Source of the DNA: Schmidtea polychroa | Lineage: Eukaryota | DNA: 64,000 bases | Direction: 5' to 3' | NCBI GenBank assembly: GCA_044892525.1 | Contig: CM097888.1 | Coordinates: 69,874,001-69,938,000, forward strand | Shown here: piece by piece, positions 1-64,000 of the stretch | Layout of the letters: every line of letters starts with the position of its first letter | Position numbering within the stretch: position 1 is the stretch's first letter | Notes under the pieces: generated by a model | The model's database searches: none | What the model saw: the letters and a program-made list of their open reading frames with translations, nothing else | Told to the model about the DNA's origin: nothing | Made by a program: the position numbers and the translations under genes

Positions 1-2891
1 TTTTATCTGACAAATCATCTGCGATTTTGCTGGTACTATTATTTTTTCTGGACATCTGATTACTGCATTCATTTTGCATATTCTACCGGTTTTGTCTTTT
101 AAACACATGGTGGTTAAGTCAATTACGACTTCTTTTAACAATTCTGGCATCAAATCCGTTCCGATTATGCATGGTACGCTAAGTTTTGGTATTACTGCCA
201 AATACGTTTCAATTTCGTTGTCCTGGTATCTCAAAGTAGTCCACCATCTTCCGACCACGTCCACTGTTTCTTTACTACATGCTATGATGTGAATTGTTGT
301 TGATTCGATATCTTTCCAGTGTTTACTGGGGATTTGATTAATCGCTATCGCTGATACATTAGCTCCGGTGTCTATCATAGCATTGGTTTCTTTACCATTG
401 ATTTGAATCATAACTGTTACTGCTGGACCTCCAGGTAGACTCATTGCTGCTATTGTTCTTACGTCATCTGCTTGATCTACACTTTTGGTACGTCGTGTTG
501 GCATATAATGCATACCGGGTTGACTCGGTAATTGCGGATACATATTTTGTGTCATGGTCAAAGCTGCTTGTGGTCCCACGATATCCGGTGGTATGTAGCT
601 TCCATTGGCGATCCAGGTATTTGTCTTTTCCTTTTCCCAATATGGTGCCGTTTCCATTGGTTTTTCGTTTGGGTTTCTGTTTGGATATAGACATTTATCG
701 TTCCCGTTATCGTCGTCGTCACTATCGCTGTTAGATGATTGGCTTCTAAATCGGTTCAAGAATTTTGGCTTATTCTTTTTCAATTGTCGTCTTGTTGCTT
801 CATCGTACATTACTTTCCGGAATCGTCTGCCTACTTCTTCGTCGGTTCCTTTAATCTTTGTTAATATTTTAATCAATTGCTTTATCCGATGAATGTCTTT
901 TGAGTGACCATGTAATACCATGGTTTTAGCTAAAAATGGTAGAAAGCCTACTATCATTTTCCAATTTACTTTCTTTTCTCGCTTGTATATATCAAAACAC
1001 GCTAACATTTGTGTTAGTTTTACTCTGACTATCTGAATTATGAGTATGATCCCTAATATCCCGGCCATCATTTGTCCAAAAACTAAGAATCTTCCCCACA
1101 TTGCTTTCATCATGTTCGATGTGGCTTGTTGAAAATGGTCTGGTGATAGTAGCAGCTCGTAATTCGGGCCTGATTGATAATTTGTTCCCCCCGTTATTGT
1201 AACCATATTTGACAAAATGGATTCTCGTCTGGCTGGGAAGAGTACGTTAAGTCGTGCTGTTTCTAGATCTTCTGGGGAATACATACCACCGTTTGACACG
1301 TCTATAGGTTTGAAATCCAGCTCTGTGGCGAGTTCTATTAATCCAAATTTCTTGGGCTCCTCGGATATGGTTTTTCCCGGTAACATCATCCATTTCCCAT
1401 CGGGTCTTTCATACAAAGGTCCGTATGCATTAGAACAGTTAAAGAGATTTGGGTAGAAACCCACTGGATTCATAATTCTAGTGACTGGTTGGACGAATCG
1501 ATTTTGTCCTTTATAACGGATTTCTAATTCATTTGCACATCTCTTTTCGGGTAGTATGGATTTTTCTGGCATTCGTGCATACGTCTTGGTACACTGGTAT
1601 GTGTACATCACTTCTCCTACCATTCTACCAAAATGTCCATCTGGTAATGGGAGTGATGGCATTGTGTTATCTGGGTGTGTTATCGCAATAGCTAACTTGG
1701 TTTTCAGTATTTCTTTATTCAATGAACAATCGTTTTGTATCAGATCGTAATATACTTTTTGCAAGGTCGTTTGTCCACGGTGAAATAGAAAATCCATTTT
1801 ATTATTTGCATATAAGTATAGTTTTACGTCCTCCGTTGCTATCTTTCCCACTGCTCTATCGATTATTTGTCTCGACATATAGATACCAGCGTAATTGGTT
1901 TTATATACTATACTGTCACATTTGGTGGTTTCTTTCTCTTTGATAAATCTCATACCTAGATCTGGATCGTCTGTGATTAATGCTGTTGGTGTCTTCTGCG
2001 TTGAAAGTCTCTTTTCTCTGGGAGATGGTGGCATTGGTTTTCCATTTCGCATTCTCACCCTGTCGTTTCCATCCTCGTCGTTCTCGTTCTCATATATTTC
2101 TCCTTTTACTTCATTGAACAAAGCACTTTTTAACAGTTGGAGTCGGCATTTTTGGGTATTAGCTTCATAGATTATAGTTGATACTCCTGTCCTGCATACG
2201 TTTTCTGTAGCTCTACACGCTGGGTTGGTCTTCATTTGATAATTATTTGCGTCAAATTGCGCTTCGTATTCTTTTAATTCGACCGTGTAAGACTCGATCA
2301 CTACTACTCCCGATATTACCTCACCTCGGATCGTATACGTACCTCCGTTACATGACCCATCTGATGATTTTAGTTTTCCGGATACGTAAACGCTTTCGGT
2401 TTTAATCATTCCAGTTTGTCCGTGAATCGTCACTCCGTTATGCATTTTTAGCGCTCCGGTTCTAAATAGCTCTTTACAGTCCTCTCGTTGTATGGATACG
2501 ATTTCTTTATCCAGACCAGGTAGTATAAGAGTCGAATACGAATATTGTCCACAGTAATATGGAGTACCTTTTTTGATACCACGCATTCCCTTGCTTGCGT
2601 TCTGATGAAATCTGATTCTTGATATACATGGTAAGTAACTTTTGTTCTTACTATGTCTAATTTGTTGGGTGATGCTTGTCTACATTCTTCTATGTCTCTC
2701 AATGAGTATTTATCTCTCATTATCATATTATCACAATCGTAGATGGTAAAACCCGTTGCTCCACTGGTGCACAACATCCATATCATCATAGTCATCATTA
2801 ACGAATTTATTGATGCTTTTCGGCTTGTTGGGTCTTTCATGGGTAGTTCCCATTCTAGTTCATTTAGCAACTTCTTCAATCTAACTTGCAT
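1..2891 (-). CDS. env: env and start of pol (through protease) of the left copy, partial at the window edge
   Basis: Matches 26285-29175. It has the same A6 frameshift site at 2568-2574 and one L/Q difference at 1490. Confidence 0.85.
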
Positions 2892-5800
2892 CGACCTTTC
2901 TTGCTCATTTTTTCGTGGTGCTTGTATAAGTCTTTTCCACGAATAATATGTGGTTCAATAGTATTCTCTATGATTGAAACGGTCATTTCCACATGATTTG
3001 CAAACTGTTTATTTGGTATTTTCCTCGCAGCTAGTCCCATCAAATTAAAAATAAAAAATGTGATTACCACTAGGTGATGTTCGTCATCATTTGCATTCGT
3101 CGTGAGCTGTTCAATCACTCTCTTTGTTTCATCCCAGTCCGTTTTGGTGGTTTTCGTTTTCTCTTTGATTAACTTTGGAATTATCCCCGAAACGATGTGC
3201 CATAATTGTCTAGCTTCCGTACTGGCTACTTTCCGTTGCCACAAACGTCTAAGTTGTGGGTTTGTTATTATTAACATATCTTTTAACAATTCTCGTATCC
3301 ATTTTTCTCCTCTTTCGATCGTTGGTTGGGCTTCCTTTAGATCCCATACTATTTTATCCAATTTTTCTAATCGAACTTGCCCTTGTTCTTGCTTTAATTG
3401 TTCTTTGGTTTTAAACTCAGACTTTTCTCCTTGTTTCTTAGGTCTTCCTTTTGCCCGTTTTTCCATCATCGTTCCGGCTTCTCTGGTATTTTCGTAATTC
3501 GGATTTCTTTCGTTATCCGTCCTGGGTAATGAGCTATCGTTATTTCTTAGCCACTCATTCCATTCGTCTATTATTTTATCGGTTTGACCTTCTGGTGTTA
3601 CTTTCGTTGGTTCTCTTTGCTTCTGGAATTGTTCATCCGTTTCGGTTTCCGTAGTATTGTCGATGATTTCTTTGATGTTCAGTTTCGTTGGTTGTTGATA
3701 ACTCGTTGATGGCTGGTTATTAGTCCACATTTCGGCTCCTGTCGGCCATCTCACTAATAGCGGTGATCTTTCTCCTGGTTCATCGTCACTATCTTCCAGG
3801 ATTATCTCTTCAACTTCTTCAGTTTCATTAGATTTACTTGGTGCTTTGTTCGGACTTGGAGTACTCAAACTGCCTTTTGTTGGTTTAGTAATTTTACTTT
3901 TCCTTTTTAACGGTTTCCCCAACGTTTCTGCCATTGTTAATACATTTGTCTCTTCCAATCTCATGGGTGTTATTCCGACGTCTGCATTATCGTCTAGTGA
4001 TTTTCCGAACAGTTGCAGATGGAATGGAGTTTCATATGCTAATTTCTTTTTTAATTCTCTAATCTTTGTTGTTGGATGCACCTCTAGTTCCTCGATGCTC
4101 TTGTCCGGATACTTGATTCGGATGTGATACCTCTCCTGAGTGTCTTGTGCCCATTCCTGATTTCTCCATTTTCGAATAATTTGTTCTAGCTGTTCTGGAT
4201 ACCATTCATTATATTGCCGGTATTCCTCTATTGCCTTTGCCATTCCTCTCAGATTGTGGATGTTTTCTGATGTTTTTAAGATGATGTTAGCCAACGCTAC
4301 TACTTGGCGTTTTTGATTTTTCGCTCCCATTGCTAAGATATCGCCTAATTGTTTATATCTTTCTTTCTCTTCTCGTTCTCTTGCTTCTATTGCTTCCTCG
4401 CCGTCCATATCAGCATATTCTCGTTCCTTTTTCCTCATTGCATGAATATGTCTCGCTTCATTTTCGCTTTCTGATGTGACATCCGTCTCGCTTTCGTCAT
4501 CCGATGTCTGTTCCCTTTCTTCTTCTTCATATTCTGGAGGTTCCTCTTCTTCTTCCTCCGATTCACTTTCTGTCTCACCAATGTCTGTTTCTACGAAGAT
4601 TCCTTTCCGGATTTCCCATTCCTTAGTTTCTGCATTCCACATTCTTTCCCATGGGGTTCGTCTGCAGGATCTGGTACTTAGTTTCGTGATTTTTCCTTGT
4701 AGTTCCTTTTCTTTTAACCATTGTTGGTGGATTTTAATTATTTCCGTAGATTTTTGATATAACGTTTTCATCCGGTCTCGTATTTCTTTTTGATAGGTTA
4801 CATCTCTTGTTCGAAATTCATCCATTGGTACTATCCTGATTATCTGATGATTGTCCCACATACCCATTTCGCTTAACGAGGTGTCGTCCTCCGCTCGTAA
4901 TATTATTTTATCGTACATCATGACTACATCATCCACCATACCATCACTACTTTCGCTACGTAACTTTTCCGTTATCTCTTGGTTTATTTTTGATACCAAG
5001 TCATCTACTGTACTCTGATTGCTCATTTTTATTCGTCGTTTTTCTTCGTTCGGTAACCATATGGTTATTTCCAACCTCTGTGGCTGGGTTTCTTTTAACC
5101 TTCCATATTTGTGGATTAAATTTATGGTTCTCCAATCACTCATCCGGAGCATTTCTGTATCTCGCAATCGGCTCATTAGTTCGTACATGGCTGGGGCTCG
5201 TCTGGTGATGAGTAAATCTCAGTTGTCTTCCACTTGTGCTTGAATTTGTTTGATCAGCTTATCCAGGTTTCGTCTCAGAGTACATTGTTTTATTTGTTCT
5301 AATTTCAATTTGATGTTAAAATCATATTCTGCCTTGGCATCTTTAGCCCAATCGTACAGGTTGGCTGGTTGTTTTTCTTTATGCAACTTCAGTATTTGCG
5401 TTTCTCCTGGCCATATTAGTGCATCTACTAAGTGCATATCTGGTTTGATCTGTTCTCCTTGGTATTGATACAGATATTCTTTCTTTCTCGAACTTCCCAA
5501 ATGTTCTCGTATCCAATCGAAAAGTTCGTCGGTGACTGTATTTTTTATCCACATTCTTTCAAGTCCTCTGCTCGTTCCGATTTTTATGACATACCGCGTG
5601 GTATCTGCCTGCTTCATTTTTTCCATATACTTTTTTATAATTGATTTTTCCTCGTTTGGTATTAAATCTTTCTCGTTTCTTTCCAATTTCATCACTTTTT
5701 GCACGAATCGCCTGAATGGTATTACGTCGATGAACTCTTGGTTCCTCACTACTACTGGGAGTATTTCAGCTACTTGTTTTATCGCTTCCTCCCTCTCTTT

Positions 5801-7591
5801 TCTCAACTTTATTTCGATATCTTCGTCTTCACTTTCACTGGTTATCTCGCTTTCGCTTTCTTCCTCTTTGATTTCCCCTTTTGGAGGTTCGCTTATTTCA
5901 TTCAGCTGTAGTATTTCTCCACCCAAACTACTTACATAGTCTTCTTCTTCGTCTGACGATGCTACATCTTTTGTCCTTTTCATCATATTGATTTGCAAGT
6001 TTCTCATCCTTGGTACTCTCTTTAGTTTCTTTCTTTCGAATATTGTTGTTTCTTCTGATTCCAATTCTTGTAGCATTTGGTGGTTTAGTTGACTGGTTTG
6101 TTCCTTGCTCTTGTTATTTTCATCTTCTGTCTCGGCTTTCGCTTTATTATGTTCTTTTTCGATTTTATCTTTTATCTTTTTCCAGAATATTTTCTGAATT
6201 CTCTGGTTTCCTTTTAAAATCGTGGTTGAATTCTCTGTTTTCATTTCCGTTGTTGTTTCTGTTACCTTTTCTGGTTCAGTCATGGGTGCTACCCTTGGGT
6301 TTTTCCCGTAATTGTAGCAATACTGGCTTTTCATGTCTTTTACTAACTTCATCATATTAATTCGCAATGGTTGTTCTTGTCGTTGTTGGTTGCGTTCTTG
6401 TTTTATCCTCTCTTCCTCGGCCTGTAGTCTTTGCCATTCTTGTACATGTTGATGCACTTCATAATTGTTGAGATTTTCGGTACTCCTCATCATACGTATG
6501 TTCTGGGTTTGTTGTGGTGCTGGTTCTTGTCTTGGTCTCATCATTTGTTGCATCATCTGTTTCATCTGCGAGATTTCCTGCATAACGTTCATTTGTTTTC
6601 CTTCGCTAGGGTTACTTTGTCGTTGCGGATTCGCCATATAATTATTATTTCGCTGTGGTGGTCGTTGTTGTTGGCCCCTTTCTCGGCAATCTCTGGAGAT
6701 GTGACCTGGCTGACCACAGTTAAAACAACCTCTCAATTGGCATACATTTTCGGTATGTCCACGCCGTCCGCAACGATTACAATTTGAATTTCTATAACAA
6801 TCTCTGTCCCAGTGTCCTGGTTTACCGCATGTTCGGCACTGCTTGTTATCGTTCATATTTCGTCGATTACTAAAATTGTTCTCATTATTCAGGTTGTTAC
6901 GATTACCATTATTCCCATTTGATCGTCCTTGTGGTGGTTTGAAAATTTGGTGCGCTCCTGGTATAAATTGATTCATTTTCGGTTCTTGATTGTTGTTATC
7001 TCCGTTATCCGCTTTCGCTATTGCTGTCGCTATCCTCCCATCTTCTTGCATAATATTCATTTGGGCTGGAAGGTGGAGCTCGCATCTTGTAGCCCAATCT
7101 ATGGCTTCCTCTAATGTTTTGCACATTTGACAACCTACTGAGGCTCTTACTTCTTCTCGGCGTAATCCCTCTATGAAATAACCGATCAGATTTTCTTCGG
7201 GTAATTTTCCATTCATTGCTTTCTTCGCTAATCTCCGCAATTCACTGGCATATAATGTTATCGATTCGTTCGCTCTTTGTTTCCTATTTGCTAGTTCGCC
7301 CAACGCCTGGTTGATTGGCTTACTGGCTCCGAAGGTTTTCTTCAGGAATGTTTTGATATCTTCCCACTTTTCTAATTTCGTATCTCTCTCTTTAGCTTCT
7401 AAATATACTTCTAATGCGCTATCGCACAAAAACAACGGCATCCTTTTACTAATTGCTTCGGGTGTCCATCCACACACCGTGATATAAACTTCAAAATTAG
7501 TTATGAACGTTGCTAGCTTGTTTGCATTTCCGTTGAACGGTTCTCCTCTGAACTTCTCTTTATACTCGTCGGTTTTTACGATATTCGTCAT
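2876..7591 (-). pseudogene. gag: gag of the left copy, interrupted by a premature stop
   Basis: Same sequence as 29160-33875, but TGG (Trp791) is TGA at 5219-5221. This splits it into 790-aa and 770-aa ORFs. Confidence 0.85.
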
Positions 7592-8955
7592 GATTGGTGT
7601 TCTAGATTCGTCTGTTTCTTTTAAATTGTCTAACGATGTGACTAAACTTTGGGCTGATAATTCCTCGGTTGACGTTGCTAAACTATTAGTGATGTCGGAC
7701 AGACTTTCTCTGCTTCGAGATCGACTAGGGGTGTATCCGAGATTTTCTTGATCAAATATAGGTACTTGATTGGTTCTTCTTGATCCTTGTGATATTCCTC
7801 TTTGCTGTTTAATAGATCGTCCTCTTTTGAGTTGTTGTAATTCGTCTCCTGAAAATAATACGTCTCCTGGCTTACTTGAAGATCTAAGATTGGGTTTATC
7901 CGTGATTCCTTTCTTACGCTTCTTGGTAATTAGCGGCTATTGAATTGGACGAGTTCGGTTCTGATTGTGTTTCCTTCGATAAATATTCTGTATGAATCTG
8001 CTACTGTGATTCTGAGGAGATTCACTAGTCCTTGACAGATGGCTGCTAATATTATGAGGTTGAATATATCGATGATTCGTTCGAAGTTGGAGATGTCGCT
8101 ATCTGTATCTTCTTCCGTTCTGGAGTCTTCCGGTTGCTGTGTCTCTCGGTGCGGGTTCTGAATGGATTTATTCTTGGTCGATTGTCGATTTCTTCGAATT
8201 CCTTTTGTGCAGGTTCTGGATTGTCTTGGTTGACTGGATTGGTTTGATATCTAAAATTAAAAAATGATCTCGTGTTGCATTTGCTTACACGACTTCATCA
8301 TTCTTTCAACAACGTTCGAACACAGACACCTTTTAGGTTCTGTTTATGCTTCCCCTATTGTTTATGCAATTACTTCCGCGGGTTATAATTTCCCATCAGC
8401 CCGAATTTTTCGTCGATTTTAAATTATCTATATGGGGTAGTAACAATTATCTATAAAGTCGTAATAATTATCTATTCGTTATCAATTATAGTAAAAATAG
8501 GTCGTTGTCGGTCTCTGCTTATTACTCCCCTTCGTTTTCCTATTCCTTTTGCGCTGTTGTCGCTATTTTACTTTTCATATTTACTATTATTACACTCGGT
8601 TCGACTCTGGGACCAATAAAATGCATTTTCCCGGTTTAACCAAAAAAAATATTCCGTAGAGTTTCTCTACTTCACTGGGATCCCTTTAATTAGTTGGTTA
8701 CTTTCCTCTTTACTCATTATCATCGTTTCGCCTATTCTTTATTTTCCATTATCTCTTTAATTCGGTTCCTTCTTCCCTTTCCTTTTTCATTATAATCTTA
8801 TTATCTTTTCCACGAGCTCGTTTATTTCCTCTCTAAACTCAAATTTTCGTAATTACATTCAATTTGTTTCTAGCTGGCTTTAATATTCCCTTTCTCTATT
8901 AATTCAGATATTAGCTCATTGTAGCTTAACTGCTATCTCTCGCTTTTCTAGGCCT

Positions 8956-9480
8956 TTACGACTGGCTGGCACTATTCAACAGCTCAATCTTCTTCCTCCT
9001 GACCGGTTGGACTATTCGACAACTCGATCTTACGACTGGCTGGCACTATTCAACAGCTCAATCTTCCTCCTTCTGATCGGTTGGACTATTCGACAACTCG
9101 ATCTTACGACTGGCTGGCACTATTCCACAGCTCAATCTTCCTCCTTCTGATCGGTTGGACTATTCGACAACTCGATCTTACGACTGGCTGGCACTATTCA
9201 ACAGCTCAATCTTCCTCCTTCTGATCGGTTGGACTATTCGACAACTCGATCTTACGACTGGCTGGCACTATTCCACAGCTCAATCTTCCTCCTTCTGATC
9301 GGTTGGACTATTCGACAACTCGATCTTACGACTGGCTGGCACTATTCAACAGCTCAATCTTCCTCCTTCTGATCGGTTGGACTATTCGACAACTCGATCT
9401 TACTATCTCCGAACTGGCTGGACTTTTCACAGCTCAGTTTTCGTTTTCCTTGACCGGCTGGACTATTTACAGCTCGGCTT
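8956..9480. repeat. 74-bp tandem repeat in the element leader (6 full units plus 1 degenerate)
   Basis: Unit starts (ttacgactggctggcactatt...) at 8956, 9030, 9104, 9178, 9252 and 9326, with a degenerate unit at 9400. Confidence 0.92.
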
Positions 9481-10040
9481 TAACATTCTTTACTCTGCAT
9501 GCTTCTACTTCTCTCTTTCTTCTTTTACTCAAGATTACCATTTTCTCTGTCTATTTTTAATTTGTTGACTTAATCTTTACCGCTCGGAAGTGTGTCCCCT
9601 TTCCCCCCTTGCTCAAAACGCACGACGATCGCGATGATCCATTTCTACATTGGCATGGTGATCAGTCATGCCGTAGAAACTTCTCATCATTTGCGATGGT
9701 ACCCCGCCCTACGCTCCTCACTTAGGTTGATCGGTTATCCCCTCCCAATTGGTTTTATCGTATGATAGAACGTACCGCCCTAAGGTGGCTCGGTTTGTAC
9801 CCTTACAGCCTATATTGGGACTAATTCCACGTTATTTCGGTTTTCTTTTCGTTTGATTCCAAAACAAAGTTATAAAATAAAATTAAAAGCCATAAATTAC
9901 TCAGTTCACAACAAAAATTTATTCGTCATAGAAATAAAAATTAAAACTTTAATAAAATTTCACACAACAATTACATTTATTCTCATTCAATCGTCAGTAT
10001 CAATTTGATGTTCATAGATGTTATTGTATCTGTAACAGTT

Positions 10041-10526
10041 TTATTCACCATAGTAAACCATATGAGTTTCTTTTATCTCATGCCTACATATCGTACATCG
10101 TTTTAAATCGTTCACACATTCTTCGCAGTGACTGAGGTGTCCACACGGCAAAAACAGTACGCGAATAGGACGAAGTTTACAAGCGCGACAAGTTCGTAGT
10201 AGAGTCAGTTTTTCTTGTATTTTCCGCTCGATTGTATCTGATATGGTATTTAGTGGATCTTTTATACGTTGATAATCAAGATTTAATGCTGGGTGGTTCA
10301 ATCTCTCTTGATACCATTGATACACGGTTTCCGGGTTTACCTTCCCATCTGGGTGACTTAGTCCTGTGGCTAATAACATGTGGTTGGGGACGACTGGTGT
10401 TTGCCCGATTGCTTGAAGTAGTATGATGTTAATTCTTTCTCTTTTTTGTGTCAGCGTTTTAAGGGAGTCATTCTCGATGTTTATGAAGTTGATTAGTTGT
10501 TGTATCTGGTCTACGAATTCCGTCAT
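10041..10526 (-). CDS. Leader RING ORF (left copy)
   Basis: Identical to 36325-36810. Confidence 0.85.
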   Translation of the reverse strand: MTEFVDQIQQLINFINIENDSLKTLTQKRERINIILLQAIGQTPVVPNHMLLATGLSHPDGKVNPETVYQWYQERLNHPALNLDYQRIKDPLNTISDTIERKIQEKLTLLRTCRACKLRPIRVLFLPCGHLSHCEECVNDLKRCTICRHEIKETHMVYYGE

Positions 10527-10824
10527 GTCTATAAAAAAAATGTTTCAGTAATATATGACTTCGTTTCGTCAAACATTCTCTTTTCTAACTCGTTATCATT
10601 ATTTTACTTTTATCTTATTTCTCTATCATTAAATTTGCTTTATTTATATTTTTAATTTTATTATTTTCTATTCGTGATTATAATAAGATTCGATAAGCAT
10701 TAGTCAATTTGCTCTCGCTAACCCATTGAAATCACTAACCCCGGTGAGTTCACTCTATTCGACAGAAATTCACTCAATAACATCCCTATCCAGTTTACAC
10801 TAATCAATGGAAATTTCAATCTAG

Positions 10825-10842
10825 ATCCCGGCTGAGCCCCCA
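10825..10842 (-). promoter_or_regulatory. Primer-binding site, tRNA-Pro type (left copy)
   Basis: Identical to 37109-37126 and directly after the middle LTR. Confidence 0.88.
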
Positions 10843-10849
10843 AAAATTA

Positions 10850-13800
10850 TGTTGCGGGTACACTACTCGGATGACCCTTTTCTAGTGCAGCTTTAGTCTA
10901 GAGGATGAATGCCCACCTTGATTTCGCCCATCATTTATTTGGTCATCGCCGAGCGGGACCCGTACATAACCTACACTCCAGCATAGCACCCGTGAATTGC
11001 TTCACGTTGGAACTGTGCTATGCCGGCGAGACGCCAGTAAGCAGGTGAGCCAGCTCCTTCGGACTACTCCTTACTGAGGCCTCGACTTCCCAACCCTGAC
11101 TGCCGATAGAAGGACTTACGTCTACTCATTCCGTCGCCCCTCGCAATAATTCTAGCTGAGTTTACCAACTGACTAATGCTCCTCATAATTTTATGACTCT
11201 CAATGCCATTTACCAATTTCAACTCAACTGTCTTAAGGTGAGCACAAAGAAAAAACGTATGCAGACAAAAATGGTTTATTATTAAGGTTATCACACAAAT
11301 ATATCTAACACCTATACAATAAAATTCCCGACAACAGGAAAAGAGACAAAGGTAAAAATGTTATCAGACAATGTTCGGGCCATTTCAGAGAACGAAGACT
11401 TTTTACGGAGAAATTCTCATTTCTCCCACTCCGAGTCTGCCAATAGATCTTCCAAATCGAAAAACTCAGAGGCATTTTCCTCCCAGGTAACACCAGCGGC
11501 GGAGATGATTCGCCCTGAGATCACTGATGCTAAATCGATTGCTGCAGGAGGGTTGATGACTTTGATTGGATGATCCGACGATCGCGGGTTCTGTTTGGCG
11601 GTTACGCGTTCCCGCTGTTTCTTTTTGCGTTCGGCTCTCGATAATTGCCGACGCTTTGGTTTCGATGCCGTTGGATTGGTCGGGGGTGCTGCGGAGGTGG
11701 ATGCTATCGCAGGTAGCACGTTACTGGTTCCGGTAAAGATGATTTCTGGTTCTTTAGGTGAGAGCTCGGTCTCTACGCACCCATGGCAAGGCTTTCCGAC
11801 TGGAGAAGAAGACCCGCCCGAGATATCATGATGCGCTGGGAAGAGATTACCGGCTTCATTACTTGGGATCTTCGCGATCTTCCTTGTAATTGCTGCCTGG
11901 ACGTATAATTTGTGCAGCGCCTCCGACTGCTCTTTTATCAGGCTCCTCTGCGCCCGACTCTCGGAAATCAACGCGTCTCTACAGTGCTCGCTTCGGTGCA
12001 GCTTCTTCTGAGCCTCCTTCATCTGGGTGGGACTGAACCATGTCCCCTCTAACTCATCTATCTTTCTTTTGTGCTTTCCGATCTGGGCCTGGAGCTCCTT
12101 GATAATTGAATTCTTGTCGGAGCAAGAAAAACAAGGTCGAAGAACGGTCTTGGAATTTGGCAACATTTGAGTGACTGTGGAAAAAATGGAAAATGAGAAT
12201 AATTAAATCGACGTGAGTGTCACCATCTAACCACATTCCGACTTTACTGATCATAGACAAAGATATGGGTTTACTAGTCAAGACAAGTTCTACTGTACGA
12301 TGGATCCTCATACCTTTTGGATCTTTAATTGTAAGAGGATAAATCGATCAAACCAAATTTCGTACAAGGAAAGGAAGGTATTACCATTTGTGAGAGAAAT
12401 TCTAGGTCGATGAAAATGATTATTTAGTTAATCCGCTTGCAATCATTATCTCACGTTTACTGAGAGTCGAATTAAATTGTTGACTTTTCCCCCCGAACGA
12501 GTGATTTTGATGAGTGCATCATATACTGGGGTCGAGTGACTATCTATGGAAAAAGGGGTCCATAATGTCCGTTGATCAGTTCCTACCGGATAAACGGAAA
12601 GTTATTTAATTTTTTAATTATTTATTCATTCTCTCTAATTACTCACATATGTGTTTTACCTGGTTTAAATAATATTCGATATTAATACTAATGATAATTA
12701 TGTCAAAAATTGAAATAATTTCTGTGCCATTCATGCTAAGATAATAAAGAGAGAATAATCATAATTATGATCGGGTTTGGCATTAAAAATTATTGTCTTT
12801 ATGATAACCGAGCACGGTATCAATGTGAGCTAGAAGCCGACCATTCCTGCTAGGTAGATAAGGAAATGTCAGCCCGGTGGTTGACTATTAATCCGGAGCG
12901 GTGAAATCCGATACCTGTCGGTAGTTTAATTAGTTAATAGAAATTCCATCTGGTATGTTCAGTCTGATTTTACATGAGTAGGGACGGGTGTGACTTTACC
13001 CACTGCGCTTGGCTACTGTGTATGTCTGCAACTGGTGACGCATGCAAGGTGCGCTTTCACACACTTAATTATGCTACAAATGTATGTGTTCAATGTTTGC
13101 ATGATGGCATTTCTCAGAATTTTATCTACCGCGAAATCGCTCACAGTTCTACTGCATATGATGATGATTTACTAATTCTCACCGGATTATTGGAAAAATT
13201 ATAATTATCTGTATTGCAAATGTTGGATATAGCTTGCTCCAAGGGTGGATTTTTCGTCTTTAATTCCTCAAGCCTAGTTTATCAATCTACTCTCTAAGTG
13301 CTGGAGGATTTTTTCTATCTCTGCTGGATTGCCAACCTCATGTAATACTGGAATTTTGTATTTAACAAGATTATCGGCTAACTTGAAGAAATATATTTTC
13401 TTGGTTCGAATTGGTTGCATTTTTCATTGTTAAATTAGTTGATGCCAATAGTTTATGTAATTAGGATAATTAATTGTATGTAAATTCTTTTATATATAAT
13501 TCTAAAAATTTATGATAGAGAATCATTTTATGTAATTTAAACGTTCATTTGGAACAAACTCGTTTTATGCAATTCTGAATCACTTTTTGGATTAAATCAT
13601 TTTACATGGTTCTACCATTTATTCACAAGCAGTCATTTCGAGTAATCCTAATACTTATCTGAAGCCATCTACTTTGAACTCCCTTGCAACTATGTCTTTA
13701 AGAGAACTTTTAGATGAACGGAATAACAGTTCAGAAGGTCATAGGCTAAAAATTAGTCGGAACAGATTCTGAGTGAAAAATATGAACCTCGAAGATATGT

Positions 13801-14959
13801 CACAGATAGCCTCACTAAGGTTTGAACAATTCTTGACGCACAACTTACATTGATGATGGAGAAAATTTTCTTAGCAAAAACGACATTCAAAAACGATAGT
13901 GTGACACCCTCAATCACTGCGCGAATACATCAAAATTCTCCGATTCCCTTATTACATATCTTTGTTTTCAATCACTACATGACTATCAATTTTCTGCCAC
14001 CATTTACCTATAGATTTTAGTCGCACCTTCAGCAATTGGACCCGTGAAGAAGCCTTCACATTTCGGCCCAATCTAGCTGCGTGATTGAAATACCCTATGT
14101 CCACCGGTGGAGCTCCCGAAGGCACCTCACACCATGACATAGAGTATCTCAACGCCACGTTTCTCGCAAAATTGAATAGTCTCCAATAATAATTCATAAA
14201 AATTGATTCGTAAAAGATCAATAATTCTTAACGAGCAAATCATTTATTATTAAGCAAATTATTAATTTAAATAAAGCATTCTAAAATCAAACGAAAAGAA
14301 AAACCATTTTTCAAATTAAAAATATAATTAAACTATACGCATTACTTAAAAATTCAAAATAAGCAATCAAAAATCCTTATCGAATGATTGATACTAGTAT
14401 GGGCTGAGTCGAAAAGGGTACTATGTCAAATCAGTTAATGCTTGAATATCGTCTAGTTCTGTAAAAATCTCTTGAATCTTGGAATTGTCCTCGTGAGTTA
14501 TCGTGCGTTAGTTGCTGGAGTTCTGTTCTGTCGTAGAATAGATTTACCTATTGAGGTGGTTTGATTAACAGTAGTTGTTATGTTTTTAATGCCTGCTTAT
14601 ATATTAATTTTTTGTTTGCGCGGACCAATTAGAATTGAGTACCGCTTAATTTTATTAATTTAATTTATTTTCCTTGTTTTTGAGTTATTTCTTCTTATTT
14701 TCTTTATTAAAATTATGTTTTTATTTATTTTCCTTAATTTTCTTATTATTTACTATATTTTACGTTGTTTTCCGCCATTCTATTGTCCTATTTTAATTTT
14801 TTCTCATCTTTATATTTTTTGTTTTAATTCCTATTTTCTAATTATTGTTTTTCTTATGTTTTATTCTATTTTATTTGTCAATTTATTTGTTTTTATTTTT
14901 TATTTTATTTTAGTTAAGTTTGCCCTAATTTCCCAACTACCCTTCGACTCAGCCCAACA
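10850..14959 (-). repeat. Shared LTR (3' LTR of the complete copy and 5' LTR of the left copy), 4,110 bp
   Basis: Direct repeat of 37134-41243 with no differences seen on spot checks. Same TGTTG...CAACA termini. Confidence 0.9.
11417..12166 (-). CDS. LTR-encoded ORF (middle LTR copy)
   Basis: Identical to 37701-38450. Confidence 0.6.
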   Translation of the reverse strand: MLPNSKTVLRPCFSCSDKNSIIKELQAQIGKHKRKIDELEGTWFSPTQMKEAQKKLHRSEHCRDALISESRAQRSLIKEQSEALHKLYVQAAITRKIAKIPSNEAGNLFPAHHDISGGSSSPVGKPCHGCVETELSPKEPEIIFTGTSNVLPAIASTSAAPPTNPTASKPKRRQLSRAERKKKQRERVTAKQNPRSSDHPIKVINPPAAIDLASVISGRIISAAGVTWEENASEFFDLEDLLADSEWEK

Positions 14960-15192
14960 AATCACTCGGGGACCCATCAAAATTGCGTCCCGCAATTGCA
15001 TAGTTATCTTACTTCATGCATTCATAAAAAGGATATATCGAAACAATTATACTACAATAACAAAAACAATTTTATTCTAAGATATAGGTCAAAACAAGAC
15101 CAAGCAAGTATCACTTAAGGTGATAGTTTGTATATACAATAAAAGTTTCTACATATGATAACACCAATGTTTGAGTTAGAGTCTATGAACTG

Positions 15193-15852
15193 CTAACCAT
15201 TTGATGCTTCTGCTGACGGTTGTTGGTTGGTTTGGGTATTGGTGTTGAGATAGGTCTGATTGTTAGAATTCGGCTGGATTGGTTGGTTACTCGGGATTCG
15301 AGGTCGGAATGGGGTTGGGTTAAGATTTGTCAGTGGCACTTCTTGAGGATTTCTGTTCGAGATTACTCTTATTGATGTCGAGATTCTGCATCTATTTCTA
15401 ACTTCGTAGATCTTCATGAGTATTGGTAGACATAGGAGGAGGGTTTCTGCGATCACCACATATATGAGATAATGGGTGTCATTGATTTCGGGAGGTGTTT
15501 TTGGTTTTTCTACAAGATTTTCAAAATTCTCTTGTTGCATTTGTTGTTCCAACTGGTCGAATTGTTGAATTTGTTCGAGGATTTGTTTGTTTATCATTTT
15601 ACAAATGGGATTCTTTTTACACATTGTTTGGATGTTGTTGATGTGTGATCGGGTTGATTGAATGGTTTGGATGATATGGATTTTTACTGTCATAGGGTAT
15701 GTGCATTGGCCGGATTCTTGTTTAGGTTCTTGATTTTGATTTCGGTAATCTCGTACGATTTTCGGTTGGGCGTTTACTTGTTTGTTCTCCATCAGAATCA
15801 TCAATACCGTTATTGTTATCATCATCTCGCCTCGCATGATACTATTATACAT
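15193..15852 (-). CDS. Accessory ORF, predicted type I membrane protein
   Basis: Signal-like MMITITVLMILMENKQVNA, helical ectodomain with Cys residues, TM YLIYVVIAETLLLCLPILM, and a P/Q/N-rich tail. Confidence 0.72.
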   Translation of the reverse strand: MYNSIMRGEMMITITVLMILMENKQVNAQPKIVRDYRNQNQEPKQESGQCTYPMTVKIHIIQTIQSTRSHINNIQTMCKKNPICKMINKQILEQIQQFDQLEQQMQQENFENLVEKPKTPPEINDTHYLIYVVIAETLLLCLPILMKIYEVRNRCRISTSIRVISNRNPQEVPLTNLNPTPFRPRIPSNQPIQPNSNNQTYLNTNTQTNQQPSAEASNG

Positions 15853-15893
15853 TCATTATGGTTTATTTACAATTGGTTTTAGTGACCCCTAAT

Positions 15894-16658
15894 TTAATGA
15901 TTCTGGTTTGGGTTATTTTCGGCGATTCTCATCAGGGTGGATTCCGCTTTAATAACTCTGTGTCTTAACTCGGGCAGCATTTCCAACTGTCTGTTCTTTT
16001 CACGGGCCTCCCTTTTCATGTGCCTTATCTCCTTTTTCAGCCTTCTAATTTCTTCCCGTTTTTTGTCGAGGTTCCTTTTTAGTTCGATTTGTAGGAAATC
16101 TTGTTCGTTTTCCTGCGAAAGGTTTCGTTGTTGTTGTTGTTGTTGTTGTTTTCTCTCGATCTCTTGGTATTTGCGAATCCATTTCTTCATTTCCTCACTT
16201 TCTCGTTGTTTTTCCTCCAATTGTCGATTTAATTTATTTATAGTTATTTGGTGTTCTTTCGCCTTGGTTTTCCAATAATCCTGGATTACTTCTTCTGCCT
16301 TGAAGCTTGCCCTCTCTTGCCATAGTTCCTCTGCAATCTTTTCCCAGTTTCTTCCTCGTGTTCGTTGTTCTTGCAACCATTCATTCTTCTCTTCCGCTTC
16401 CCTCTTTATTTCTCCTAACACTTCGCACTCCTTCTTTAGTATTTTAATCATTTTTCGGTCTTCTATATATTTGTTTATTAGTCGCTCGTTTTCGTCCTTC
16501 TCTTCCCGTAACTTGGCCTTTAACGTTTGTGTTTCTGTTGTTTCTGCCTCAATCTCTCCCTCTTCTACGTCGCTCGTAATTTCTATTATTTCCTCGATTT
16601 TCATATCTGTAATATGTACAGTTAATGGTGCGCTATAGTGCGACTTATACATATACAT
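15894..16658 (-). CDS. Accessory ORF, coiled-coil protein with polyQ (likely start at ATG 16604)
   Basis: 254-codon ORF rich in E/K/R with a QQQQQQQ tract. MKIEEII is preceded by TACAG|AT. Confidence 0.72.
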   Translation of the reverse strand: MYMYKSHYSAPLTVHITDMKIEEIIEITSDVEEGEIEAETTETQTLKAKLREEKDENERLINKYIEDRKMIKILKKECEVLGEIKREAEEKNEWLQEQRTRGRNWEKIAEELWQERASFKAEEVIQDYWKTKAKEHQITINKLNRQLEEKQRESEEMKKWIRKYQEIERKQQQQQQQRNLSQENEQDFLQIELKRNLDKKREEIRRLKKEIRHMKREAREKNRQLEMLPELRHRVIKAESTLMRIAENNPNQNH

Positions 16659-16717
16659 TTATATAAAATTTTAATAGTTCGGGTTACAGTCCCTTGAATA
16701 CTTTTACAATACTTTAA

Positions 16718-16740
16718 TTTTTTTTTTTTTTTTTTTTTTT
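16718..16740 (-). other. Internal poly(A) tract (A23) downstream of an AATAAA
   Basis: T23 on the + strand. AATAAA (minus strand) at 16777-16782, just after the stop of the 351-aa ORF. Confidence 0.75.
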
Positions 16741-16787
16741 GTTTGGGATATACGTCCCGATTTTTGTCTTTATCTTTTTATTCACCC

Positions 16788-17843
16788 TTATACGAAGGTT
16801 TCCTCCTGTCCCACATAACCTTCGTCACTATCGACCGCTGGATGCAACTGTATCGCAATAGGGTCATAGGGTAGGTAATATTGGGGGATTTGAGCTCTCA
16901 ATTCATTAACTTCATCTCTTAGAGCTCGAGTGATATTCAGCTCTTCGTCGAGCAGATAAGTGAGATACCTTGTCTCTTCGTCTTTCGCCTCTACTTGTCT
17001 ATCTAAGGCCTTGATTTTCTCGTCGCCCTTCCATTTTTCAATTTCTATTTCCAAGTTTTTGATATTTTCGGTATACATTTTCCTCTCGTTTTCTAATTTT
17101 CTGTTTTTTCCCGCTAGGACCATGTTTCTTTGTTCTAACGATCCTTGTAGTCCATTAAGGTCTCTTTTCATCTCTTCGACCTGATTTACTAATTCCACAA
17201 CCCGTCCTGCTTGCTGGGTTATCATCTCTTCCATTGCAGCATTCTCGTGCTCTCTTATGTCGCATTTTATTGCCAAATGTCGTTCAAACTCCATAGCCTT
17301 CATCTGCCATGTTTGGCTTCGGGCGGCGACCTTTTTCAACCGTTTCAGTTCTTCCTTTATTATTAAATTTTCCTCCCATTTACCCTGTTCGCTCTCATAT
17401 CCGAGTCTCATGGGCAATTCTTTCATCTCTTTTTTCATTTCATTGCTTTGTCTTTTCCATTTTCTCGCTTCTGCCACTAAGTGCATCATTTTCCTTCCTT
17501 CTATTTGCTTTTCCGCTTCGCGCTTGGTGTTCTCATCGGTAAGTCTCTTTCTCGCTTCCTGCACTAGCTGCTTTAAGTAGTGGCTGTGCGCTTCTTGGCG
17601 GGTATTTTCTAGTGACGCCCATTTTGATGCTCTTTTGCATGCTTCTGCTTCCGCTCTTAAGTTGTGTATTAACCATTGGTATTGACTATTCTCATCCTCT
17701 CTAGCTTCTTCGATGTGATTTCGGGTGAGATTAGTTAGTTGGAACATTACTTTGTTCCATTTTTTGTTATGTTCTCGGGGAATTTGTGTCTTGTTGACAT
17801 TGGTTGGGACTATCGCAGTTTCGGTTAGTTTCTCTTGTGTCAT
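16788..17843 (-). CDS. Accessory ORF, 351-aa coiled-coil protein (unknown)
   Basis: Long uninterrupted ORF rich in E/K/R/L with heptad character and element-like A-rich codon bias. Confidence 0.75.
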   Translation of the reverse strand: MTQEKLTETAIVPTNVNKTQIPREHNKKWNKVMFQLTNLTRNHIEEAREDENSQYQWLIHNLRAEAEACKRASKWASLENTRQEAHSHYLKQLVQEARKRLTDENTKREAEKQIEGRKMMHLVAEARKWKRQSNEMKKEMKELPMRLGYESEQGKWEENLIIKEELKRLKKVAARSQTWQMKAMEFERHLAIKCDIREHENAAMEEMITQQAGRVVELVNQVEEMKRDLNGLQGSLEQRNMVLAGKNRKLENERKMYTENIKNLEIEIEKWKGDEKIKALDRQVEAKDEETRYLTYLLDEELNITRALRDEVNELRAQIPQYYLPYDPIAIQLHPAVDSDEGYVGQEETFV

Positions 17844-18037
17844 CTCTAAATCATAGACATCGATTAAGCTTTTTATTATGAAAAAGGAATTTATTCATTA
17901 TTTGCTGTTTCTTTGGAAATTTTCGCATCATTTTTGGGTTTACGTATTTAGGGTTTTTCATACTATTATTATATAATATTTTATTGGTTATATACACCGA
18001 TATATACAGATTATTATATACAACATTATTCGATCGT

Positions 18038-19426
18038 TTACTCCGTTCTGCCCTTCTCCTCTTTCCTTACGGTCATCTTGATATACACCGTGCCATTTCT
18101 TGCCATATCTTCTACTTTTTGTTGTAGGATGAACGTAGGTGCTCCTGTTGCTGATCCTTCTTCTTCCGTAGGTCTCTGGTAACACATTTGGTTTCCAGTT
18201 GTCTTGAAGCTTTGTTCGTGGATGTTTCGGTCATTCATTAGTGCAATATCGATTTTCGCCTGGAACGGCCACTCTATTATTTCGTCGTATTCTCCTTTAC
18301 ATAACAGAAAGAAAATCGAAAAGTGTGTGTCTAATCCGGTTCCGTCCCCGTTGGGATATATCTTCATTTTCATTTTGTACCCATTTTTCCAAGAATGGAA
18401 TGCAGGACTTGTTATTCTTGTCTCTTCTCCGGTTTTTGCTTTTCGTATTCTTTCCTTTACTCCCGTAATCTTCCATATGTAGGGTGCTGTTGGGGTTATC
18501 TCATTTAGATTTATTTCCCGTATTTTCTGATGTAGCTCCTTGGCCTGATTATTACTGATTTCTATTCGGTTTATTTGCATCTTTATGTTTGCTCGGGCTT
18601 CTTCGAACGCTTCCCTTTCTTCTAGTAGTTCTTTGACTAACACTTTCAACGATGCTATCTCTATCTCCATTTGTTTTACTTTCTCCTCGCTTTCTTGTAA
18701 CGCAGTCGACCACATTTCTGCGTGGGTTGAAGCATTTTCTACTAAATGATGTGGTAACTCCCCTCGGTGTAGTAGTTTCTGACAACCCCATTTGCCTAGT
18801 ACGCATGTCATTCTTTTCTTTTCACATTCCCTTAGATGCTGTGCCACCTTCATTATTTCCCCTTGGTTACATCCGTTTGGGCATTCCCCACTGAACTCTG
18901 CACATACTCTCTCCTCTTGGACATTGTGATGTTTGAGGGTGAGATTTTTCCACGTATCTATTTCTCCACAGTGTTCACATCTTTCTAATCTCTCCTCACA
19001 CTGCCTTTGATGCTCTTTTTCTTCGCTTGCTCGAATGGTTTTATGGCACCTTTCACACTGGCCAATTCTGTACATACATTCTCCCATATGTTGTACTACC
19101 TTCCATATTACTCCTTTCCATTCGCATGGGGCATTTTTGCATCCCAGGTTGGTGTTTAACATGTCTTTCACTGCGGCTTTATCCTCGTTAGTGTCTTCTA
19201 AACTCGATATTAGTGTCTCTTTACACACCGGGCACCTCTGTGGTCTATTCTTTATTGCTTCACTGATACATTCTTTACATACTCTGCATCCACATTGGGT
19301 TTGGTGGGGTTCTTTTAGTAACTTTTCACAGATTCCGCACATAACATGTTTGTGTATTCTGATCGTTGTAGATTTTCGGACTTGCTCGACAATCTCTCTG
19401 AACTCTTCTCTTTGTCGTTTATCCAT
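18038..19426 (-). CDS. traf: TRAF-family protein (RING, TRAF zinc fingers, coiled coil, MATH/TRAF-C), intronless, element-borne
   Basis: RING CGICEKLLKEPHQTQCGCRVCKECI...CPVC. ZnFs CKNAPCEWKG..HMGEC. MATH YIWKI..SPAFHSWKNGYKMKMKIYPNGDGTGLDTHFSIFFLLCKGEYDEIIEWPF, which resembles TRAF2/3/5. Confidence 0.93.
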   Translation of the reverse strand: MDKRQREEFREIVEQVRKSTTIRIHKHVMCGICEKLLKEPHQTQCGCRVCKECISEAIKNRPQRCPVCKETLISSLEDTNEDKAAVKDMLNTNLGCKNAPCEWKGVIWKVVQHMGECMYRIGQCERCHKTIRASEEKEHQRQCEERLERCEHCGEIDTWKNLTLKHHNVQEERVCAEFSGECPNGCNQGEIMKVAQHLRECEKKRMTCVLGKWGCQKLLHRGELPHHLVENASTHAEMWSTALQESEEKVKQMEIEIASLKVLVKELLEEREAFEEARANIKMQINRIEISNNQAKELHQKIREINLNEITPTAPYIWKITGVKERIRKAKTGEETRITSPAFHSWKNGYKMKMKIYPNGDGTGLDTHFSIFFLLCKGEYDEIIEWPFQAKIDIALMNDRNIHEQSFKTTGNQMCYQRPTEEEGSATGAPTFILQQKVEDMARNGTVYIKMTVRKEEKGRTE

Positions 19427-19511
19427 TCTATAATTATATGTACATATAGTTCTTATCGATACAGGTTCGATATTTTATTTACAGTTATTTACATTTTAAG
19501 CTAGGTTTGGT

Positions 19512-19871
19512 TTAGGGTTCGGAAGAGTCGGCTTCGTGTCCGCTCTCCTCTCTATTCATTAACCATTCCGACCAGTCTTCTATTTCTGTCTGTTCTGCTT
19601 CCTCCATCATTCTGTTTAGTTCAATTTCCTGTCTACGGCTATATTGGGTTATCCTCTCTATCTCTCTTTGCATTTGTTCGATTTTCAACCTCTGGTCTTC
19701 AATTATCTTCAAATAACTAAATCCTCTATTCATACTCTCGATTAGGTTTCTGTGCATCGTCAATCCTTGTTCTTGCAAATTGGACACTAATTGTGCTAAT
19801 ACGGCACATTGTTGCTTCCATAATTCTTCAGTTACTGTATTGTGGTTCATTTCGTTATTTCCTTGATCCAT
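19512..19871 (-). CDS. Accessory ORF, small coiled-coil protein with acidic C-terminus (function unknown)
   Basis: Open frame; the first ATG is at 19871 (MDQGNNE...), while the track start at 19895 is TTG. Heptad-like helical composition. Confidence 0.65.
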   Translation of the reverse strand: MDQGNNEMNHNTVTEELWKQQCAVLAQLVSNLQEQGLTMHRNLIESMNRGFSYLKIIEDQRLKIEQMQREIERITQYSRRQEIELNRMMEEAEQTEIEDWSEWLMNREESGHEADSSEP

Positions 19872-20164
19872 TCTTAATTTATATACACTTTTCAACTCTT
19901 ATTTAAAGTTAATTTTATTTTATGGTTCCCGTTATTGTATAATATTAATACCGCGCTTATATAAAGATATAGTACTGTTATATACATAAGATATACTTAC
20001 TTTTTACAATTATATACAGTCATATTCCTTTCTATATACGTGAGTTTGGAGGGCGCTGAGCGTTCCAGGCCTCCACCCACTGTTCCTGTTTGATAACACT
20101 TGGTCGTTTCACTCGATGTTGGAAATTTCTGATTCGGGTCATCTCTAATTCTCCGCGATGTCGT

Positions 20165-23100
20165 TTATCTTTGATTATTTTTATTGTCGCCCCCCGTTAT
20201 GATTAGGAAGGCCCCTGTTATTATTATCCCACTGATCCACATCATCTGCTTCACGCTTATATTCTCTGGTTTCTCCTTGTTCGTTAATGTTGATATCGCT
20301 TCTATACCTTTCTCGTTTCCTCTTTTGCCATTTCCTTTCATCATTTCCCGTATTCTTGCTATTTCCTCGTTCATACCCTCCTTTGCCATCTTTTGTATTT
20401 TTTCCATCTCTTCCTCCGAAACATAGTTGTCCTGAGCTTCCTCGCCGGTTTTCTTGTGCTTTCCTCCTTCGTTCTTTTCGTCGTGGTTTTTTCTTTTCTT
20501 TCCTCTTTTCCCTGGGTATCGTCGGCATTCTCTTTTTGATTCATTCCTCCAGATACAAACCGTGTATTCTTTCGGCGGCTGCTGCTGCGTCACATATTGA
20601 TGGCATCTCTCACCTGGTCCTAATCTTGAAATACAGACTTTGTGCTCTCTTCTAGGTTGGAGCTGCGTTATTACTATTTCACCACCTTTTCCTAGGTGTA
20701 CCTCTTTTCCTTTAACGTTCGTTATTCTCTTCCCGTCTCGATTTCGGTATGCTTCTTGTATTCTTACTTCTGTTATTGGTTCTGTGTCCTCATTTATCAG
20801 TACTAGTTTCTGATACGCTCTAGACATGCATCTTCCTAGTATGCACCTTTCCTTTAAGTCCCATTCTTCCTTTAAATCCCACTGCTGCTCTTGTGCTTGC
20901 TTTTTCTTTTCTTGTTTTAGTTCATCCTCTTTGCTATCTTGATTCTCCGCTTCTTTGGTTTCTTTTATCGTTCTCGTCCCTCCATGAGCTGTTACTAACT
21001 CTATCATGGTAAGCATAATTATCATTAATATCATATTTGTCTCTATTTCTTTGTTAGTGAAAGGTAGGCATACCCTCTGTTTTCCATTATTCGGTTTTTC
21101 CTCCTCTTTGGTCTTGGTTCCCGGGCTGTTTCCCTCTCTTTTCGTATCCAAATCCTTGTTTTCCGGTTTATCCTCTTCCGGTTCTCTTTTCCCTTTATCC
21201 TCTTTTCGGCCTTTTCCGTCATTGTCATCGTGTTTATCTCCCCCGCTGTCGTTTAAAATGTCGTCCTCGACATTTATATCGTTCAATAATCTGCGATATG
21301 CTGTTAGCACTCTGTTTCTTGCTAATTTTGCTTCGAATTCAAACTCTTTTCTACCCGTTGCAGCATGTCTCTTTCTATTCCATTCTTTAACTAACTCTCT
21401 CAATTGCATACGACGATGTTTCCCAATTCGTTGTTGCTCGTTCTGATTTTGCGTGAATTTTAGGTCTTCTCTATTTAATACTATTAAAATAATTTTAGGC
21501 GTCCCCCCTTTAGTTAGGGTATTCTTTACCATCGCATTTTCTCCGTTTTCGTAGAATTCGTTTACATTTATCGCATATTTATTATTTTGTGGTACCTTCC
21601 ATGTTAATAATAATTTCATTGCTTCTAGATTTTTCCGTACCGTATTCCATTGAAATTGAGATGTGTTTTTGCACATATTCTCAACTTCTTCTTTTGTCGC
21701 ATTTTTGCAAATAAATCTGATCATTTCTAAGTTTGGCTGTATGGTTGCCCAGTCCAATGTGGAGTTCCCTTCGTTTGATTTTTCGTCTAGTCTCGATCCT
21801 GATTGATGTAAGATGTGGAGTGTTTTTGGGTGTATTTTCGTTATAGCTGCATACATCATGGCGGTTTCACCTTGTTCATTTTTCGTGTTGGTTTCCTCAC
21901 CCATCTCCCCAAGGATTCTCATGATCGTTATTGCTCTATTCTCTTTTGCAGCTAGTATTGCTTGTTGTAGAGGTGTTCTGGAATCCTTTGTTACCATCGT
22001 AAATGCTCGAGGCAAGAAGGTTTTGATTTTCCCGATATCTAAACCCGTGGTTTGATCTCTTGCGTATGTGTGTACGGCTTTTATTATTTTGGACAATATT
22101 ATTTCGTCTGGCAGCTCTAGCATTTCCTCAAAGAACACTTCTTTTGCTTTGCGTATTATTGCCTCTTGATCTATACTCATTGATTTGGTTTCGATGACGT
22201 TGTTTGTGACCGTTTGGTTCGTTGTTGACTTTGATTCCCTTGATTTCTCATACCTTATTTTCGTTTTCTTTCCGTTTGGATTATTGATTCGTTCCTCTGC
22301 TGTAAGTATTTGGATAATATCCAGGTAATTCTCGCGGATGTTATTCATTGTGTCCATCATATATAACACACTTACCGTTTCCCAATATTTATTTCGTACT
22401 TGGTTAGTAAATTGGAATATTGATTTTTCGAATGTGTCGATTCGCTTTTTTGCTAACTGTTCATCTTTATGATTTGTGAATTTTATCCCTCGTTCTAGTA
22501 ATTGATTCGGAATTTCGAATAAATGATGTCCTTTCATAGCTTCTCTCATCAGCGTGTTCTCTCCTCTCGTGAACGCTTCGTTTACGTTGATCATATAATC
22601 GTTTTGAATTGGATTTCTCCATGTAATTAATATTCCGGTAATTGTTGTCAGTTTCTCTTTGATCGCTGTTAATAATCCATCATACATGTTTCCGACTTCT
22701 CGATTGTCCTCATATGATAGTAGTTCCATCAACGACGTGAACGCCTCGGTACTTTTCCCTTCGATAGCATGATGTAGAGCGTTTTTCCGCTCGTGGTCTT
22801 GTGTAGTTATTTTCGATCCAGTATCGAGTAATGCGGTTATAATGTCTTTTGTTTTGCCTCTGTTTGCGGCTATCATTAATGGTGTGTAACCTTGGTTGTT
22901 TGTTTGTTCTGTTGATCGCTTGCAGTCGTGAAATGCTTCTATTGTTTCTAGTATTTGCTCGTTGTTACCTACTTTCATGAGTTTGTGTAATGGTGTGTCT
23001 CCGTAATGATCTGTTATTGTAAATAATATTGGCCATTGGCTTTTGACTACTCGCAATAATGGGTGTGTCCTTTCTCTATTTGCATAGTTCTCGATCATCG

Positions 23101-26100
23101 TCAATAATCCTCCTAATATTTCGAAATCTAATCGATCTTTTGCCCATCCAGGTATTTTAATTTTTACCTCTTTTACAATCTTTTCCGCTTCTGATGGTTG
23201 GATACCCAATCGTCCGGTGATCGGTTCTGCGAGTTGTTGCATCATGTTCATTCTGTAGGTTTGCGAACGTGTGGTTAATGTACGGCCCTCTGGTTGACTA
23301 GTGGCTGTTTTTGGAATTGATTTGCATCGTGCTACGTTTACGTATATTGGCCTGGTAAATGGGTTATTTACCAATTTCACTCTTACATTGGTTTCGCCTA
23401 CGAATAAGATCTCATATGGTCCTTTTCCGTTGCGTTGTAACTTTTTTGTGGTTCCTGGAATTAATTCCGGGGTTTCTATCATTACCCAATCACCTGTTTG
23501 AAACGTATGTTGCTTCACGTTTTTCTTTCGATCGTGTAAATCTTTATAACTTTCCTGGTAGAACTTGATATTTAATCCCGCAGTTTCCCAAATCTCCTGC
23601 ATTCTTTCCTTGAATTTCGTAACATAATCGTCGATCTCCATATACTGCGATATCGGTGGTTGGTATTCCAGGTCCATTGGCATATTACATTCTCTTCCGT
23701 ACATTAATTTGAATGGGCTCATTTTCGTTGATGCGTGAATCGACATTCTGTACGCCATAAGACATAGGTTTATATATTCGTCCCAATCTCGTTGGTGACG
23801 GTCAACGTAGTTTGATAACATTTGTATAAGTGTTCCATTAAATCTTTCCGTCATCCCATTGGTTTGGGGGTGGTATGGAGATGTTCTTAGTTTTGCTATT
23901 TTGAAGTAATTTGTTACTTCGCTCATTATCTCACTCATAAAATTAGTTCCCTGATCGGTTAATATCTGTTTTGGTGTTCCATATCGGCAACATATCTCTT
24001 CTACCAGAATTTTTGCGATTGTTTTAGCTTTTTGGTCTGGCATCGCGAATGCTTCTGGAAATTTCGTAAGAAAGTCGGTAATCACTAAAATATAAACGTT
24101 TCCTCTATCCGATTCCGGTAATGGACCAACTACGTCCATTGATATCATCGTCATCGGCTCTATTGGTACGGGCATTGGCGTTAAAGGCGCTTTCCATTTT
24201 GATCCAGTATTTTTCCTGGTCGCACAAGTTAGGCAATTTTTTACCCATTCGGTTACATCTTCAGTTAACGTAGGCCAAAAATATTTCTGTTTCATTCTTG
24301 CTAACGTCTTTTTCGATGACATATGTCCTCCCAATCTCCCATCGTGATATTGCGTTAGTAACTCTTTTCGTCGGTTTTCCGGTATACACATTAATCGTTT
24401 TTCCCCATCCATTATCAGCAACCAATCTTTCTCTATAATATATCGGTGTCGGTGTTTATCCATATGTTCTTTTAATTTTTGGTCTTTCGCATATACATCT
24501 GTCTTTCCGGTTTTTACATAATCGATAATTTGTTTTAATTCCGCGTCCTCTTGTTGGTTCTTTCGCAATTGACAGAAATCTAGGTCTTCTGCTACCATTA
24601 GGCATATGCGTTGCATTTCTGAATCCACCAAATCTGGAAAAATAAATCTTGACATACAATCGGCGTTGGCATTTGCTCTTCCCGCTTTGAATTTTATAAA
24701 TGGGGAGTATTCTTGCAATTGCATGGCCCATCTCATCAGTCTACTGGACGCTTCTTTATGTTGCCCTAACCACACTAATGGTTGATGATCTGTGGTTATA
24801 CATATCTCATGTCCCCATAGTAAATATCGGAAGTGTTTGATAGCTTGTATTATAGCCAATGCTTCTCGTTCTGTTACCGAATAGTTCTTTTCGTGCTTTT
24901 TGAATGTTCGACTGTAATACCCGATTACTCTCTCTTTTCCTTCATCGTCTAATTGTCCCAGAATCGCGCCTGCCGCGTACCCGCTTGCATCCGTTGCCAA
25001 TAGAAATGGCTTCTTAAAATCTGGGTGTACTAGGATAGGTGCTTCGATTAGTTTATCTCTCAGCGTTTCAAACGCCTCTTGTTGTTCCTTCCCCCAAATG
25101 AACGAAATGTCCTTCTTTACTAATTCCTGGATTGGTTTTGCAATTTCTGCATAATTTTTTATAAATTTGCGATAGTATCCGCATAATCCTAGAAATTCCT
25201 GAACTTGGGTGACAGTTTTCGGTGCTGGACATGTTTTTATTTTCTCAATGTTTCTTGGATCTGGCTCCTTTCCTTTAGCTGACACTATGTGTCCTAAAAA
25301 CGTGACTTTTTCCTTTGCCCAATCGCATTTTGATGGTTTGAGTTTGAGTTTCCACTGTCTTAATCTAATAAATACGTTTCGGATATCTTCCAGATGTTGT
25401 TCAAATGTCGCTGAATAGATTAGTAAATCATCAATATATACCATACATTGTTTGATTCCATGAGTGACAAAGTTCATACACCGTTGAAATGATGCTGGTG
25501 CGTTGGTCAGTCCGAATAGCATTTTCCTGAATTGATATAGATCTCGTCCCAACGTGAAAGCTGTTTTCTCTTTGTCCTCATCTTTGACTTTAATCTGCCA
25601 GTATCCACTTTTTAGATCTAAAGAAGTAAAATATGCTGCCCCTTGCAACATCAATAACATCTCATTGATGTCCGGCAATGGATAGGTATCTCTCTTGGTT
25701 ACTGCGTTTAACTTCCGATAATCGATACAGAATCGTTGGGTGCCATCTTTCTTTTTTACCATGACCACTGGGAATTGCCAGGGTGAGCAACTTGGTTCGA
25801 TTACTTTTGCGTCTAGCATCTTTTGTACTTCTGCTTCGGCTATTTCTTTTTGCATTTCTGCTAGCTTGTATGGTCTTAATGCAATTGGAGTTTCATCTAT
25901 GAGGGGTATTGCATGTAGGGTAACATCGCATGTACCCAAATCTAAATCTGAGATGGCGAATATATCTTTATATTCTACCAACAATCGGTGCAATTTTTTC
26001 TTTTCATCATTCGTCAACAACATACTATCTATTGTCCATAATTCATCATCTTTGATCATCTCGTTGGTCACTTTCGGTAATTCTATGTCCATCATTGGGG

Positions 26101-28870
26101 TCAATCTTCCCAATTTTTCGTTCTCATAAATGATTTTGTCTTCCTCTTCGAAATTCGTGATGTTGAGCGGTATCACTCCTTCTTGGTTTATTGTGATTAT
26201 TTCCCTTTCGAGTGGTAACTCTCGTCGCTTTTCAAATGACTTGCTTGGTTCAAAGATAACTTCTCCTTCCATACCCGTATCCACTTTTATCTGACAAATC
26301 ATCTGCGATTTTGCTGGTACTATTATTTTTTCTGGACATCTGATTACTGCATTCATTTTGCATATTCTACCGGTTTTGTCTTTTAAACACATGGTGGTTA
26401 AGTCAATTACGACTTCTTTTAACAATTCTGGCATCAAATCCGTTCCGATTATGCATGGTACGCTAAGTTTTGGTATTACTGCCAAATACGTTTCAATTTC
26501 GTTGTCCTGGTATCTCAAAGTAGTCCACCATCTTCCGACCACGTCCACTGTTTCTTTACTACATGCTATGATGTGAATTGTTGTTGATTCGATATCTTTC
26601 CAGTGTTTACTGGGGATTTGATTAATCGCTATCGCTGATACATTAGCTCCGGTGTCTATCATAGCATTGGTTTCTTTACCATTGATTTGAATCATAACTG
26701 TTACTGCTGGACCTCCAGGTAGACTCATTGCTGCTATTGTTCTTACGTCATCTGCTTGATCTACACTTTTGGTACGTCGTGTTGGCATATAATGCATACC
26801 GGGTTGACTCGGTAATTGCGGATACATATTTTGTGTCATGGTCAAAGCTGCTTGTGGTCCCACGATATCCGGTGGTATGTAGCTTCCATTGGCGATCCAG
26901 GTATTTGTCTTTTCCTTTTCCCAATATGGTGCCGTTTCCATTGGTTTTTCGTTTGGGTTTCTGTTTGGATATAGACATTTATCGTTCCCGTTATCGTCGT
27001 CGTCACTATCGCTGTTAGATGATTGGCTTCTAAATCGGTTCAAGAATTTTGGCTTATTCTTTTTCAATTGTCGTCTTGTTGCTTCATCGTACATTACTTT
27101 CCGGAATCGTCTGCCTACTTCTTCGTCGGTTCCTTTAATCTTTGTTAATATTTTAATCAATTGCTTTATCCGATGAATGTCTTTTGAGTGACCATGTAAT
27201 ACCATGGTTTTAGCTAAAAATGGTAGAAAGCCTACTATCATTTTCCAATTTACTTTCTTTTCTCGCTTGTATATATCAAAACACGCTAACATTTGTGTTA
27301 GTTTTACTCTGACTATCTGAATTATGAGTATGATCCCTAATATCCCGGCCATCATTTGTCCAAAAACTAAGAATCTTCCCCACATTGCTTTCATCATGTT
27401 CGATGTGGCTTGTTGAAAATGGTCTGGTGATAGTAGCAGCTCGTAATTCGGGCCTGATTGATAATTTGTTCCCCCCGTTATTGTAACCATATTTGACAAA
27501 ATGGATTCTCGTCTGGCTGGGAAGAGTACGTTAAGTCGTGCTGTTTCTAGATCTTCTGGGGAATACATACCACCGTTTGACACGTCTATAGGTTTGAAAT
27601 CCAGCTCTGTGGCGAGTTCTATTAATCCAAATTTCTTGGGCTCCTCGGATATGGTTTTTCCCGGTAACATCATCCATTTCCCATCGGGTCTTTCATACAA
27701 AGGTCCGTATGCATTAGAACAGTTAAAGAGATTTGGGTAGAAACCCACTGGATTCATAATTCTAGTGACTGGTAGGACGAATCGATTTTGTCCTTTATAA
27801 CGGATTTCTAATTCATTTGCACATCTCTTTTCGGGTAGTATGGATTTTTCTGGCATTCGTGCATACGTCTTGGTACACTGGTATGTGTACATCACTTCTC
27901 CTACCATTCTACCAAAATGTCCATCTGGTAATGGGAGTGATGGCATTGTGTTATCTGGGTGTGTTATCGCAATAGCTAACTTGGTTTTCAGTATTTCTTT
28001 ATTCAATGAACAATCGTTTTGTATCAGATCGTAATATACTTTTTGCAAGGTCGTTTGTCCACGGTGAAATAGAAAATCCATTTTATTATTTGCATATAAG
28101 TATAGTTTTACGTCCTCCGTTGCTATCTTTCCCACTGCTCTATCGATTATTTGTCTCGACATATAGATACCAGCGTAATTGGTTTTATATACTATACTGT
28201 CACATTTGGTGGTTTCTTTCTCTTTGATAAATCTCATACCTAGATCTGGATCGTCTGTGATTAATGCTGTTGGTGTCTTCTGCGTTGAAAGTCTCTTTTC
28301 TCTGGGAGATGGTGGCATTGGTTTTCCATTTCGCATTCTCACCCTGTCGTTTCCATCCTCGTCGTTCTCGTTCTCATATATTTCTCCTTTTACTTCATTG
28401 AACAAAGCACTTTTTAACAGTTGGAGTCGGCATTTTTGGGTATTAGCTTCATAGATTATAGTTGATACTCCTGTCCTGCATACGTTTTCTGTAGCTCTAC
28501 ACGCTGGGTTGGTCTTCATTTGATAATTATTTGCGTCAAATTGCGCTTCGTATTCTTTTAATTCGACCGTGTAAGACTCGATCACTACTACTCCCGATAT
28601 TACCTCACCTCGGATCGTATACGTACCTCCGTTACATGACCCATCTGATGATTTTAGTTTTCCGGATACGTAAACGCTTTCGGTTTTAATCATTCCAGTT
28701 TGTCCGTGAATCGTCACTCCGTTATGCATTTTTAGCGCTCCGGTTCTAAATAGCTCTTTACAGTCCTCTCGTTGTATGGATACGATTTCTTTATCCAGAC
28801 CAGGTAGTATAAGAGTCGAATACGAATATTGTCCACAGTAATATGGAGTACCTTTTTTGATACCACGCAT
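20165..28870 (-). CDS. pol: Env-Pol polyprotein (2,901 aa ORF): chuvirus/gB-like glycoprotein + TM, aspartic protease, RT, RNase H, integrase, ankyrin repeats, C-terminal membrane module
   Basis: Env motifs YYCG, GSCNGG, GEVMYTYQC, RCANEL, FVLPVTRI and a TM at ~27305-27375. PR IDTGA (26648-26656). RT PYK/SPW/DYRKLN/LDLKSGYWQ/FGLTNAP/YIDD (25427-25438). RH TDAS..EREALA..TDH. IN HHCC, MDVVGP, TDQG, ERFN, GPY. ANK motifs GDTPLH, GYTPLMIAA, KNALHHA, GETAMMYAA. Confidence 0.93.
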   Translation of the reverse strand: MRGIKKGTPYYCGQYSYSTLILPGLDKEIVSIQREDCKELFRTGALKMHNGVTIHGQTGMIKTESVYVSGKLKSSDGSCNGGTYTIRGEVISGVVVIESYTVELKEYEAQFDANNYQMKTNPACRATENVCRTGVSTIIYEANTQKCRLQLLKSALFNEVKGEIYENENDEDGNDRVRMRNGKPMPPSPREKRLSTQKTPTALITDDPDLGMRFIKEKETTKCDSIVYKTNYAGIYMSRQIIDRAVGKIATEDVKLYLYANNKMDFLFHRGQTTLQKVYYDLIQNDCSLNKEILKTKLAIAITHPDNTMPSLPLPDGHFGRMVGEVMYTYQCTKTYARMPEKSILPEKRCANELEIRYKGQNRFVLPVTRIMNPVGFYPNLFNCSNAYGPLYERPDGKWMMLPGKTISEEPKKFGLIELATELDFKPIDVSNGGMYSPEDLETARLNVLFPARRESILSNMVTITGGTNYQSGPNYELLLSPDHFQQATSNMMKAMWGRFLVFGQMMAGILGIILIIQIVRVKLTQMLACFDIYKREKKVNWKMIVGFLPFLAKTMVLHGHSKDIHRIKQLIKILTKIKGTDEEVGRRFRKVMYDEATRRQLKKNKPKFLNRFRSQSSNSDSDDDDNGNDKCLYPNRNPNEKPMETAPYWEKEKTNTWIANGSYIPPDIVGPQAALTMTQNMYPQLPSQPGMHYMPTRRTKSVDQADDVRTIAAMSLPGGPAVTVMIQINGKETNAMIDTGANVSAIAINQIPSKHWKDIESTTIHIIACSKETVDVVGRWWTTLRYQDNEIETYLAVIPKLSVPCIIGTDLMPELLKEVVIDLTTMCLKDKTGRICKMNAVIRCPEKIIVPAKSQMICQIKVDTGMEGEVIFEPSKSFEKRRELPLEREIITINQEGVIPLNITNFEEEDKIIYENEKLGRLTPMMDIELPKVTNEMIKDDELWTIDSMLLTNDEKKKLHRLLVEYKDIFAISDLDLGTCDVTLHAIPLIDETPIALRPYKLAEMQKEIAEAEVQKMLDAKVIEPSCSPWQFPVVMVKKKDGTQRFCIDYRKLNAVTKRDTYPLPDINEMLLMLQGAAYFTSLDLKSGYWQIKVKDEDKEKTAFTLGRDLYQFRKMLFGLTNAPASFQRCMNFVTHGIKQCMVYIDDLLIYSATFEQHLEDIRNVFIRLRQWKLKLKPSKCDWAKEKVTFLGHIVSAKGKEPDPRNIEKIKTCPAPKTVTQVQEFLGLCGYYRKFIKNYAEIAKPIQELVKKDISFIWGKEQQEAFETLRDKLIEAPILVHPDFKKPFLLATDASGYAAGAILGQLDDEGKERVIGYYSRTFKKHEKNYSVTEREALAIIQAIKHFRYLLWGHEICITTDHQPLVWLGQHKEASSRLMRWAMQLQEYSPFIKFKAGRANANADCMSRFIFPDLVDSEMQRICLMVAEDLDFCQLRKNQQEDAELKQIIDYVKTGKTDVYAKDQKLKEHMDKHRHRYIIEKDWLLIMDGEKRLMCIPENRRKELLTQYHDGRLGGHMSSKKTLARMKQKYFWPTLTEDVTEWVKNCLTCATRKNTGSKWKAPLTPMPVPIEPMTMISMDVVGPLPESDRGNVYILVITDFLTKFPEAFAMPDQKAKTIAKILVEEICCRYGTPKQILTDQGTNFMSEIMSEVTNYFKIAKLRTSPYHPQTNGMTERFNGTLIQMLSNYVDRHQRDWDEYINLCLMAYRMSIHASTKMSPFKLMYGRECNMPMDLEYQPPISQYMEIDDYVTKFKERMQEIWETAGLNIKFYQESYKDLHDRKKNVKQHTFQTGDWVMIETPELIPGTTKKLQRNGKGPYEILFVGETNVRVKLVNNPFTRPIYVNVARCKSIPKTATSQPEGRTLTTRSQTYRMNMMQQLAEPITGRLGIQPSEAEKIVKEVKIKIPGWAKDRLDFEILGGLLTMIENYANRERTHPLLRVVKSQWPILFTITDHYGDTPLHKLMKVGNNEQILETIEAFHDCKRSTEQTNNQGYTPLMIAANRGKTKDIITALLDTGSKITTQDHERKNALHHAIEGKSTEAFTSLMELLSYEDNREVGNMYDGLLTAIKEKLTTITGILITWRNPIQNDYMINVNEAFTRGENTLMREAMKGHHLFEIPNQLLERGIKFTNHKDEQLAKKRIDTFEKSIFQFTNQVRNKYWETVSVLYMMDTMNNIRENYLDIIQILTAEERINNPNGKKTKIRYEKSRESKSTTNQTVTNNVIETKSMSIDQEAIIRKAKEVFFEEMLELPDEIILSKIIKAVHTYARDQTTGLDIGKIKTFLPRAFTMVTKDSRTPLQQAILAAKENRAITIMRILGEMGEETNTKNEQGETAMMYAAITKIHPKTLHILHQSGSRLDEKSNEGNSTLDWATIQPNLEMIRFICKNATKEEVENMCKNTSQFQWNTVRKNLEAMKLLLTWKVPQNNKYAINVNEFYENGENAMVKNTLTKGGTPKIILIVLNREDLKFTQNQNEQQRIGKHRRMQLRELVKEWNRKRHAATGRKEFEFEAKLARNRVLTAYRRLLNDINVEDDILNDSGGDKHDDNDGKGRKEDKGKREPEEDKPENKDLDTKREGNSPGTKTKEEEKPNNGKQRVCLPFTNKEIETNMILMIIMLTMIELVTAHGGTRTIKETKEAENQDSKEDELKQEKKKQAQEQQWDLKEEWDLKERCILGRCMSRAYQKLVLINEDTEPITEVRIQEAYRNRDGKRITNVKGKEVHLGKGGEIVITQLQPRREHKVCISRLGPGERCHQYVTQQQPPKEYTVCIWRNESKRECRRYPGKRGKKRKNHDEKNEGGKHKKTGEEAQDNYVSEEEMEKIQKMAKEGMNEEIARIREMMKGNGKRGNEKGIEAISTLTNKEKPENISVKQMMWISGIIITGAFLIITGGDNKNNQR

Positions 28871-29175
28871 TCCCTTGCTTGCGTTCTGATGAAATCTGAT
28901 TCTTGATATACATGGTAAGTAACTTTTGTTCTTACTATGTCTAATTTGTTGGGTGATGCTTGTCTACATTCTTCTATGTCTCTCAATGAGTATTTATCTC
29001 TCATTATCATATTATCACAATCGTAGATGGTAAAACCCGTTGCTCCACTGGTGCACAACATCCATATCATCATAGTCATCATTAACGAATTTATTGATGC
29101 TTTTCGGCTTGTTGGGTCTTTCATGGGTAGTTCCCATTCTAGTTCATTTAGCAACTTCTTCAATCTAACTTGCAT
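28732..29175 (-). CDS. env: N-terminus of the envelope glycoprotein (signal peptide plus start of ectodomain); joins the large ORF by a -1 shift near 28852-28858
   Basis: Hydrophobic leader SLMMTMMIWMLCTSGATG, then FTIYDC...IEEC...HVYQ...ECVVSKK. This continues as (G)TPYYCGQYS in the -1 frame, as expected for chuvirus-type G N-termini. Confidence 0.78.
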   Translation of the reverse strand: MQVRLKKLLNELEWELPMKDPTSRKASINSLMMTMMIWMLCTSGATGFTIYDCDNMIMRDKYSLRDIEECRQASPNKLDIVRTKVTYHVYQESDFIRTQARECVVSKKVLHITVDNIRIRLLYYLVWIKKSYPYNERTVKSYLEPER

Positions 29176-32100
29176 CGACCTTTCTTGCTCATTTTTTCGT
29201 GGTGCTTGTATAAGTCTTTTCCACGAATAATATGTGGTTCAATAGTATTCTCTATGATTGAAACGGTCATTTCCACATGATTTGCAAACTGTTTATTTGG
29301 TATTTTCCTCGCAGCTAGTCCCATCAAATTAAACATCAAATACGTGATTACCACTAGGTGATGTTCGTCATCATTTGCATTCGTCGTGAGCTGTTCAATC
29401 ACTCTCTTTGTTTCATCCCAGTCCGTTTTGGTGGTTTTCGTTTTCTCTTTGATTAACTTTGGAATTATCCCCGAAACGATGTGCCATAATTGTCTAGCTT
29501 CCGTACTGGCTACTTTCCGTTGCCACAAACGTCTAAGTTGTGGGTTTGTTATTATTAACATATCTTTTAACAATTCTCGTATCCATTTTTCTCCTCTTTC
29601 GATCGTTGGTTGGGCTTCCTTTAGATCCCATACTATTTTATCCAATTTTTCTAATCGAACTTGCCCTTGTTCTTGCTTTAATTGTTCTTTGGTTTTAAAC
29701 TCAGACTTTTCTCCTTGTTTCTTAGGTCTTCCTTTTGCCCGTTTTTCCATCATCGTTCCGGCTTCTCTGGTATTTTCGTAATTCGGATTTCTTTCGTTAT
29801 CCGTCCTGGGTAATGAGCTATCGTTATTTCTTAGCCACTCATTCCATTCGTCTATTATTTTATCGGTTTGACCTTCTGGTGTTACTTTCGTTGGTTCTCT
29901 TTGCTTCTGGAATTGTTCATCCGTTTCGGTTTCCGTAGTATTGTCGATGATTTCTTTGATGTTCAGTTTCGTTGGTTGTTGATAACTCGTTGATGGCTGG
30001 TTATTAGTCCACATTTCGGCTCCTGTCGGCCATCTCACTAATAGCGGTGATCTTTCTCCTGGTTCATCGTCACTATCTTCCAGGATTATCTCTTCAACTT
30101 CTTCAGTTTCATTAGATTTACTTGGTGCTTTGTTCGGACTTGGAGTACTCAAACTGCCTTTTGTTGGTTTAGTAATTTTACTTTTCCTTTTTAACGGTTT
30201 CCCCAACGTTTCTGCCATTGTTAATACATTTGTCTCTTCCAATCTCATGGGTGTTATTCCGACGTCTGCATTATCGTCTAGTGATTTTCCGAACAGTTGC
30301 AGATGGAATGGAGTTTCATATGCTAATTTCTTTTTTAATTCTCTAATCTTTGTTGTTGGATGCACCTCTAGTTCCTCGATGCTCTTGTCCGGATACTTGA
30401 TTCGGATGTGATACCTCTCCTGAGTGTCTTGTGCCCATTCCTGATTTCTCCATTTTCGAATAATTTGTTCTAGCTGTTCTGGATACCATTCATTATATTG
30501 CCGGTATTCCTCTATTGCCTTTGCCATTCCTCTCAGATTGTGGATGTTTTCTGATGTTTTTAAGATGATGTTAGCCAACGCTACTACTTGGCGTTTTTGA
30601 TTTTTCGCTCCCATTGCTAAGATATCGCCTAATTGTTTATATCTTTCTTTCTCTTCTCGTTCTCTTGCTTCTATTGCTTCCTCGCCGTCCATATCAGCAT
30701 ATTCTCGTTCCTTTTTCCTCATTGCATGAATATGTCTCGCTTCATTTTCGCTTTCTGATGTGACATCCGTCTCGCTTTCGTCATCCGATGTCTGTTCCCT
30801 TTCTTCTTCTTCATATTCTGGAGGTTCCTCTTCTTCTTCCTCCGATTCACTTTCTGTCTCACCAATGTCTGTTTCTACGAAGATTCCTTTCCGGATTTCC
30901 CATTCCTTAGTTTCTGCATTCCACATTCTTTCCCATGGGGTTCGTCTGCAGGATCTGGTACTTAGTTTCGTGATTTTTCCTTGTAGTTCCTTTTCTTTTA
31001 ACCATTGTTGGTGGATTTTAATTATTTCCGTAGATTTTTGATATAACGTTTTCATCCGGTCTCGTATTTCTTTTTGATAGGTTACATCTCTTGTTCGAAA
31101 TTCATCCATTGGTACTATCCTGATTATCTGATGATTGTCCCACATACCCATTTCGCTTAACGAGGTGTCGTCCTCCGCTCGTAATATTATTTTATCGTAC
31201 ATCATGACTACATCATCCACCATACCATCACTACTTTCGCTACGTAACTTTTCCGTTATCTCTTGGTTTATTTTTGATACCAAGTCATCTACTGTACTCT
31301 GATTGCTCATTTTTATTCGTCGTTTTTCTTCGTTCGGTAACCATATGGTTATTTCCAACCTCTGTGGCTGGGTTTCTTTTAACCTTCCATATTTGTGGAT
31401 TAAATTTATGGTTCTCCAATCACTCATCCGGAGCATTTCTGTATCTCGCAATCGGCTCATTAGTTCGTACATGGCTGGGGCTCGTCTGGTGATGAGTAAA
31501 TCCCAGTTGTCTTCCACTTGTGCTTGAATTTGTTTGATCAGCTTATCCAGGTTTCGTCTCAGAGTACATTGTTTTATTTGTTCTAATTTCAATTTGATGT
31601 TAAAATCATATTCTGCCTTGGCATCTTTAGCCCAATCGTACAGGTTGGCTGGTTGTTTTTCTTTATGCAACTTCAGTATTTGCGTTTCTCCTGGCCATAT
31701 TAGTGCATCTACTAAGTGCATATCTGGTTTGATCTGTTCTCCTTGGTATTGATACAGATATTCTTTCTTTCTCGAACTTCCCAAATGTTCTCGTATCCAA
31801 TCGAAAAGTTCGTCGGTGACTGTATTTTTTATCCACATTCTTTCAAGTCCTCTGCTCGTTCCGATTTTTATGACATACCGCGTGGTATCTGCCTGCTTCA
31901 TTTTTTCCATATACTTTTTTATAATTGATTTTTCCTCGTTTGGTATTAAATCTTTCTCGTTTCTTTCCAATTTCATCACTTTTTGCACGAATCGCCTGAA
32001 TGGTATTACGTCGATGAACTCTTGGTTCCTCACTACTACTGGGAGTATTTCAGCTACTTGTTTTATCGCTTCCTCCCTCTCTTTTCTCAACTTTATTTCG

Positions 32101-33875
32101 ATATCTTCGTCTTCACTTTCACTGGTTATCTCGCTTTCGCTTTCTTCCTCTTTGATTTCCCCTTTTGGAGGTTCGCTTATTTCATTCAGCTGTAGTATTT
32201 CTCCACCCAAACTACTTACATAGTCTTCTTCTTCGTCTGACGATGCTACATCTTTTGTCCTTTTCATCATATTGATTTGCAAGTTTCTCATCCTTGGTAC
32301 TCTCTTTAGTTTCTTTCTTTCGAATATTGTTGTTTCTTCTGATTCCAATTCTTGTAGCATTTGGTGGTTTAGTTGACTGGTTTGTTCCTTGCTCTTGTTA
32401 TTTTCATCTTCTGTCTCGGCTTTCGCTTTATTATGTTCTTTTTCGATTTTATCTTTTATCTTTTTCCAGAATATTTTCTGAATTCTCTGGTTTCCTTTTA
32501 AAATCGTGGTTGAATTCTCTGTTTTCATTTCCGTTGTTGTTTCTGTTACCTTTTCTGGTTCAGTCATGGGTGCTACCCTTGGGTTTTTCCCGCAATTGTA
32601 GCAATACTGGCTTTTCATGTCTTTTACTAACTTCATCATATTAATTCGCAATGGTTGTTCTTGTCGTTGTTGGTTGCGTTCTTGTTTTATCCTCTCTTCC
32701 TCGGCCTGTAGTCTTTGCCATTCTTGTACATGTTGATGCACTTCATAATTGTTGAGATTTTCGGTACTCCTCATCATACGTATGTTCTGGGTTTGTTGTG
32801 GTGCTGGTTCTTGTCTTGGTCTCATCATTTGTTGCATCATCTGTTTCATCTGCGAGATTTCCTGCATAACGTTCATTTGTTTTCCTTCGCTAGGGTTACT
32901 TTGTCGTTGCGGATTCGCCATATAATTATTATTTCGCTGTGGTGGTCGTTGTTGTTGGCCCCTTTCTCGGCAATCTCTGGAGATGTGACCTGGCTGACCA
33001 CAGTTAAAACAACCTCTCAATTGGCATACATTTTCGGTATGTCCACGCCGTCCGCAACGATTACAATTTGAATTTCTATAACAATCTCTGTCCCAGTGTC
33101 CTGGTTTACCGCATGTTCGGCACTGCTTGTTATCGTTCATATTTCGTCGATTACTAAAATTGTTCTCATTATTCAGGTTGTTACGATTACCATTATTCCC
33201 ATTTGATCGTCCTTGTGGTGGTTTGAAAATTTGGTGCGCTCCTGGTATAAATTGATTCATTTTCGGTTCTTGATTGTTGTTATCTCCGTTATCCGCTTTC
33301 GCTATTGCTGTCGCTATCCTCCCATCTTCTTGCATAATATTCATTTGGGCTGGAAGGTGGAGCTCGCATCTTGTAGCCCAATCTATGGCTTCCTCTAATG
33401 TTTTGCACATTTGACAACCTACTGAGGCTCTTACTTCTTCTCGGCGTAATCCCTCTATGAAATAACCGATCAGATTTTCTTCGGGTAATTTTCCATTCAT
33501 TGCTTTCTTCGCTAATCTCCGCAATTCACTGGCATATAATGTTATCGATTCGTTCGCTCTTTGTTTCCTATTTGCTAGTTCGCCCAACGCCTGGTTGATT
33601 GGCTTACTGGCTCCGAAGGTTTTCTTCAGGAATGTTTTGATATCTTCCCACTTTTCTAATTTCGTATCTCTCTCTTTAGCTTCTAAATATACTTCTAATG
33701 CGCTATCGCACAAAAACAACGGCATCCTTTTACTAATTGCTTCGGGTGTCCATCCACACACCGTGATATAAACTTCAAAATTAGTTATGAACGTTGCTAG
33801 CTTGTTTGCATTTCCGTTGAACGGTTCTCCTCTGAACTTCTCTTTATACTCGTCGGTTTTTACGATATTCGTCAT
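29160..33875 (-). CDS. gag: Extended Gag polyprotein (1,571 aa): capsid, 3 CCHC zinc knuckles, long extension with 3 ubiquitin-like domains
   Basis: Ty3-type capsid motifs (FNGNANKLATFITNFE; KQRANESITLYASELRRLA; FIEGL). Knuckles CRTCGKPGHWDRDC, CNRCGRRGHTENVC and CFNCGQPGHISRDC. Confidence 0.92.
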   Translation of the reverse strand: MTNIVKTDEYKEKFRGEPFNGNANKLATFITNFEVYITVCGWTPEAISKRMPLFLCDSALEVYLEAKERDTKLEKWEDIKTFLKKTFGASKPINQALGELANRKQRANESITLYASELRRLAKKAMNGKLPEENLIGYFIEGLRREEVRASVGCQMCKTLEEAIDWATRCELHLPAQMNIMQEDGRIATAIAKADNGDNNNQEPKMNQFIPGAHQIFKPPQGRSNGNNGNRNNLNNENNFSNRRNMNDNKQCRTCGKPGHWDRDCYRNSNCNRCGRRGHTENVCQLRGCFNCGQPGHISRDCRERGQQQRPPQRNNNYMANPQRQSNPSEGKQMNVMQEISQMKQMMQQMMRPRQEPAPQQTQNIRMMRSTENLNNYEVHQHVQEWQRLQAEEERIKQERNQQRQEQPLRINMMKLVKDMKSQYCYNCGKNPRVAPMTEPEKVTETTTEMKTENSTTILKGNQRIQKIFWKKIKDKIEKEHNKAKAETEDENNKSKEQTSQLNHQMLQELESEETTIFERKKLKRVPRMRNLQINMMKRTKDVASSDEEEDYVSSLGGEILQLNEISEPPKGEIKEEESESEITSESEDEDIEIKLRKEREEAIKQVAEILPVVVRNQEFIDVIPFRRFVQKVMKLERNEKDLIPNEEKSIIKKYMEKMKQADTTRYVIKIGTSRGLERMWIKNTVTDELFDWIREHLGSSRKKEYLYQYQGEQIKPDMHLVDALIWPGETQILKLHKEKQPANLYDWAKDAKAEYDFNIKLKLEQIKQCTLRRNLDKLIKQIQAQVEDNWDLLITRRAPAMYELMSRLRDTEMLRMSDWRTINLIHKYGRLKETQPQRLEITIWLPNEEKRRIKMSNQSTVDDLVSKINQEITEKLRSESSDGMVDDVVMMYDKIILRAEDDTSLSEMGMWDNHQIIRIVPMDEFRTRDVTYQKEIRDRMKTLYQKSTEIIKIHQQWLKEKELQGKITKLSTRSCRRTPWERMWNAETKEWEIRKGIFVETDIGETESESEEEEEEPPEYEEEEREQTSDDESETDVTSESENEARHIHAMRKKEREYADMDGEEAIEAREREEKERYKQLGDILAMGAKNQKRQVVALANIILKTSENIHNLRGMAKAIEEYRQYNEWYPEQLEQIIRKWRNQEWAQDTQERYHIRIKYPDKSIEELEVHPTTKIRELKKKLAYETPFHLQLFGKSLDDNADVGITPMRLEETNVLTMAETLGKPLKRKSKITKPTKGSLSTPSPNKAPSKSNETEEVEEIILEDSDDEPGERSPLLVRWPTGAEMWTNNQPSTSYQQPTKLNIKEIIDNTTETETDEQFQKQREPTKVTPEGQTDKIIDEWNEWLRNNDSSLPRTDNERNPNYENTREAGTMMEKRAKGRPKKQGEKSEFKTKEQLKQEQGQVRLEKLDKIVWDLKEAQPTIERGEKWIRELLKDMLIITNPQLRRLWQRKVASTEARQLWHIVSGIIPKLIKEKTKTTKTDWDETKRVIEQLTTNANDDEHHLVVITYLMFNLMGLAARKIPNKQFANHVEMTVSIIENTIEPHIIRGKDLYKHHEKMSKKGRCKLD

Positions 33876-35239
33876 GATTGGTGTTCTAGATTCGTCTGTT
33901 TCTTTTAAATTGTCTAACGATGTGACTAAACTTTGGGCTGATAATTCCTCGGTTGACGTTGCTAAACTATTAGTGATGTCGGACAGACTTTCTCTGCTTC
34001 GAGATCGACTAGGGGTGTATCCGAGATTTTCTTGATCAAATATAGGTACTTGATTGGTTCTTCTTGATCCTTGTGATATTCCTCTTTGCTGTTTAATAGA
34101 TCGTCCTCTTTTGAGTTGTTGTAATTCGTCTCCTGAAAATAATACGTCTCCTGGCTTACTTGAAGATCTAAGATTGGGTTTATCCGTGATTCCTTTCTTA
34201 CGCTTCTTGGTAATTAGCGGCTATTGAATTGGACGAGTTCGGTTCTGATTGTGTTTCCTTCGATAAATATTCTGTATGAATCTGCTACTGTGATTCTGAG
34301 GAGATTCACTAGTCCTTGACAGATGGCTGCTAATATTATGAGGTTGAATATATCGATGATTCGTTCGAAGTTGGAGATGTCGCTATCTGTATCTTCTTCC
34401 GTTCTGGAGTCTTCCGGTTGCTGTGTCTCTCGGTGCGGGTTCTGAATGGATTTATTCTTGGTCGATTGTCGATTTCTTCGAATTCCTTTTGTGCAGGTTC
34501 TGGATTGTCTTGGTTGACTGGATTGGTTTGATATCTAAAATTAAAAAATGATCTCGTGTTGCATTTGCTTACACGACTTCATCATTCTTTCAACAACGTT
34601 CGAACACAGACACCTTTTAGGTTCTGTTTATGCTTCCCCTATTGTTTATGCAATTACTTCCGCGGGTTATAATTTCCCATCAGCCCGAATTTTTCGTCGA
34701 TTTTAAATTATCTATATGGGGTAGTAACAATTATCTATAAAGTCGTAATAATTATCTATTCGTTATCAATTATAGTAAAAATAGGTCGTTGTCGGTCTCT
34801 GCTTATTACTCCCCTTCGTTTTCCTATTCCTTTTGCGCTGTTGTCGCTATTTTACTTTTCATATTTACTATTATTACACTCGGTTCGACTCTGGGACCAA
34901 TAAAATGCATTTTCCCGGTTTAACCAAAAAAAATATTCCGTAGAGTTTCTCTACTTCACTGGGATCCCTTTAATTAGTTGGTTACTTTCCTCTTTACTCA
35001 TTATCATCGTTTCGCCTATTCTTTATTTTCCATTATCTCTTTAATTCGGTTCCTTCTTCCCTTTCCTTTTTCATTATAATCTTATTATCTTTTCCACGAG
35101 CTCGTTTATTTCCTCTCTAAACTCAAATTTTCGTAATTACATTCAATTTGTTTCTAGCTGGCTTTAATATTCCCTTTCTCTATTAATTCAGATATTAGCT
35201 CATTGTAGCTTAACTGCTATCTCTCGCTTTTCTAGGCCT

Positions 35240-35764
35240 TTACGACTGGCTGGCACTATTCAACAGCTCAATCTTCTTCCTCCTGACCGGTTGGACTATT
35301 CGACAACTCGATCTTACGACTGGCTGGCACTATTCAACAGCTCAATCTTCCTCCTTCTGATCGGTTGGACTATTCGACAACTCGATCTTACGACTGGCTG
35401 GCACTATTCCACAGCTCAATCTTCCTCCTTCTGATCGGTTGGACTATTCGACAACTCGATCTTACGACTGGCTGGCACTATTCAACAGCTCAATCTTCCT
35501 CCTTCTGATCGGTTGGACTATTCGACAACTCGATCTTACGACTGGCTGGCACTATTCCACAGCTCAATCTTCCTCCTTCTGATCGGTTGGACTATTCGAC
35601 AACTCGATCTTACGACTGGCTGGCACTATTCAACAGCTCAATCTTCCTCCTTCTGATCGGTTGGACTATTCGACAACTCGATCTTACTATCTCCGAACTG
35701 GCTGGACTTTTCACAGCTCAGTTTTCGTTTTCCTTGACCGGCTGGACTATTTACAGCTCGGCTT
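35240..35764. repeat. 74-bp tandem repeat in the element leader (6 full units plus 1 degenerate)
   Basis: Copy of 8956-9480. Confidence 0.92.
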
Positions 35765-36324
35765 TAACATTCTTTACTCTGCATGCTTCTACTTCTCTCT
35801 TTCTTCTTTTACTCAAGATTACCATTTTCTCTGTCTATTTTTAATTTGTTGACTTAATCTTTACCGCTCGGAAGTGTGTCCCCTTTCCCCCCTTGCTCAA
35901 AACGCACGACGATCGCGATGATCCATTTCTACATTGGCATGGTGATCAGTCATGCCGTAGAAACTTCTCATCATTTGCGATGGTACCCCGCCCTACGCTC
36001 CTCACTTAGGTTGATCGGTTATCCCCTCCCAATTGGTTTTATCGTATGATAGAACGTACCGCCCTAAGGTGGCTCGGTTTGTACCCTTACAGCCTATATT
36101 GGGACTAATTCCACGTTATTTCGGTTTTCTTTTCGTTTGATTCCAAAACAAAGTTATAAAATAAAATTAAAAGCCATAAATTACTCAGTTCACAACAAAA
36201 ATTTATTCGTCATAGAAATAAAAATTAAAACTTTAATAAAATTTCACACAACAATTACATTTATTCTCATTCAATCGTCAGTATCAATTTGATGTTCATA
36301 GATGTTATTGTATCTGTAACAGTT

Positions 36325-36810
36325 TTATTCACCATAGTAAACCATATGAGTTTCTTTTATCTCATGCCTACATATCGTACATCGTTTTAAATCGTTCACA
36401 CATTCTTCGCAGTGACTGAGGTGTCCACACGGCAAAAACAGTACGCGAATAGGACGAAGTTTACAAGCGCGACAAGTTCGTAGTAGAGTCAGTTTTTCTT
36501 GTATTTTCCGCTCGATTGTATCTGATATGGTATTTAGTGGATCTTTTATACGTTGATAATCAAGATTTAATGCTGGGTGGTTCAATCTCTCTTGATACCA
36601 TTGATACACGGTTTCCGGGTTTACCTTCCCATCTGGGTGACTTAGTCCTGTGGCTAATAACATGTGGTTGGGGACGACTGGTGTTTGCCCGATTGCTTGA
36701 AGTAGTATGATGTTAATTCTTTCTCTTTTTTGTGTCAGCGTTTTAAGGGAGTCATTCTCGATGTTTATGAAGTTGATTAGTTGTTGTATCTGGTCTACGA
36801 ATTCCGTCAT
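36325..36810 (-). CDS. Leader ORF with C-terminal IAP/Mdm2-type C3HC4 RING
   Basis: CRACKLRPIRVLFLPCGHLSHCEECVNDLKRCTICRHEIKETHMVY at the extreme C-terminus. Located between the PBS and gag. Confidence 0.85.
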   Translation of the reverse strand: MTEFVDQIQQLINFINIENDSLKTLTQKRERINIILLQAIGQTPVVPNHMLLATGLSHPDGKVNPETVYQWYQERLNHPALNLDYQRIKDPLNTISDTIERKIQEKLTLLRTCRACKLRPIRVLFLPCGHLSHCEECVNDLKRCTICRHEIKETHMVYYGE

Positions 36811-37108
36811 GTCTATAAAAAAAATGTTTCAGTAATATATGACTTCGTTTCGTCAAACATTCTCTTTTCTAACTCGTTATCATTATTTTACTTTTATCTT
36901 ATTTCTCTATCATTAAATTTGCTTTATTTATATTTTTAATTTTATTATTTTCTATTCGTGATTATAATAAGATTCGATAAGCATTAGTCAATTTGCTCTC
37001 GCTAACCCATTGAAATCACTAACCCCGGTGAGTTCACTCTATTCGACAGAAATTCACTCAATAACATCCCTATCCAGTTTACACTAATCAATGGAAATTT
37101 CAATCTAG

Positions 37109-37126
37109 ATCCCGGCTGAGCCCCCA
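37109..37126 (-). promoter_or_regulatory. Primer-binding site, tRNA-Pro type
   Basis: Minus strand TGGGGGCTCAGCCGGGAT matches the canonical tRNA-Pro PBS TGGGGGCTCGTCCGGGAT at 16/18 positions. It lies 7 nt after the LTR terminal CA. Confidence 0.88.
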
Positions 37127-37133
37127 AAAATTA

Positions 37134-40100
37134 TGTTGCGGGTACACTACTCGGATGACCCTTTTCTAGTGCAGCTTTAGTCTAGAGGATGAATGCCCAC
37201 CTTGATTTCGCCCATCATTTATTTGGTCATCGCCGAGCGGGACCCGTACATAACCTACACTCCAGCATAGCACCCGTGAATTGCTTCACGTTGGAACTGT
37301 GCTATGCCGGCGAGACGCCAGTAAGCAGGTGAGCCAGCTCCTTCGGACTACTCCTTACTGAGGCCTCGACTTCCCAACCCTGACTGCCGATAGAAGGACT
37401 TACGTCTACTCATTCCGTCGCCCCTCGCAATAATTCTAGCTGAGTTTACCAACTGACTAATGCTCCTCATAATTTTATGACTCTCAATGCCATTTACCAA
37501 TTTCAACTCAACTGTCTTAAGGTGAGCACAAAGAAAAAACGTATGCAGACAAAAATGGTTTATTATTAAGGTTATCACACAAATATATCTAACACCTATA
37601 CAATAAAATTCCCGACAACAGGAAAAGAGACAAAGGTAAAAATGTTATCAGACAATGTTCGGGCCATTTCAGAGAACGAAGACTTTTTACGGAGAAATTC
37701 TCATTTCTCCCACTCCGAGTCTGCCAATAGATCTTCCAAATCGAAAAACTCAGAGGCATTTTCCTCCCAGGTAACACCAGCGGCGGAGATGATTCGCCCT
37801 GAGATCACTGATGCTAAATCGATTGCTGCAGGAGGGTTGATGACTTTGATTGGATGATCCGACGATCGCGGGTTCTGTTTGGCGGTTACGCGTTCCCGCT
37901 GTTTCTTTTTGCGTTCGGCTCTCGATAATTGCCGACGCTTTGGTTTCGATGCCGTTGGATTGGTCGGGGGTGCTGCGGAGGTGGATGCTATCGCAGGTAG
38001 CACGTTACTGGTTCCGGTAAAGATGATTTCTGGTTCTTTAGGTGAGAGCTCGGTCTCTACGCACCCATGGCAAGGCTTTCCGACTGGAGAAGAAGACCCG
38101 CCCGAGATATCATGATGCGCTGGGAAGAGATTACCGGCTTCATTACTTGGGATCTTCGCGATCTTCCTTGTAATTGCTGCCTGGACGTATAATTTGTGCA
38201 GCGCCTCCGACTGCTCTTTTATCAGGCTCCTCTGCGCCCGACTCTCGGAAATCAACGCGTCTCTACAGTGCTCGCTTCGGTGCAGCTTCTTCTGAGCCTC
38301 CTTCATCTGGGTGGGACTGAACCATGTCCCCTCTAACTCATCTATCTTTCTTTTGTGCTTTCCGATCTGGGCCTGGAGCTCCTTGATAATTGAATTCTTG
38401 TCGGAGCAAGAAAAACAAGGTCGAAGAACGGTCTTGGAATTTGGCAACATTTGAGTGACTGTGGAAAAAATGGAAAATGAGAATAATTAAATCGACGTGA
38501 GTGTCACCATCTAACCACATTCCGACTTTACTGATCATAGACAAAGATATGGGTTTACTAGTCAAGACAAGTTCTACTGTACGATGGATCCTCATACCTT
38601 TTGGATCTTTAATTGTAAGAGGATAAATCGATCAAACCAAATTTCGTACAAGGAAAGGAAGGTATTACCATTTGTGAGAGAAATTCTAGGTCGATGAAAA
38701 TGATTATTTAGTTAATCCGCTTGCAATCATTATCTCACGTTTACTGAGAGTCGAATTAAATTGTTGACTTTTCCCCCCGAACGAGTGATTTTGATGAGTG
38801 CATCATATACTGGGGTCGAGTGACTATCTATGGAAAAAGGGGTCCATAATGTCCGTTGATCAGTTCCTACCGGATAAACGGAAAGTTATTTAATTTTTTA
38901 ATTATTTATTCATTCTCTCTAATTACTCACATATGTGTTTTACCTGGTTTAAATAATATTCGATATTAATACTAATGATAATTATGTCAAAAATTGAAAT
39001 AATTTCTGTGCCATTCATGCTAAGATAATAAAGAGAGAATAATCATAATTATGATCGGGTTTGGCATTAAAAATTATTGTCTTTATGATAACCGAGCACG
39101 GTATCAATGTGAGCTAGAAGCCGACCATTCCTGCTAGGTAGATAAGGAAATGTCAGCCCGGTGGTTGACTATTAATCCGGAGCGGTGAAATCCGATACCT
39201 GTCGGTAGTTTAATTAGTTAATAGAAATTCCATCTGGTATGTTCAGTCTGATTTTACATGAGTAGGGACGGGTGTGACTTTACCCACTGCGCTTGGCTAC
39301 TGTGTATGTCTGCAACTGGTGACGCATGCAAGGTGCGCTTTCACACACTTAATTATGCTACAAATGTATGTGTTCAATGTTTGCATGATGGCATTTCTCA
39401 GAATTTTATCTACCGCGAAATCGCTCACAGTTCTACTGCATATGATGATGATTTACTAATTCTCACCGGATTATTGGAAAAATTATAATTATCTGTATTG
39501 CAAATGTTGGATATAGCTTGCTCCAAGGGTGGATTTTTCGTCTTTAATTCCTCAAGCCTAGTTTATCAATCTACTCTCTAAGTGCTGGAGGATTTTTTCT
39601 ATCTCTGCTGGATTGCCAACCTCATGTAATACTGGAATTTTGTATTTAACAAGATTATCGGCTAACTTGAAGAAATATATTTTCTTGGTTCGAATTGGTT
39701 GCATTTTTCATTGTTAAATTAGTTGATGCCAATAGTTTATGTAATTAGGATAATTAATTGTATGTAAATTCTTTTATATATAATTCTAAAAATTTATGAT
39801 AGAGAATCATTTTATGTAATTTAAACGTTCATTTGGAACAAACTCGTTTTATGCAATTCTGAATCACTTTTTGGATTAAATCATTTTACATGGTTCTACC
39901 ATTTATTCACAAGCAGTCATTTCGAGTAATCCTAATACTTATCTGAAGCCATCTACTTTGAACTCCCTTGCAACTATGTCTTTAAGAGAACTTTTAGATG
40001 AACGGAATAACAGTTCAGAAGGTCATAGGCTAAAAATTAGTCGGAACAGATTCTGAGTGAAAAATATGAACCTCGAAGATATGTCACAGATAGCCTCACT

Positions 40101-41243
40101 AAGGTTTGAACAATTCTTGACGCACAACTTACATTGATGATGGAGAAAATTTTCTTAGCAAAAACGACATTCAAAAACGATAGTGTGACACCCTCAATCA
40201 CTGCGCGAATACATCAAAATTCTCCGATTCCCTTATTACATATCTTTGTTTTCAATCACTACATGACTATCAATTTTCTGCCACCATTTACCTATAGATT
40301 TTAGTCGCACCTTCAGCAATTGGACCCGTGAAGAAGCCTTCACATTTCGGCCCAATCTAGCTGCGTGATTGAAATACCCTATGTCCACCGGTGGAGCTCC
40401 CGAAGGCACCTCACACCATGACATAGAGTATCTCAACGCCACGTTTCTCGCAAAATTGAATAGTCTCCAATAATAATTCATAAAAATTGATTCGTAAAAG
40501 ATCAATAATTCTTAACGAGCAAATCATTTATTATTAAGCAAATTATTAATTTAAATAAAGCATTCTAAAATCAAACGAAAAGAAAAACCATTTTTCAAAT
40601 TAAAAATATAATTAAACTATACGCATTACTTAAAAATTCAAAATAAGCAATCAAAAATCCTTATCGAATGATTGATACTAGTATGGGCTGAGTCGAAAAG
40701 GGTACTATGTCAAATCAGTTAATGCTTGAATATCGTCTAGTTCTGTAAAAATCTCTTGAATCTTGGAATTGTCCTCGTGAGTTATCGTGCGTTAGTTGCT
40801 GGAGTTCTGTTCTGTCGTAGAATAGATTTACCTATTGAGGTGGTTTGATTAACAGTAGTTGTTATGTTTTTAATGCCTGCTTATATATTAATTTTTTGTT
40901 TGCGCGGACCAATTAGAATTGAGTACCGCTTAATTTTATTAATTTAATTTATTTTCCTTGTTTTTGAGTTATTTCTTCTTATTTTCTTTATTAAAATTAT
41001 GTTTTTATTTATTTTCCTTAATTTTCTTATTATTTACTATATTTTACGTTGTTTTCCGCCATTCTATTGTCCTATTTTAATTTTTTCTCATCTTTATATT
41101 TTTTGTTTTAATTCCTATTTTCTAATTATTGTTTTTCTTATGTTTTATTCTATTTTATTTGTCAATTTATTTGTTTTTATTTTTTATTTTATTTTAGTTA
41201 AGTTTGCCCTAATTTCCCAACTACCCTTCGACTCAGCCCAACA
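37134..41243 (-). repeat. 5' LTR, 4,110 bp
   Basis: The minus strand starts TGTTGGGCTG at 41243 and ends ...CCCGCAACA at 37134, a 5-bp terminal inverted repeat. It is followed by TAATTTT and the PBS. Confidence 0.9.
37701..38450 (-). CDS. LTR-encoded ORF, 249 aa (CxxC, coiled coil, basic NLS-like patch)
   Basis: Longest ORF in the LTR, with PCFSC, a coiled coil and KPKRRQLSRAERKKKQRER. An acceptor-like TTTTTTCCACAG lies 8 nt before the ATG. Confidence 0.6.
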   Translation of the reverse strand: MLPNSKTVLRPCFSCSDKNSIIKELQAQIGKHKRKIDELEGTWFSPTQMKEAQKKLHRSEHCRDALISESRAQRSLIKEQSEALHKLYVQAAITRKIAKIPSNEAGNLFPAHHDISGGSSSPVGKPCHGCVETELSPKEPEIIFTGTSNVLPAIASTSAAPPTNPTASKPKRRQLSRAERKKKQRERVTAKQNPRSSDHPIKVINPPAAIDLASVISGRIISAAGVTWEENASEFFDLEDLLADSEWEK

Positions 41244-43345
41244 GTAGAAATTTATTGTTCCGAAATTTAATAACTTTATTATAGGAATTGTGAAAGTGAG
41301 AGAAAAATAATTGAACATACCAACACAAAACACAATGAAAAAATGCATGAAAAATTTCGGAATTGGGTGTATAAACAAGCGTTATGGAGTGGGTTACAGA
41401 CGTTTGGTCGTTGAAATGTGAGTAATCTTATGAAATATATGCATTTGAGAGATTACCACCAAATATGTTTGATTTCATTAAAAATATATTATTTTTTATG
41501 ACCGCGTAATTTGAGGGGTTGGTGTATATCACATTTCCTTTCATAAGAATCATAGTTAAACAAGATCAGTGTTTCCAGTGGAACAAAATACTAATGCAAT
41601 ATTTCGTTTTTATTTTTTCAACTCTTTTTTTTTGAATTGTTTAAGTTGATATTCGAGTTTCAAAAAAATTTTCGTTTAGAATTTTTAATTTAGGTTAATT
41701 TGTCTAAAATGGAGAAAAATAAATCGAATAAAGTGAAATTCTCTAAATCTCAAAAATTAAACAATAGTCATTTAAATAACTATCCATTTATTCTCGGTTG
41801 TTCAACGTCTAACAGTCACAATTCTGCTGTGAAAAATCAAATTAATAGAAGAATTAAAATTCAAGCTCAAATTACAAGACAGGGTTCAGCATCTATTGAA
41901 GAAAGTCAAACAAAAGATTCGTCTTTAAATAATTTAAGAACTGTCTATTTCAGTCTTTGTGATGAATATGAAAATTTATTCAAGTAAGAGAATTTACCGC
42001 AGATTATTTTTTATTATAATTTCAGTAAAAAAATTCAAATAGTAGATTCTTTGAATGATCCTAAACACCAAGATTTAAACCGCCAGAAAATCCTGGATAA
42101 AATCACAAAATCTTTGCGTTTTAAAGCAGAACAAATTCATAACATAAAAATAATGATTAAAACTTTCGTATATTTTTTATTTTTCTTCTTTATTATTTAT
42201 TTGCTAATATTCTAGATAAAAAATTGCAAAAACGATTTCAATTTTTATTCAAATCCATCATGGAACATTTAATCGTATAAATAATTATGATTAAAAATGA
42301 TTTAATAAAAATAAATTATTATTATTATTTTTTTAGTCTTTATAAATGAAAGTGACATAAATTTATTTTTCTTAATTTCAAGATATTTTAGGTTTTGCAT
42401 TTTACAATATTTAAAAAAATGTTAGCCTGTAATAGATAATAAATTCTTTTCTTCAATCCATGGGGATATTATGCTATATTGGTTTTTTATTATAATTATA
42501 CAAAGAAGACATCTGATTCTAGCTTGAATTCGTTTTTTTAATTGAATCTCATTGATAATGGCTTATAATAATTATTATTTTAGTAGGTAGATTTTTTCAG
42601 GTCAAAATGAATTGGGGTTCAGAGGCTAAAGGTGTTTATGTCAATATGAAGCACTATGGTCATGGGGTATTTTAAGTCCTGTGAAATATGCCATAGTATT
42701 ATTTTTGTACAGGAATTTATGGTAAGATATTTTAAAGAATCGATTTCTTATGAGAAATTAGGATAAATAAGTAAATTAAAGTAATAATTTTAAAAATGGA
42801 TGTAATATATTTTTTAAAAACGCTGTCATCTGAGAACTAATGGAATATAATGATATTTTTTATGCTAATTTCTAATGAAATATTTATCAAAGTTATATTT
42901 TGAAGCAAATCTAAAAATATAATAAAAGTGATAAATTTATTTGAGATTATTTAATATACAGAAATATTAATTACAAAATGAATTTTTATTTAATTGATAC
43001 AAAGTAAAATCCTGTCATGTATGTGTTATAGTCGATTATGAAAACAATCGAATCAGTGGTAATCAGCTGTGTTGCTTTTTACACATTGTGATTTCTCCTC
43101 CAGCTGGTACTTAGATTCCTTCAGTTTTTTTGGTCACTGAGATTTTCTAAGTCGTAGATGATTTGGACGTCCAGAACCATTGCTTATCGGTCTTTAATAA
43201 GCACAAGATTCAGTTTTCGGCAGGTGTCCTTGCAAGGATAGTCGATTTCATTAGTGTTTACCAATTTTTGCTCAGGATTCGAAACGTTTTAAAAACCAAA
43301 AAATCCAACTTTGATATCTGAAAATCAATTGATTAAATAAATATT

Positions 43346-45130
43346 ATGAAAGAAACCAGTTTTATACGATTTTACCTAGTTGTTCTCTTACTTTTCCTGA
43401 TAATTAAGCTAGTAAGTTTAGTGTCGAATTTCAAAATCCTATTTATTTGAATGATGAATGGGAAGTGGGTCTCATGGACTTTATTATTGTGTATAATACT
43501 TTTCCGTTTATTCAATATGAAGAAGTAAACAGTGCTGAAGAAATAAAATATTTGAGAATAAATAATTTAAATCGAATCTTTTAAGTGATAAATCCAACAT
43601 TGTGTTCATTGAAAGATATGAGAATTTAGTAGTTGTTTGTATACATGATCCATTTAAAATTACGTTTTTAGAGATTCAACGTAATTTTGGGTTAAAATCA
43701 ACATTTATCATTAGAAAAGGTGATTATTGTCGTATAAAATTACAATATTTACAGAAGATAATACAATAACTATAAGTGATGTTGAAAAAACAAAATTTGA
43801 ACATCAATTTGAAGATGAACATGAATACTTTATCTGAATTACAACTTGTAATGTACAAGGACATTTAATGGCAATTAATCCGTCTCCATTTAAAGAATTA
43901 AAAATTATAAATAATGAATTGGTTAAAATGACTCTTCCTGATAACATTTCAAAAATAACATTTGATCAGAATTTAACAAAACATTGGGATTAAAGAAACA
44001 AACATTTACTGAGAAAGATATTGTCGGTACTAACATTTCGAAATCTATTTATTATTGAAATCTATTTGGATTAAAAAATATGAACAATCGGAAATTATGC
44101 AGTTAGAAATGAAGAACCCAATCCGATTTATATTTCGTCTATAAACAACATTGAAATCAATATATTTGACAATAGTGGTAAAATAATTAAATTTAGTAAA
44201 GATACAAAAACACATTTATCATTGAATTTTAGAAAAGTAAATTATTAAAATAATATTTTTATGTGAATTAACCTTCAAATTGTTGTGCCCTTACTCGTCC
44301 AAATAATGAAGCTAGTAAATTAAATGTTGAATTACAAAATCATATTTACTTGGAATGAGAATGGGAAATGAACTTTACCTCTGTGTATAATAATTTTCTT
44401 TTTTTCAATAATTCAAATGTTAAATACAGAAAAGGTATATTACATGCCATTATGAAGTAAAAATGAACTATATATTTTAAATATTTTAAACATTAATTGT
44501 AAATATTTTCTATTTAAAGTTGTTTTTAACAGTATCAGATGATATAAATAAAATACTTGTCTCTCCAAATAATCATAAAATAAAGTTTGATACAATTCGA
44601 TTAACTATACATTATTTTTATGATATCGAACCGGTTGGTTGAAGACAATATAGGTTGCACTTCTAATTCTTAGAAGTATAATGAATTTCAGCATGAAAAC
44701 CGCTAATCACGTAGTAAAAAATAATTCAGAAATCTCGCCTGCTTTAAAATGCTTTATATGAAATTAAAGAATCATTATATACAGTGATGCAAAATTTACC
44801 AACAAGTAATGATATATCGAATGTATTTAATAAACATGATCAAAAAGAACAAAAAGGAGGAACACTTAGACGACGAAAAACTATGAAGAAACTTATAAAC
44901 AAAAGAACGAGATGATATGTAACCGTCTTTGAAAAATGATTAGTGATAAATCCTGATTATGTCTATTTGATAGCAGAATGGAGAATTTGAAGATATTTAT
45001 CCAAAAATTCAATTACAGATGCTGGTTCTTCTACGATCTAATTTTACATTAACGCATTACAAACTGAATATTTAGATTTGAACGATACTCTACAAAATCT
45101 TCAATATAAAGTTGTTAATAATTTAGGTAA
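43346..45130 (+). pseudogene. Degraded Maverick/Polinton capsid module (minor-capsid-like genes, major capsid N-terminus)
   Basis: Broken frames give QFYTILPSCSLTFPDN*ASKFSVEFQNPIYLNDEWEVGLMDF and INNIEINIFDNSGKIIKF..LSLNFRK. A second FYVN.PSN..PNNEASK..W copy lies at ~44250, and GEFEDIYP..NSIT..FYINALQTEYLDLNDTL at ~44975-45090. These match remembered Polinton capsid motifs. Confidence 0.62.
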
Positions 45131-48100
45131 GAATATATGTGAATCTGACGCAGCTGCAAACAATTTCTTCTAAACCCTTTAAAGATGTTGAACTTAAAAA
45201 TGATAGATATGATAACAAAGCAATTGAAACAATTAAACTAATAATAATTATAATTCATAGAAATGCACCGCACAGCGACAATTTTCTCATATGTTTAGGG
45301 TTAAATGGCATTAACTTTAGTATTTCAACACCAATGCAGTTGAATATATATTATTTTAAAAATACAATATTGATATGCTTAAGAACAAATAGTTTTACCA
45401 CAGCCCATAATTTAAAATTTGGTGAGATGCCGGCTGTTGGTCGTCAAACATTCGAAATTGTATTATAACAGGATGGACGAAACAGTTTATCATGAATTTC
45501 TATATATATTTTGTCACGGAACCATCAAAACAATTTCAACCCCCTTGTCCAACTTTTGAATTCGATAGATTAAATTCGAATTTATATCATATACAAAATT
45601 TCAAAACGATTTCAATATTTATTCAAAAATCATGGAACATTTAATCGCATAAATAATCATGATAAAATGGTATAATAAAAATTATTATTATTCCTAATGT
45701 TAGATCATTTACAAATTATACAGAAAATAATCATTGTTTACCTTAACAAAAAACCAAACCACAGTAACGATAGAGTATTTATAAATGTAATTAATTATAT
45801 ATTTTACAAATTATGAACACAGCCACGTACAAAAGTAGCTCTACTGCCAAATTTAAGTATCAGCACATATTTTATTGTCTGTATTTGCAGGACCAGAAAT
45901 CATTGGTAGAGGTTCGCTTATCGGTCTTTGGTGATCATTCAATATATCACCATTTTTATCTGAAAATTCCAATAAATTGTCGGTTGTGAAACCAAATATA
46001 CCGTCTTGATAAGCTGTAAAATAGATTAATACATAATGTCTCATCATTTTAAAAAATCATGCATTAAATTAAGCAATAACAAAAATTTCCAAACAATTGT
46101 AGTCCTTGCATAATATAATTTATAAATTTACCTTTATTTTTTGAAATCTATTTCAATCACACAAATATTTACATTTATCAGCGGACATGCAATGCAAACC
46201 AATTCGCATAAACAATTATTCATTTATACAATTATTAAGTTTGATGTTAAAATTCCTTTATTACAATTATAAATTTACAAATAAATATTCGATTAATTTT
46301 AGAATCCATTTAACCGACACATGTTTGTTTTTTAAATAAATATTATATCATTTACTGTCATTTTATGTGAAAATGAATTTTTATAAATATAGAGATTTCC
46401 CTCTATTCGTATGACCTTTGCATTTAAAAGTGCTTAAATTTTATTTTATAAATAATATTATGTTTTCAATTAATGATTTTTTTTAACTTCATATAACTTA
46501 TTTATAATTATAGTCTAGAATCATTGGTTCCTAAACTTCTGAAGTTACTGAGCATAAAAATCATAAAAAATTTGATTTAACTAGAAAATGTCTAACATTG
46601 TTTTTCTTAACCGTTACGCTGCTGAAGTGGTTGAAGAGACATACTATAAGTCAATTTATTGACTCTCCGTAGTCTAACGGTTAATACAGGTTATAAAATA
46701 ATTAAAAGTCAATATAAAATATTCAATGTTTTATATTTGATGTGGCCCTTGTAACCTTCTCGCGGTGCACTGATTCGGATGAATTATTGTATAAAATATC
46801 CGCAATAAAATTATAAATAGACGAAAGAAAAATGGGAAATTTTAATGAATTGTATTTTTATTTCCTAAAAATTAAAAATAATTCACAACTTTCAAAAAGT
46901 CCTGAATTTCTGAATTATAATATCTATTAAAAAATTGTTAATGTTATAACAAATAATAAATTAATTTTAATTTATATAAATTTTAATTTAACAAATAAAT
47001 GCAAAAATACAATATAACCTATCTAATTAAAATAATAATACAATAATTTTTTCCATTATTCTATTATTTGAAATATATTTGCACTCCTTTCGTATTATAA
47101 TTCATTTAAATTATAATTATAAATAAATTATGAATGAAATTAAATTAAATGAACAAATCATCCAAATAAAAGATAACTATAACTGGAAATCTTTTTTTAA
47201 TTTTGCTCATAAAATAACTTGAATACTGATTGCTGATAAAAAAATTTGATGACCTCTATATATTAGTATTGTTAAACATTTCATTGAAATTTGAATTATT
47301 CGATATAAGTATAATTACTCTGACACCGAATTTCAGTAATCGATTTTTTCAAATAGTTCTACTGTTTTGAAAGTACAATAATATTTTTAAAAACATGAAT
47401 GGAAAATAAAAATTACCAACAGTGAGATCATATTTAATATAAATATTATGACTTCGGCTACTTTCAAATGCATTACAATTATTAATTTTGATATTCGTGC
47501 TAAATATTTTAAATTAAGATTTATTTTCCTCAAAATTAATATCAAGTAGATTTAAGAGACGATCATGAAACAGTTAAAAAATATAATCATTCATTAATAT
47601 TCAATCATCTCATTCTTTTGCAAAATTTATTGTTTTCCTATTTTATATTTTTAATTATTCGATCCTTTCAACACTGCGTTTCAAAATATTGTATAAATCA
47701 TATTTATTTCAATTTACAGTATTTATGTATTCCATATTTTACATTCTCATATCGACTTGGTTCTAGTTTTGCCCTCGTTGAACCAATACAGTCTAATCGT
47801 CAAACTGAACTATTATTTAATTTAAAATTTATATTAACGTAGTTTCAAATTAAAATTAGTAAATTTTCTGATAAATAGAATTGATTAAAAATCGTTAAGA
47901 TTATGTCGTAATTTCATTCTAGGGAAAACTTGACGATGAAACAGCAAATTTTTTATTTTGATTGGTTGCGCAAAGATATCTAAATTTTATCTATGGAAAA
48001 TTTCTTTTTTAATTTGATTTAGAAATTGAATGATGAATAATTAATTAGATATGGATAAATTATAAATAGAAATTGAATATTGATTAATCGTAAGACGTTG

Positions 48101-49427
48101 CAAATGAATAATTAATTAGATATGGATAAATTATAAATAGAAATTGAATATTGATTAATCGTAAGACGTTGCAAATAAACAGTAAAATGACTAATTCCTA
48201 CCATGGGGTGTTTATGCATGTTTATACACCTAGGGCCCGAAAAGTTTGAAATATAACGATTAAATATAAAAAATAGCATTTTTGAACTATATTTTATATT
48301 TTACACTTAAATATTCACATAAAAGTATATTTTTGTCATTTATAATTGCTTTTGTTCATTTGTGCTAATTCATTTTTATGCAAAACAACGTCGAACTTGT
48401 TAGCCACAAAGGTATTTTATGTGTTGAAAATTTTAGTCATTTTTAAAGCATAGGCTTCGTGCATTTTTGGGCAACTTCTTGCACATAGGCTAATTTTAGA
48501 CTCAGTTTTCATATTTAAAAAACTCTTCTTTAAACGAACTATGGATTGCTACCATCAAATTTTATTTTGGAATATGATGTAAAATAATATTTATTGAAGT
48601 ATAATTTCCTATGCACAAAAATAAAATCAAATAACTTGTGAATAAGTTCGAAATTTGTCTATTTTCAAAATATTTAAGAGAAAATTTGGTTGATTGAAAA
48701 TGGGAGAGAAGAAAATAAGTGACAAAAGTATAATTTCGAAAATACTAACCGAGAATAGTGGGAATTAAAATTGAATATATTCAAATAAAGTAGTTTTATA
48801 TGTAAATTAAATAGAAGACCCTTAAAATAAAAATGAAATATTTTAATATTCTGCAACTATTAATTCTTCAACCCATTGGGTAATTTCAAAATCTATAACT
48901 TTTCTCTCTTTTACCTTTTCGTTAATATTCATTCTTTCAGGTTATAGATTAATAAGTTGTTTACAATTTTAAGTAAATGTACCTGATTGATTAATATTAG
49001 CTGGGAAAACTAGGATGAGCTTTCATTTATAAACAGAAATGATATTGTTTAAAGTTCAACGTCATCAAAATTTATTGGACAAGCAAATATCTTTGAATTT
49101 ATCAATTAGTGCTAGCGTCTTTATCCGTAATCCATATTTGTAGTAATCAACACGTAGGAATAGGATGTTATCAAAGGTTTATCATAATCAAAACGAATTA
49201 TCAAATTTTTGGTGATAAACGAAGATGTAATTATTTTTTATATATATTTGAGACTTATAAATCTCTCTTTGAAAATGGTTTAGAGTTGAAAATGAAAAAT
49301 GCTTGTCAACTGAAGACAAGCTGTACTCATTCGGAGAATCACCGTCAAAGAAATTACTTAAAAATCAAATTAAATGAAAAATTAATTAAAAATCGTTTTA
49401 AATTTAGCAAATTATGGCAGATTTTTT

Positions 49428-49975
49428 GAACAGAAAGAAAGATTGGATGAAGTCGCTCAGCTTCTACACCGTTAAAAAGATGGAAACGAGTTTTTGGACT
49501 CTTTAGTAACCTGTGATGAAATATGTGTACACTTCACTTCAAACTCAAAATGACCAATATGTAATCGCGATATTTAAGCTCACTGCCGAAAATGGTCATT
49601 TTTTGTGATTCAAAAGAAATTCTTTATTTCGATTTTCTTACGAAGAACAGTCACTACTTAATACTATTTAATGGTTTTAAGAGAAAACACGATGAGTTAC
49701 TCAAGATTCAGTTTGGTTTTTAGCAATCTCTGTCACTTTGACAATGAAAACGTTGCGGAAACTAAATTAAGATGTCCTATATTAACTCCATACAATCCAC
49801 CTTTTCGATCAACTTAAAGAATGTTTAGTAGGGAAGAAATTCGAGTCAAGGGAACAGGTTATTAATGCTATACAATGGGCCAATATGCTGTCATGTCTTT
49901 TACTCGCCTGGGATTAAGAAACTTCGTGAGCGCTGGACAGGTACATAGTAGTGTAAGGTTATATAGAACAAATAG
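49428..49975 (+). pseudogene. Mariner transposase relic
   Basis: LLHR*KDGNEFLDSLVTCDEICVH; MVIFCDSKEILYFDFL; LFDQLKECLVGKKFES; GIKKLRERW; GYIEQ*. Many stops, frameshifts and deletions. Confidence 0.75.
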
Positions 49976-50856
49976 TGTGTATGATAAAACATTCAAATGT
50001 CTGTCAGTCAGTCAGCCACAAGAACTCATTTAAAACGATGAATTATTTTTAAATTCTCACTGATCATAATTTAATCAATAAAATATTTTGTAACAAAATT
50101 AAATTTTAATCCATTCAATTATTCAAAAAAAAATTATTAATCTTTAGATGAACTCATATGAACTCATATTTTGGTTGAACTCATATTTCAATACTTGAAA
50201 GATACATTTATTGTCCAAGATTTTAACTACAAAAATACAACTTTTTTCACGTGTTGATATCAATGTTGTTGCGTTTGTATTTTGATTCGTAGACATTGAA
50301 ATTCCAAATAAATGATCAAAAATGAAAAACATGTTTAGTATCACCCATGCTCACGATTTGCTTTTTCAGTAATTATTGGCCTCCTTTTGTTCACCCTTTG
50401 TTTACAACACTGAAATTTCTAGATAATCTTTGCCACTGTTTTTAAAATACCAACCAATTTTGAACAGTCTTTATCATGAAATAATTGATTTAAAATTCAA
50501 CATGGTTTGATTTTTTTATATGTTTTGCAATTTGTTGGAATAACATTAAATCTTTAAATATTGTCTCATAATTTTCCTTGTTTATATCATAATATATGGG
50601 TTGTCTAAAATTGATACATAATGTTCCTAACAATAAATGTGTTTTTACGGTGTGATTCTTTTAGATTATTGTTTTCTGGTGTGATTCATTCGTCTATTTC
50701 AGGAGTCGGCAAACTCATTTGTTAAAAGAGCCAAATATCAGAAGCACTACAATTAATTTTTTTCTAGAGAGCCTTAGCTACGAACTAGGTACATTGAAGG
50801 TCTACCACTTCCCACCCACATAATTTTTTATATTCAATAGTTACACACAACATTAA

Positions 50857-51167
50857 CCACTAGTGCTATATTGACGTGCCAGGCACGTCTTGATGATTTT
50901 TTTCAGAACTGCAAGTGACGTGTATACCACGTCGATAGTATTTGTCGAAAAATACTTATCATACAAAAGTAGACTATTGATTAATAAAATTTATTGTTGT
51001 TGTGAATAATTATTTATAATTGTGTAAATCTTTTATGTAAGACCCTACCCTCGCGCTAAGCACTGGTCAAACCTCTGAGCTCGATGCCTTACGATACCTT
51101 ATATTGTAGATACCTTATTTAGTAGAGCGCGGCTCAGCTCCCGAAAATTAAATCATAGCGCAAGTGG
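50857..51167. mobile_element. piggyBac-type MITE
   Basis: TTAA on both sides (50853-56, 51168-71). Imperfect TIRs CCACTAGTGCTAT / CCACTTGCGCTAT (11/13). Confidence 0.7.
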
Positions 51168-51407
51168 TTAAATTACAACTGTTTTACTGACTGATTCTTC
51201 GTTAAAATTAACTCTTTCAATATGAAATGATTTCCCATCATAAAATATCTTTTATCAGGAAGCTTGATAAGAAGCGATATAACCGGGAGTATTTTATATT
51301 AGTTTTTTCTTTTATATCTGAAGAATGTCTAAAGAATATATCTAAGCCTTATGCTCCGAATAATGTATTTAATGAAAATAATTTCGATTATGATATTGTC
51401 CTTGTTA

Positions 51408-51413
51408 ATTATT

Positions 51414-51460
<47 letters not shown>
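51408..51460. repeat. (TTA)n(TA)n microsatellite
   Basis: Read directly from the sequence. Confidence 0.9.
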
Positions 51461-51463
<3 letters not shown>

Positions 51464-52313
51464 AACAAGGATTTAGTAGATTCGGATCACATAAAATATT
51501 TTGTTCAAAATTTTTTTTTGTTTTAGACAAAATTAAATTTTACTTTTTTCTGGAAGAGCCTTGGTTTGCCGACCCCAGGTCTATTCAAATAGTGTATTTT
51601 TTTAATTTAATATTTATATTTAATATTTCATTTATTTTCATTTTGAAAAATGATTAAAAATTCCAAAAAAAATTAATTTTTGATCTTTTGTCATGATGTA
51701 AAATATTTATTATTGTTATTATGTTCAAATCTTCAATTTTATTACTACAGTTTTAATCGTCAACGTTTTATTTTAATATTATTTGAAATCCGACTTTACT
51801 GTAGAAGTGATACATTATATATTCAATTTGACTTGTATTTATTTAAACTGTCTGATTGAAATTGTAAAAAATTGCAAAATTATTAATATTAAAAAATTAA
51901 TGTGAATTGTTAATTAATATTAGAATAAAAAAGTCATTTGGTCCAAGCAATCCATTATTTAGGGTATATCTAATTAAAATTATATAGCTTATAAATGTAG
52001 AATAAATTTGAATTTTATCTAATAGTCATGTTATTAGTTACTAATTTTGGTAAATCATATTTCAAATGGATTTTTAATTCAATTATAAATTTAATTTAAT
52101 TAATTAACCTTTGAATGAACATATAGTAAGTAGAATAAATTATAGCAAAAAAAATTTTAAATATAAATTTATTGAGAAATTAAATAATAATAATAATATG
52201 AAATATAAAGTGATGATTTCTTGGTAGCAGAATTTATTATTTAAATATAATAAACAATAAAGTTATAATTTAAGCCTTATGCTCCGAATAATGTATTTAA
52301 TGAAAATAATTTC

Positions 52314-52533
52314 NNNNNNNNNNNNNNNNNNNNNNNNNNNNNNNNNNNNNNNNNNNNNNNNNNNNNNNNNNNNNNNNNNNNNNNNNNNNNNNNNNNNNNN
52401 NNNNNNNNNNNNNNNNNNNNNNNNNNNNNNNNNNNNNNNNNNNNNNNNNNNNNNNNNNNNNNNNNNNNNNNNNNNNNNNNNNNNNNNNNNNNNNNNNNNN
52501 NNNNNNNNNNNNNNNNNNNNNNNNNNNNNNNNN
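52314..52533. other. Assembly gap (other gaps at 54574-54800 and 60085-60237)
   Basis: Runs of N. Confidence 0.99.
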
Positions 52534-53378
52534 AGTTTAAAATGTAATTTTGAATAATTTATTATAATTTATTTTAGTTAAAATAAAAATTAATAAAAAC
52601 TAAATATTTTTAATTTGGATAAAAGTAAAATAGAATGCATATAAACTGTTAAGAGTTGTTTAAAATGTCGGATAGATTTGATGTCAATATCAGTATTAGT
52701 ACTGATTGATAAATAGCATAATAAGAATTTGAGTTCAAATGAATAAGGTAATTTGAAAAAAGAAAGATCATTGTCCCAGCGAAGTTAAAAATTATATTTT
52801 TAATCATAAATATTTTCTCTTCGATTAACCAACAGACTGGTGGCACTTACAGTAAAAATATAATTTGTAGTTATTCATCACTTGGAGTTTACATAAATAA
52901 ATTGAATAGACATTAAAAATATTCATAACATGGAACATTTAAATTTGAAAATGAACATGCGAAATGCAGTCATGGTCAAATCAGCAAGCCATCAAAGCAT
53001 AGAATTATTACCTATAGATTTTACCAGATAAATAAACAGTCGTTCATAAGCAGTATGGTGATTAAACTTAAGCTCTGTTTCATTGATCTGATATAGTAAT
53101 GACAATCTCCATTGAATTATCAAATAAATACTAATGGAATGTATATATGACCGTAGCAGAATGTGCATATTTGCACAAATCGATTGGGAGTATTTACACA
53201 ATTATCAACAGCCCACATTTAAGAATTTTAAATTATGATGCAATTTAATGAATATTATTAAATAAATATAATCTATTTGGGTAAATATCTGCATTTATTA
53301 ACTAATAAAAATTAGCTTCTCTGGACTTGGAGTTTATTTGTCTAAGAGTAATAAAACAGACATAATTAAAAATATGAA

Positions 53379-56300
53379 TCAATAATAACCTGGCATCTGA
53401 TTTGCGCCTTGTGATGTCGGTCGAGGAGGTCCATTTTTTACTAATCGGGAAGATTGTTCTTCAGAAATCTGTTCCTGTGACAATGGTATCTTTTTACCCG
53501 GTGTATTCCCACTGCTCGAATATTGAGAACCTAATTACTAATTTAGAACGAAATTCTATAATTTTGGTTTGACTAACAATTGGTAATTCGAGAATCTGAT
53601 TTGAGAAGGTTGTTTAAGGAACCGTTGAGATTGGAAGATATGGGCGGCATATCTGAAGATTTAGTATCAGGCGTGTTTGAATTAAAACTTGACATCTGGT
53701 CAGCAACAGACATTGAATATTGATTGTTATTACTATTGTTTACTGAGCCGGACAAAGACATTGCCATGTGTGGACCACTCATATTTGGTAAATGGGGAGC
53801 TTGGCCTAAAGACATTATTGGTCCGGAAATATTGTTTCCAGAAGCATCATATTGGGTATTTTCTAATCGAGTTATTGAGCGCTCGTCTTCATCGCCGAAT
53901 TCACCACCCATTAAAGTTGGTTCACCCACAATCATAACATCCTACAAATTATTAAATTAAAATATCGATTTTACTAATCTTATAAAATTTAAGTACAAAG
54001 TTAAGAAATAGAAAATTTAAAAATAATCTTAAAAAAATATTACTGGTAATTTATTTTTCCTTCAATTTTTTAAAAAATATTAATACAATTCAAAAATAAA
54101 GAAAAAGGAAATTAAAAATAAAATGATGAAAAAAAATTACTGATAAAATTATTGATGTAATTAAATTTACAATAAATGCGTGCACTAGCACATAATTTAA
54201 ATTTTAAAATATCAATGTCAACTTTACAAATTTTATTAAATAATAAATCAAGACAATTTTAATAAATTTTTACAGAAAAGTTAATCTGAATGTTTTCAGT
54301 ATACCTCAGCAACGAATCAGATTCGAATAATAGCTACAGTTCATTTCTGATTTGTTGTTTCGGCACACTTAAAAACCATTCATCAAAAGATTCTATATAA
54401 ATCAAAACTAACCCCAGGTTGATTCAAATTAGGCAGAGATGGGACAGGACTTTGTTTCCGCTTCGAACTACGATTAGAGGCTGAATCTGAATTCGCATTT
54501 GATCCTTTTCTTTTTCTGCGTTTGTTGGTTTGACGATTCGATTCTAAAAAGGAATATTGCGTAATGTTACTATNNNNNNNNNNNNNNNNNNNNNNNNNNN
54601 NNNNNNNNNNNNNNNNNNNNNNNNNNNNNNNNNNNNNNNNNNNNNNNNNNNNNNNNNNNNNNNNNNNNNNNNNNNNNNNNNNNNNNNNNNNNNNNNNNNN
54701 NNNNNNNNNNNNNNNNNNNNNNNNNNNNNNNNNNNNNNNNNNNNNNNNNNNNNNNNNNNNNNNNNNNNNNNNNNNNNNNNNNNNNNNNNNNNNNNNNNNN
54801 ATAAATACAACACCTGATTTTTGCTGCTGACCTGGTGGAGCTACCATGCGTTGCCATTTTTGGAATAAAGTGGTTTTTAAACAATCTTTCGGACTGAGAC
54901 TATATGCTTTTTGTCTGGACATTAATTCCTGCATTGGTTCAAGAATAGTACAAATTCGAAAGAAATTCATTGTAAAATTAGGAATTCCACATCGTGTGAC
55001 GTTTTTTGAAAACTCCATTAACATTTGTTCTTGATTGCACTGAATGAGATTCAATTTATATTAAATGAAAATTTCAGCATAAATTTTTATATACGAACAT
55101 ATTTTTAATATTAAAAAAAATTAAAAATACAACGTACACCAAATCCAGGCATTGATCTTAGAATAAATTCACGATGATTTCTAATCTGAAAAGTCCAACT
55201 TCTTATCCGCATTAACTCGTCAAAATTGAAATCCAGTAGTAATCGGCCTTCTACTGTGATTGTTGTCGGGGGCAAAGTTCTAGGGAATGTCATTACCATT
55301 TGAGCTGATTCGCTATCAACCACAATAGTATTAGTGTGATAACTTTCTCGTACCGAACGTAAGAAATAATAATATTCAGTACAGCCACTGTCAAAAATAC
55401 TGCGGAAATAACGGGGAATCAAAGTGCGACCTATAGCTAAATAAAAATAATCAAAATAACAAGTGTCAATATCCTTTAAAATGGTTAACAAGTATCGATA
55501 AAATTTACAGATTTCATAAAACTTCAATTTAATGAAAAAAATTACCAAAGGAAAGTAAATTTATGGACACACTAAGTCAAAGTTTTACTTTAGCGCACGA
55601 CTGGTAATGTCGATATGTATGTTATTGACAATCGTTATAAAGTGGTCAGTAGGCAATATCCCTATTATTAGGATTAGAATAATTTTGATTAAAATAAGGA
55701 TGAATAATCAGATTTCTTGGAGAAGCGATGAAAATAAGTTGTTGCTGATAATATTAATTTTAATGTTAAATCAATGAATCAATTAAAAAATTGTTATGAT
55801 CATTGAAATTTGGTAAACAAATATCGTTCATTCATAATGACAACAAATTATTAAAATAATGAATGTTATAAAGAATCCGAGAATCAGGGGCAAATTTTCA
55901 TCACACTGACCATAAACAACAAAAAGAGAGCTAAAATTTTAAAAACTTTAAAAAGTGAAATTAAGTCGTATATAATAGAAGCATTGAAAACCTAGTAGGA
56001 TAAAACTATGCCGAAATTGAATAAAAATTGATATTTTTCCCGCATATAACCTGCAGACGAGTATAACTCGCAAGCCAGTGAAAAGAATAAATTAAAGGTA
56101 AAATAAATTCGGTGGAAAAATTTGAAATATATGTAGCAGGCTGAAAAATATGACAATTTAGCCCACGAGATATATATCGTGAAAATGGTTCATACGTTGT
56201 CAATAGTGTTTAAATATCGTTGGATCTAATAATTGATTATTTATCAATTTTCATGTATTATGGTTAATAAATCCAATATAAAAATTAAGTGTTTCTATTT

Positions 56301-58796
56301 TTCTTACCTTTAAAGTTAAGTTAAAGTTAAAAGTCAAACCCTTCCCTCTTAAAATGTGTTCATTATAGTTGGAAAGTGACAACAGGTTATTTAAAAGTGA
56401 TGTTACAATTGTTTAACAGTAAAATTCTTTATTTGGTCACCTTTGATCTGTTTTAATTTTTGGATGATATTTTAATTATTTTCATGTTAAAAGATCAAAA
56501 ATAGCGTCCTATAATAAAATTTTTGATTTTTTGAAAATTAAAATTAATTAAATTACAATTTTTTCATTTTATACATTGAAAAAATAAAATATATCAATAA
56601 AAATTTTATTTTTCATGATTTTCATTCAGTTTCAAAAATACTATCATAGTAAAAAAAACCAAAAATTATATTAAGACTAGATATGACACATTGTAATTGA
56701 TTTGTGACATAGTACGTGAACAGTTTTATACAAAAATAATTGTTTCTATAGATACTTGGCAATTGCTAAAATAAGAGCATGTCGCTTAGAGAACAAAAGT
56801 AAATTTTAAAATTGTCATCAAACAATATTTTTTGGCAAAATTATTAATATATGATTGATTCTTAACTTTTCGATTTTGCAAATTCAAATAAGTGATTGAG
56901 TTCCAATGCTTATAACGATCAAATTTATGATTTTTTTTAACTGGGCTATTGTATTAAAAATAATCTATGAAATTTTTGTTATAGTCTTTATTTTACATTC
57001 GTTTGTTATACCCAGATGTCAAACAAAGATAGTGTATATTCGTTATCTCGATTATTAGAAACCGCGCGCACTCAAAATTATATTAGCTCGAACCCAGTCA
57101 AAAGGCAACGTTCTGAATTATCTATCAGGTGCCCTCTCAAACTTGTTATGAAAGTCAATGTATTTAAAAATCACTAAATATTCGAACTGATTGAAGCACA
57201 AAAAAAATTTTTTTACTAAAAGTACGTATTCAATTTAATCAAAAAAAATCAGCTGTAGAAATGTGGGCCTTGATTGTGGCAGGATATATTCAAAATGATT
57301 TCATTGCAAATAAAGTCTTTTAAAACTAAAAGCATGTATTCAATGTATTTATCAAACGAATTAGTTGAAGAAATGTTCGTCTTGATTGTAACAATTTCAA
57401 TTAAAAGTTACCAAAATGCATAACAGGATATGAATAAAAATCACAATACTGATAAAATTATAAAAAATAATTTGAATGCAATTTTATTGTTACTAGTAAA
57501 AAAATCATACGGTATTCCCATAAAAACACTAGAATATATTATATTCATATGGGAGAATAGACTTAAATATCAAATAGATGTAAAAACATAAAGAAAAAAC
57601 ATTTTCATTATTATCCAGTGTTCTAAACAAAAAATTGAAACCATATTTTATAAAGTACGAAATAATCCATAGCATATTAAAATCGATATAATATAGGGAA
57701 AACCGATATGAAAGTATTCAGTATTAAAGACTTCGTGCTCAACAAAATTTAATGTGTCAAATTATTCGCCAATTTTTTTTTGATTTTTCATCAAGTAACA
57801 TAATCTACTTTAGCAATTAAATTAGAAAAATGAGATTTATTGCTATACGTAGATTATTTTCATATTATACAACTTTATATACAAAAATGCAAAAATTTAA
57901 ATTGTTTAAATAATTTTATCAATATTTTCATTCAGAATACTAAGCCTTTTTATGTGTGTTATCGATACAAATTTTGTAATAAATCATGCAGAATAAATAC
58001 ATTTTAGGGCTCAAGTCATTTAGAAATGGAACTTATTGTTACAGCATTTTATACAAATTTCAAAGAGTCCTTAAATAAAATAAAGTATAAATCACTAATT
58101 TATTATCATCATGCCAAAAAAATTCAATTTACTGATTGACTCAATGCTTAATTTCAATAAAATATGAACTTAGTTAAAATATTTAAATTGTAAAATGAAT
58201 TTAAATAAATTCGAAATATCATTTACTGTATCTTTTCGGCCCTTCATCTGTAAAAGTTACAGTTAAAACCGCATCTTCTTCAAAAAATTCAGTAATCAAT
58301 GTATCCCACCAAATATTATCACAATCTTCAGTTCTCTGTTGAAGACGCCTATTAAATTCATTTAACCTACAGTCAATCGATGCCATGTATGGATTGTTGC
58401 CTCGACCCCTAAATACAAATGAATATTTTTTTTAGGTTAATGAGCATTACATTGGTAAATTTGGATGATTGTGGTGAGGATGATGTGGGTGCATCAAATG
58501 AGGTCCCAAATGAGGCATTCCGCCATGTGGATTTGGTCCCATTGCTCCAACAGGCATTCCTAATAAAGTATTACTCCATAGATTAATAAATAATCTCAAC
58601 CTGAACCTATCATGATCTCTCGGTCGTGTAAATGAGGATTTCCATGTTGCATCATCCCAGCTAAAGCATACTGATTAGGGTGTAGCATTGGAACCCCAGA
58701 ATCCATCATTGGACCTGAGTTACTATTCATAACCGAGGCCGATAAAGATGGACCATTAACATTACCGGACATAATAGATGGCATTCTGAGATTCAT
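53379..58796 (-). CDS. ldb1: LIM-domain-binding protein (Ldb/Chip) host gene. Predicted exons 58796-58601, 58559-58451, 58408-58227, 55436-55138, 55039-54832, 54543-54413, 53941-53578, 53530-53379
   Basis: In-phase GT-AG splicing gives DCRLNEFNRRLQQRTEDCDNIWWD..EFFEED..GPKRYTIGRTLIPRYFRSIF, ILEPMQELMSRQK..SPKDCLKTTLFQKWQRMVAPP, KRRKRK and the LIM-interaction domain DVMIVGEPTLMGGEFGDEDERSITRLEN. An N gap in intron 5 could hide extra sequence. Confidence 0.93.
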
Positions 58797-59932
58797 TACA
58801 CGGGTTTAATACAGTACTGATATTATATTATGTTAATTAAATGTCCGAAGAACTAATTATTTACATAAACAAGTCTAAAACTGATTTATTTATAAACTCA
58901 TACGAAAATGGCAGATAATTTTAAATTTTAAATATAATACAAACAAATGTTCATTTTAAGTAACATTAGTTGCTATTTCTGAATATATAAAGCTTATGTA
59001 ATAAAATATTATTTTATTAATCTTTATTCATTTTCTTCATTTCGTTTAAAATAATTTGGAATCCTATTCACCTTATTTATTTTTCTATTCAATATTAAGA
59101 AACTCAATAAATTTTTATTGATTTATAAAATTATATATCATACAATAATATAATTTTTAAGCATGTATATTTATATTTATTATACACAGAATTATTATTT
59201 TATACCCATAAAATATACATAGATAATATAATATATAAATACCAACCTTGTTTGGAAAAAACGAAGATATGTTGGTGTTTTTGAGGTGCCTTGCTTAAAT
59301 GTTGTAGTGTCGTCAACTCTTTTCCAAACAATTCGATGACTATTGCCTTTTGTTGGACAAATACTAGAAGAGCAAACCAGTTGTTTAAATTTAGCGAAAA
59401 AGCAACGAGGAGAAAATGTGAAAATTTTTAATTATAAAAAAAAGAGTGAAAAGATGCAAGAAATAAATAAACTCATATAGAATAAAATAAAAAAGAAACG
59501 ACAAATAATGGGAAAATAAATTAAGAAACAAAAAATGTAAAACATGATAAGAATTAAAAATCAAAAAATTAAAAGAAAATACAGTAAATACAGATTTAAA
59601 AAACCAATGATTGTAAAAAATGCAAAAATAGACAAATATAGCGCCAATAGCACATATGTTGAGGTATCGTTAATCGAAAGCCCCAACTTTACTGGTTCTT
59701 AGATATATATGAAACAATAGAACAAGCTTTTTGCAATATTTTTTATAATCAAAAATTTTCCGATTAAATGTACAATTTCTTCCAATTTCAGATTTCGATT
59801 TCGCTAGATAATGCGTGCAAATATGTAATTGTGTGACTATTATATTATTCGGTACTATGTTCCGTGCGATTTTAGACTTTTTTGTTGTTTCCGCCTGAGT
59901 TTAAAATCTAATAATGATTTAACTCTTTAGAC

Positions 59933-60382
59933 CAGGGGTTTCAAACTCAAACTGGCCTGCGGGCCGCATAAGACTAGTATTATGAGCCGGCGGGCCGCAA
60001 CATAAATAATTGTTTTTCAGAACATGTGGAGTCTGAAACTCTGACGTTAATATTTATTTAATTAAAAACTCAACAAAATTAAAANNNNNNNNNNNNNNNN
60101 NNNNNNNNNNNNNNNNNNNNNNNNNNNNNNNNNNNNNNNNNNNNNNNNNNNNNNNNNNNNNNNNNNNNNNNNNNNNNNNNNNNNNNNNNNNNNNNNNNNN
60201 NNNNNNNNNNNNNNNNNNNNNNNNNNNNNNNNNNNNNTAAATAAAAATAATTAAAAAGATAAGTTTTAATTTATACAGCCAATTATGATTTTAATTGTTA
60301 AAGAGGTTTGGTTAAATTACAAATCTATGTTTTTTCGTTGCGGGCCGCATGCGGCCCGCGGGCCGCGTGTTTGAGACCCCTG
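59933..60382. mobile_element. hAT-family MITE (contains an N gap)
   Basis: TIRs CAGGGGTTTCAAAC / CAGGGGTCTCAAAC, perfect 8-bp TSD CTTTAGAC (59925-32, 60383-90), and subterminal GCGGGCCGC repeats. Confidence 0.9.
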
Positions 60383-61951
60383 CTTTAGACTATGTAAAAA
60401 GTGGTTTTATTTTTGGGCGAAGATTAGTGATTTTACGTCGCAATATATATTGTTTCTATGCTTCCTCTTAATATTAAATTTAAATTAATATATTTCCAAA
60501 CTGTGTTTGAATATGGTTAATTATTATTATTAAAATATGTTAATTACCATTATTATGTCAAAAATGTGTCGAAATATACTACGTAAAAATATGTTAATTA
60601 CTATTATTAAAAAATGTGTCATTTTTCCTGAATCCTTAAATATTTTTATTATTTTTTTATTATTCAAATAATAAAACATGTGTCTAATTAATTTTTTAAG
60701 TATTTCAAAATGTTACCTATTATCTTTCAAACATTACTTTTGAGTATTGGAAAAAAATTCTTTTCTTTTTTTAAGTACTATTAAAAATGTGTTTCGTTGA
60801 TTTGAAGATTTGAATTGCCGCTCTTCAATTAAATTTTAATTAACAACCTCATAATAATTAATCAAATTCCCCATATATATATATATTTTATATTAAAATG
60901 TATACATTAATGAAATAATATTACAGATGTACATAAACCCAAAAAAAAATAAAATAAATAAACCACAAGAATCAAATGAAATGTCAATGATAATTACATT
61001 AATAAGTCAAATTATATTGATAAATCAAACTAAATCACAAAAAAATTAAACAGTTATATTTACATTTATAGTCATCGCAACGACGATATATCGACACCAC
61101 TGGATTGGATTGCGAAACTCTCTGGGCTAAATTTGGTTAGATTGAGAGATGTGGATATATGATATTATGAGGACTCTATATAAACCTTTACCCTGTACTT
61201 ATTCGGGCTTACTCTATAGTATTTCGTGAACTCGAACTTCTTTATTATTCGGTCCCTGTCATCCAACACTTATTAGCGAGAACTTAGAGATGGAAAATTG
61301 ATAAGAAAGCAAAGACAAGTAAGCATTTTAGAAGAAAATTAGTGAAAATAGGTGAAATAAAATTTCAGAAATTCAAAGAAAAATAAAACTTATTAATTCT
61401 CGATTCTTTATCTTTTTATAGTTATTTGTAATTCTACCCTAAAGTAATAATGAAACATTTTTACTAACCTTGAACTAATAGTTGATTGTTAATAGCCGAA
61501 TCTAAGCATGATAGACTTTTTAACAAGTGTTAGGATTGATCTTGTGTACAAAGATATCCAACACAGTTTCTAATTTATCTTACTCAAAAAGATAAATAGC
61601 GTGTATAGATAAAGGAAATAGATTAAATAAGACAACACTTGTTTTCTGTTTTCAAAAATGTATTTATATATTCTGAGGCAATGAGAGAAGAAAACGAAAG
61701 TTAAAGGGAGTTAAATTTAGAGAGTTAGAAAGGAGAAGCAAAGGGAGAATTTAAAGGAACAATTAAAGGAAGAATTAAACAGAGTTCAGAACAGAGTGAA
61801 ACGAGAAGTAACGAGAATCTTTCACAAAATTGAATATAAAATGGAAGTGGAGTAAAATAATTTGTGGTCAAAGCAAAGAACAGTAATCAATCAACGTACC
61901 CTGTAATTGAGTGGTTGATGGCTAGTGGTTATTGTTGTGGTTACAGAAGGG

Positions 61952-63067
61952 CTATTCTTCACGTAGTGTCGAAATAAGCTCTGTGTGATAAATTGGTTTA
62001 TAGTTAATTGGTTGTAATTGAAATTTGTACGATCCAGTGTGAATATATATAAAGCTTATCGTGTTTGAGAGTGTTAAATTGTGAATTAATAAACACGCTT
62101 TGGAGTCAGAGTAAAAGTTACATCTGTAATTGGGAAATGTAAAACAGGCATTTAATGAACTGGCTGATCGATGCTTCCAATCGCTCTTCGGACGTTGCCA
62201 CCAACTGAATCTTGCCTGTGCCATATCCCTTTTCACTTTCTTAGATCTACTGAAGCAAACAAAATCTCCTTCGACAAATGGCTCTTCTTTTACTCTCAAA
62301 GCTTCAGTGAGTTCTGGATTTGGTTCCTGGAAGCTGATCTTGGTTAGATCGTCATTCGATTCGTTTGCCTTTTTTGAGCTCATATCTTTTGGAATTGGAA
62401 TAATAAATTCGTCGTCCTCGTCACTATTGCAAGTGGCATAGTCTTTTTCGTCTGCCATAGGGATATCTGGTAAAGAATGTAGATGATCAATGCCTTGATC
62501 TTTCGAAACGTTTGATAGGTTCCCACTTGTGGATGGTAAGTTCTCAATAGCTTTCCTTTTCGGCAATTCTGACAGTGGGTAAGTCTTTGCTTTGACTTTT
62601 GGAACTTGATCTTGATATGTAGGAGGGATATCGTCTATAAATTGTTCTCGCAATATGGTATATATCTGCTGGATCATGTTGACATCATCTTGGATCGATG
62701 GGTTTCGTCCTGTTTGAGTACGACCGTTCCAACCGGAATCTCGTAGACACTTGGCTGCTCCCAAATTACGCACGCCCAAGGGTCGTTGTATAGAAAAGTT
62801 AATTGACAATAAAAAGTCATTCACTGTCAAACCGAGGATAATTTTCCCATCGCATATCTTACAGATTCTTTCTTGACAATTTTCGCGATCAAAATGTCCG
62901 ATGATTTCCTTTTCTGTCATCCTATGAGTATGGGATTGATAGTGTTTGATAGGTTCTCTTGGGGTTACCACAGTGTTAAGTAATGGATCCCCGTTGAACT
63001 TTAGGATGGACACTGCAACTAATACAGATTGCAGGTGTTCTCTAGCTGTAGTATAATGCGCTGCCAA
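61952..63067 (-). CDS. Unassigned 371-codon ORF, probably TE-derived and degenerate
   Basis: Long intronless ORF in a GC-richer island with a TTG start. The frame is open upstream through DDCTIC and also contains CKIC. No recognisable family motif. Confidence 0.35.
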   Translation of the reverse strand: MAAHYTTAREHLQSVLVAVSILKFNGDPLLNTVVTPREPIKHYQSHTHRMTEKEIIGHFDRENCQERICKICDGKIILGLTVNDFLLSINFSIQRPLGVRNLGAAKCLRDSGWNGRTQTGRNPSIQDDVNMIQQIYTILREQFIDDIPPTYQDQVPKVKAKTYPLSELPKRKAIENLPSTSGNLSNVSKDQGIDHLHSLPDIPMADEKDYATCNSDEDDEFIIPIPKDMSSKKANESNDDLTKISFQEPNPELTEALRVKEEPFVEGDFVCFSRSKKVKRDMAQARFSWWQRPKSDWKHRSASSLNACFTFPNYRCNFYSDSKACLLIHNLTLSNTISFIYIHTGSYKFQLQPINYKPIYHTELISTLREE

Positions 63068-64000
63068 GCAAATGGTACAATCGTCTTCTTCTTTAACGGA
63101 TAAAGGTTTCCGGGTTTATGATTTGAATGATATATAATCATTTTCGTTTACGATGTATATCCAAGAGGGTTCATTGACCCATTTCATTCATATATTTGTA
63201 AGTAGATTGAGTCAATTCATTTTACAGATCCTTAGTGTTGTGTTGATTGTCCAGTTAAGTGTTGAAATGATTTATTTTATTTAATGCTAAAAAGGTCAAT
63301 TAATTAAAATATACCTACTTTAAAATATACCCACACTGCACTTTTTCGGGTAGGCCCTATTGTTGTGTTTGGTCGATTAATTATTCTGTATCAAGTTCAA
63401 GTTTTGTGATTTTCATTATTTCTTTTATCTATTTTTGGTTCTTTTCTTTTTATTAAATGAGATCATTTTTTTAATTTCATTTTCAATTAATTGGTCTTTT
63501 TGCTGTTATGTTGTTTTCTTTCTCATTTTTATGTTGGTTCTGTCGTCTTTCATTTTGTTTTTACACTTTTTCATTTTCCCATTTTTTTCTATTTAAATTG
63601 ATAAAATGCCATCTTATTTGAATTTTTACGCTTTCCTATTGTTATGTTATCGCGTCAGATAAACAAAACAAGATCAGTGCTTGTTTATGCCCAACACCTG
63701 TCACTCAACGAATATAAACAAATTAAAAGTATCACAAACAAATCAAGATATTCAAGAAAAAAACAATTTTAAAAAATATGAGATGTAGAAGAGCAACAAC
63801 AATATAAAAGTGGAAAGAGATAAATAAAATTAATGTAATTTTTATTTTAAGTTTTATTCTAAGTATTACATAATCTGTATATTCTAGTTACATTCATAGT
63901 TTTAGGTAAAATAAAATATTTTTTGCTATTAACTTAACAGTTGTTTAAATATTTACTAGCCTTTTAAAGTATTTGAATAAGAATTAACATTCAGCAAAAT

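Follow-up and report, generated by a model that had tools for sequence, protein, structure and literature searches.

The window, a 64,000-nucleotide stretch of the Schmidtea polychroa genome, contains a Ty3/gypsy LTR element of 30,394 bp that forms one unit of a tandem pair (Table 1). The tandem is bordered on both outer sides by a 4-bp target duplication (CTAC), and its units are 99.95% identical (7 mismatches), with an additional stop within gag of the second unit at 5219. All ORFs of the element are on the minus strand within this single LTR element. An earlier note on this DNA had assigned a set of ubiquitin, TNFR-NF-kB and apoptosis genes (here, the cargo) to one element. The ORF within the LTR has a weak homolog (27% identity, E 2e-7) in the LTR of sister family B, a related family of the same genome (L041–L049). 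The primer-binding site was read from the sequence and is presumably tRNA-Pro-like. The family has been recently active and has many copies. In three sequencing runs guessed to be RNA, 30/30 (as contigs), 26 and 13 element bins are covered, for which a DNA source is possible.

Table 1. Features of the LTR element and of the adjoining tandem unit; positions are those of the window.
Feature	Position	Strand	Description
5' LTR	37134..41243	-	4,110 bp, TGTTG...CAACA; all three LTRs of the tandem are identical
ORF in LTR	37701..38486	-	261 codons; no family assigned
Internal part	14960..37133	-	Between two LTRs
Primer-binding site	37109..37126	-	Read from sequence
Leader ORF	36325..36810	-	161 aa; helical N-terminus and cIAP-type RING
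Leader tandem repeats	35240..35687	.	Six 74-bp sequence repeats
Polyprotein 5' part	29160..34220	-	Retrotrans_gag, three CCHC knuckles, ubiquitin-like segments, Bcl-2-fold domain
Segment 1	31647..31877	-	Ubiquitin-like by pattern only, unconfirmed; conserved, dN/dS 0.02
Segment 2	31095..31358	-	Probably ubiquitin-like, weak support; dN/dS 0.07
Ubiquitin-fold domain 3	30201..30419	-	No C-terminal di-glycine; dN/dS 0.05
Bcl-2-fold domain	29200..29612	-	Before env; dN/dS 0.03
env	27160..29100	-	Monjiviricetes-type fusion glycoprotein; Pfam PF24664, E 6e-57
Protease, RT, RNase H, integrase	23300..26698	-	Pfam; Ty3/gypsy order
Ankyrin module 1	22514..23071	-	After integrase in polyprotein; dN/dS 0.06
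Ankyrin module 2	21404..22006	-	After integrase in polyprotein; dN/dS 0.08
Polyprotein tail	20165..21046	-	Signal-peptide-like stretch, cysteine-bearing middle, terminal hydrophobic anchor; dN/dS 0.10
119-aa ORF	19512..19871	-	No family; dN/dS 0.14
TRAF, full length	18038..19426	-	RING, zinc fingers, coiled coil, MATH in order; dN/dS 0.12
Coiled-coil-like ORF 1	16788..17843	-	Homolog in sister family B; dN/dS 0.07
Coiled-coil-like ORF 2	15894..16658	-	Homolog in sister family B; dN/dS 0.08
Membrane ORF, plausibly type I	15193..15852	-	219 aa; signal-peptide-like start and one transmembrane segment
Middle LTR	10850..14959	-	Common to both tandem units
Second tandem unit	1..10849	-	Runs on beyond the window

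Gag and Pol are normally encoded in one frame of 4,732 codons, which holds about 51 of the 108 RT matches scored (hand count). Eighteen of 20 copies are continuous from the Bcl-2-fold domain into env. The frame of the window's own copy is broken: a first break, specific to this copy, terminates the ORF of the 5' part at the C-terminal end of the Bcl-2-fold domain, and a second is located near the start of env. Two CCHC knuckles of Gag are scored by Pfam and three are read from the sequence. The mononegaviral-type env lies in frame between the Bcl-2-fold domain and the protease, in agreement with the description of the element as a giant env-bearing retro-like element, and has one relative (P0001) by word-based homolog search. 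The best PDB match of the pol region is Ty3 Gag-Pol (E 7e-86). Between the protease and RT, where the Burro-like clade has a dUTPase-like region, there is a 140-aa spacer with no Pfam match at E 0.5. An I/M/V-x-x-M motif, fitted by eye, recurs flanking the protease, at the RNase H/integrase border and at the end of the integrase. The giant polyprotein would probably be cut into separate proteins by the element's own protease.

Three ubiquitin-like domains had been claimed within Gag; the third is upheld, the second weakly so, and the first scores at chance level. The ubiquitin fold of domain 3 is identified by Pfam (E 0.003) and by structure (VIA Z 10.0, rmsd 1.9, 73 aligned), and this ubiquitin/SUMO-like domain precedes the Bcl-2-fold domain, as in the Burro-like clade. 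Segment 2 is probably ubiquitin-like, as suggested by Pfam Ubiquitin_4 (E 0.053) and a profile score of 18.1 against a best of 16.3 among 40 shuffles. The ubiquitin profile score of segment 1 (12.3) is not above chance (shuffle best 13.3), and a profile built from segments 1 and 2 alone has its best ubiquitin match at E 0.41. The 901-residue Gag model is poor (pLDDT 42) and says nothing on segments 1 and 2.

The Bcl-2-fold domain was overlooked by the earlier note. A model of a 94%-identical sister copy aligns with Bfl-1 over 128 residues (Z 11.9, rmsd 3.0), the model of the window's own copy scores Z 9.4, and the top 34 rows of structure matches are all Bcl-2 folds. The viral proteins ASFV A179L and EBV BHRF1 match at Z 10.7–10.9, and the poxviral proteins A52, B14 and A46, which are not known to have a role in apoptosis, are also among the matches. 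The BH1 motif of Bcl-2 proteins is NWGR, which is not kept in the element's domain. A Bcl-2 fold is compatible with a pro- or an anti-apoptotic role.

Downstream of the integrase, the two ankyrin modules that had been noticed previously are recovered by Pfam as Ank_2 (E 1.6e-17 and 7.2e-9). The tail of the polyprotein forms a second signal-peptide/transmembrane module, also missed before, with no family match and no usable match in the ESM Atlas; its FN3-like look is an impression only.

The leader ORF contains a C-terminal IAP-type RING (zf-C3HC4_3, E 8.5e-12) with cIAP2/cIAP1 RINGs as best PDB matches (E 1.6e-11). It is stop-free in 144 of 150 scored genomic matches (hand count), exhibits a dN/dS of 0.10 and has a homolog in sister family B. 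The RING is cIAP-like, as had been proposed, but the protein is not an IAP proper, since no BIR domain was found by Pfam in the 12 scanned ORFs of the element. cIAPs bind TRAF2 through BIR1.

The TRAF gene encodes a full TRAF, as claimed. Its RING and MATH are identified by Pfam, the MATH matches TRAF1/2/3 in the PDB (E 3e-27 to 2e-26), and there is a further PDB match to the RING-zinc-finger part of TRAF6; the word-based search returned no homolog. The fourth RING ligand is Cys in place of His in 19/19 copies, and QMC or QIA stands at the position of the serine triad in the 11 copies read for it. In a MATH tree, the element sequences form a group with a support of 87 (quick search, long branches), and a host TRAF (L051) is joined by short branches to Dugesia japonica TRAF2-like A (support 98), in keeping with a dugesiid host. 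The 119-aa ORF upstream of the TRAF gene has a homolog in sister family B (29%, E 1e-11).

The membrane ORF is the most variable cargo gene (dN/dS 0.27–0.32). A type I topology is plausible from its predicted segments; the receptor-like character that had been ascribed to it is not borne out, as the protein has no Pfam family match and its 98-aa ectodomain has three conserved cysteines and no TNFR cysteine-rich repeats. The ESM Atlas gave no usable match (best 0.85). The ORF is open over the signal peptide, ectodomain and transmembrane segment in 18/18 translated copies; six frameshifts and two stops were first counted, and translation places these differences in the tail. Within the otherwise variable tail, at least 90% of 22 variants retain N168 and E171. 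A P-x-E is found in 15/22 variants and presumably resembles the TRAF-binding core motif. A complex prediction of the MATH with this tail, run without alignments, gave a score of 0.06, which speaks neither for nor against binding.

Selection keeps all cargo modules. Cargo is carried by 18–20 of 20 copies picked by RT, a sample taken from the top of the RT match list that favours young copies. Between sublineages the dN/dS is 0.02–0.14, and about 0.3 for the membrane ORF, which indicates purifying selection; these pairs are non-independent and dS of the RING ORF is near saturation. The 95% intervals lie below 0.5 for the most distant sublineage pairs. Two of the outcomes named in the earlier note as counting against its reading, cargo missing from most copies and neutral evolution, are thus contradicted. 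Near-identical copy pairs exhibit higher dN/dS, up to 0.85 for the MATH. Sublineages and families differ by swaps and losses of individual modules.

We consider it fairly probable that the role of the cargo is to keep its host cell alive and quiet during replication of the element. The Bcl-2 fold would block mitochondrial apoptosis, and the TRAF and the BIR-less RING would act as decoys or re-targeted ligases that disturb the ubiquitin signalling of host TRAF and IAP proteins to stress kinases. The cargo would then consist of accumulated, separately acting pro-survival modules and not of a rebuilt TNFR-NF-kB circuit. Knockdown of the planarian host TRAF leads to cell death (PMC7586133), and BURRO1 is transcribed in differentiated cells upon smedwi-2 RNAi (PMC8532177). 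A pro-survival role is weakened by the ambiguous Bcl-2 fold with its altered BH1 motif, and by the lack of the BIR-RING, which in the sister family is the cargo gene most plainly directed against apoptosis and which this family has lost or never possessed.

Most of the cargo might instead serve the element's own life cycle, in assembly, trafficking, budding, protein protection and cell entry, and not host immunity. The ubiquitin-like, Bcl-2 and ankyrin parts are within Gag-Pol and would be co-packaged, a 12.5-kb relative that lacks the 3' cluster already has the ubiquitin-like/Bcl-2/env block (Pfam Bcl-2 at E 3e-5), and nothing in the two membrane modules or the two coiled-coil ORFs points to immunity. 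This explanation is nevertheless unlikely, as the TRAF, IAP-type RING, Bcl-2 fold and the BIR-RING of the sister family all indicate cell-death control, and planarian cells die on loss of the host TRAF (PMC7586133).

The earlier note had proposed an immune and cell-death module in the style of large DNA viruses. Cell-death and ubiquitin cargo under selection is confirmed; a coordinated TNFR/TRAF/cIAP/IkB circuit, in which the membrane ORF would mimic a receptor and the ankyrins would mimic IkB and shut off NF-kB, is quite unlikely. It would account for the co-occurrence of a full TRAF with a cIAP-type RING, the location of the TRAF and membrane ORF in one 3' cluster and the conserved tail residues, and seven divergent RHD factors are described in Schmidtea mediterranea (PMC13563047). 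The reading is weak because the element has no BIR, the TRAF pocket is altered, the ectodomain is not TNFR-like, and the same species is reported to have no clear NF-kB homolog (PMC13563047). IkB chains are also absent among the best 60 of 175 PDB ankyrin matches, which are generic, and the independent exchange and loss of modules speaks against coordination. Genome searches for Rel and TNFR repeats matched nothing, and their controls also matched nowhere, so the searches are uninformative.

It is a long shot that the membrane ORF and the element's TRAF form a receptor-adaptor pair of their own, providing an LMP1-like private survival signal through planarian stress pathways, and just as speculative that the conserved N-P-x-E tail recruits this TRAF, whose pocket would be altered to fit. 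No earlier receptor-adaptor circuit in an LTR element was found in the literature searched, and this one, if true, would be the first found in print. The values of near-identical pairs, as expected of post-insertion drift, speak for the cargo being captured host DNA that is carried neutrally, but almost no credence can be given to this reading, as dN/dS is 0.02–0.32 between sublineages and orthologous ORFs are found in the same order in sister family B at about 30% protein identity.

Manipulation of host cell survival by these elements becomes testable protein by protein. The apoptosis/ubiquitin cargo of Burro has so far been a printed hypothesis without tests, and selection on every cargo module is new. 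Three related families show that cargo was gained, moved and lost stepwise: the 12.5-kb relative has ubiquitin-like and Bcl-2 domains, and two 30-kb families have TRAF and RING, with or without the BIR-RING. Many intact TRAF/MATH frames of the genome sit in elements; such frames can inflate counts of the TRAF expansion reported for planarians and can confound RNAi.

Large DNA viruses counter host defence with genes such as baculovirus IAPs, polydnavirus vankyrins and viral Bcl-2 proteins, and the element likewise encodes a Bcl-2 fold, a RING and ankyrin domains. Unlike baculovirus IAPs, its RING has no BIR and hence is no IAP; unlike vankyrins, its ankyrins are parts of the polyprotein, with no IkB chain among the best 60 of 175 PDB matches. 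Among LTR elements, Anakin belongs to BEL/Pao, and the errantivirus env is a separate ORF of the baculovirus F type; neither is known for such cargo. Both likewise carry a captured viral fusion glycoprotein, that of Anakin being of the same broad type. Anakin is described as LTR elements with a chuvirus env (PMC12440569).

Comparison with Burro had been called for, and the architecture fits the layout of PMC6431247, through which Burro1/GYPSM1, Burro-2 to -4 (Schmidtea mediterranea) and a Dugesia tigrina element were compared. Burro elements contain TRAF-C, BIR, ankyrin, Bcl-2 and ubiquitin-like domains and have their env placed between gag and pol, their figure legend marks tandem repeats, and tinkering with apoptosis and ubiquitin has already been proposed in print (PMC6431247). 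Of the outcomes that the earlier note named against its reading, the last, an architecture already annotated for a known family, therefore largely applies, as the cargo set and the hypothesis are published for Burro. Shared features are a length above 30 kb, a polyprotein near 4,800 aa, a three-knuckle Gag, a dugesiid host, ubiquitin-like and Bcl-2 domains followed by a mononegaviral-type env in frame before PR-RT-RH-IN, ankyrin, MATH/TRAF-C and coiled-coil (Smc-like) parts, and tandem repeats (PMC6431247). Unlike Burro1/GYPSM1, the element has no BIR and its MATH is outside the polyprotein, as part of a complete TRAF gene that lies downstream of pol; the MATH/TRAF of the Dugesia tigrina element is upstream of pol (PMC6431247). 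Two ankyrin modules distinguish the element from the described Burro, and PMC6431247 does not mention a RING-only leader ORF or the membrane ORFs.

Sister family B, which is 85% identical in the RT region, has the same gene order from the LTR ORF to the coiled-coil ORFs, with homologs of the leader RING ORF, 119-aa ORF, TRAF and both coiled-coil ORFs. It has the Burro1 layout, with a MATH within a 4,791-codon polyprotein, a single ankyrin module versus two in the window's family, and a 392-aa BIR-RING gene after the TRAF that the window's family lacks; its last membrane ORF has no sequence match to that of the window. Homolog searches returned no named Burro sequence. By the layout described in PMC6431247, the element is almost certainly a Burro-like, env-bearing Ty3/gypsy element with a dugesiid planarian as host. 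It thus belongs to the Burro kind already described and does not represent a new kind of system.

The cargo set carried by the Burro-like Ty3/gypsy element of the window is real and under selection. Positions 1-14959 are duplicated at 26285-41243 with seven mismatches between the repeats, and a single unit with its two LTRs spans 30,394 bp. The third LTR of the tandem lies beyond the window (locus L050). The insertion is very young, since all three LTRs are identical in sequence and CTAC is found at both outer sides of the tandem. Tandems with shared LTRs recur in this family within the same genome (G000 C4:46256226/46282407 and C2:177699256/177725468), with a spacing of approximately 26.2 kb.

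Features of the retroelement and its flank in the window
Feature	Position	Strand	Remarks
5' LTR	41243-37134	-	4,110 bp, TGTTG...CAACA; then primer-binding site
Leader RING ORF	36810-36325	-	
Internal part	between LTRs 41243-37134 and 14959-10850	-	22,174 bp
First frame break			near end of Bcl-2 domain
Second frame break			early in env
Polyprotein-tail membrane module	20165-21046	-	
TRAF	19426-18038	-	
219-aa membrane ORF	15852-15193	-	
Second LTR	14959-10850	-	then second internal part
Probable host gene exon	54383-55060		AT-rich flank; by eye, presumably resembles a LIM-domain-binding gene
387-codon ORF	61952-63115		AT-rich flank; no family match

Pfam analysis of the 12 ORFs identified a RING in the leader ORF, RING and MATH domains in one downstream ORF, and Retrotrans_gag, CCHC, Monjiviricetes fusion glycoprotein, protease, RT, RNase H, integrase and ankyrin domains. 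Ty3 is the top PDB match of the RT-RH region. The full TRAF proposed in the earlier note is borne out, with PDB matches confirming the full length of the RING-MATH protein, and both ankyrin modules are real. The leader RING is nearest to the cIAP2 and cIAP1 RINGs, as an IAP-type RING should be, but no BIR was detected by Pfam in the 12 ORFs. The supposed receptor-like type I membrane protein has the hydrophobic start and single transmembrane segment expected, but this 219-aa ORF had no match in family searches. A second membrane module is located at the polyprotein end: in both 30-kb families (for the sister family B, the C-terminus of L043:3-5345) the polyprotein ends with a signal-peptide-like stretch, a cysteine-bearing region and a transmembrane segment, which match no known family.

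Three ubiquitin-like domains had been claimed, of which segment 3 is secure, with Foldseek target TM-scores of 0.70-0.77 against single ubiquitin-size chains and a Z of 10.0 in structure comparison with the ubiquitin fold. A profile built jointly from all segments retrieves ubiquitin, whereas one of segments 1 and 2 alone does not (best ubiquitin-like E 0.41); segment 2 narrowly passes a shuffle test and segment 1 does not rise above shuffles. None of the three has a di-glycine end, so they would act as integral domains rather than conjugatable tags. A Bcl-2-fold domain had been overlooked. Its model (pLDDT 70, from a 7-row alignment) has Bcl-2-fold chains as the top 34 of 50 structure matches, the best with Z 11.9 and the first unrelated row with Z 6.0.

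The genome contains 13,760 RT candidates, of which 108 were scored (98-100% identity), and by hand count approximately 51 of these sit in a single 4,732-codon frame. The stretch from the Bcl-2 region to env is uninterrupted in one frame in 18 of the 20 copies fetched via RT; 'Gag' and 'Pol' are therefore one polyprotein. The two frame breaks are specific to the window's insertion, and the frame of the family is unbroken. A recurring motif flanks the protease and is also present at the RH/IN and IN-end borders (a pattern fitted afterwards); the protease would release the domains of the polyprotein.

Every cargo module is present in 18-20 of these 20 copies, whose selection started from the highest-ranking of the 108 RT matches and in part aimed to span the RING groups. 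In scored-match lists biased towards intact copies, 88 of 89 TRAF matches (1,911 candidates in the genome) and 144 of 150 RING ORF matches (groups near 100, 82 and 77% identity) are stop-free, and the 150 membrane ORF matches scored of 424 candidates exhibit 46-100% identity. Nei-Gojobori dN/dS was calculated for pairs, not independent of one another, with dS of at least 0.10, after excluding copies with a frame shift or stop (0-8 per module). Values were 0.02 for integrase, 0.03 for capsid, 0.02, 0.07 and 0.05 for segments 1 to 3, 0.03 for Bcl-2, 0.06 and 0.08 for the ankyrin modules, 0.12 for TRAF, 0.10 for the RING ORF, 0.07 and 0.08 for the coiled-coil ORFs, 0.14 for a 119-aa ORF and 0.10 for the polyprotein tail. 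The membrane ORF gave 0.30 in the 20-copy set and 0.32 among 22 variants (5 of 26 fetched loci dropped, each ending or meeting a stop within fewer than 150 codons). The cargo is thus under purifying selection rather than evolving neutrally. Between near pairs the ratio is higher (0.01-0.85), which is what drift following insertion would produce. Modules within one copy differ in their identity to the window's element, which suggests recombination between sublineages.

MATH, BIR and Bcl-2 family searches of the genome yielded two further families. Family B, characterised from two copies (L041-L049), shares the gene order of the window's element and is 85% identical in the RT region. Its 4,791-codon polyprotein additionally contains a MATH domain, and it has a BIR-RING gene that directly follows the full TRAF gene at L043:6003-8782 and L047:6538-9317. 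For a TRAF-IAP pair, family B is the better candidate of the two, compared with the element in the window. Family C (L061-L062, L065-L067; approximately 12.5 kb per unit) encodes Gag, one ubiquitin-like segment, Bcl-2, env and pol in a single frame near 3,050 codons and represents a minimal Burro relative. An additional 722-codon ORF (L062:5700-7865) appears DEDDh exonuclease-like by eye, with no Pfam or NCBIfam match. Elsewhere in the genome, at L063, L064 and L068, Bcl-2-like matches of 152-180 codons occur repeatedly next to an ATPase/helicase-like ORF and may represent a further mobile family that carries Bcl-2. P0001, an unnamed 2,099-aa protein from another source, shares the env-before-protease layout; its env is 39% identical, and it also has Gag, a ubiquitin-like segment and two protease domains.

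A quick MATH tree (118 rows) joins the four element domains with two unnamed proteins (support 87, long branches) and separates them from ten host-type TRAFs, a pattern that a single old capture could explain. A host TRAF from the same genome groups tightly with one from Dugesia japonica, which places the host within the dugesiid planarians. Several of the host-type TRAFs occupy a single exon, as frames of 454-476 codons (among L051-L055, L060). Among the 150 best MATH matches, the lower two thirds sit mostly in repeated 487- or 4,791-codon frames, so planarian TRAF counts may be inflated by TRAFs carried on elements. An expansion of MATH domains in planarians is described (PMC6109357).

The cargo parts, their order, spread and purifying selection are established directly, and the Bcl-2 fold, TRAF and RING would point to a pro-survival role. 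The circuit envisaged in the earlier note is weakly founded: it would require NF-kB, a BIR linking RING to TRAF, ankyrins of the IkB type and a receptor resembling TNFR, each of which is missing or not established. The TRAF keeps the K-x-Y-x-N-G-D patch and its serine triad is replaced, both being sites with a functional role in TRAF proteins; its ligand is thus probably not a standard TNFR motif. The single hint of a private receptor-adaptor pair is the conservation of N168/E171 in the membrane ORF tail, and we consider it quite unlikely that the element carries a private receptor-TRAF circuit. In studies of the host side, knockdown of host TRAF raises cell death (PMC7586133); TRAFs act downstream of TBK1, and no clear NF-kB homolog was found in Schmidtea mediterranea, which has seven divergent RHD factors (PMC13563047).

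This kind of element, most of its cargo and the hypothesis have already been published. According to PMC6431247, Burro exceeds 30 kb, with a 4,873-aa polyprotein and MATH_TRAF_C, BIR, ankyrin, Smc, Bcl-2, ubiquitin/SUMO-like and dUTPase-like domains. Its env lies in frame between gag and pol and matches mononegaviral glycoproteins, and its accessory ORFs may instead be polyprotein subdomains. That paper also puts forward the provirus hypothesis and suggests interference with apoptosis and with ubiquitination. BURRO1 RNA is reported in differentiated cells after smedwi-2 RNAi (PMC8532177). Literature searches listed no other publication on the cargo of Burro, and more may be contained in subscription articles and supplements. 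The layout of family B is that described for Burro1/GYPSM1. Identity with Burro1 in the narrow sense was rejected for the window's element, which has neither a BIR nor a polyprotein MATH, and by its domain content it is classified as a further Burro-like element.

Follow-up and report, generated by a model that had tools for sequence, protein, structure and literature searches.

Planarian genomes contain giant gypsy-like long terminal repeat (LTR) retrotransposons called Burro or GYPSM1 (Jurka 2007 and Grohme 2018, cited in PMC6431247). Published work already documents TRAF/MATH cargo in Burro: a MATH_TRAF_C domain was described from the Burro-1 polyprotein and, in Dugesia tigrina, from an upstream accessory open reading frame (ORF), and the elements have been proposed to meddle with host apoptosis and ubiquitination (PMC6431247). 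SMEDWI-2 represses Burro-1 RNA, the level of which increases in the intestine once SMEDWI-2 is lost (PMC8532177). The planarian hosts have an expanded MATH/TRAF repertoire, put at 121 domains (PMC6109357) or 282 contigs (PMC7586133) in published transcript counts, the significance of which has been called unresolved (PMC8807557). Among infectious or selfish elements, a TRAF is likewise encoded by ISKNV, the ORF111L product of which binds TRADD and alters apoptosis (PMC3352826). In a search that lay outside Grohme 2018 and Repbase, we found no published account of a full-length TRAF downstream of pol, of selection on such a TRAF or of acceptor, UGUAHAUA and AAUAAA signals around it. The ORF may be shown in Grohme 2018 (main text or supplements) or in the Repbase report; the available text of PMC11410931 contains a single mention of Burro and none of TRAF.

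The window analysed here, a stretch of 64,000 nucleotides from Schmidtea polychroa, contains an LTR element of 30.4 kb from LTR to LTR, with TG...CA ends and 4,110-bp LTRs that are 100% identical. On the minus strand, the order is LTR, 161-aa RING ORF, 74-bp repeats, gag, fusion glycoprotein, protease, reverse transcriptase (RT), RNase H, integrase, ankyrins, five accessory ORFs and LTR, with the TRAF being the second of the five accessory ORFs 3′ of pol:

41244..41247, plus strand: right target-site duplication GTAG, the left copy of which lies 15.4 kb ahead of the window
37134..41243, minus strand: 5′ LTR, 4110 bp, containing a 249-aa ORF of no known family
36325..36810, minus strand: upstream accessory ORF, 161 aa, C3HC4_3 RING (Pfam)
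35092..35835, no strand assigned: 74-bp tandem repeat in the leader
29160..33875, minus strand: Gag (retrotrans_gag, CCHC knuckles) and subsequent cargo region (Pfam)
28732..29175, minus strand: 147-aa ORF in another frame in the gag-pol interval, without Pfam match, which from its location is probably the start of the envelope region
20165..28870, minus strand: fusion glycoprotein, protease, RT, RNase H, integrase and ankyrin repeats (Pfam)
19512..19871, minus strand: accessory ORF, 119 aa, the family-B homolog of which lies ahead of the TRAF
18038..19426, minus strand: TRAF accessory ORF, 462 aa, single frame (ORF list, Pfam, PDB matches, AlphaFold2 model)
16788..17843, minus strand: accessory ORF, 351 aa, coiled-coil-like, with a family-B homolog
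15894..16658, minus strand: accessory ORF, 254 aa, coiled-coil-like, with a family-B homolog
15193..15852, minus strand: accessory ORF, 219 aa, in which stretches resembling a signal peptide and a membrane span were noted by eye
10850..14959, minus strand: middle LTR, common to two tandem units

By its match to the published description (PMC6431247), we identify the element as a Burro-type giant gypsy: it is similar in size (approximately 30 kb), has LTRs of 4–5 kb, a GTAG duplication, gag, an envelope-like region, PR-RT-RH-IN and ankyrins, and carries TRAF/MATH and IAP-type cargo. Unlike in the described Burro, a full RING-finger-coil-MATH protein is encoded downstream of pol. The polyprotein, approximately 4,800 aa and unbroken in the Burro description, is divided among three frames in the window copy and takes the form of a 4,688-aa ORF in a sister family (family B). 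Unlike in Burro-1, no MATH was found in the polyprotein of the window's family (family A) by Pfam or family comparison, whereas family B has both forms, with MATH also inside its polyprotein. Together with the 40 kb before it, the window holds a tandem LTR-internal-LTR-internal-LTR array with a unit of 26,284 bases; the two units (window 1-41243 and C4 ahead of the window) are 99.97% identical and have one LTR in common. Pairs of TRAF matches approximately 26.2 kb apart also occur at C4:46.26-46.28 Mb and C2:177.70-177.73 Mb, and such tandem pairs may be real dimers or assembly artefacts. The 249-aa ORF within each LTR (37701-38450 and 11417-12166) has no Pfam match, and pieces related to it lie near host genes L076 and L084. 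The sequence following the 5′ LTR (37108-37126), common to the window element and family B, presumably resembles a tRNA-Pro primer site. Outside the element, host-like exons lie at 53573-55024 (two ORF calls, AT-rich surroundings).

The accessory ORF is a full-length TRAF in a single 462-aa frame, running from RING to MATH within the LTRs, as a sequence-only reading of this DNA had proposed:

19223..19339, minus strand: C4C4 RING, aa 30-68 (Pfam, C3HC4-type RING at aa 29-68; eight Cys ligands read directly)
18731..19138, minus strand: five TRAF-type zinc fingers, about aa 97-232 (Cys/His spacing, TRAF6/5/2 matches, model)
18500..18733, minus strand: coiled coil, aa 232-309 (AlphaFold2 model)
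18068..18481, minus strand: MATH domain, aa 316-453 (Pfam, PDB matches)

The features that define TRAF membership are thus present, namely, a coiled coil followed by a C-terminal MATH domain, and an N-terminal RING with a zinc-finger array. PDB structures matching the MATH part are TRAF1/2/3 MATH domains, with E values of approximately 1e-27 to 1e-26, and those matching the RING and fingers come from TRAF6/5/2. In the AlphaFold2 model (mean pLDDT 92.9, pTM 0.51) a 78-residue helix (232-309) joins the fingers to the MATH sandwich. The element-like, A-rich codon bias noted previously was upheld: fourfold-degenerate sites of the TRAF (A 0.54, T 0.08) resemble those of pol (chi-square p=0.24) and differ from those of 5 host TRAF ORFs (A 0.39, T 0.29; p=1.3e-6). 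The closest named relatives are TRAFs of Dendrocoelum lacteum, in line with a planarian host; a word-index protein search gave 1 relative only, the remaining ones coming from an HMMER library search. Other iridovirus and giant-virus TRAF-like proteins match as well, with 16–25% identity for the viral TRAFs among the top structural matches, but these belong to DNA viruses and have separate origins, whereas the element reverse-transcribes.

Exact-pattern searches returned 139 matches for family A and 264 for family B, 403 in total, against 0 for reversed control patterns; the patterns were 18/19-mers, and the counts are lower bounds and include broken copies. In a TRAF protein search, the 92 scored of 1911 candidates were all at least 95% full length and 91 were without a stop. 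Since this sample is skewed to intact copies, 22 copies were chosen by RT instead, from the 40 top RT matches, among them every one of the 14 that the first TRAF lists did not contain. Of these 22 copies, 19 have an intact TRAF, and 19 likewise an intact RT-integrase stretch. Among all fetched stretches, the set for family A of which purposely took in pattern matches omitted by the protein search, TRAF is intact in 56/71 (A) and 26/33 (B). The reading of the 14 RT matches without the first TRAF pattern as TRAF losses was mostly rejected: 12 hold a 90% variant (one ending early at residue 455 and one with a stop), 1 has a partial TRAF and 1 is without TRAF.

The suggested dN/dS analysis shows purifying selection in both families. 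For variants present in at least 2 copies, omega of TRAF is 0.129 (A) and 0.130 (B), compared to 0.34 and 0.32, respectively, for singletons; the RT-integrase stretch and the ankyrin tail have values of 0.04 and 0.12. Between the window TRAF and L109, dN is 0.061 and dS is 0.589. Among clean copies, that is, gap-free open copies only (47 distinct in A and 21 in B), every TRAF domain is constrained, with omega in family A of 0.11 for the RING, 0.15 for the fingers, 0.38 for the coiled coil (0.17 in family B) and 0.19 for MATH. Thus, rather than being a lone neutral insertion or a gene decayed in sister elements, the TRAF is present in hundreds of copies and intact in most of those fetched. It is hardly conceivable that the TRAF is a recent neutral passenger: the window copy is very young, its LTRs being identical, but the number of copies, an omega of approximately 0.13, the assimilated codon use and the retention of TRAF in a family with 62% pol identity all speak against it. 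Selection shows usefulness to the element but leaves the kind of use unspecified.

Families A and B are 62% identical in pol and 36% in gag, and the LTRs of family B measure 4755 bp. The family-B TRAF (474 aa) is 30% identical to that of family A and is flanked by homologs of the same neighbours. Directly after it lies a 392-aa IAP-like ORF (L071:7607-8785) with 2 BIR-like repeats (by eye) and a RING matching that of the 161-aa ORF; no such ORF is found at the equivalent place in family A. In one family-B copy, pol is interrupted by a 13.9-kb insert (L066:5023 to L067:8908) that contains approximately ten ORFs, is bounded by perfect inverted ends of 337 bp and looks Polinton-like.

Phylogenetic analysis of 38 sequences under a mixture model (selected from 151 library hits and fetched loci, omitting near-duplicates and multi-MATH proteins) placed the 5 element-type TRAFs in one clade (support 99/95), nested in the planarian-type TRAF group (98/93); for 3 of the 5 (P0001, P0005 and P0023), which are library proteins without genomic context, the element origin is presumed. 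In tests on 26 sequences, placement with non-flatworm TRAF2/3/5 was rejected (p-AU 0.003), three placements among planarian TRAFs were not, including one uniting the elements with the L035 group (p-AU 0.45), and no single planarian TRAF was singled out as the donor. The tree program flagged the skewed amino-acid make-up of the element proteins, which could draw them together; the equal position of TRAF in both families, however, gives independent support for their grouping. A single, old capture from the planarian TRAF radiation appears likely from these sequence comparisons, and since D. lacteum members occur in two host subgroups, it may predate that split. In a MATH-only tree (LG+G4), the polyprotein MATH joins the accessory TRAFs with support of 94/95, just below the support mark, suggesting one capture for both.

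Like the element TRAF, the planarian host TRAFs (Smed-TRAF-2A/B, PMC7586133; D. lacteum TRAF-2, -4 and -5) share the domain order and the CGC RING and belong to the same tree group. They differ in that the element TRAF is only approximately 30% identical to them, has element codon bias and a remodelled groove, and is dispersed in hundreds of copies. All 9 host RING-to-MATH TRAFs examined run from RING to MATH in one frame without an intron, so that intron absence is not diagnostic of mRNA capture. The earlier proposal of an old mRNA capture kept by selection is therefore borne out in age and selection but not in the use of intron absence as evidence; that the TRAF passed through RNA follows from the biology of LTR elements.

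The same reading held that element copies could inflate the apparent planarian TRAF expansion. The best 150 of 1551 MATH matches comprise 56 host-type loci, 80 family-B accessory TRAFs, 13 polyprotein MATH domains and 1 family-A match; 35 of the 56 host-type loci were fetched and translated, and the other 21 were classed by place and frame length. Element copies (403 pattern matches) exceed host-type loci (56 among those best 150), which agrees with the proposal. Yet, many host-type MATH/TRAF loci cluster on C2 (1-5 Mb, 26-32 Mb and 105-124 Mb) and those examined bear introns, so that the host expansion is real and not merely a matter of element copies. Since near-identical copies would mostly collapse in transcript assemblies, inflation of the published transcript counts is probably modest. 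Neither MATH nor PF00917 was found in six supplement files of PMC6109357, the domain table of which is possibly elsewhere.

It is most unlikely that traffic ran in the reverse direction or both ways, with some intronless host TRAFs being domesticated element copies. The 9 host TRAFs without RING-to-MATH introns, next to cluster genes with introns, and the union of elements with the L035 group that the tests did not reject would fit such traffic. However, the host groups are well supported, include D. lacteum members and have a more canonical MATH, and host TRAFs are host-like in codon use and flanks: 5 of 8 10-kb stretches around them are without a match to element proteins besides TRAF, and the remaining 3 have only short pol- or LTR-ORF-like pieces. 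Separately, library protein P0010, the ortholog of host TRAF L037, has an integrase-tail-like stretch fused at residues 15-52; in the S. polychroa genome this stretch is absent upstream of L037, and the fusion is probably a chimeric gene model.

The RING of the element TRAF reads QTQCGCRVC, with Cys at the usual His ligand, as had been seen, giving eight Cys ligands. The suggestion that this change may alter E3 activity and make the protein a decoy is not supported as an element-specific effect, because host TRAFs have the identical CGC: it is found in 9/9 host RING-to-MATH TRAFs examined and in 3/3 D. lacteum TRAFs. Among 152 library proteins, 23 have CGC and 73 have CGH, two named CGC proteins being from crinoids. 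In all 47 distinct clean family-A copies, the RING Cys residues are unchanged, and the comparison of copies and host TRAFs revealed no element-specific loss or decay of ligands. CNOT4/Not4, an otherwise unrelated protein, also has eight Cys ligands and is an active E3 (PMC4431670), so a C4C4 RING would be compatible with E3 activity, which is all that this analogy conveys.

As judged from alignments, the part remodelled in the element TRAF is the MATH peptide groove, rather than the RING. At the positions of the TRAF2 peptide-contact residues R393, Y395, D399, F447, S453-455 and S467 (PMC1334386), it has K355, Y357, D361, F407, Q413, M414, C415 and T427. Thus, 3 of 8 contact residues are identical, compared to 6 of 8 in host TRAF L035 and 7 of 8 in L037, which lowers the claim of TRAF2-type specificity but leaves TRAF membership intact; receptor binding may be lost rather than altered. 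The groove is equally divergent in one host gene, L073a. The F-K/R-P-D loop, which host TRAFs and the polyprotein MATH retain, is absent from each of the three accessory-type TRAFs in the alignment. Omega of the groove, 0.25 (A) and 0.71 (B, 13 changes), is above that of other parts; positive selection on the groove was rejected, as omega is not greater than 1 in either family.

The surroundings of the ORF hold putative expression signals:

19428..19440, minus strand: AT-rich run ending in TAG, one base ahead of the TRAF ATG, acceptor-like
17980..18022, minus strand: likely signals of a 3′ UTR and 3′ end behind the TRAF stop codon, comprising AAUAAA and three UGUAUAUA motifs

The YAG ahead of the TRAF ATG is kept in all starts found (68/68 in A and 29/29 in B). 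Across two families, AG ends 0–3 bases ahead of the first ATG in 10 of 13 accessory ORFs (background 0.23–0.31; p 6e-5 to 1e-3) and YAG follows an AT-rich run in 7 of 13 (background 0.023), with the p-values being optimistic because the criteria were set post hoc and the two families share ancestry. A total of 18 TGTA[ACT]ATA motifs occur in the 13 spacers that follow pol and the downstream ORFs (2010 bases in all; window 15853-20164 and, for family B, L071-L072), 3 of the spacers being without one. Dinucleotide shuffles gave 1.2 motifs (with no more than 6 in any of 1000), the opposite strand has 3, and the polyprotein frames have 1 in 27.8 kb. All 58 exact-length family-A copies have two or three motifs and AATAAA at most 80 bases from the TRAF stop. 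The motif is identical to the PUF consensus UGUANAUA; as rival readings, its UGUA could be a 3′-end processing element, or the motif could be a forkhead DNA site.

From these signals, it looks as if each accessory ORF has its own mRNA. The flatworm Macrostomum has spliced-leader operons, the genes of which are separated by gaps of approximately 100 bases (PMC8629364), and a planarian Pumilio is required for stem cells (PMC5855632). Cis-splicing from an LTR donor would suit the acceptor-like AG pattern equally well as trans-splicing. In three runs presumed to be RNA, compared along with one control run, read contigs, possibly from DNA, touch 28 of 30 bins of positions 9700-27000 in X1, 18 in X6 and 2 in X7; these cover TRAF in pieces, and no LTR-TRAF link is among the 15 joints listed of 41. 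The 351-aa ORF is followed by an A-run, of length 7 in 20 of 26 stretches and reaching 25 elsewhere; the idea that it is a relic mRNA tail was set aside, as slippage fits equally well. The final accessory ORF of both families (L072:1474-2460 in family B) resembles a single-pass membrane protein with a PxE motif in both tails; a predicted complex of a MATH trimer with the tail of the 219-aa protein scored 0.02, which speaks neither for nor against an interaction. A possible synthesis is a 3′ operon-like cassette of TRAF, IAP, coiled-coil proteins and the PxE-tailed membrane protein, which would be expressed as own mRNAs through cleavage and spliced-leader trans-splicing, held by Pumilio in stem cells and acting as a receptor-TRAF-IAP survival module. 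Taken jointly, we regard these propositions as doubtful. The expression cassette is the best open lead.

The position, domains, copy number, selection, collinearity in the sister family and host-shared C4C4 RING are observations. Building on these, we favour as probable that the ORF is a selected 3′ accessory TRAF of a Burro-type element, captured once long ago and acting as a zinc-intact adaptor and ubiquitin ligase by which host death and immune signalling would be retuned. The capture would have occurred through an RNA template switch, and the protein would be translated from its own subgenomic mRNA, as the acceptor-like AG, UGUAHAUA and AAUAAA suggest; with a RING competent as an E3 and a remodelled groove altering partner choice, it may, together with the IAP-type cargo, promote survival of the cells that express the element, in which signalling would be retuned. 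Against this role, the IAP-like ORF of family B lacks a counterpart at the equivalent place in family A. Planarian cell survival depends on a host TRAF (PMC7586133) and a viral TRAF affects apoptosis (PMC3352826), but the viral precedent promotes apoptosis, which is opposite in sign to the proposed survival role.

Two other uses were considered. The element TRAF might be a decoy or dominant negative that blocks signalling by assembling with host TRAFs or by binding the partners of these, as the altered groove, the lack of the F-K/R-P-D loop in the three accessory-type TRAFs aligned and the retained coiled coil (omega 0.38 in A and 0.17 in B) would allow; we consider this rather unlikely, as the Cys-for-His change is common to the 9 host TRAFs and few parts are as constrained as the RING (omega 0.11), a domain dispensable for a pure decoy. 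Alternatively, the TRAF might serve the cycle of the element, aiding assembly and release as a scaffold or ubiquitin ligase for Gag, envelope or the membrane protein. The related MATH within the family-B polyprotein and the retention of TRAF with the same neighbours in every family examined are consistent with such a role, whereas the cargo set of TRAF, IAP-like and RING proteins, along with the BCL2-like and BIR domains described for Burro (PMC6431247), indicates one host pathway and makes a role confined to the cycle clearly unlikely.

Provided that the acceptor, UGUAHAUA and AAUAAA signals are functional, they would account for the expression of five or six downstream genes by an LTR element. 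For planarian biology, the C4C4 RING emerges as the norm in the planarian-type TRAF group, genome-based counts of planarian TRAF and RING genes include both element copies and a genuinely expanded set of host genes, and RNAi and annotation in planarians must separate element TRAFs from host TRAFs. The favoured reading, a selected accessory TRAF that would retune host signalling, turns the published suggestion that Burro interferes with apoptosis and ubiquitination (PMC6431247) into a testable case, with one defined TRAF under measurable selection at approximately 400 places in the genome.

Follow-up and report, generated by a model that had tools for sequence, protein, structure and literature searches.

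A putatively duplicated ankyrin-repeat cargo behind the integrase of a Burro-like env-bearing Gypsy element from Schmidtea polychroa

Results

An env-bearing LTR element in tandem

The window is a stretch of 64,000 nt from Schmidtea polychroa (GCA_044892525.1, CM097888.1:69,874,001-69,938,000), and the feature under study lies on its minus strand. It belongs to a tandem array of a long LTR retrotransposon, one unit of which measures 30,394 bp with an internal region of 22,174 bp. The three LTRs of the array show 0 differences over 4,110 bp, and a 4-bp target duplication is present at the outer ends. From 5' to 3', the element carries the following features.

37134..41243, minus strand: 5' LTR, 4,110 bp, TG..CA ends
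36325..36828, minus strand: RING accessory ORF just inside the 5' LTR (Pfam zf-C3HC4_3, E 8.5e-12)
29160..34220, minus strand: gag ORF with Retrotrans_gag, CCHC knuckles and a long accessory tail
20165..28963, minus strand: env-PR-RT-RH-IN-ANK-ANK-membrane ORF (P0001), 2,932 aa, domains by Pfam
23261..24385, minus strand: integrase (IN) within that ORF, with H2C2 finger, core, GPY and C-terminal domain (Pfam Integrase_H2C2 and rve); dN/dS 0.01
18038..19474, minus strand: TRAF-like accessory ORF, RING plus MATH (Pfam TRAF-mep_MATH, E 1.9e-25; zf-C3HC4_2)
15193..17894, minus strand: three further accessory ORFs, two coiled-coil-like and one with hydrophobic stretches
10850..14959, minus strand: 3' LTR, common to the second tandem copy, which leaves the window at its left edge

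Upstream of the protease (PR), the env portion of the env-pol ORF matches Pfam Monjiviricetes_fusion (PF24664, E 6e-57), and the whole ORF returns Ank_2 at E 5e-17. The GPY motif of the integrase lies at 23411-23428 (aa 1846-1851). The window copy is damaged: between gag and the env-pol ORF the frame is broken near 28.7-29.2 kb, the env-pol ORF ends prematurely near 20.2 kb, and both tandem copies in the window carry this gag/env frameshift and early C-terminal stop. Among the accessory ORFs, the three at 15193..17894 had nothing above the cut-off in Pfam and the RING ORF at 36325..36828 had no Pfam match to BIR. Across the scanned ORFs, BIR, BCL2-like, SUMO-like and dUTPase-like motifs likewise went unmatched in Pfam. 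By published description, rather than by sequence identity to Burro1-4, the element fits a Burro/GYPSM1-type env-bearing Gypsy. Elements of this type are abundant in planarian genomes, and the AT-rich flanks of the array are in keeping with such a host.

Two modules with a predicted five-repeat ankyrin fold

Downstream of the integrase are two domains of ~225 aa, each consisting of an N-terminal helix cap and five ankyrin repeats.

23027..23125, minus strand: module 1 N-terminal helix cap (aa 1947-1979); alignable to module 2 and to three relatives, modeled as helical by AF2
22715..23026, minus strand: module 1 ankyrin repeats 1-3 (aa 1980-2083); Pfam Ank_2, E 9e-17; dN/dS 0.14
22457..22702, minus strand: module 1 degenerate repeats 4 and 5 (aa 2088-2169); in register with relatives, AF2 helix pairs; dN/dS 0.11
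22112..22411, minus strand: inter-module spacer, partly low-complexity; dN/dS 0.49 over aa 2171-2315
22007..22105, minus strand: module 2 N-terminal helix cap (aa 2287-2319), from the alignment; weak alone (rank 72 with the cap profile)
21695..22006, minus strand: module 2 ankyrin repeats 1-3 (aa 2320-2423); Pfam Ank_2, E 4.7e-9; dN/dS 0.10
21434..21667, minus strand: module 2 degenerate repeats 4 and 5 (aa 2433-2510), from alignment and profile; dN/dS 0.15

The original prediction, made from the DNA alone, had placed two ankyrin clusters after the GPY motif, and repeats 1-3 of the two modules (22715-23026 and 21695-22006) agree with the ranges it gave. The four peptides it quoted, including IKFTNHKDEQ and LKFTQNQNEQ, are present at 22571-22594, 21554-21574, 22457-22486 and 21434-21463. 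Its overall range, 21410..23050, needs extension: owing to the duplicated N-terminal helix cap, module 1 starts at ~23125, outside that interval. The paralogous "cap" that it described after each cluster holds up in part. The tails are specifically alike (see below), but they are not a separate domain. Three relatives of the element, P0370, P0382 and P0395, retain recognizable repeats, in register, where the modules in the window have a degenerate tail; the proposed cap is therefore a degenerate repeat 5, which follows a degenerate repeat 4.

The Pfam scan suggested with the prediction, run on each module alone, gave the Ank_2 matches listed above. With a generic repeat PSSM, repeats 1-3 of module 1 score 17.9, 36.1 and 12.4 against a null maximum of -11.9. 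Repeat 5 is not established by that PSSM alone, scoring -11.7 (null maximum -11.9), with module 2 at -23.7. Profiles built from the relatives only are more discriminating for the outer parts of the modules: for the cap region, module 1 ranks first of 363, and for repeats 4-5, module 2 ranks first (20.9 bits vs 15.3). An AF2 model, which covers module 1 only and took a 5-row alignment as input, has a pLDDT of 83.9, a pTM of 0.80 and five helix pairs, with repeats 4 and 5 as H150-158/H162-169 and H193-200/H206-214. Its top structural matches are all ankyrin proteins (Foldseek, VIA-align), so that an ankyrin fold is confidently modeled for module 1. Single-sequence AlphaFold on the 566-aa block yielded a pLDDT of 33 and no confident fold. 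Taken with the alignments, the five-repeat ankyrin fold of the modules is a prediction. Broader searches had little specificity: direct protein searches with the ankyrin block retrieved generic ankyrin proteins only, the ESM Atlas returned generic ankyrin clusters, and none of 349 pattern hits in viral_contigs was confirmed as a related locus.

The modules resemble each other beyond their shared fold

The modules are colinear, with 50 of 188 positions identical between aa 1978-2169 and aa 2318-2510 and an alignment score of 146 against a maximum of 73 in 1,000 shuffles. Because any two ankyrin stacks look alike, 361 unrelated ankyrin proteins were taken as a control. Compared tail with tail, the modules score 101, against control maxima of 59 and 60. 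A five-row tree joins the two modules (M1 and M2) as sisters with support of 97/95, on a branch that joins two long branches and so carries a long-branch warning, and they share 22 exclusive alignment columns, the most of any pair involving M1 or M2. Two comparisons run the other way, as separate capture of the modules would have it. The canonical repeats score 67 against each other, below the generic-hit medians of 92 and 83, and the raw pairwise score of M1 with M2 (165) does not exceed those of M1 with P0382 and P0395 (166 and 167).

An old duplication within the element's own lineage is our best reading of these comparisons, and the colinear alignment, the tail-specific similarity and the sister tree bear out the internal duplication that had been proposed. 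The age follows from the DNA, where no similarity between the modules is left (best blastn E 0.064). Since the copies are ~75% different yet both conserved, doubling probably widened or strengthened binding.

The modules are conserved across genomic copies

It had been asked of the original prediction whether the region might be absent or frameshifted in other copies. Of the 30 DNA copies nearest to the window, 28 keep an open frame all the way from GPY through the last repeat. More widely, 150 genomic hits to module 2 were scored out of 1,030 candidates; 148 have no stop within the module-2 match, and 59 lie within a 4,732-aa open frame. Pairwise dN/dS ranges from 0.10 to 0.15 across the four module segments, compared with 0.49 for the spacer and 0.01 for the integrase, as computed on 28 of 30 loci (two tandem partners dropped) from pairs that are non-independent and copies picked by closeness to the window. 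The modules are under purifying selection, and the contrast with neutrality is large.

Homologous domains occupy other positions in relatives

A search with the RT-RH-IN region matched 452 proteins, and the comparison draws on the best 120 of them; these relatives are predicted proteins from assemblies, several of them partial. The same ankyrin domain occurs in three of the best 120 (P0370, P0382 and P0395), with one copy each. In P0370, it spans aa 2126-2313, between env (1487-1863) and PR (2436-2532). The single copies in P0382 and P0395 lie 510 and 366 aa past IN, respectively, behind extra protease-like domains. With a profile built from the three relatives only, module 1 reaches 83.5 bits and module 2 reaches 68.6, compared with a highest score of 49.9 in the control set of 361 ankyrin proteins; judged by these scores, the three domains are specific homologues of the modules.

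An RT tree of 41 rows places the element inside a 95/90 clade of 23 rows, with four chromodomain rows outside. The ankyrin domain is found in 4 of the 23 clade rows, representing three separate lineages, and not in the other 19, several of which are partial. A second abundant env-bearing family from the same genome gave no module match in five stretches covering RT and IN; a sixth stretch lacked RT. The GPY/F motif could be read in 15 of 21 rows (6 were missed by the pattern), and past it were found a protease-like domain in 9, a signal-like stretch in 5 and ankyrins in 1, the element described here. The comparison shows what appears, at the sequence level, to be a general and variable cargo position after the integrase in this clade, not a targeting slot.

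A candidate cleavage site separates integrase from the ankyrin modules

Three further features bear on the processing and topology of the polyprotein.

23234..23257, minus strand: predicted protease cleavage site between IN and the ankyrin block (aa 1903-1910); ranks 1 of 2,921 held-out positions
20984..21034, minus strand: hydrophobic stretch, internal-signal-peptide/anchor-like (aa 2644-2660), by hydropathy scan alone
20195..20245, minus strand: C-terminal hydrophobic stretch of a predicted small membrane protein, by hydropathy scan

A short, hydrophobic boundary motif, whose regular expression was picked by eye from sites of the element itself, occurs eight times in gag, against a shuffled maximum of 4. 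In the env-pol ORF, it appears at four places (before PR, after PR, RH/IN and IN/ANK), a count within the shuffled range (mean 1.7, maximum 6). The held-out ranking used a matrix trained on nine other boundary-like sites, and the IN/ANK candidate scored 11.9, followed by a cleavage-like site inside env at 11.4. A matrix from the six gag sites only again ranks the IN/ANK site first, with the three known Pol boundaries 7th, 42nd and 24th. The candidate site is unchanged in 28 of 28 open copies. The spacer between the modules contains no strong protease-site-like motif, and from the ankyrins to the hydrophobic stretch at aa 2644-2660 there is no comparable cleavage-like site (best 5.2 vs 11.9). 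Hydrophobic stretches near the C-terminus are present in 16 of 17 relatives scanned.

In retroelement polyproteins, the integrase must be freed from a membrane anchor to reach DNA. Given that requirement, and since the sole good candidate cut would keep the ankyrins together with the anchor, we infer ankyrins that are released and membrane-tethered. The element's own protease would cut between the integrase and the ankyrins, at aa ~1906, and the ankyrins would stay on the downstream anchor (aa 2644-2660), facing the cytoplasm. The cleavage-like motif, the position on the anchor side and the variable position among relatives lend inferential support to the earlier suggestion of a released effector.

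Discussion

A cargo that probably engages a host protein

We consider the locus to hold a cargo of duplicated ankyrin domains that is, on the evidence of its sequence, real and functional, in an element whose kind is already known. As to its role, we think it fairly probable that the ankyrin pair is accessory cargo, likely cut from the integrase and likely membrane-tethered, that binds a host signaling protein. This reading builds on direct observations, namely, the sequence, the duplication, the purifying selection and the presence of the domain at other positions in relatives. The tethered ankyrin protein would bind its host partner in immune or cell-death pathways, to which the co-carried TRAF and RING genes point.

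A narrower explanation makes the released domain a decoy in the manner of IkB, which would keep a host factor of the Rel/NF-kB type out of the nucleus. IkB-family domains have five to six repeats, which counts in its favor, and the TRAF cargo fits the same pathway. In a PDB profile search, no natural chain shorter than 300 aa scores above Bcl-3 (70.8 bits). The top BFVD match of module 1, at E 2.5e-7 and 20% identity (next match 5.8e-6), is to the replicase of planarian secretory cell nidovirus (PSCNV), whose ankyrin region is described as closest to planarian RHD-ANK proteins and was proposed to be an IkB mimic (PMC6211748). The fold searches do not favor IkB proteins over other ankyrins, however. 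With VIA-align, IkBbeta and IkBalpha reach Z 16.2 and 15.9, on a par with FEM1, RNase L, DARPins and gankyrin at 15.8-16.5, a tie that in itself excludes nothing; Bcl-3 is only rank 36 in Foldseek; and several giant-virus ankyrins, with TM-scores of up to 0.66, surpass PSCNV (0.55). Neither in structure nor in sequence was a signal specific to IkB found in the module. On the host side, the ankyrin exons near the sole Rel-homology gene found in the genome, which we take by its signature to be NFAT5-type, score no more than 7.5 bits with the module profile. Among 235 host Ank_2 matches, the 30 best loci are not particularly close to the module (highest score 43.4 bits, over part of it), and an exact motif pattern for host NF-kB had 0 matches in the genome, a result that does not show absence. 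We regard the decoy as an unlikely explanation, though one that deserves to be weighed.

An extension of this idea, which we find doubtful, would give one origin to the five-repeat ankyrin cassette of the Burro clade, mobile and released by the protease, and to the ankyrin region of PSCNV, with both serving as membrane-tethered IkB-like decoys. If true, it would mean that a retrotransposon-encoded blocker of innate immune transcription has been swapped between unrelated flatworm virus-like elements and doubled here.

Alternatively, the element itself could use the released domain in its life cycle, be it as a scaffold at the membrane, as a matrix-like adaptor in particle assembly or as a regulator of the protease. 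The purifying selection on the modules, the continued attachment of the ankyrins to a hydrophobic anchor and the proximity of the domain to protease or protease-like domains in all three relatives would each suit such a role. The domain is absent, however, from 19 of the 23 clade rows (several partial), including the abundant second env-bearing family, and is therefore dispensable for such an architecture, so that we rate a life-cycle function as rather improbable.

The original prediction also entertained that the module targets integration, given that its position is that of the chromodomain in chromoviruses. In such a model, the ankyrins would remain attached to the integrase and direct insertion to some feature of chromatin. 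In this family, they do follow IN immediately and in the same frame, some 100-130 aa beyond GPY, and linkers of up to about 130 aa also occur in animal chromodomain-bearing relatives of the comparison set. Ankyrin repeats can, moreover, read histone marks, as in G9a/GLP. Several results nevertheless speak against a tether. The domain moves among relatives, lying before PR in P0370 and behind other domains that follow IN in P0382 and P0395, and is missing from most of the clade. The top-ranked cleavage-like motif falls between IN and the ankyrins, with none comparable between the ankyrins and the anchor. The RT tree separates the element from chromodomain-bearing rows, and Pfam returns no match of any kind at E<=1 in aa 1835-1944 and no chromodomain in the whole ORF. 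The insertion-site bias that tethering might leave did not appear in two coarse tests: 144 of 150 copy positions (three on small contigs and three tandem partners left out; length of C3 assumed) fit a uniform distribution along four chromosomes (KS p 0.16-0.96), on a scale that fine chromatin targeting would escape, and 17 host flanks, from 30 LTR starts, share no common target repeat. Integration targeting is, in our estimation, a poor prospect.

It is very improbable that the two modules were captured separately or are non-functional passengers, because the tail-specific similarity, the exclusive columns and the M1-M2 clade argue against the former, for all the low mutual score of the canonical repeats and the long branches, and a dN/dS far below 1 with stop-free module-2 matches argues against the latter.

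Comparison with known systems

Chromoviruses have a chromodomain at the C-terminus of IN (PMC3605345), and the element shares with them an extra protein-binding domain in frame past GPY/F. It differs in having no chromodomain, in belonging to a separate RT clade and in a domain position that shifts among relatives; in place of the chromodomain is an ankyrin block of ~600 aa with a cleavage-like motif before it and a membrane anchor after it.

Viral IkB mimics include the polydnavirus vankyrins and poxvirus ANK proteins. Like these and the IkB family, the cargo consists of short stand-alone ankyrin stacks, carried on a virus-like element, but here as a tandem pair inside a polyprotein that has no F-box/PRANC or SOCS-box match in Pfam. 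Closer in setting is PSCNV, in which ankyrin cargo is likewise part of the giant single polyprotein of a planarian-associated virus-like element and is predicted to share a released protein with a TM segment (PMC6211748). Three repeats are described there, in contrast to the two sets of five here, and the structural alignment has 20% identity.

The closest counterparts are Burro1-4 and GYPSM1, for which ankyrin repeats, MATH/TRAF and an in-frame env have already been described (PMC6431247). Ankyrin cargo in Burro-type elements is consequently not new in itself, and the novelty claimed for it at the outset was overstated. Shared features are a length of >30 kb with long LTRs and an internal region within the 25 kb known for the type, a Gag-Env-Pol single frame (4,732 aa in the present element, 4,873 and 5,140 aa in theirs), an env that encodes a mononegavirus-like fusion protein and is placed in frame between gag and pol, the ankyrin repeats, the MATH/TRAF cargo and a RING accessory ORF. 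TRAF in the present element is, by contrast, a separate ORF downstream of pol. According to the text of the Burro report, some of the BIR, BCL2-like, SUMO-like and dUTPase-like motifs came from profile-profile search, and that text gives no number, position or duplication of the ankyrin domains (PMC6431247). The literature searched has no account of the duplication, of the five-repeat structure, of the positional mobility or of a release site; the figures and supplements of Grohme 2018 and Lee 2026 may show how many ankyrin domains there are and where they lie. The RING-BIR cargo of Burro1 is reported, second-hand, to protect stem cells from apoptosis (PMC13465017), and BURRO1 is described as silenced by SMEDWI-2 (PMC8532177).

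Within the literature searched, the ankyrin cargo of Burro elements had been listed but not dissected. The analysis of the present element adds the limits of each domain and predicts both a release site and a topology, and with fragments defined in this way, the host partner can be sought.

Polyproteins of relatives carry additional domains

Beyond the integrase, many relatives retrieved by the RT-RH-IN search encode two to three additional aspartic-protease-like domains per polyprotein, often immediately 3' of integrase (P0371, P0374, P0375, P0378, P0381, P0382, P0387, P0390 and P0395). A predicted second membrane protein closes the polyprotein of the element (window 20168-21034) and is found at the C-terminus of 16 of 17 relatives. 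Its layout comprises a signal-like stretch, an ectodomain and a transmembrane segment, and Ig domains lie within it in polyproteins P0392 and P0394. This protein could serve in attachment, distinct from env.

LTR junctions, internal repeats and tandem copies

No polypurine tract was found directly 5' of the 3' LTR (window 14960-14990, minus strand). From 30 LTR starts in the searched genome, G000, the mixed sequence preceding the LTR was identical at all 13 internal junctions (stretches L109-L113 included). Together, these observations suggest that plus-strand priming of the element may be unusual. The candidate primer-binding site (window 37100-37133, minus strand), which we take to resemble a tRNA-Pro site, begins a few bases past the LTR end rather than abutting it.

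Each LTR contains a 261-amino-acid ORF (window 11417-12202 and 37701-38486) with no match in a Pfam scan. A 74-bp tandem repeat array (window 35092-35835 and 8808-9551) lies in the leader that separates the RING ORF from gag.

Tandem copies roughly one unit apart recur in the family of the element, with LTR sharing shown for some.

Tandem arrangements in the window and in contigs of G000
Window 10850-41243, minus strand: the element, with its left neighbour
C1, 39.17-39.22 Mb: tandem arrangement
C158: tandem arrangement
C2, 177.70-177.72 Mb: tandem arrangement
C4, 46.25-46.28 Mb: tandem arrangement

Such copies may reflect unequal recombination, circle integration or an assembly artefact.

Host sequences

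A host Rel-homology gene, presumably NFAT5-type, lies at G000:C4:30761489-30766000 (stretches L071, L072 and L106), and ankyrin exons are scattered over the region 10-25 kb downstream of it. Near this gene, a fragment (L103:6149-6445) resembles the LTR-internal ORF by eye. The AT-rich host flank of the window contains a weak Pfam LIM_bind match slightly below the cut-off (54383-55060), likely a host exon, and a 387-amino-acid ORF (61952-63115) for which a Pfam scan returned no match.

A second Gypsy family with env in frame

A second abundant Gypsy family, represented by G000:C2:156707001-156717000 (L065) and related loci, also carries env in frame, with frames open up to ~3,334 amino acids. 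It shares 52-54% identity with the element in RT and IN, and five of its stretches that span RT and IN gave no match to the ankyrin block. This ankyrin-less family provides a natural control when insertion sites are compared.

Follow-up and report, generated by a model that had tools for sequence, protein, structure and literature searches.

A giant, probably Burro-like Ty3/gypsy retroelement with a chuvirus-type fusion glycoprotein encoded ahead of, and largely in frame with, Pol

The window analyzed here, a 64,000-nt stretch of DNA, is best explained (probability roughly 0.8) as carrying the gag/env-pro-pol core of a giant endogenous retrovirus of the Burro kind of Ty3/gypsy elements, arranged in tandem within AT-rich DNA of an animal (Table 1). 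The element is probably a Burro-like, giant planarian-type retroelement, the likeness being to the published description of Burro and not to its sequence. Judged by its domains, it is a Ty3/gypsy (Metaviridae) retroelement, with both the protease (PR), reverse transcriptase (RT), RNase H and integrase (IN) order and a Gag with CCHC knuckles. Its envelope gene lies between gag and the protease and is in frame with PR-RT-RNase H-IN, with gag adjacent to it in another frame.

Table 1. Features of the element in the 64,000-nt window (all on the minus strand)
Feature	Position	Strand	Details
Giant Ty3/gypsy-type element, one full period, tandem	14960..41243	-	26,284 bp; minus-strand units start at 41243 and 14959
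Partial second copy	1..14959	-	Repeat start, upstream ORFs, gag and beginning of env-pol; cut by the window's left end
Region 5' of gag	35092..38450	-	249-aa ORF 38450-37701; 161-aa ORF 36810-36325; 74-bp tandem-repeat array 35835-35092
Gag ORF, 1571 aa	29160..33875	-	Retrotrans_gag; three CCHC zinc knuckles; long, ill-conserved C-terminal extension
Env-pol gene, first to last base	20165..29175	-	ORFs 29175-28732 and 28870-20165; one frame change in the env portion, open otherwise
Hydrophobic signal-peptide-like segment	29035..29094	-	Hydropathy; ~27 residues after the ORF's ATG
Env ectodomain, class III fusion glycoprotein of Monjiviricetes (chuvirus-like) type	27368..29034	-	Pfam PF24664; AlphaFold2; Foldseek
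Transmembrane (TM) anchor, aa 502-520 of the long ORF	27311..27367	-	Kyte-Doolittle mean 2.27 over 19 residues; long helix modeled; kept in relatives
TM-protease linker tail, ~204 aa, predicted cytoplasmic	26699..27310	-	Net basic; one YPxL-like motif
Retroviral-type aspartic protease	26423..26698	-	Pfam RVP, E = 6.7e-10; DTG at 26656-26648
RT (YIDD), RNase H and integrase (HHCC and core), Ty3/gypsy type	23816..25759	-	Pfam
Post-integrase extension of the env-pol ORF	20165..22963	-	Ankyrin 22963-21713 (Ank_2, E = 5e-17); C-terminal hydrophobic segments 21034-20978 and 20254-20189
Accessory ORFs 3' of pol	15193..19895	-	127-aa ORF; TRAF-like 19426-18038; coiled-coil 17843-16788 and 16658-15894; 219-aa ORF

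The core of the element is a minus-strand ORF (28870-20165) of 2901 aa, which runs stop-free from the env ectodomain through the TM segment, the tail, PR, RT, RNase H and integrase into an ankyrin region. The probability of an open frame of 2901 codons arising by chance, computed from the base composition of the strand, is ~1e-91. Pfam analysis of the ORF revealed, in order, Monjiviricetes_fusion (aa 196-535), RVP (725-816), RVT_1 (1038-1196), RNase H (1259-1388), the integrase zinc-binding and core domains (1496-1685) and ankyrin repeats (1970-2386). This order bears out an earlier note, made from the sequence, that had read an uninterrupted frame from the env tail into the protease, RT, RNase H and integrase. 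The DTG motif lies exactly where that note placed it (26648-26656), the anchor it put at ~27305-27375 coincides with the strongest hydrophobic segment, and the tail, given as ~200 aa, has the length listed in Table 1; in relatives, 100-200 aa separate the TM segment from the first protease domain. The catalytic motifs DTG, YIDD and HHCC are all intact, and over its whole length the RT-to-IN stretch found its best solved-structure match in the Ty3 Gag-Pol polyprotein (7q5b; E = 8e-117).

The earlier note had also proposed a chuvirus-type fusogen of class III (gB-like), and the Pfam match and the structure prediction against chu-like glycoproteins and herpesvirus gB agree in identifying the ectodomain as such. 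The ectodomain matches PF24664 with an E-value of 5.8e-57 (193.5 bits, the cut-off being 27), and 778 homologs were found at E <= 1e-3. The AlphaFold2 model of the ectodomain (mean pLDDT 85.9) is in keeping with a gB/G-like fold, which has a long central helix, beta-rich domains, a membrane-proximal region and a C-terminal TM segment. Foldseek matched the model best to glycoproteins of chu-like viruses (E = 5e-30) and to gB of herpesviruses (E = 7e-8, probability 1.0); the probability was also 1.0 for chu-like virus glycoprotein models. The TM-scores of these matches are low (0.25-0.45), which is usual when multi-domain proteins are compared in different conformations. The hydrophobic segment ahead of the ectodomain aligns with the corresponding segment of a relative (P0001) and has equivalents in eight long relatives; both this segment and the TM segment after the ectodomain are conserved among relatives.

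In its present form, the env sequence is broken by a single frame change. A separate ORF of 147 aa (29175-28732), which overlaps the long one at an offset of -1, encodes the signal peptide together with the beginning of the ectodomain, and the two ORFs match consecutive stretches of one env that is unbroken in every relative; the frame change occurs in none of them. The idea of a signal-peptide-led ectodomain in frame with Pol thus holds for most of the ectodomain, but the signal peptide and the start of the ectodomain (29034) belong to the shorter ORF, a break that the earlier note had overlooked in placing env wholly in one frame with pol. Because the signal peptide lies outside the long frame, translation beginning at the first ATG of that frame would yield a protein that lacks it. 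The env of the partial copy is in the same state, the 29175-28732 ORF being identical in both copies, and a complete uninterrupted env coding sequence with signal peptide was found in neither copy of the window. Gag occupies the third frame, again offset by -1. These breaks in env and gag reflect either slight damage to the copy, or single-base length errors in the assembly, or frame changes that are used in expression. Canonical signals for programmed -1 frameshifting were sought in the overlaps. The gag/env overlap holds no in-phase X_XXY_YYZ heptamer in the window or at a related locus, L002, and the overlap within env holds one heptamer in 76 positions, compared with ~0.5 predicted (background rates, 22 in 2900 and 9 in 1570 positions), giving no support for a programmed shift at either place.

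The two tandem copies are nearly identical. Window positions 1-14959 and 26285-41243 are 99.95% identical, differing by 7 substitutions over 14,959 bases, and both repeat units start with TGTTGGG (at 41243 and 14959). The sole terminal inverted match of the repeat unit is a 6-mer, at about chance level, in tandem copies of which one runs off the window; tRNA genes were absent from the 64,000-nt window. The unit start at 41243 adjoins AT-rich host DNA, and GC content is 38-40% within the element and 22-29% outside it. A flanking host gene with LIM_bind and LID domains is metazoan, and the surrounding DNA is >70% A+T, a composition reported for the genome of Schmidtea (PMC11410931).

Gag matches PF03732 (E = 8.9e-10) and PF00098 (E = 8.2e-10), its three knuckles have the form C-x2-C-x4-H-x4-C, and a ubiquitin-like match obtained with permissive Pfam thresholds is weak (E = 0.76). 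Upstream of gag, the 161-aa ORF has an IAP-type C-terminal RING (zf-C3HC4_3, E = 8e-12). Downstream of pol, the TRAF-like ORF combines a RING (E = 1e-4) with a TRAF-mep_MATH domain (E = 1.8e-25); a protein search found a single homolog of this ORF. For two proteins of the window that were looked up, no identical sequence is on record.

As compared across relatives, the env-pol arrangement is conserved and not accidental. A search for the same order, using protein clusters drawn from ENA, JGI, Logan and NCBI sources, placed env 5' of PR/RT/IN in one ORF in at least 29 relatives, mostly metagenomic and 30-52% identical. Local domain mapping accounted for 23 of these, with env followed by PR and/or RT-RNase H-IN, and precomputed Pfam annotation for six more, with PF24664 plus RT and integrase families. 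In seven of the 23 (P0018, P0178, P0181, P0183, P0188, P0198 and P0214), gag, env and pol share a single ORF in which env is always unbroken. The env-pol layout is repeated at loci L002 (4844-aa ORF), L005 (3700 aa) and L006 (3419 aa); a metagenome scan returned two loci and an IMG/VR scan none. One relative is catalogued among the proteins of a Flavobacteriaceae genome bin. At 30-52% identity the relatives are not copies of one recent element, and a layout shared by so many independent relatives is not chance read-through. The one frame change in env, together with the single premature stop in the gag of the partial copy (7591-2876), would suit an accident, in which a chuvirus-derived EVE came to lie by chance in frame within a dead gypsy element through nested insertion or decay. 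That account is highly improbable in view of the recurrence of order and frame in at least 29 protein clusters, the 2901 open codons, the intact catalytic motifs and the few substitutions between the two copies; conservation across relatives leads us to reject it.

An ancestor of the element acquired the gene of a chuvirus-like class III fusion glycoprotein and placed it between gag and the protease, in the frame of the polyprotein. The hydrophobic segment before the ectodomain, which is internal in relatives with in-frame gag, would act as a signal sequence; the ectodomain would enter the ER lumen and the TM segment would stop transfer, so that everything from the tail through the protease, RT, RNase H and integrase to the ankyrin part would remain cytosolic. 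Gag would be split from Env-Pol by signal peptidase, and Pol would then be cut from the Env tail by the element's own protease. A membrane-tethered Pol that forms the Env tail and is packaged through Env fits this predicted topology and is plausible. That Pol enters particles by virtue of the tether seems possible rather than probable. The full scheme, in which Gag-Env-Pol is one membrane-inserted polyprotein and Pol, as the cytoplasmic tail of the fusogen after signal-peptidase cleavage, travels into budding particles with Env, not with Gag, and is freed there by the protease, is rather unlikely. To our knowledge, such Env-carried assembly of Pol has been shown for no described reverse-transcribing virus.

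Two other accounts of Pol bear on this scheme. Retroviruses express env from a separate message, and env and pol of the present element may likewise never form one protein, each being translated from its own spliced or subgenomic message or through reinitiation, with Pol reaching particles by another route. Several features are consistent with such separate expression: gag and env-pol are distinct ORFs with short -1 overlaps and a junction devoid of a canonical slippery heptamer, both in the window and at L002; the 29175-28732 ORF has its own ATG ~27 residues ahead of the hydrophobic segment; and in several relatives (P0001/L001, P0002 and P0005) the ORF stops after the protease, short of RT. 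However, more than 20 relatives, with identities of 30-52%, keep an unbroken env-to-integrase frame of 2100-4800 codons, which is difficult to account for if read-through has no role, and no pol-specific start or splice signal was found in the element here, leaving separate expression doubtful in our view. Alternatively, the polyprotein may be made and its tether be irrelevant to packaging, the protease freeing Pol to the cytosol and Pol entering capsids through Gag or genomic RNA, in the way that foamy viruses take up Pol independently of any Gag-Pol fusion. The position of the protease immediately after the tail argues for this, as do the two or three protease-like domains of several relatives, which suggest extensive self-processing; the same sequence features, however, fit the tethered arrangement as well, and we consider an irrelevant tether somewhat unlikely. 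Parts of the tethering scheme have functional analogs, with no homology to the element: flavivirus-type polyproteins contain, within a single translation product, a cytosolic capsid protein followed by an internal signal sequence and then a membrane glycoprotein, and foamy viruses package Pol without a Gag-Pol fusion and bud in an Env-dependent manner. None of these systems is known to have a polymerase as the cytoplasmic tail of the fusion protein.

The in-frame env layout, which the earlier note had set apart from the usual order of env-bearing LTR elements, is already in the literature. The Burro (GYPSM1) LTR retrotransposons of planarians were reportedly described by Grohme et al. in 2018. 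The nematode NERVs, attributed to Sacco et al. in 2022 (J Gen Virol 103:1739), are said to have the order gag-env-pol and, reportedly, a continuous gag-env-pro-pol ORF; like the present element, they have a Ty3/gypsy pol with a gB-like/chuvirus-like class III env ahead of it. The env of the mosquito element 'Anakin', from work of Dezordi et al. in 2020, is reportedly not embedded in a polyprotein. In the giant Burro elements of planarians, env lies in frame between gag and pol (Arkhipova and Yushenova 2019; PMC6431247), and Chary and Hayashi (eLife 2026; PMC13524379) report a gag-env-pol order in elements of nematodes, bryozoans and flatworms, so that the claim of novelty is not supported.

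The present element shares with Burro (PMC6431247) its giant size (internal region of up to 25 kb in Burro, period of 26.3 kb here), a Gag with retrotrans_gag and CCHC knuckles (three in S. mediterranea and here), an env related to mononegavirus fusion glycoproteins and in frame with PR, the PR-RT-RNase H-IN order, ankyrin, MATH/TRAF and RING domains, Smc-like coiled coils, tandem repeats and a host of >70% A+T. It differs in using three frames (gag, env start and env-pol) where Burro1 has a single 4,873-aa ORF1, and in placing MATH/TRAF in a separate ORF downstream of pol, whereas in Burro it is part of ORF1 in S. mediterranea and belongs to an upstream ORF in D. tigrina. Pfam at permissive thresholds detected none of the BIR, BCL2-like and dUTPase motifs described in Burro, and for the Ubi2/SUMO-like motif of Burro there is the weak ubiquitin-like match noted above. 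The 'ancient errantiviruses' of Chary and Hayashi (PMC13524379) share the Ty3/gypsy pol, the gB-like/chuvirus-like class III env and the position of env before pol; that survey, by contrast, treats the genes as three ORFs and does not discuss in-frame fusion, and its restriction on the size of the searched regions means that giant elements may have escaped it. 'Anakin' (PMC7642597) is likewise an LTR retroelement that captured a Jingchuvirales-type glycoprotein, but belongs to the BEL/Pao superfamily and not to Ty3/gypsy.

Knowledge of this layout is useful for annotation, as illustrated by the relative filed under a Flavobacteriaceae bin, and the dozens of metagenomic relatives suggest that the design is commoner than the few published cases. 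The layout raises the question of how workable amounts of Gag, Env and Pol are obtained, and how Pol reaches particles without a Gag-Pol fusion. It shows that a retroelement can retain a captured RNA-virus fusogen inside its polyprotein over long evolutionary periods.

The ORF listing of the window revealed a long minus-strand ORF of 2901 codons; from the composition of the strand, the chance probability of an open frame of this length is about 1e-91. Pfam analysis identified, in order, a Monjiviricetes-type fusion glycoprotein (PF24664, E 5.8e-57), retroviral protease (PR), reverse transcriptase (RT), RNase H (RH), integrase (IN) and ankyrin repeats, and the YIDD and integrase HHCC motifs were intact. 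The protease DTG motif and a strong hydrophobic segment (TM) lay exactly where an earlier note on this DNA had placed them. That note had described env as running in frame into pol, which holds for the remainder of the ectodomain, TM and tail through integrase, all within the long ORF. It does not hold for the signal peptide and the beginning of the ectodomain, which are encoded in another frame, a change within env that the note had overlooked.

The tail between the TM and protease, predicted to be cytoplasmic, is net basic (35 K+R versus 22 D+E). One YPxL-type motif is present in it. This pattern is a known budding (late) domain; a match of four residues is easily produced by chance. In the approximately 900 residues after integrase, two blocks of ankyrin repeats and a charged region are accompanied by two hydrophobic segments close to the C-terminus. 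A strongly hydrophobic segment near the C-terminus was also present in the related proteins P0009, P0152, and P0016.

Features of the element and its host flank in the window
Feature	Position	Strand	Remarks
249-aa ORF		minus	upstream of gag
161-aa ORF with IAP-type C-terminal RING (zf-C3HC4_3)	36325-36810	minus	upstream of gag
74-bp tandem repeat array	35092-35835 and 8808-9551		about ten repeats; between upstream ORFs and gag
gag	33875-29160	minus	1571 aa; Retrotrans_gag domain, three CCHC knuckles
ORF with env start	29175-28732	minus	signal peptide, first ectodomain part
Long ORF	28870-20165	minus	ectodomain remainder through ankyrin repeats
Hydrophobic segment (TM)	27367-27311	minus
Tail between TM and protease	26699-27310	minus
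Protease DTG	26656-26648	minus
Region after integrase	20165-22963	minus	ankyrin repeats fused behind integrase
TRAF-like ORF	18038-19426	minus	RING, TRAF-type zinc-finger region, MATH; complete; downstream of pol
Two coiled-coil ORFs and small ORFs			downstream of pol
LIM-domain-binding (LDB/Chip) gene, host exons	53573-55548	minus	LIM_bind and LID domains; about 12 kb from element
371-aa ORF	61952-63067	minus	no Pfam match

Residues 1–560 of the long ORF were modeled with AlphaFold2 on 110 homologues, giving a mean pLDDT of 85.9. The model has beta-rich domains and a central helix of 48 residues, as well as helices for the membrane-proximal region and the TM. Its best matches among predicted viral structures were chu-like virus glycoproteins (E 5e-30 and weaker), followed by qin-, xinmo-, nyami-, and rhabdo-like glycoproteins and then herpesvirus gB; in the PDB, every top match was herpesvirus gB (E 7e-8, probability 1.0). 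At the level of a predicted structure, the matches to chu-like virus glycoproteins and herpesvirus gB confirm the earlier note's inference that the ectodomain is a chuvirus-type class III fusogen.

The ORF with the env start is offset by −1 relative to the long ORF. The two encode successive parts of one env, whose reading frame is unbroken in all relatives examined; in the present sequence, env therefore contains one frame change. The gag gene lies in the third frame, again offset by −1, and its end overlaps the frame with the env start by 78 nt; an analogous 40-nt overlap, also −1, was found in the related contig L002. Apart from the change in env-pol, the full copy has no break in gag and one frame offset, of uncertain status, at the gag/env junction, while the partial copy has one premature stop in gag and env in the same state as in the full copy. 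A programmed frameshift is not supported for either change, because no canonical slippery heptamer was present in the gag/env overlap of the window or of L002, and the overlap inside env contains one in-phase heptamer, with about 0.5 expected by chance. Both changes are single-nucleotide in kind and lie within low-complexity sequence, which is the commonest site of length errors in long-read assemblies. By comparison with relatives, the change inside env is private to this locus.

Positions 1-14959 repeat 26285-41243 at 99.95% identity, so the minus strand of the window holds approximately 1.6 units in tandem, arranged head to tail with a period of 26,284 bp. Six of the seven substitutions between the copies fall in gag, which accounts for under one-third of the sequence compared, and one in env. 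The units start with TGTTGGG, at 41243, adjoining host DNA, and again at 14959, and GC content is 38–40% inside the element versus 22–29% outside. Unequal recombination between LTRs might account for the tandem arrangement at such identity, as might collapse or expansion during assembly. For the TRAF-like ORF, a single homologue was found (P0271, 37% identity). An IAP-type RING ORF is also present at the 3' end of L002 (L002:22895-23398). With its counterpart in the window lying upstream of gag, this placement would be compatible with a position within a long LTR. BIR domains were not detected. The LDB/Chip exons and the low GC content of the flank mark the host as an animal whose genome is very AT-rich. 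N masking covers part of the LDB/Chip gene. GC content rises somewhat around the 371-aa ORF, which may represent either another mobile element or a run of host exons.

To the env part of the protein, an exhaustive, profile-free search returned 778 homologues. The best matches were long proteins with env embedded, with stand-alone 650-aa viral glycoproteins ranking after them at 20–28% identity. The gene order sought by the earlier note was found in related sequences: local domain mapping placed env before PR and/or RT-RH-IN in one ORF in 23 cluster representatives, and precomputed Pfam annotation showed RT and integrase families alongside PF24664 in six further relatives. Gag shares this ORF in 7 of the 23, so having gag, env, and pol in one frame is among the natural states of the family. 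On individual contigs, the layout takes the form of gag ahead of a 4844-aa env-pol ORF (L002), a single 3700-aa ORF (L005), or a 3419-aa ORF (L006). The closest pol sequences (49–52% identity) all fall within the env-carrying group. Two or three protease-like domains, including one behind integrase, occur in several relatives (P0003, P0005, P0199, and L001:9624-16787), and an RNase_T-family exonuclease ORF lies downstream of pol in L002 and L003. P0009 (NCBI HBK71150.1), a 2627-aa env-PR-RT-RH-IN protein listed there as hypothetical and assigned to a Flavobacteriaceae metagenome-assembled genome, almost certainly derives from a mis-binned eukaryotic contig.

The env-before-pol architecture is already described. 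Arkhipova and Yushenova (2019; PMC6431247) reported giant gypsy-like Burro (GYPSM1) elements of planarians, whose internal region can reach 25 kb and whose ORF1 polyproteins measure 4,873 and 5,140 aa. In these elements, Gag has three or two CCHC knuckles, and an in-frame env region matching mononegavirus fusion glycoproteins lies between gag and PR. Their motifs include MATH_TRAF_C, BIR, BCL2-like, SUMO-like, ankyrin, RING, and Smc, and they are drawn with tandem repeats; the element in the window has its 74-bp array. Compared by published description only, the element in the window and Burro have most Burro hallmarks in common. Schmidtea genomes exceed 70% A/T and contain abundant Burro elements (PMC11410931), and the gag-env-pol order is also reported for nematode, bryozoan, and platyhelminth elements (PMC13524379, which cites Sacco et al. 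2022). The texts consulted contain no discussion of a Pol tethered to the membrane.

Such a tether can be proposed from the observed domain order, fold, conserved frame, and two conserved hydrophobic segments. The first hydrophobic segment, followed by a small-residue pattern suited to signal peptidase (by eye), would direct the ectodomain into the ER, and the TM would act as the anchor, leaving tail, protease, and Pol on the cytosolic side. The protease would then release Pol, until then the cytoplasmic tail of Env. Gag or RNA, instead of the Env tether, may bring the freed Pol into particles, a reading that is almost equally probable. Alternatively, env and pol may be expressed separately, from processed messages, which is less likely but plausible. 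Relatives repeatedly show a hydrophobic segment immediately preceding the ectodomain and a TM following it. The env-pol feature is real, conserved, and unusual, and because the embedded env, the frame, and the hydrophobic segments recur in relatives, sequence comparison shows the env-pol fusion to be a family trait under selection.

Follow-up and report, generated by a model that had tools for sequence, protein, structure and literature searches.

Repeated helical and ubiquitin-like units in the Gag-Env-Pol frame of a Burro-type giant gypsy element of Schmidtea polychroa

The window, that is, the whole 64,000-nucleotide stretch of Schmidtea polychroa DNA analysed here (GCA_044892525.1, contig CM097888.1, positions 69,874,001 to 69,938,000 of the forward strand), is occupied over its left 41 kb, on the minus strand, by a 26,284-bp unit repeated in tandem. 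Two element copies lie in tandem at positions 1-41243 with a single LTR common to both. The 14,959 bp over which the copies overlap were 99.95% identical (7 differences), and the same two frame breaks were present in both. The element has the following features.

37132..41243, minus strand: 5' LTR of about 4.1 kb; the repeat end at 41243 begins with TG, the inner end is approximate
36325..36828, minus strand: 5'-leader accessory ORF encoding a C3HC4 RING finger (Pfam E 8.5e-12)
29160..34220, minus strand: front part of the polyprotein, Gag-Env-Pol frame (P0001, 1686 aa from stop to stop)
33441..33722, minus strand: capsid (Retrotrans_gag, Pfam E 9.7e-10)
32967..33125, minus strand: nucleocapsid with three CCHC zinc knuckles (Pfam zf-CCHC and sequence)
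28835..29230, minus strand: stretch flanked by two frame breaks that occur only in the two tandem copies of the window
20165..28963, minus strand: remainder of the polyprotein, with Env (Monjiviricetes-type fusion protein), PR, RT, RNase H, integrase and ankyrin repeats (Pfam)
18038..19474, minus strand: accessory TRAF-like ORF (RING and MATH), 478 aa (Pfam)
3932..5602, minus strand: second tandem copy of the region with three ubiquitin-like domains (UBLs), at an offset of 26,284

As for the inner end of the LTR, the 3' ends of two of three other copies matched down to 37132-37134. The ORF listing showed an extra stop near 5219 in the left tandem copy, between UBL 1 and UBL 2. Among 1,671 candidate copies in total, 75 were scored, and 46 of these 75 carried one Gag-Env-Pol frame of 4,732 aa. 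At the frame breaks near 29,220 and 28,840 the window copy differed from all 18 other copies compared, and a copy without the two breaks read continuously from the knuckles to Env. The 1,686-aa "Gag ORF" is a peculiarity of the window copy, in which two frameshifts interrupt the longer frame.

By match to the published layout, the element is a Burro-type giant gypsy. In the text of PMC6431247 that describes it, Burro/GYPSM1 of planarians resembles the window element in its 26.3-kb unit and LTR of about 4 kb, in a Gag with three CCHC knuckles, in an Env placed in frame between Gag and Pol, and in a BCL2-like domain before Env, ankyrin repeats, MATH/TRAF and RING cargo and a ubiquitin/SUMO-like motif before BCL-2. 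One long ORF is a further shared trait, with 4,732 aa in the window lineage and 4,873 and 5,140 aa in the Burro ORFs given there. Compared with that published description, the window lineage lacks MATH in the polyprotein and has it only in the downstream TRAF-like ORF.

Several other features of the window were recorded. The accessory ORF block after Pol (15193-19898, minus strand) contains, besides the TRAF-like ORF, four ORFs of 128-368 aa that could not be assigned confidently to a Pfam family, and the same holds for a 261-aa ORF within the LTR (37701-38486, minus strand). Between the RING ORF and Gag, the 5' leader contains an array of 74-bp repeats (35092-35835), and a 387-aa ORF outside the element (61952-63115, minus strand) had no Pfam match.

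The sequence-only reading had proposed that three segments of the polyprotein front part follow the beta-grasp pattern of ubiquitin. Together with the helical regions in front of them, these segments are arranged as follows.

31896..32105, minus strand: helical bundle 1, modelled as three helices
31665..31886, minus strand: UBL 1 (segment 1; model)
31377..31643, minus strand: helical region 2 (model)
31098..31364, minus strand: UBL 2 (segment 2), with a lengthened helix
30417..30632, minus strand: helical bundle 3 (54% identical to lineage D)
30210..30416, minus strand: UBL 3 (segment 3; Pfam E 0.0038)

HHalign gave probabilities of 31%, 73% and 95% to a ubiquitin profile for segments 1, 2 and 3, respectively, and each segment scored above 40/40 shuffles, the similarity of segment 1 being marginal. 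Segment 2 adopted a beta-grasp fold in its structure model. The model of segment 1 had the beta-grasp order of strands and helix, and two-domain UBL chains aligned with it from model residue 75-78 onward; it gave no single-domain Z, and its input alignment contained paralogous UBLs. A single-sequence model was unsuccessful (pLDDT 36). Scored by itself against profiles built from the remaining positions, segment 1 could not be told from shuffled sequence (70 and 15 of 500 shuffles scored at least as high). The structural neighbours included Dsk2, Rad23, NUB1, midnolin and UBX domains, tied with SUMO and ISG15, and BVDV polyproteins were also among them; these neighbours indicate the fold only. 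On the models (segments 1 and 2) and on profile similarity (segment 3), the three segments are very diverged, integral, non-conjugated ubiquitin-like domains, as had been proposed; the fold is secure for two of them and well supported for the remaining one.

Each UBL is preceded by a helical bundle of about 70 residues. When whole units were scored in lineages A (the window) and D on profiles that left out their own position, the score of unit 1 was reached by 4 and 0 of 500 shuffles, respectively, and those of units 2 and 3 by 0/500 in both lineages. The score of helical bundle 3 on a profile from other lineages was reached by 1/500 shuffles. Three units were counted in lineages A and D, two in lineage B (three subfamilies) and one in lineage C; four more public proteins contain one or two. 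Individual protein counts were two units and the beginning of a third in P0010, two in P0021, one plus a fragment in P0102, and one in each of P0099 and P0133. In each of the four lineages examined, at least one unit is retained between the nucleocapsid and Env. In lineage D and in P0010, units 2 and 3 are separated by a MATH domain, and the last domain recognised ahead of the Bcl-2-like domain is a UBL unit in lineages A to D and in P0099. The repeat unit is a helical bundle plus a UBL, present in one, two or three copies across four Burro-type lineages.

The TFIIS N-terminal domain was considered as a candidate relative of the helical bundle. Against four host PF08711 domains the bundle aligned over 49 columns in register with a probability of 1.3%, below the reversed control, and no TFIIS N-terminal domain was found among 13 PDB matches. 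In the same genome, a cluster of near-identical host genes carries a PF08711 (Med26/TFIIS N-terminal) domain, many of them in one contig region (L095-L105).

Distinct synonymous and nonsynonymous codon changes among 19 copies numbered 14/1 in UBL 1, 8/4 in UBL 2, 10/0 in UBL 3 and 10/1 in helical bundle 3, against 19/10 in an acidic stretch and 29/40 in residues 530-700 of the same copies; since the 19 copies were the best matches to a query spanning the UBLs, nonsynonymous counts there are biased down, and the acidic stretch is the fairer control. Between lineages A and D, identity was 40-45% in the UBLs, 27-30% in the linkers and 52% in the capsid. As judged from these sequence comparisons, the repeat units are under purifying selection.

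None of 21 UBLs ended in Gly-Gly, and their identity to host ubiquitin was only 9-24%. The absence of the terminal Gly-Gly rules out conjugation, as the sequence-only reading had thought probable, and makes processing in the manner of pestiviruses unlikely. Cytopathic pestiviruses, as described in the relevant part of PMC8310069, likewise carry a ubiquitin fold inside the viral polyprotein, but their insertions are near-intact host ubiquitins that are cut by host hydrolases. This precedent, and the BVDV polyproteins among the fold neighbours, would favour an explanation in which the UBLs are processing signals for host deubiquitinases or else functionless captured spacers. We regard it as highly improbable, given the missing Gly-Gly in 21/21, the low identity to host ubiquitin and the purifying selection on the UBLs. 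Ubiquitin folds in frame with a retrotransposon Gag also occur in BEL/Pao-type elements (DUF1759 Gag) of the same genome (L046-L054), where one or two near-intact ubiquitins precede Gag. The first ubiquitin unit ends in LRGG in L046 and L048, and the ubiquitins are preceded by varying pieces of host genes (DSPc, TCP-1, DEAD, EAP30 and a proteasome subunit). Unlike the Burro UBLs, the BEL/Pao ubiquitins are near-identical to host ubiquitin and N-terminal to the capsid, a separate and recent capture.

Candidate protease sites and the domains next to them were located as follows.

32262..32285, minus strand: predicted protease site at residue 649, where predicted accessory protein 1 would begin (ranked first of 1220 positions)
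30741..30893, minus strand: acidic stretch; lineage D has a MATH domain in the corresponding interval
30717..30740, minus strand: predicted protease site at residue 1164, start of predicted accessory protein 2 (rank 4 of 1220)
29229..29486, minus strand: Bcl-2-like domain (matched part), its end broken in the window copy (11.7 bits on a profile of lineages B, C and P0099)

The site matrix, trained only on 10 standard Gag/Pol junctions that were themselves inferred from domain borders, gave residues 649, 526, 480 and 1164 the four highest ranks among 1220 positions in P0001. In lineage D, the four aligned sites were the top 4 of 1428, the equivalent of residue 1164 ranking fourth; in P0010, two aligned sites were the top 2 of 872, this equivalent ranking second. 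The equivalent of residue 649 was top-ranked in both. A short hydrophobic motif occurred six times in P0001, and 6/6 occurrences aligned with the same motif in lineage D; the six-fold pattern was drawn by eye, and that count is therefore circular. The Bcl-2-like match was weak in lineage A and reached 26.3 bits in lineage D on the same profile, and Pfam Bcl-2 was matched in lineages B and C. A hydrophobic segment before Env was modest (Kyte-Doolittle 1.49 over 15 residues). From the rankings we infer that the motifs at residues 649 and 1164 are protease sites. Because such motifs bracket the UBL region, the UBLs would fall into two accessory proteins, likely outside mature Gag, and the region is likely cut away from the capsid and nucleocapsid. 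The placing of the UBLs in a "Gag extension" is not supported in that form: the ORF forms the beginning of a single Gag-Env-Pol frame, in which the predicted sites probably part the UBLs from the structural Gag domains.

The receptor patch of the Leu8-Ile44-His68-Val70 type, as in the Rad23/Dsk2 shuttles, was not conserved among the 21 UBLs: Leu8 was found in 1/21, Ile44 in 1/21 and His68 in 0/21 (the loop alignment is approximate). Position 44 was hydrophobic or aromatic in 13/21, which may leave receptor binding possible; it was Tyr in UBL 1 and Met in UBL 2 of lineages A, D and P0010, and Gln in UBL 3 of both lineages. PPEY and YPEQL matches occurred in lineage A and were absent from its sister lineage D, and there was no PTAP. 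As neither the Ile44 patch nor the late-domain motifs are conserved, recruitment of ESCRT or proteasome factors, which the sequence-only reading had suggested, is not favoured. In its ESCRT form, the UBLs would mimic ubiquitinated Gag and recruit ESCRT for the budding of enveloped particles. The fusion glycoprotein of the element, the Tyr and Met residues at position 44 and the lineage A motifs fit this proposal; the loss of those motifs in lineage D, the lack of PTAP and the loss of the remainder of the patch speak against it, as do the predicted cuts between UBLs and capsid, though these would act only at maturation. We consider it improbable. If the UBLs were instead built-in proteasome or p97 tags that clear spacer products, they could set the balance of Gag, Env and Pol, which a single frame yields in equal amounts, and the neighbours of the Dsk2, Rad23, NUB1, midnolin and UBX type would agree with this as far as fold goes. 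The poorly kept patch, including Gln at position 44 of UBL 3, and the retention through every duplication of a helical partner that a tag would not need make such a role quite unlikely. The Burro UBLs differ from those of type II (integral) proteins, among them Rad23, Dsk2, NUB1 and UBX proteins: their receptor patch is not conserved, they always stand behind a helical bundle, and no UBA domain was found.

TRAF-like, RING and BIR-type ORFs accompany the polyprotein in these elements. In lineage D (L071:241-4705, minus strand), Pol is followed by TRAF-like, BIR-RING (IAP-like, 393 aa) and coiled-coil ORFs. Pfam BIR was not found among the 11 window ORFs scanned, although it does occur beside lineage D, and most of the 150 BIR matches scored in the genome fall in ORFs of 392-393 aa. 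A signalling role of the UBLs is suggested by these neighbouring domains, and the text of PMC6431247 makes the same suggestion in general terms for Burro cargo. Our favoured reading, which we hold to be about evenly balanced, is that the UBLs, likely released by the element protease in two accessory proteins, would dock as non-conjugated modules onto the ubiquitin and cell-death signalling of the host. Cuts at residues 649 and 1164 would yield predicted protein 1, with the acidic stretch and units 1 and 2 (and MATH in lineage D), and predicted protein 2, with unit 3, a linker, the Bcl-2-like domain and, last, the hydrophobic segment that precedes Env. Through this segment protein 2 would be held in a membrane, its UBL and Bcl-2-like domains lying in the cytosol. 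The UBLs might then bind host partners via surfaces other than the canonical Ile44 patch and cooperate with the TRAF-like, RING and Bcl-2-like products of the element, so that the host cell would stay alive and permissive.

The units could also be internal adaptors of the element's own assembly that bind its nucleocapsid, RNA or Pol products, much as coronavirus nsp3 Ubl1 does with the N protein. Ubl1 and Ubl2 of nsp3 (PMC9938351, PMC8769549) are, like the Burro UBLs, integral, non-conjugated beta-grasp domains of a polyprotein and serve as binding modules with viral partners, although they belong to an unrelated element. The retention of at least one unit between nucleocapsid and Env and the absence of the canonical host-binding patch agree with this explanation, which we think unlikely because the copy number varies from 1 to 3 and the neighbours are host-signalling domains. 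To our knowledge, moreover, ordinary gypsy elements assemble without UBL domains.

A bolder form of the docking reading can be put forward tentatively, as a less likely possibility: Burro-type elements would have evolved their own helix-UBL module, amplified one to three times and released as accessory proteins that include a membrane-anchored UBL-Bcl-2 fusion, and would thereby rewire host TRAF/IAP ubiquitin signalling and stop the death of the infected cell, a retrotransposon with a poxvirus-like anti-death toolkit.

The remark that no tandem-UBL Gag is known needs qualifying. The polyprotein text of PMC6431247 names one Ubi2/SUMO-like motif, between MATH and BCL-2, so that one such domain had been published; several copies are not mentioned in that text. 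Because the MATH domain of lineage D and of P0010 separates unit 3 from units 1 and 2, segment 3 corresponds by position to the published motif. Against that single position, the window element has three UBLs, of which the first two lie ahead of where MATH would stand; a helical bundle is paired with each, and the lineages carry one to three copies. In the literature searched, including the text of PMC6431247 on Burro elements, no mention turned up of a repeated helix-UBL module, of its varying copy number or of the predicted protease map.

Few LTR retrotransposons are as large as the Burro elements, whose polyprotein had been left about half unannotated in print; part of that half is mapped here. 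What had appeared as a "Gag extension" is recast as two defined predicted accessory proteins, each of which can be expressed and tested alone. If they do act on host ubiquitin and apoptosis pathways, this would account for the persistence of so abundant an element in an animal that removes its damaged cells, and the accessory proteins would be new probes of these host pathways.
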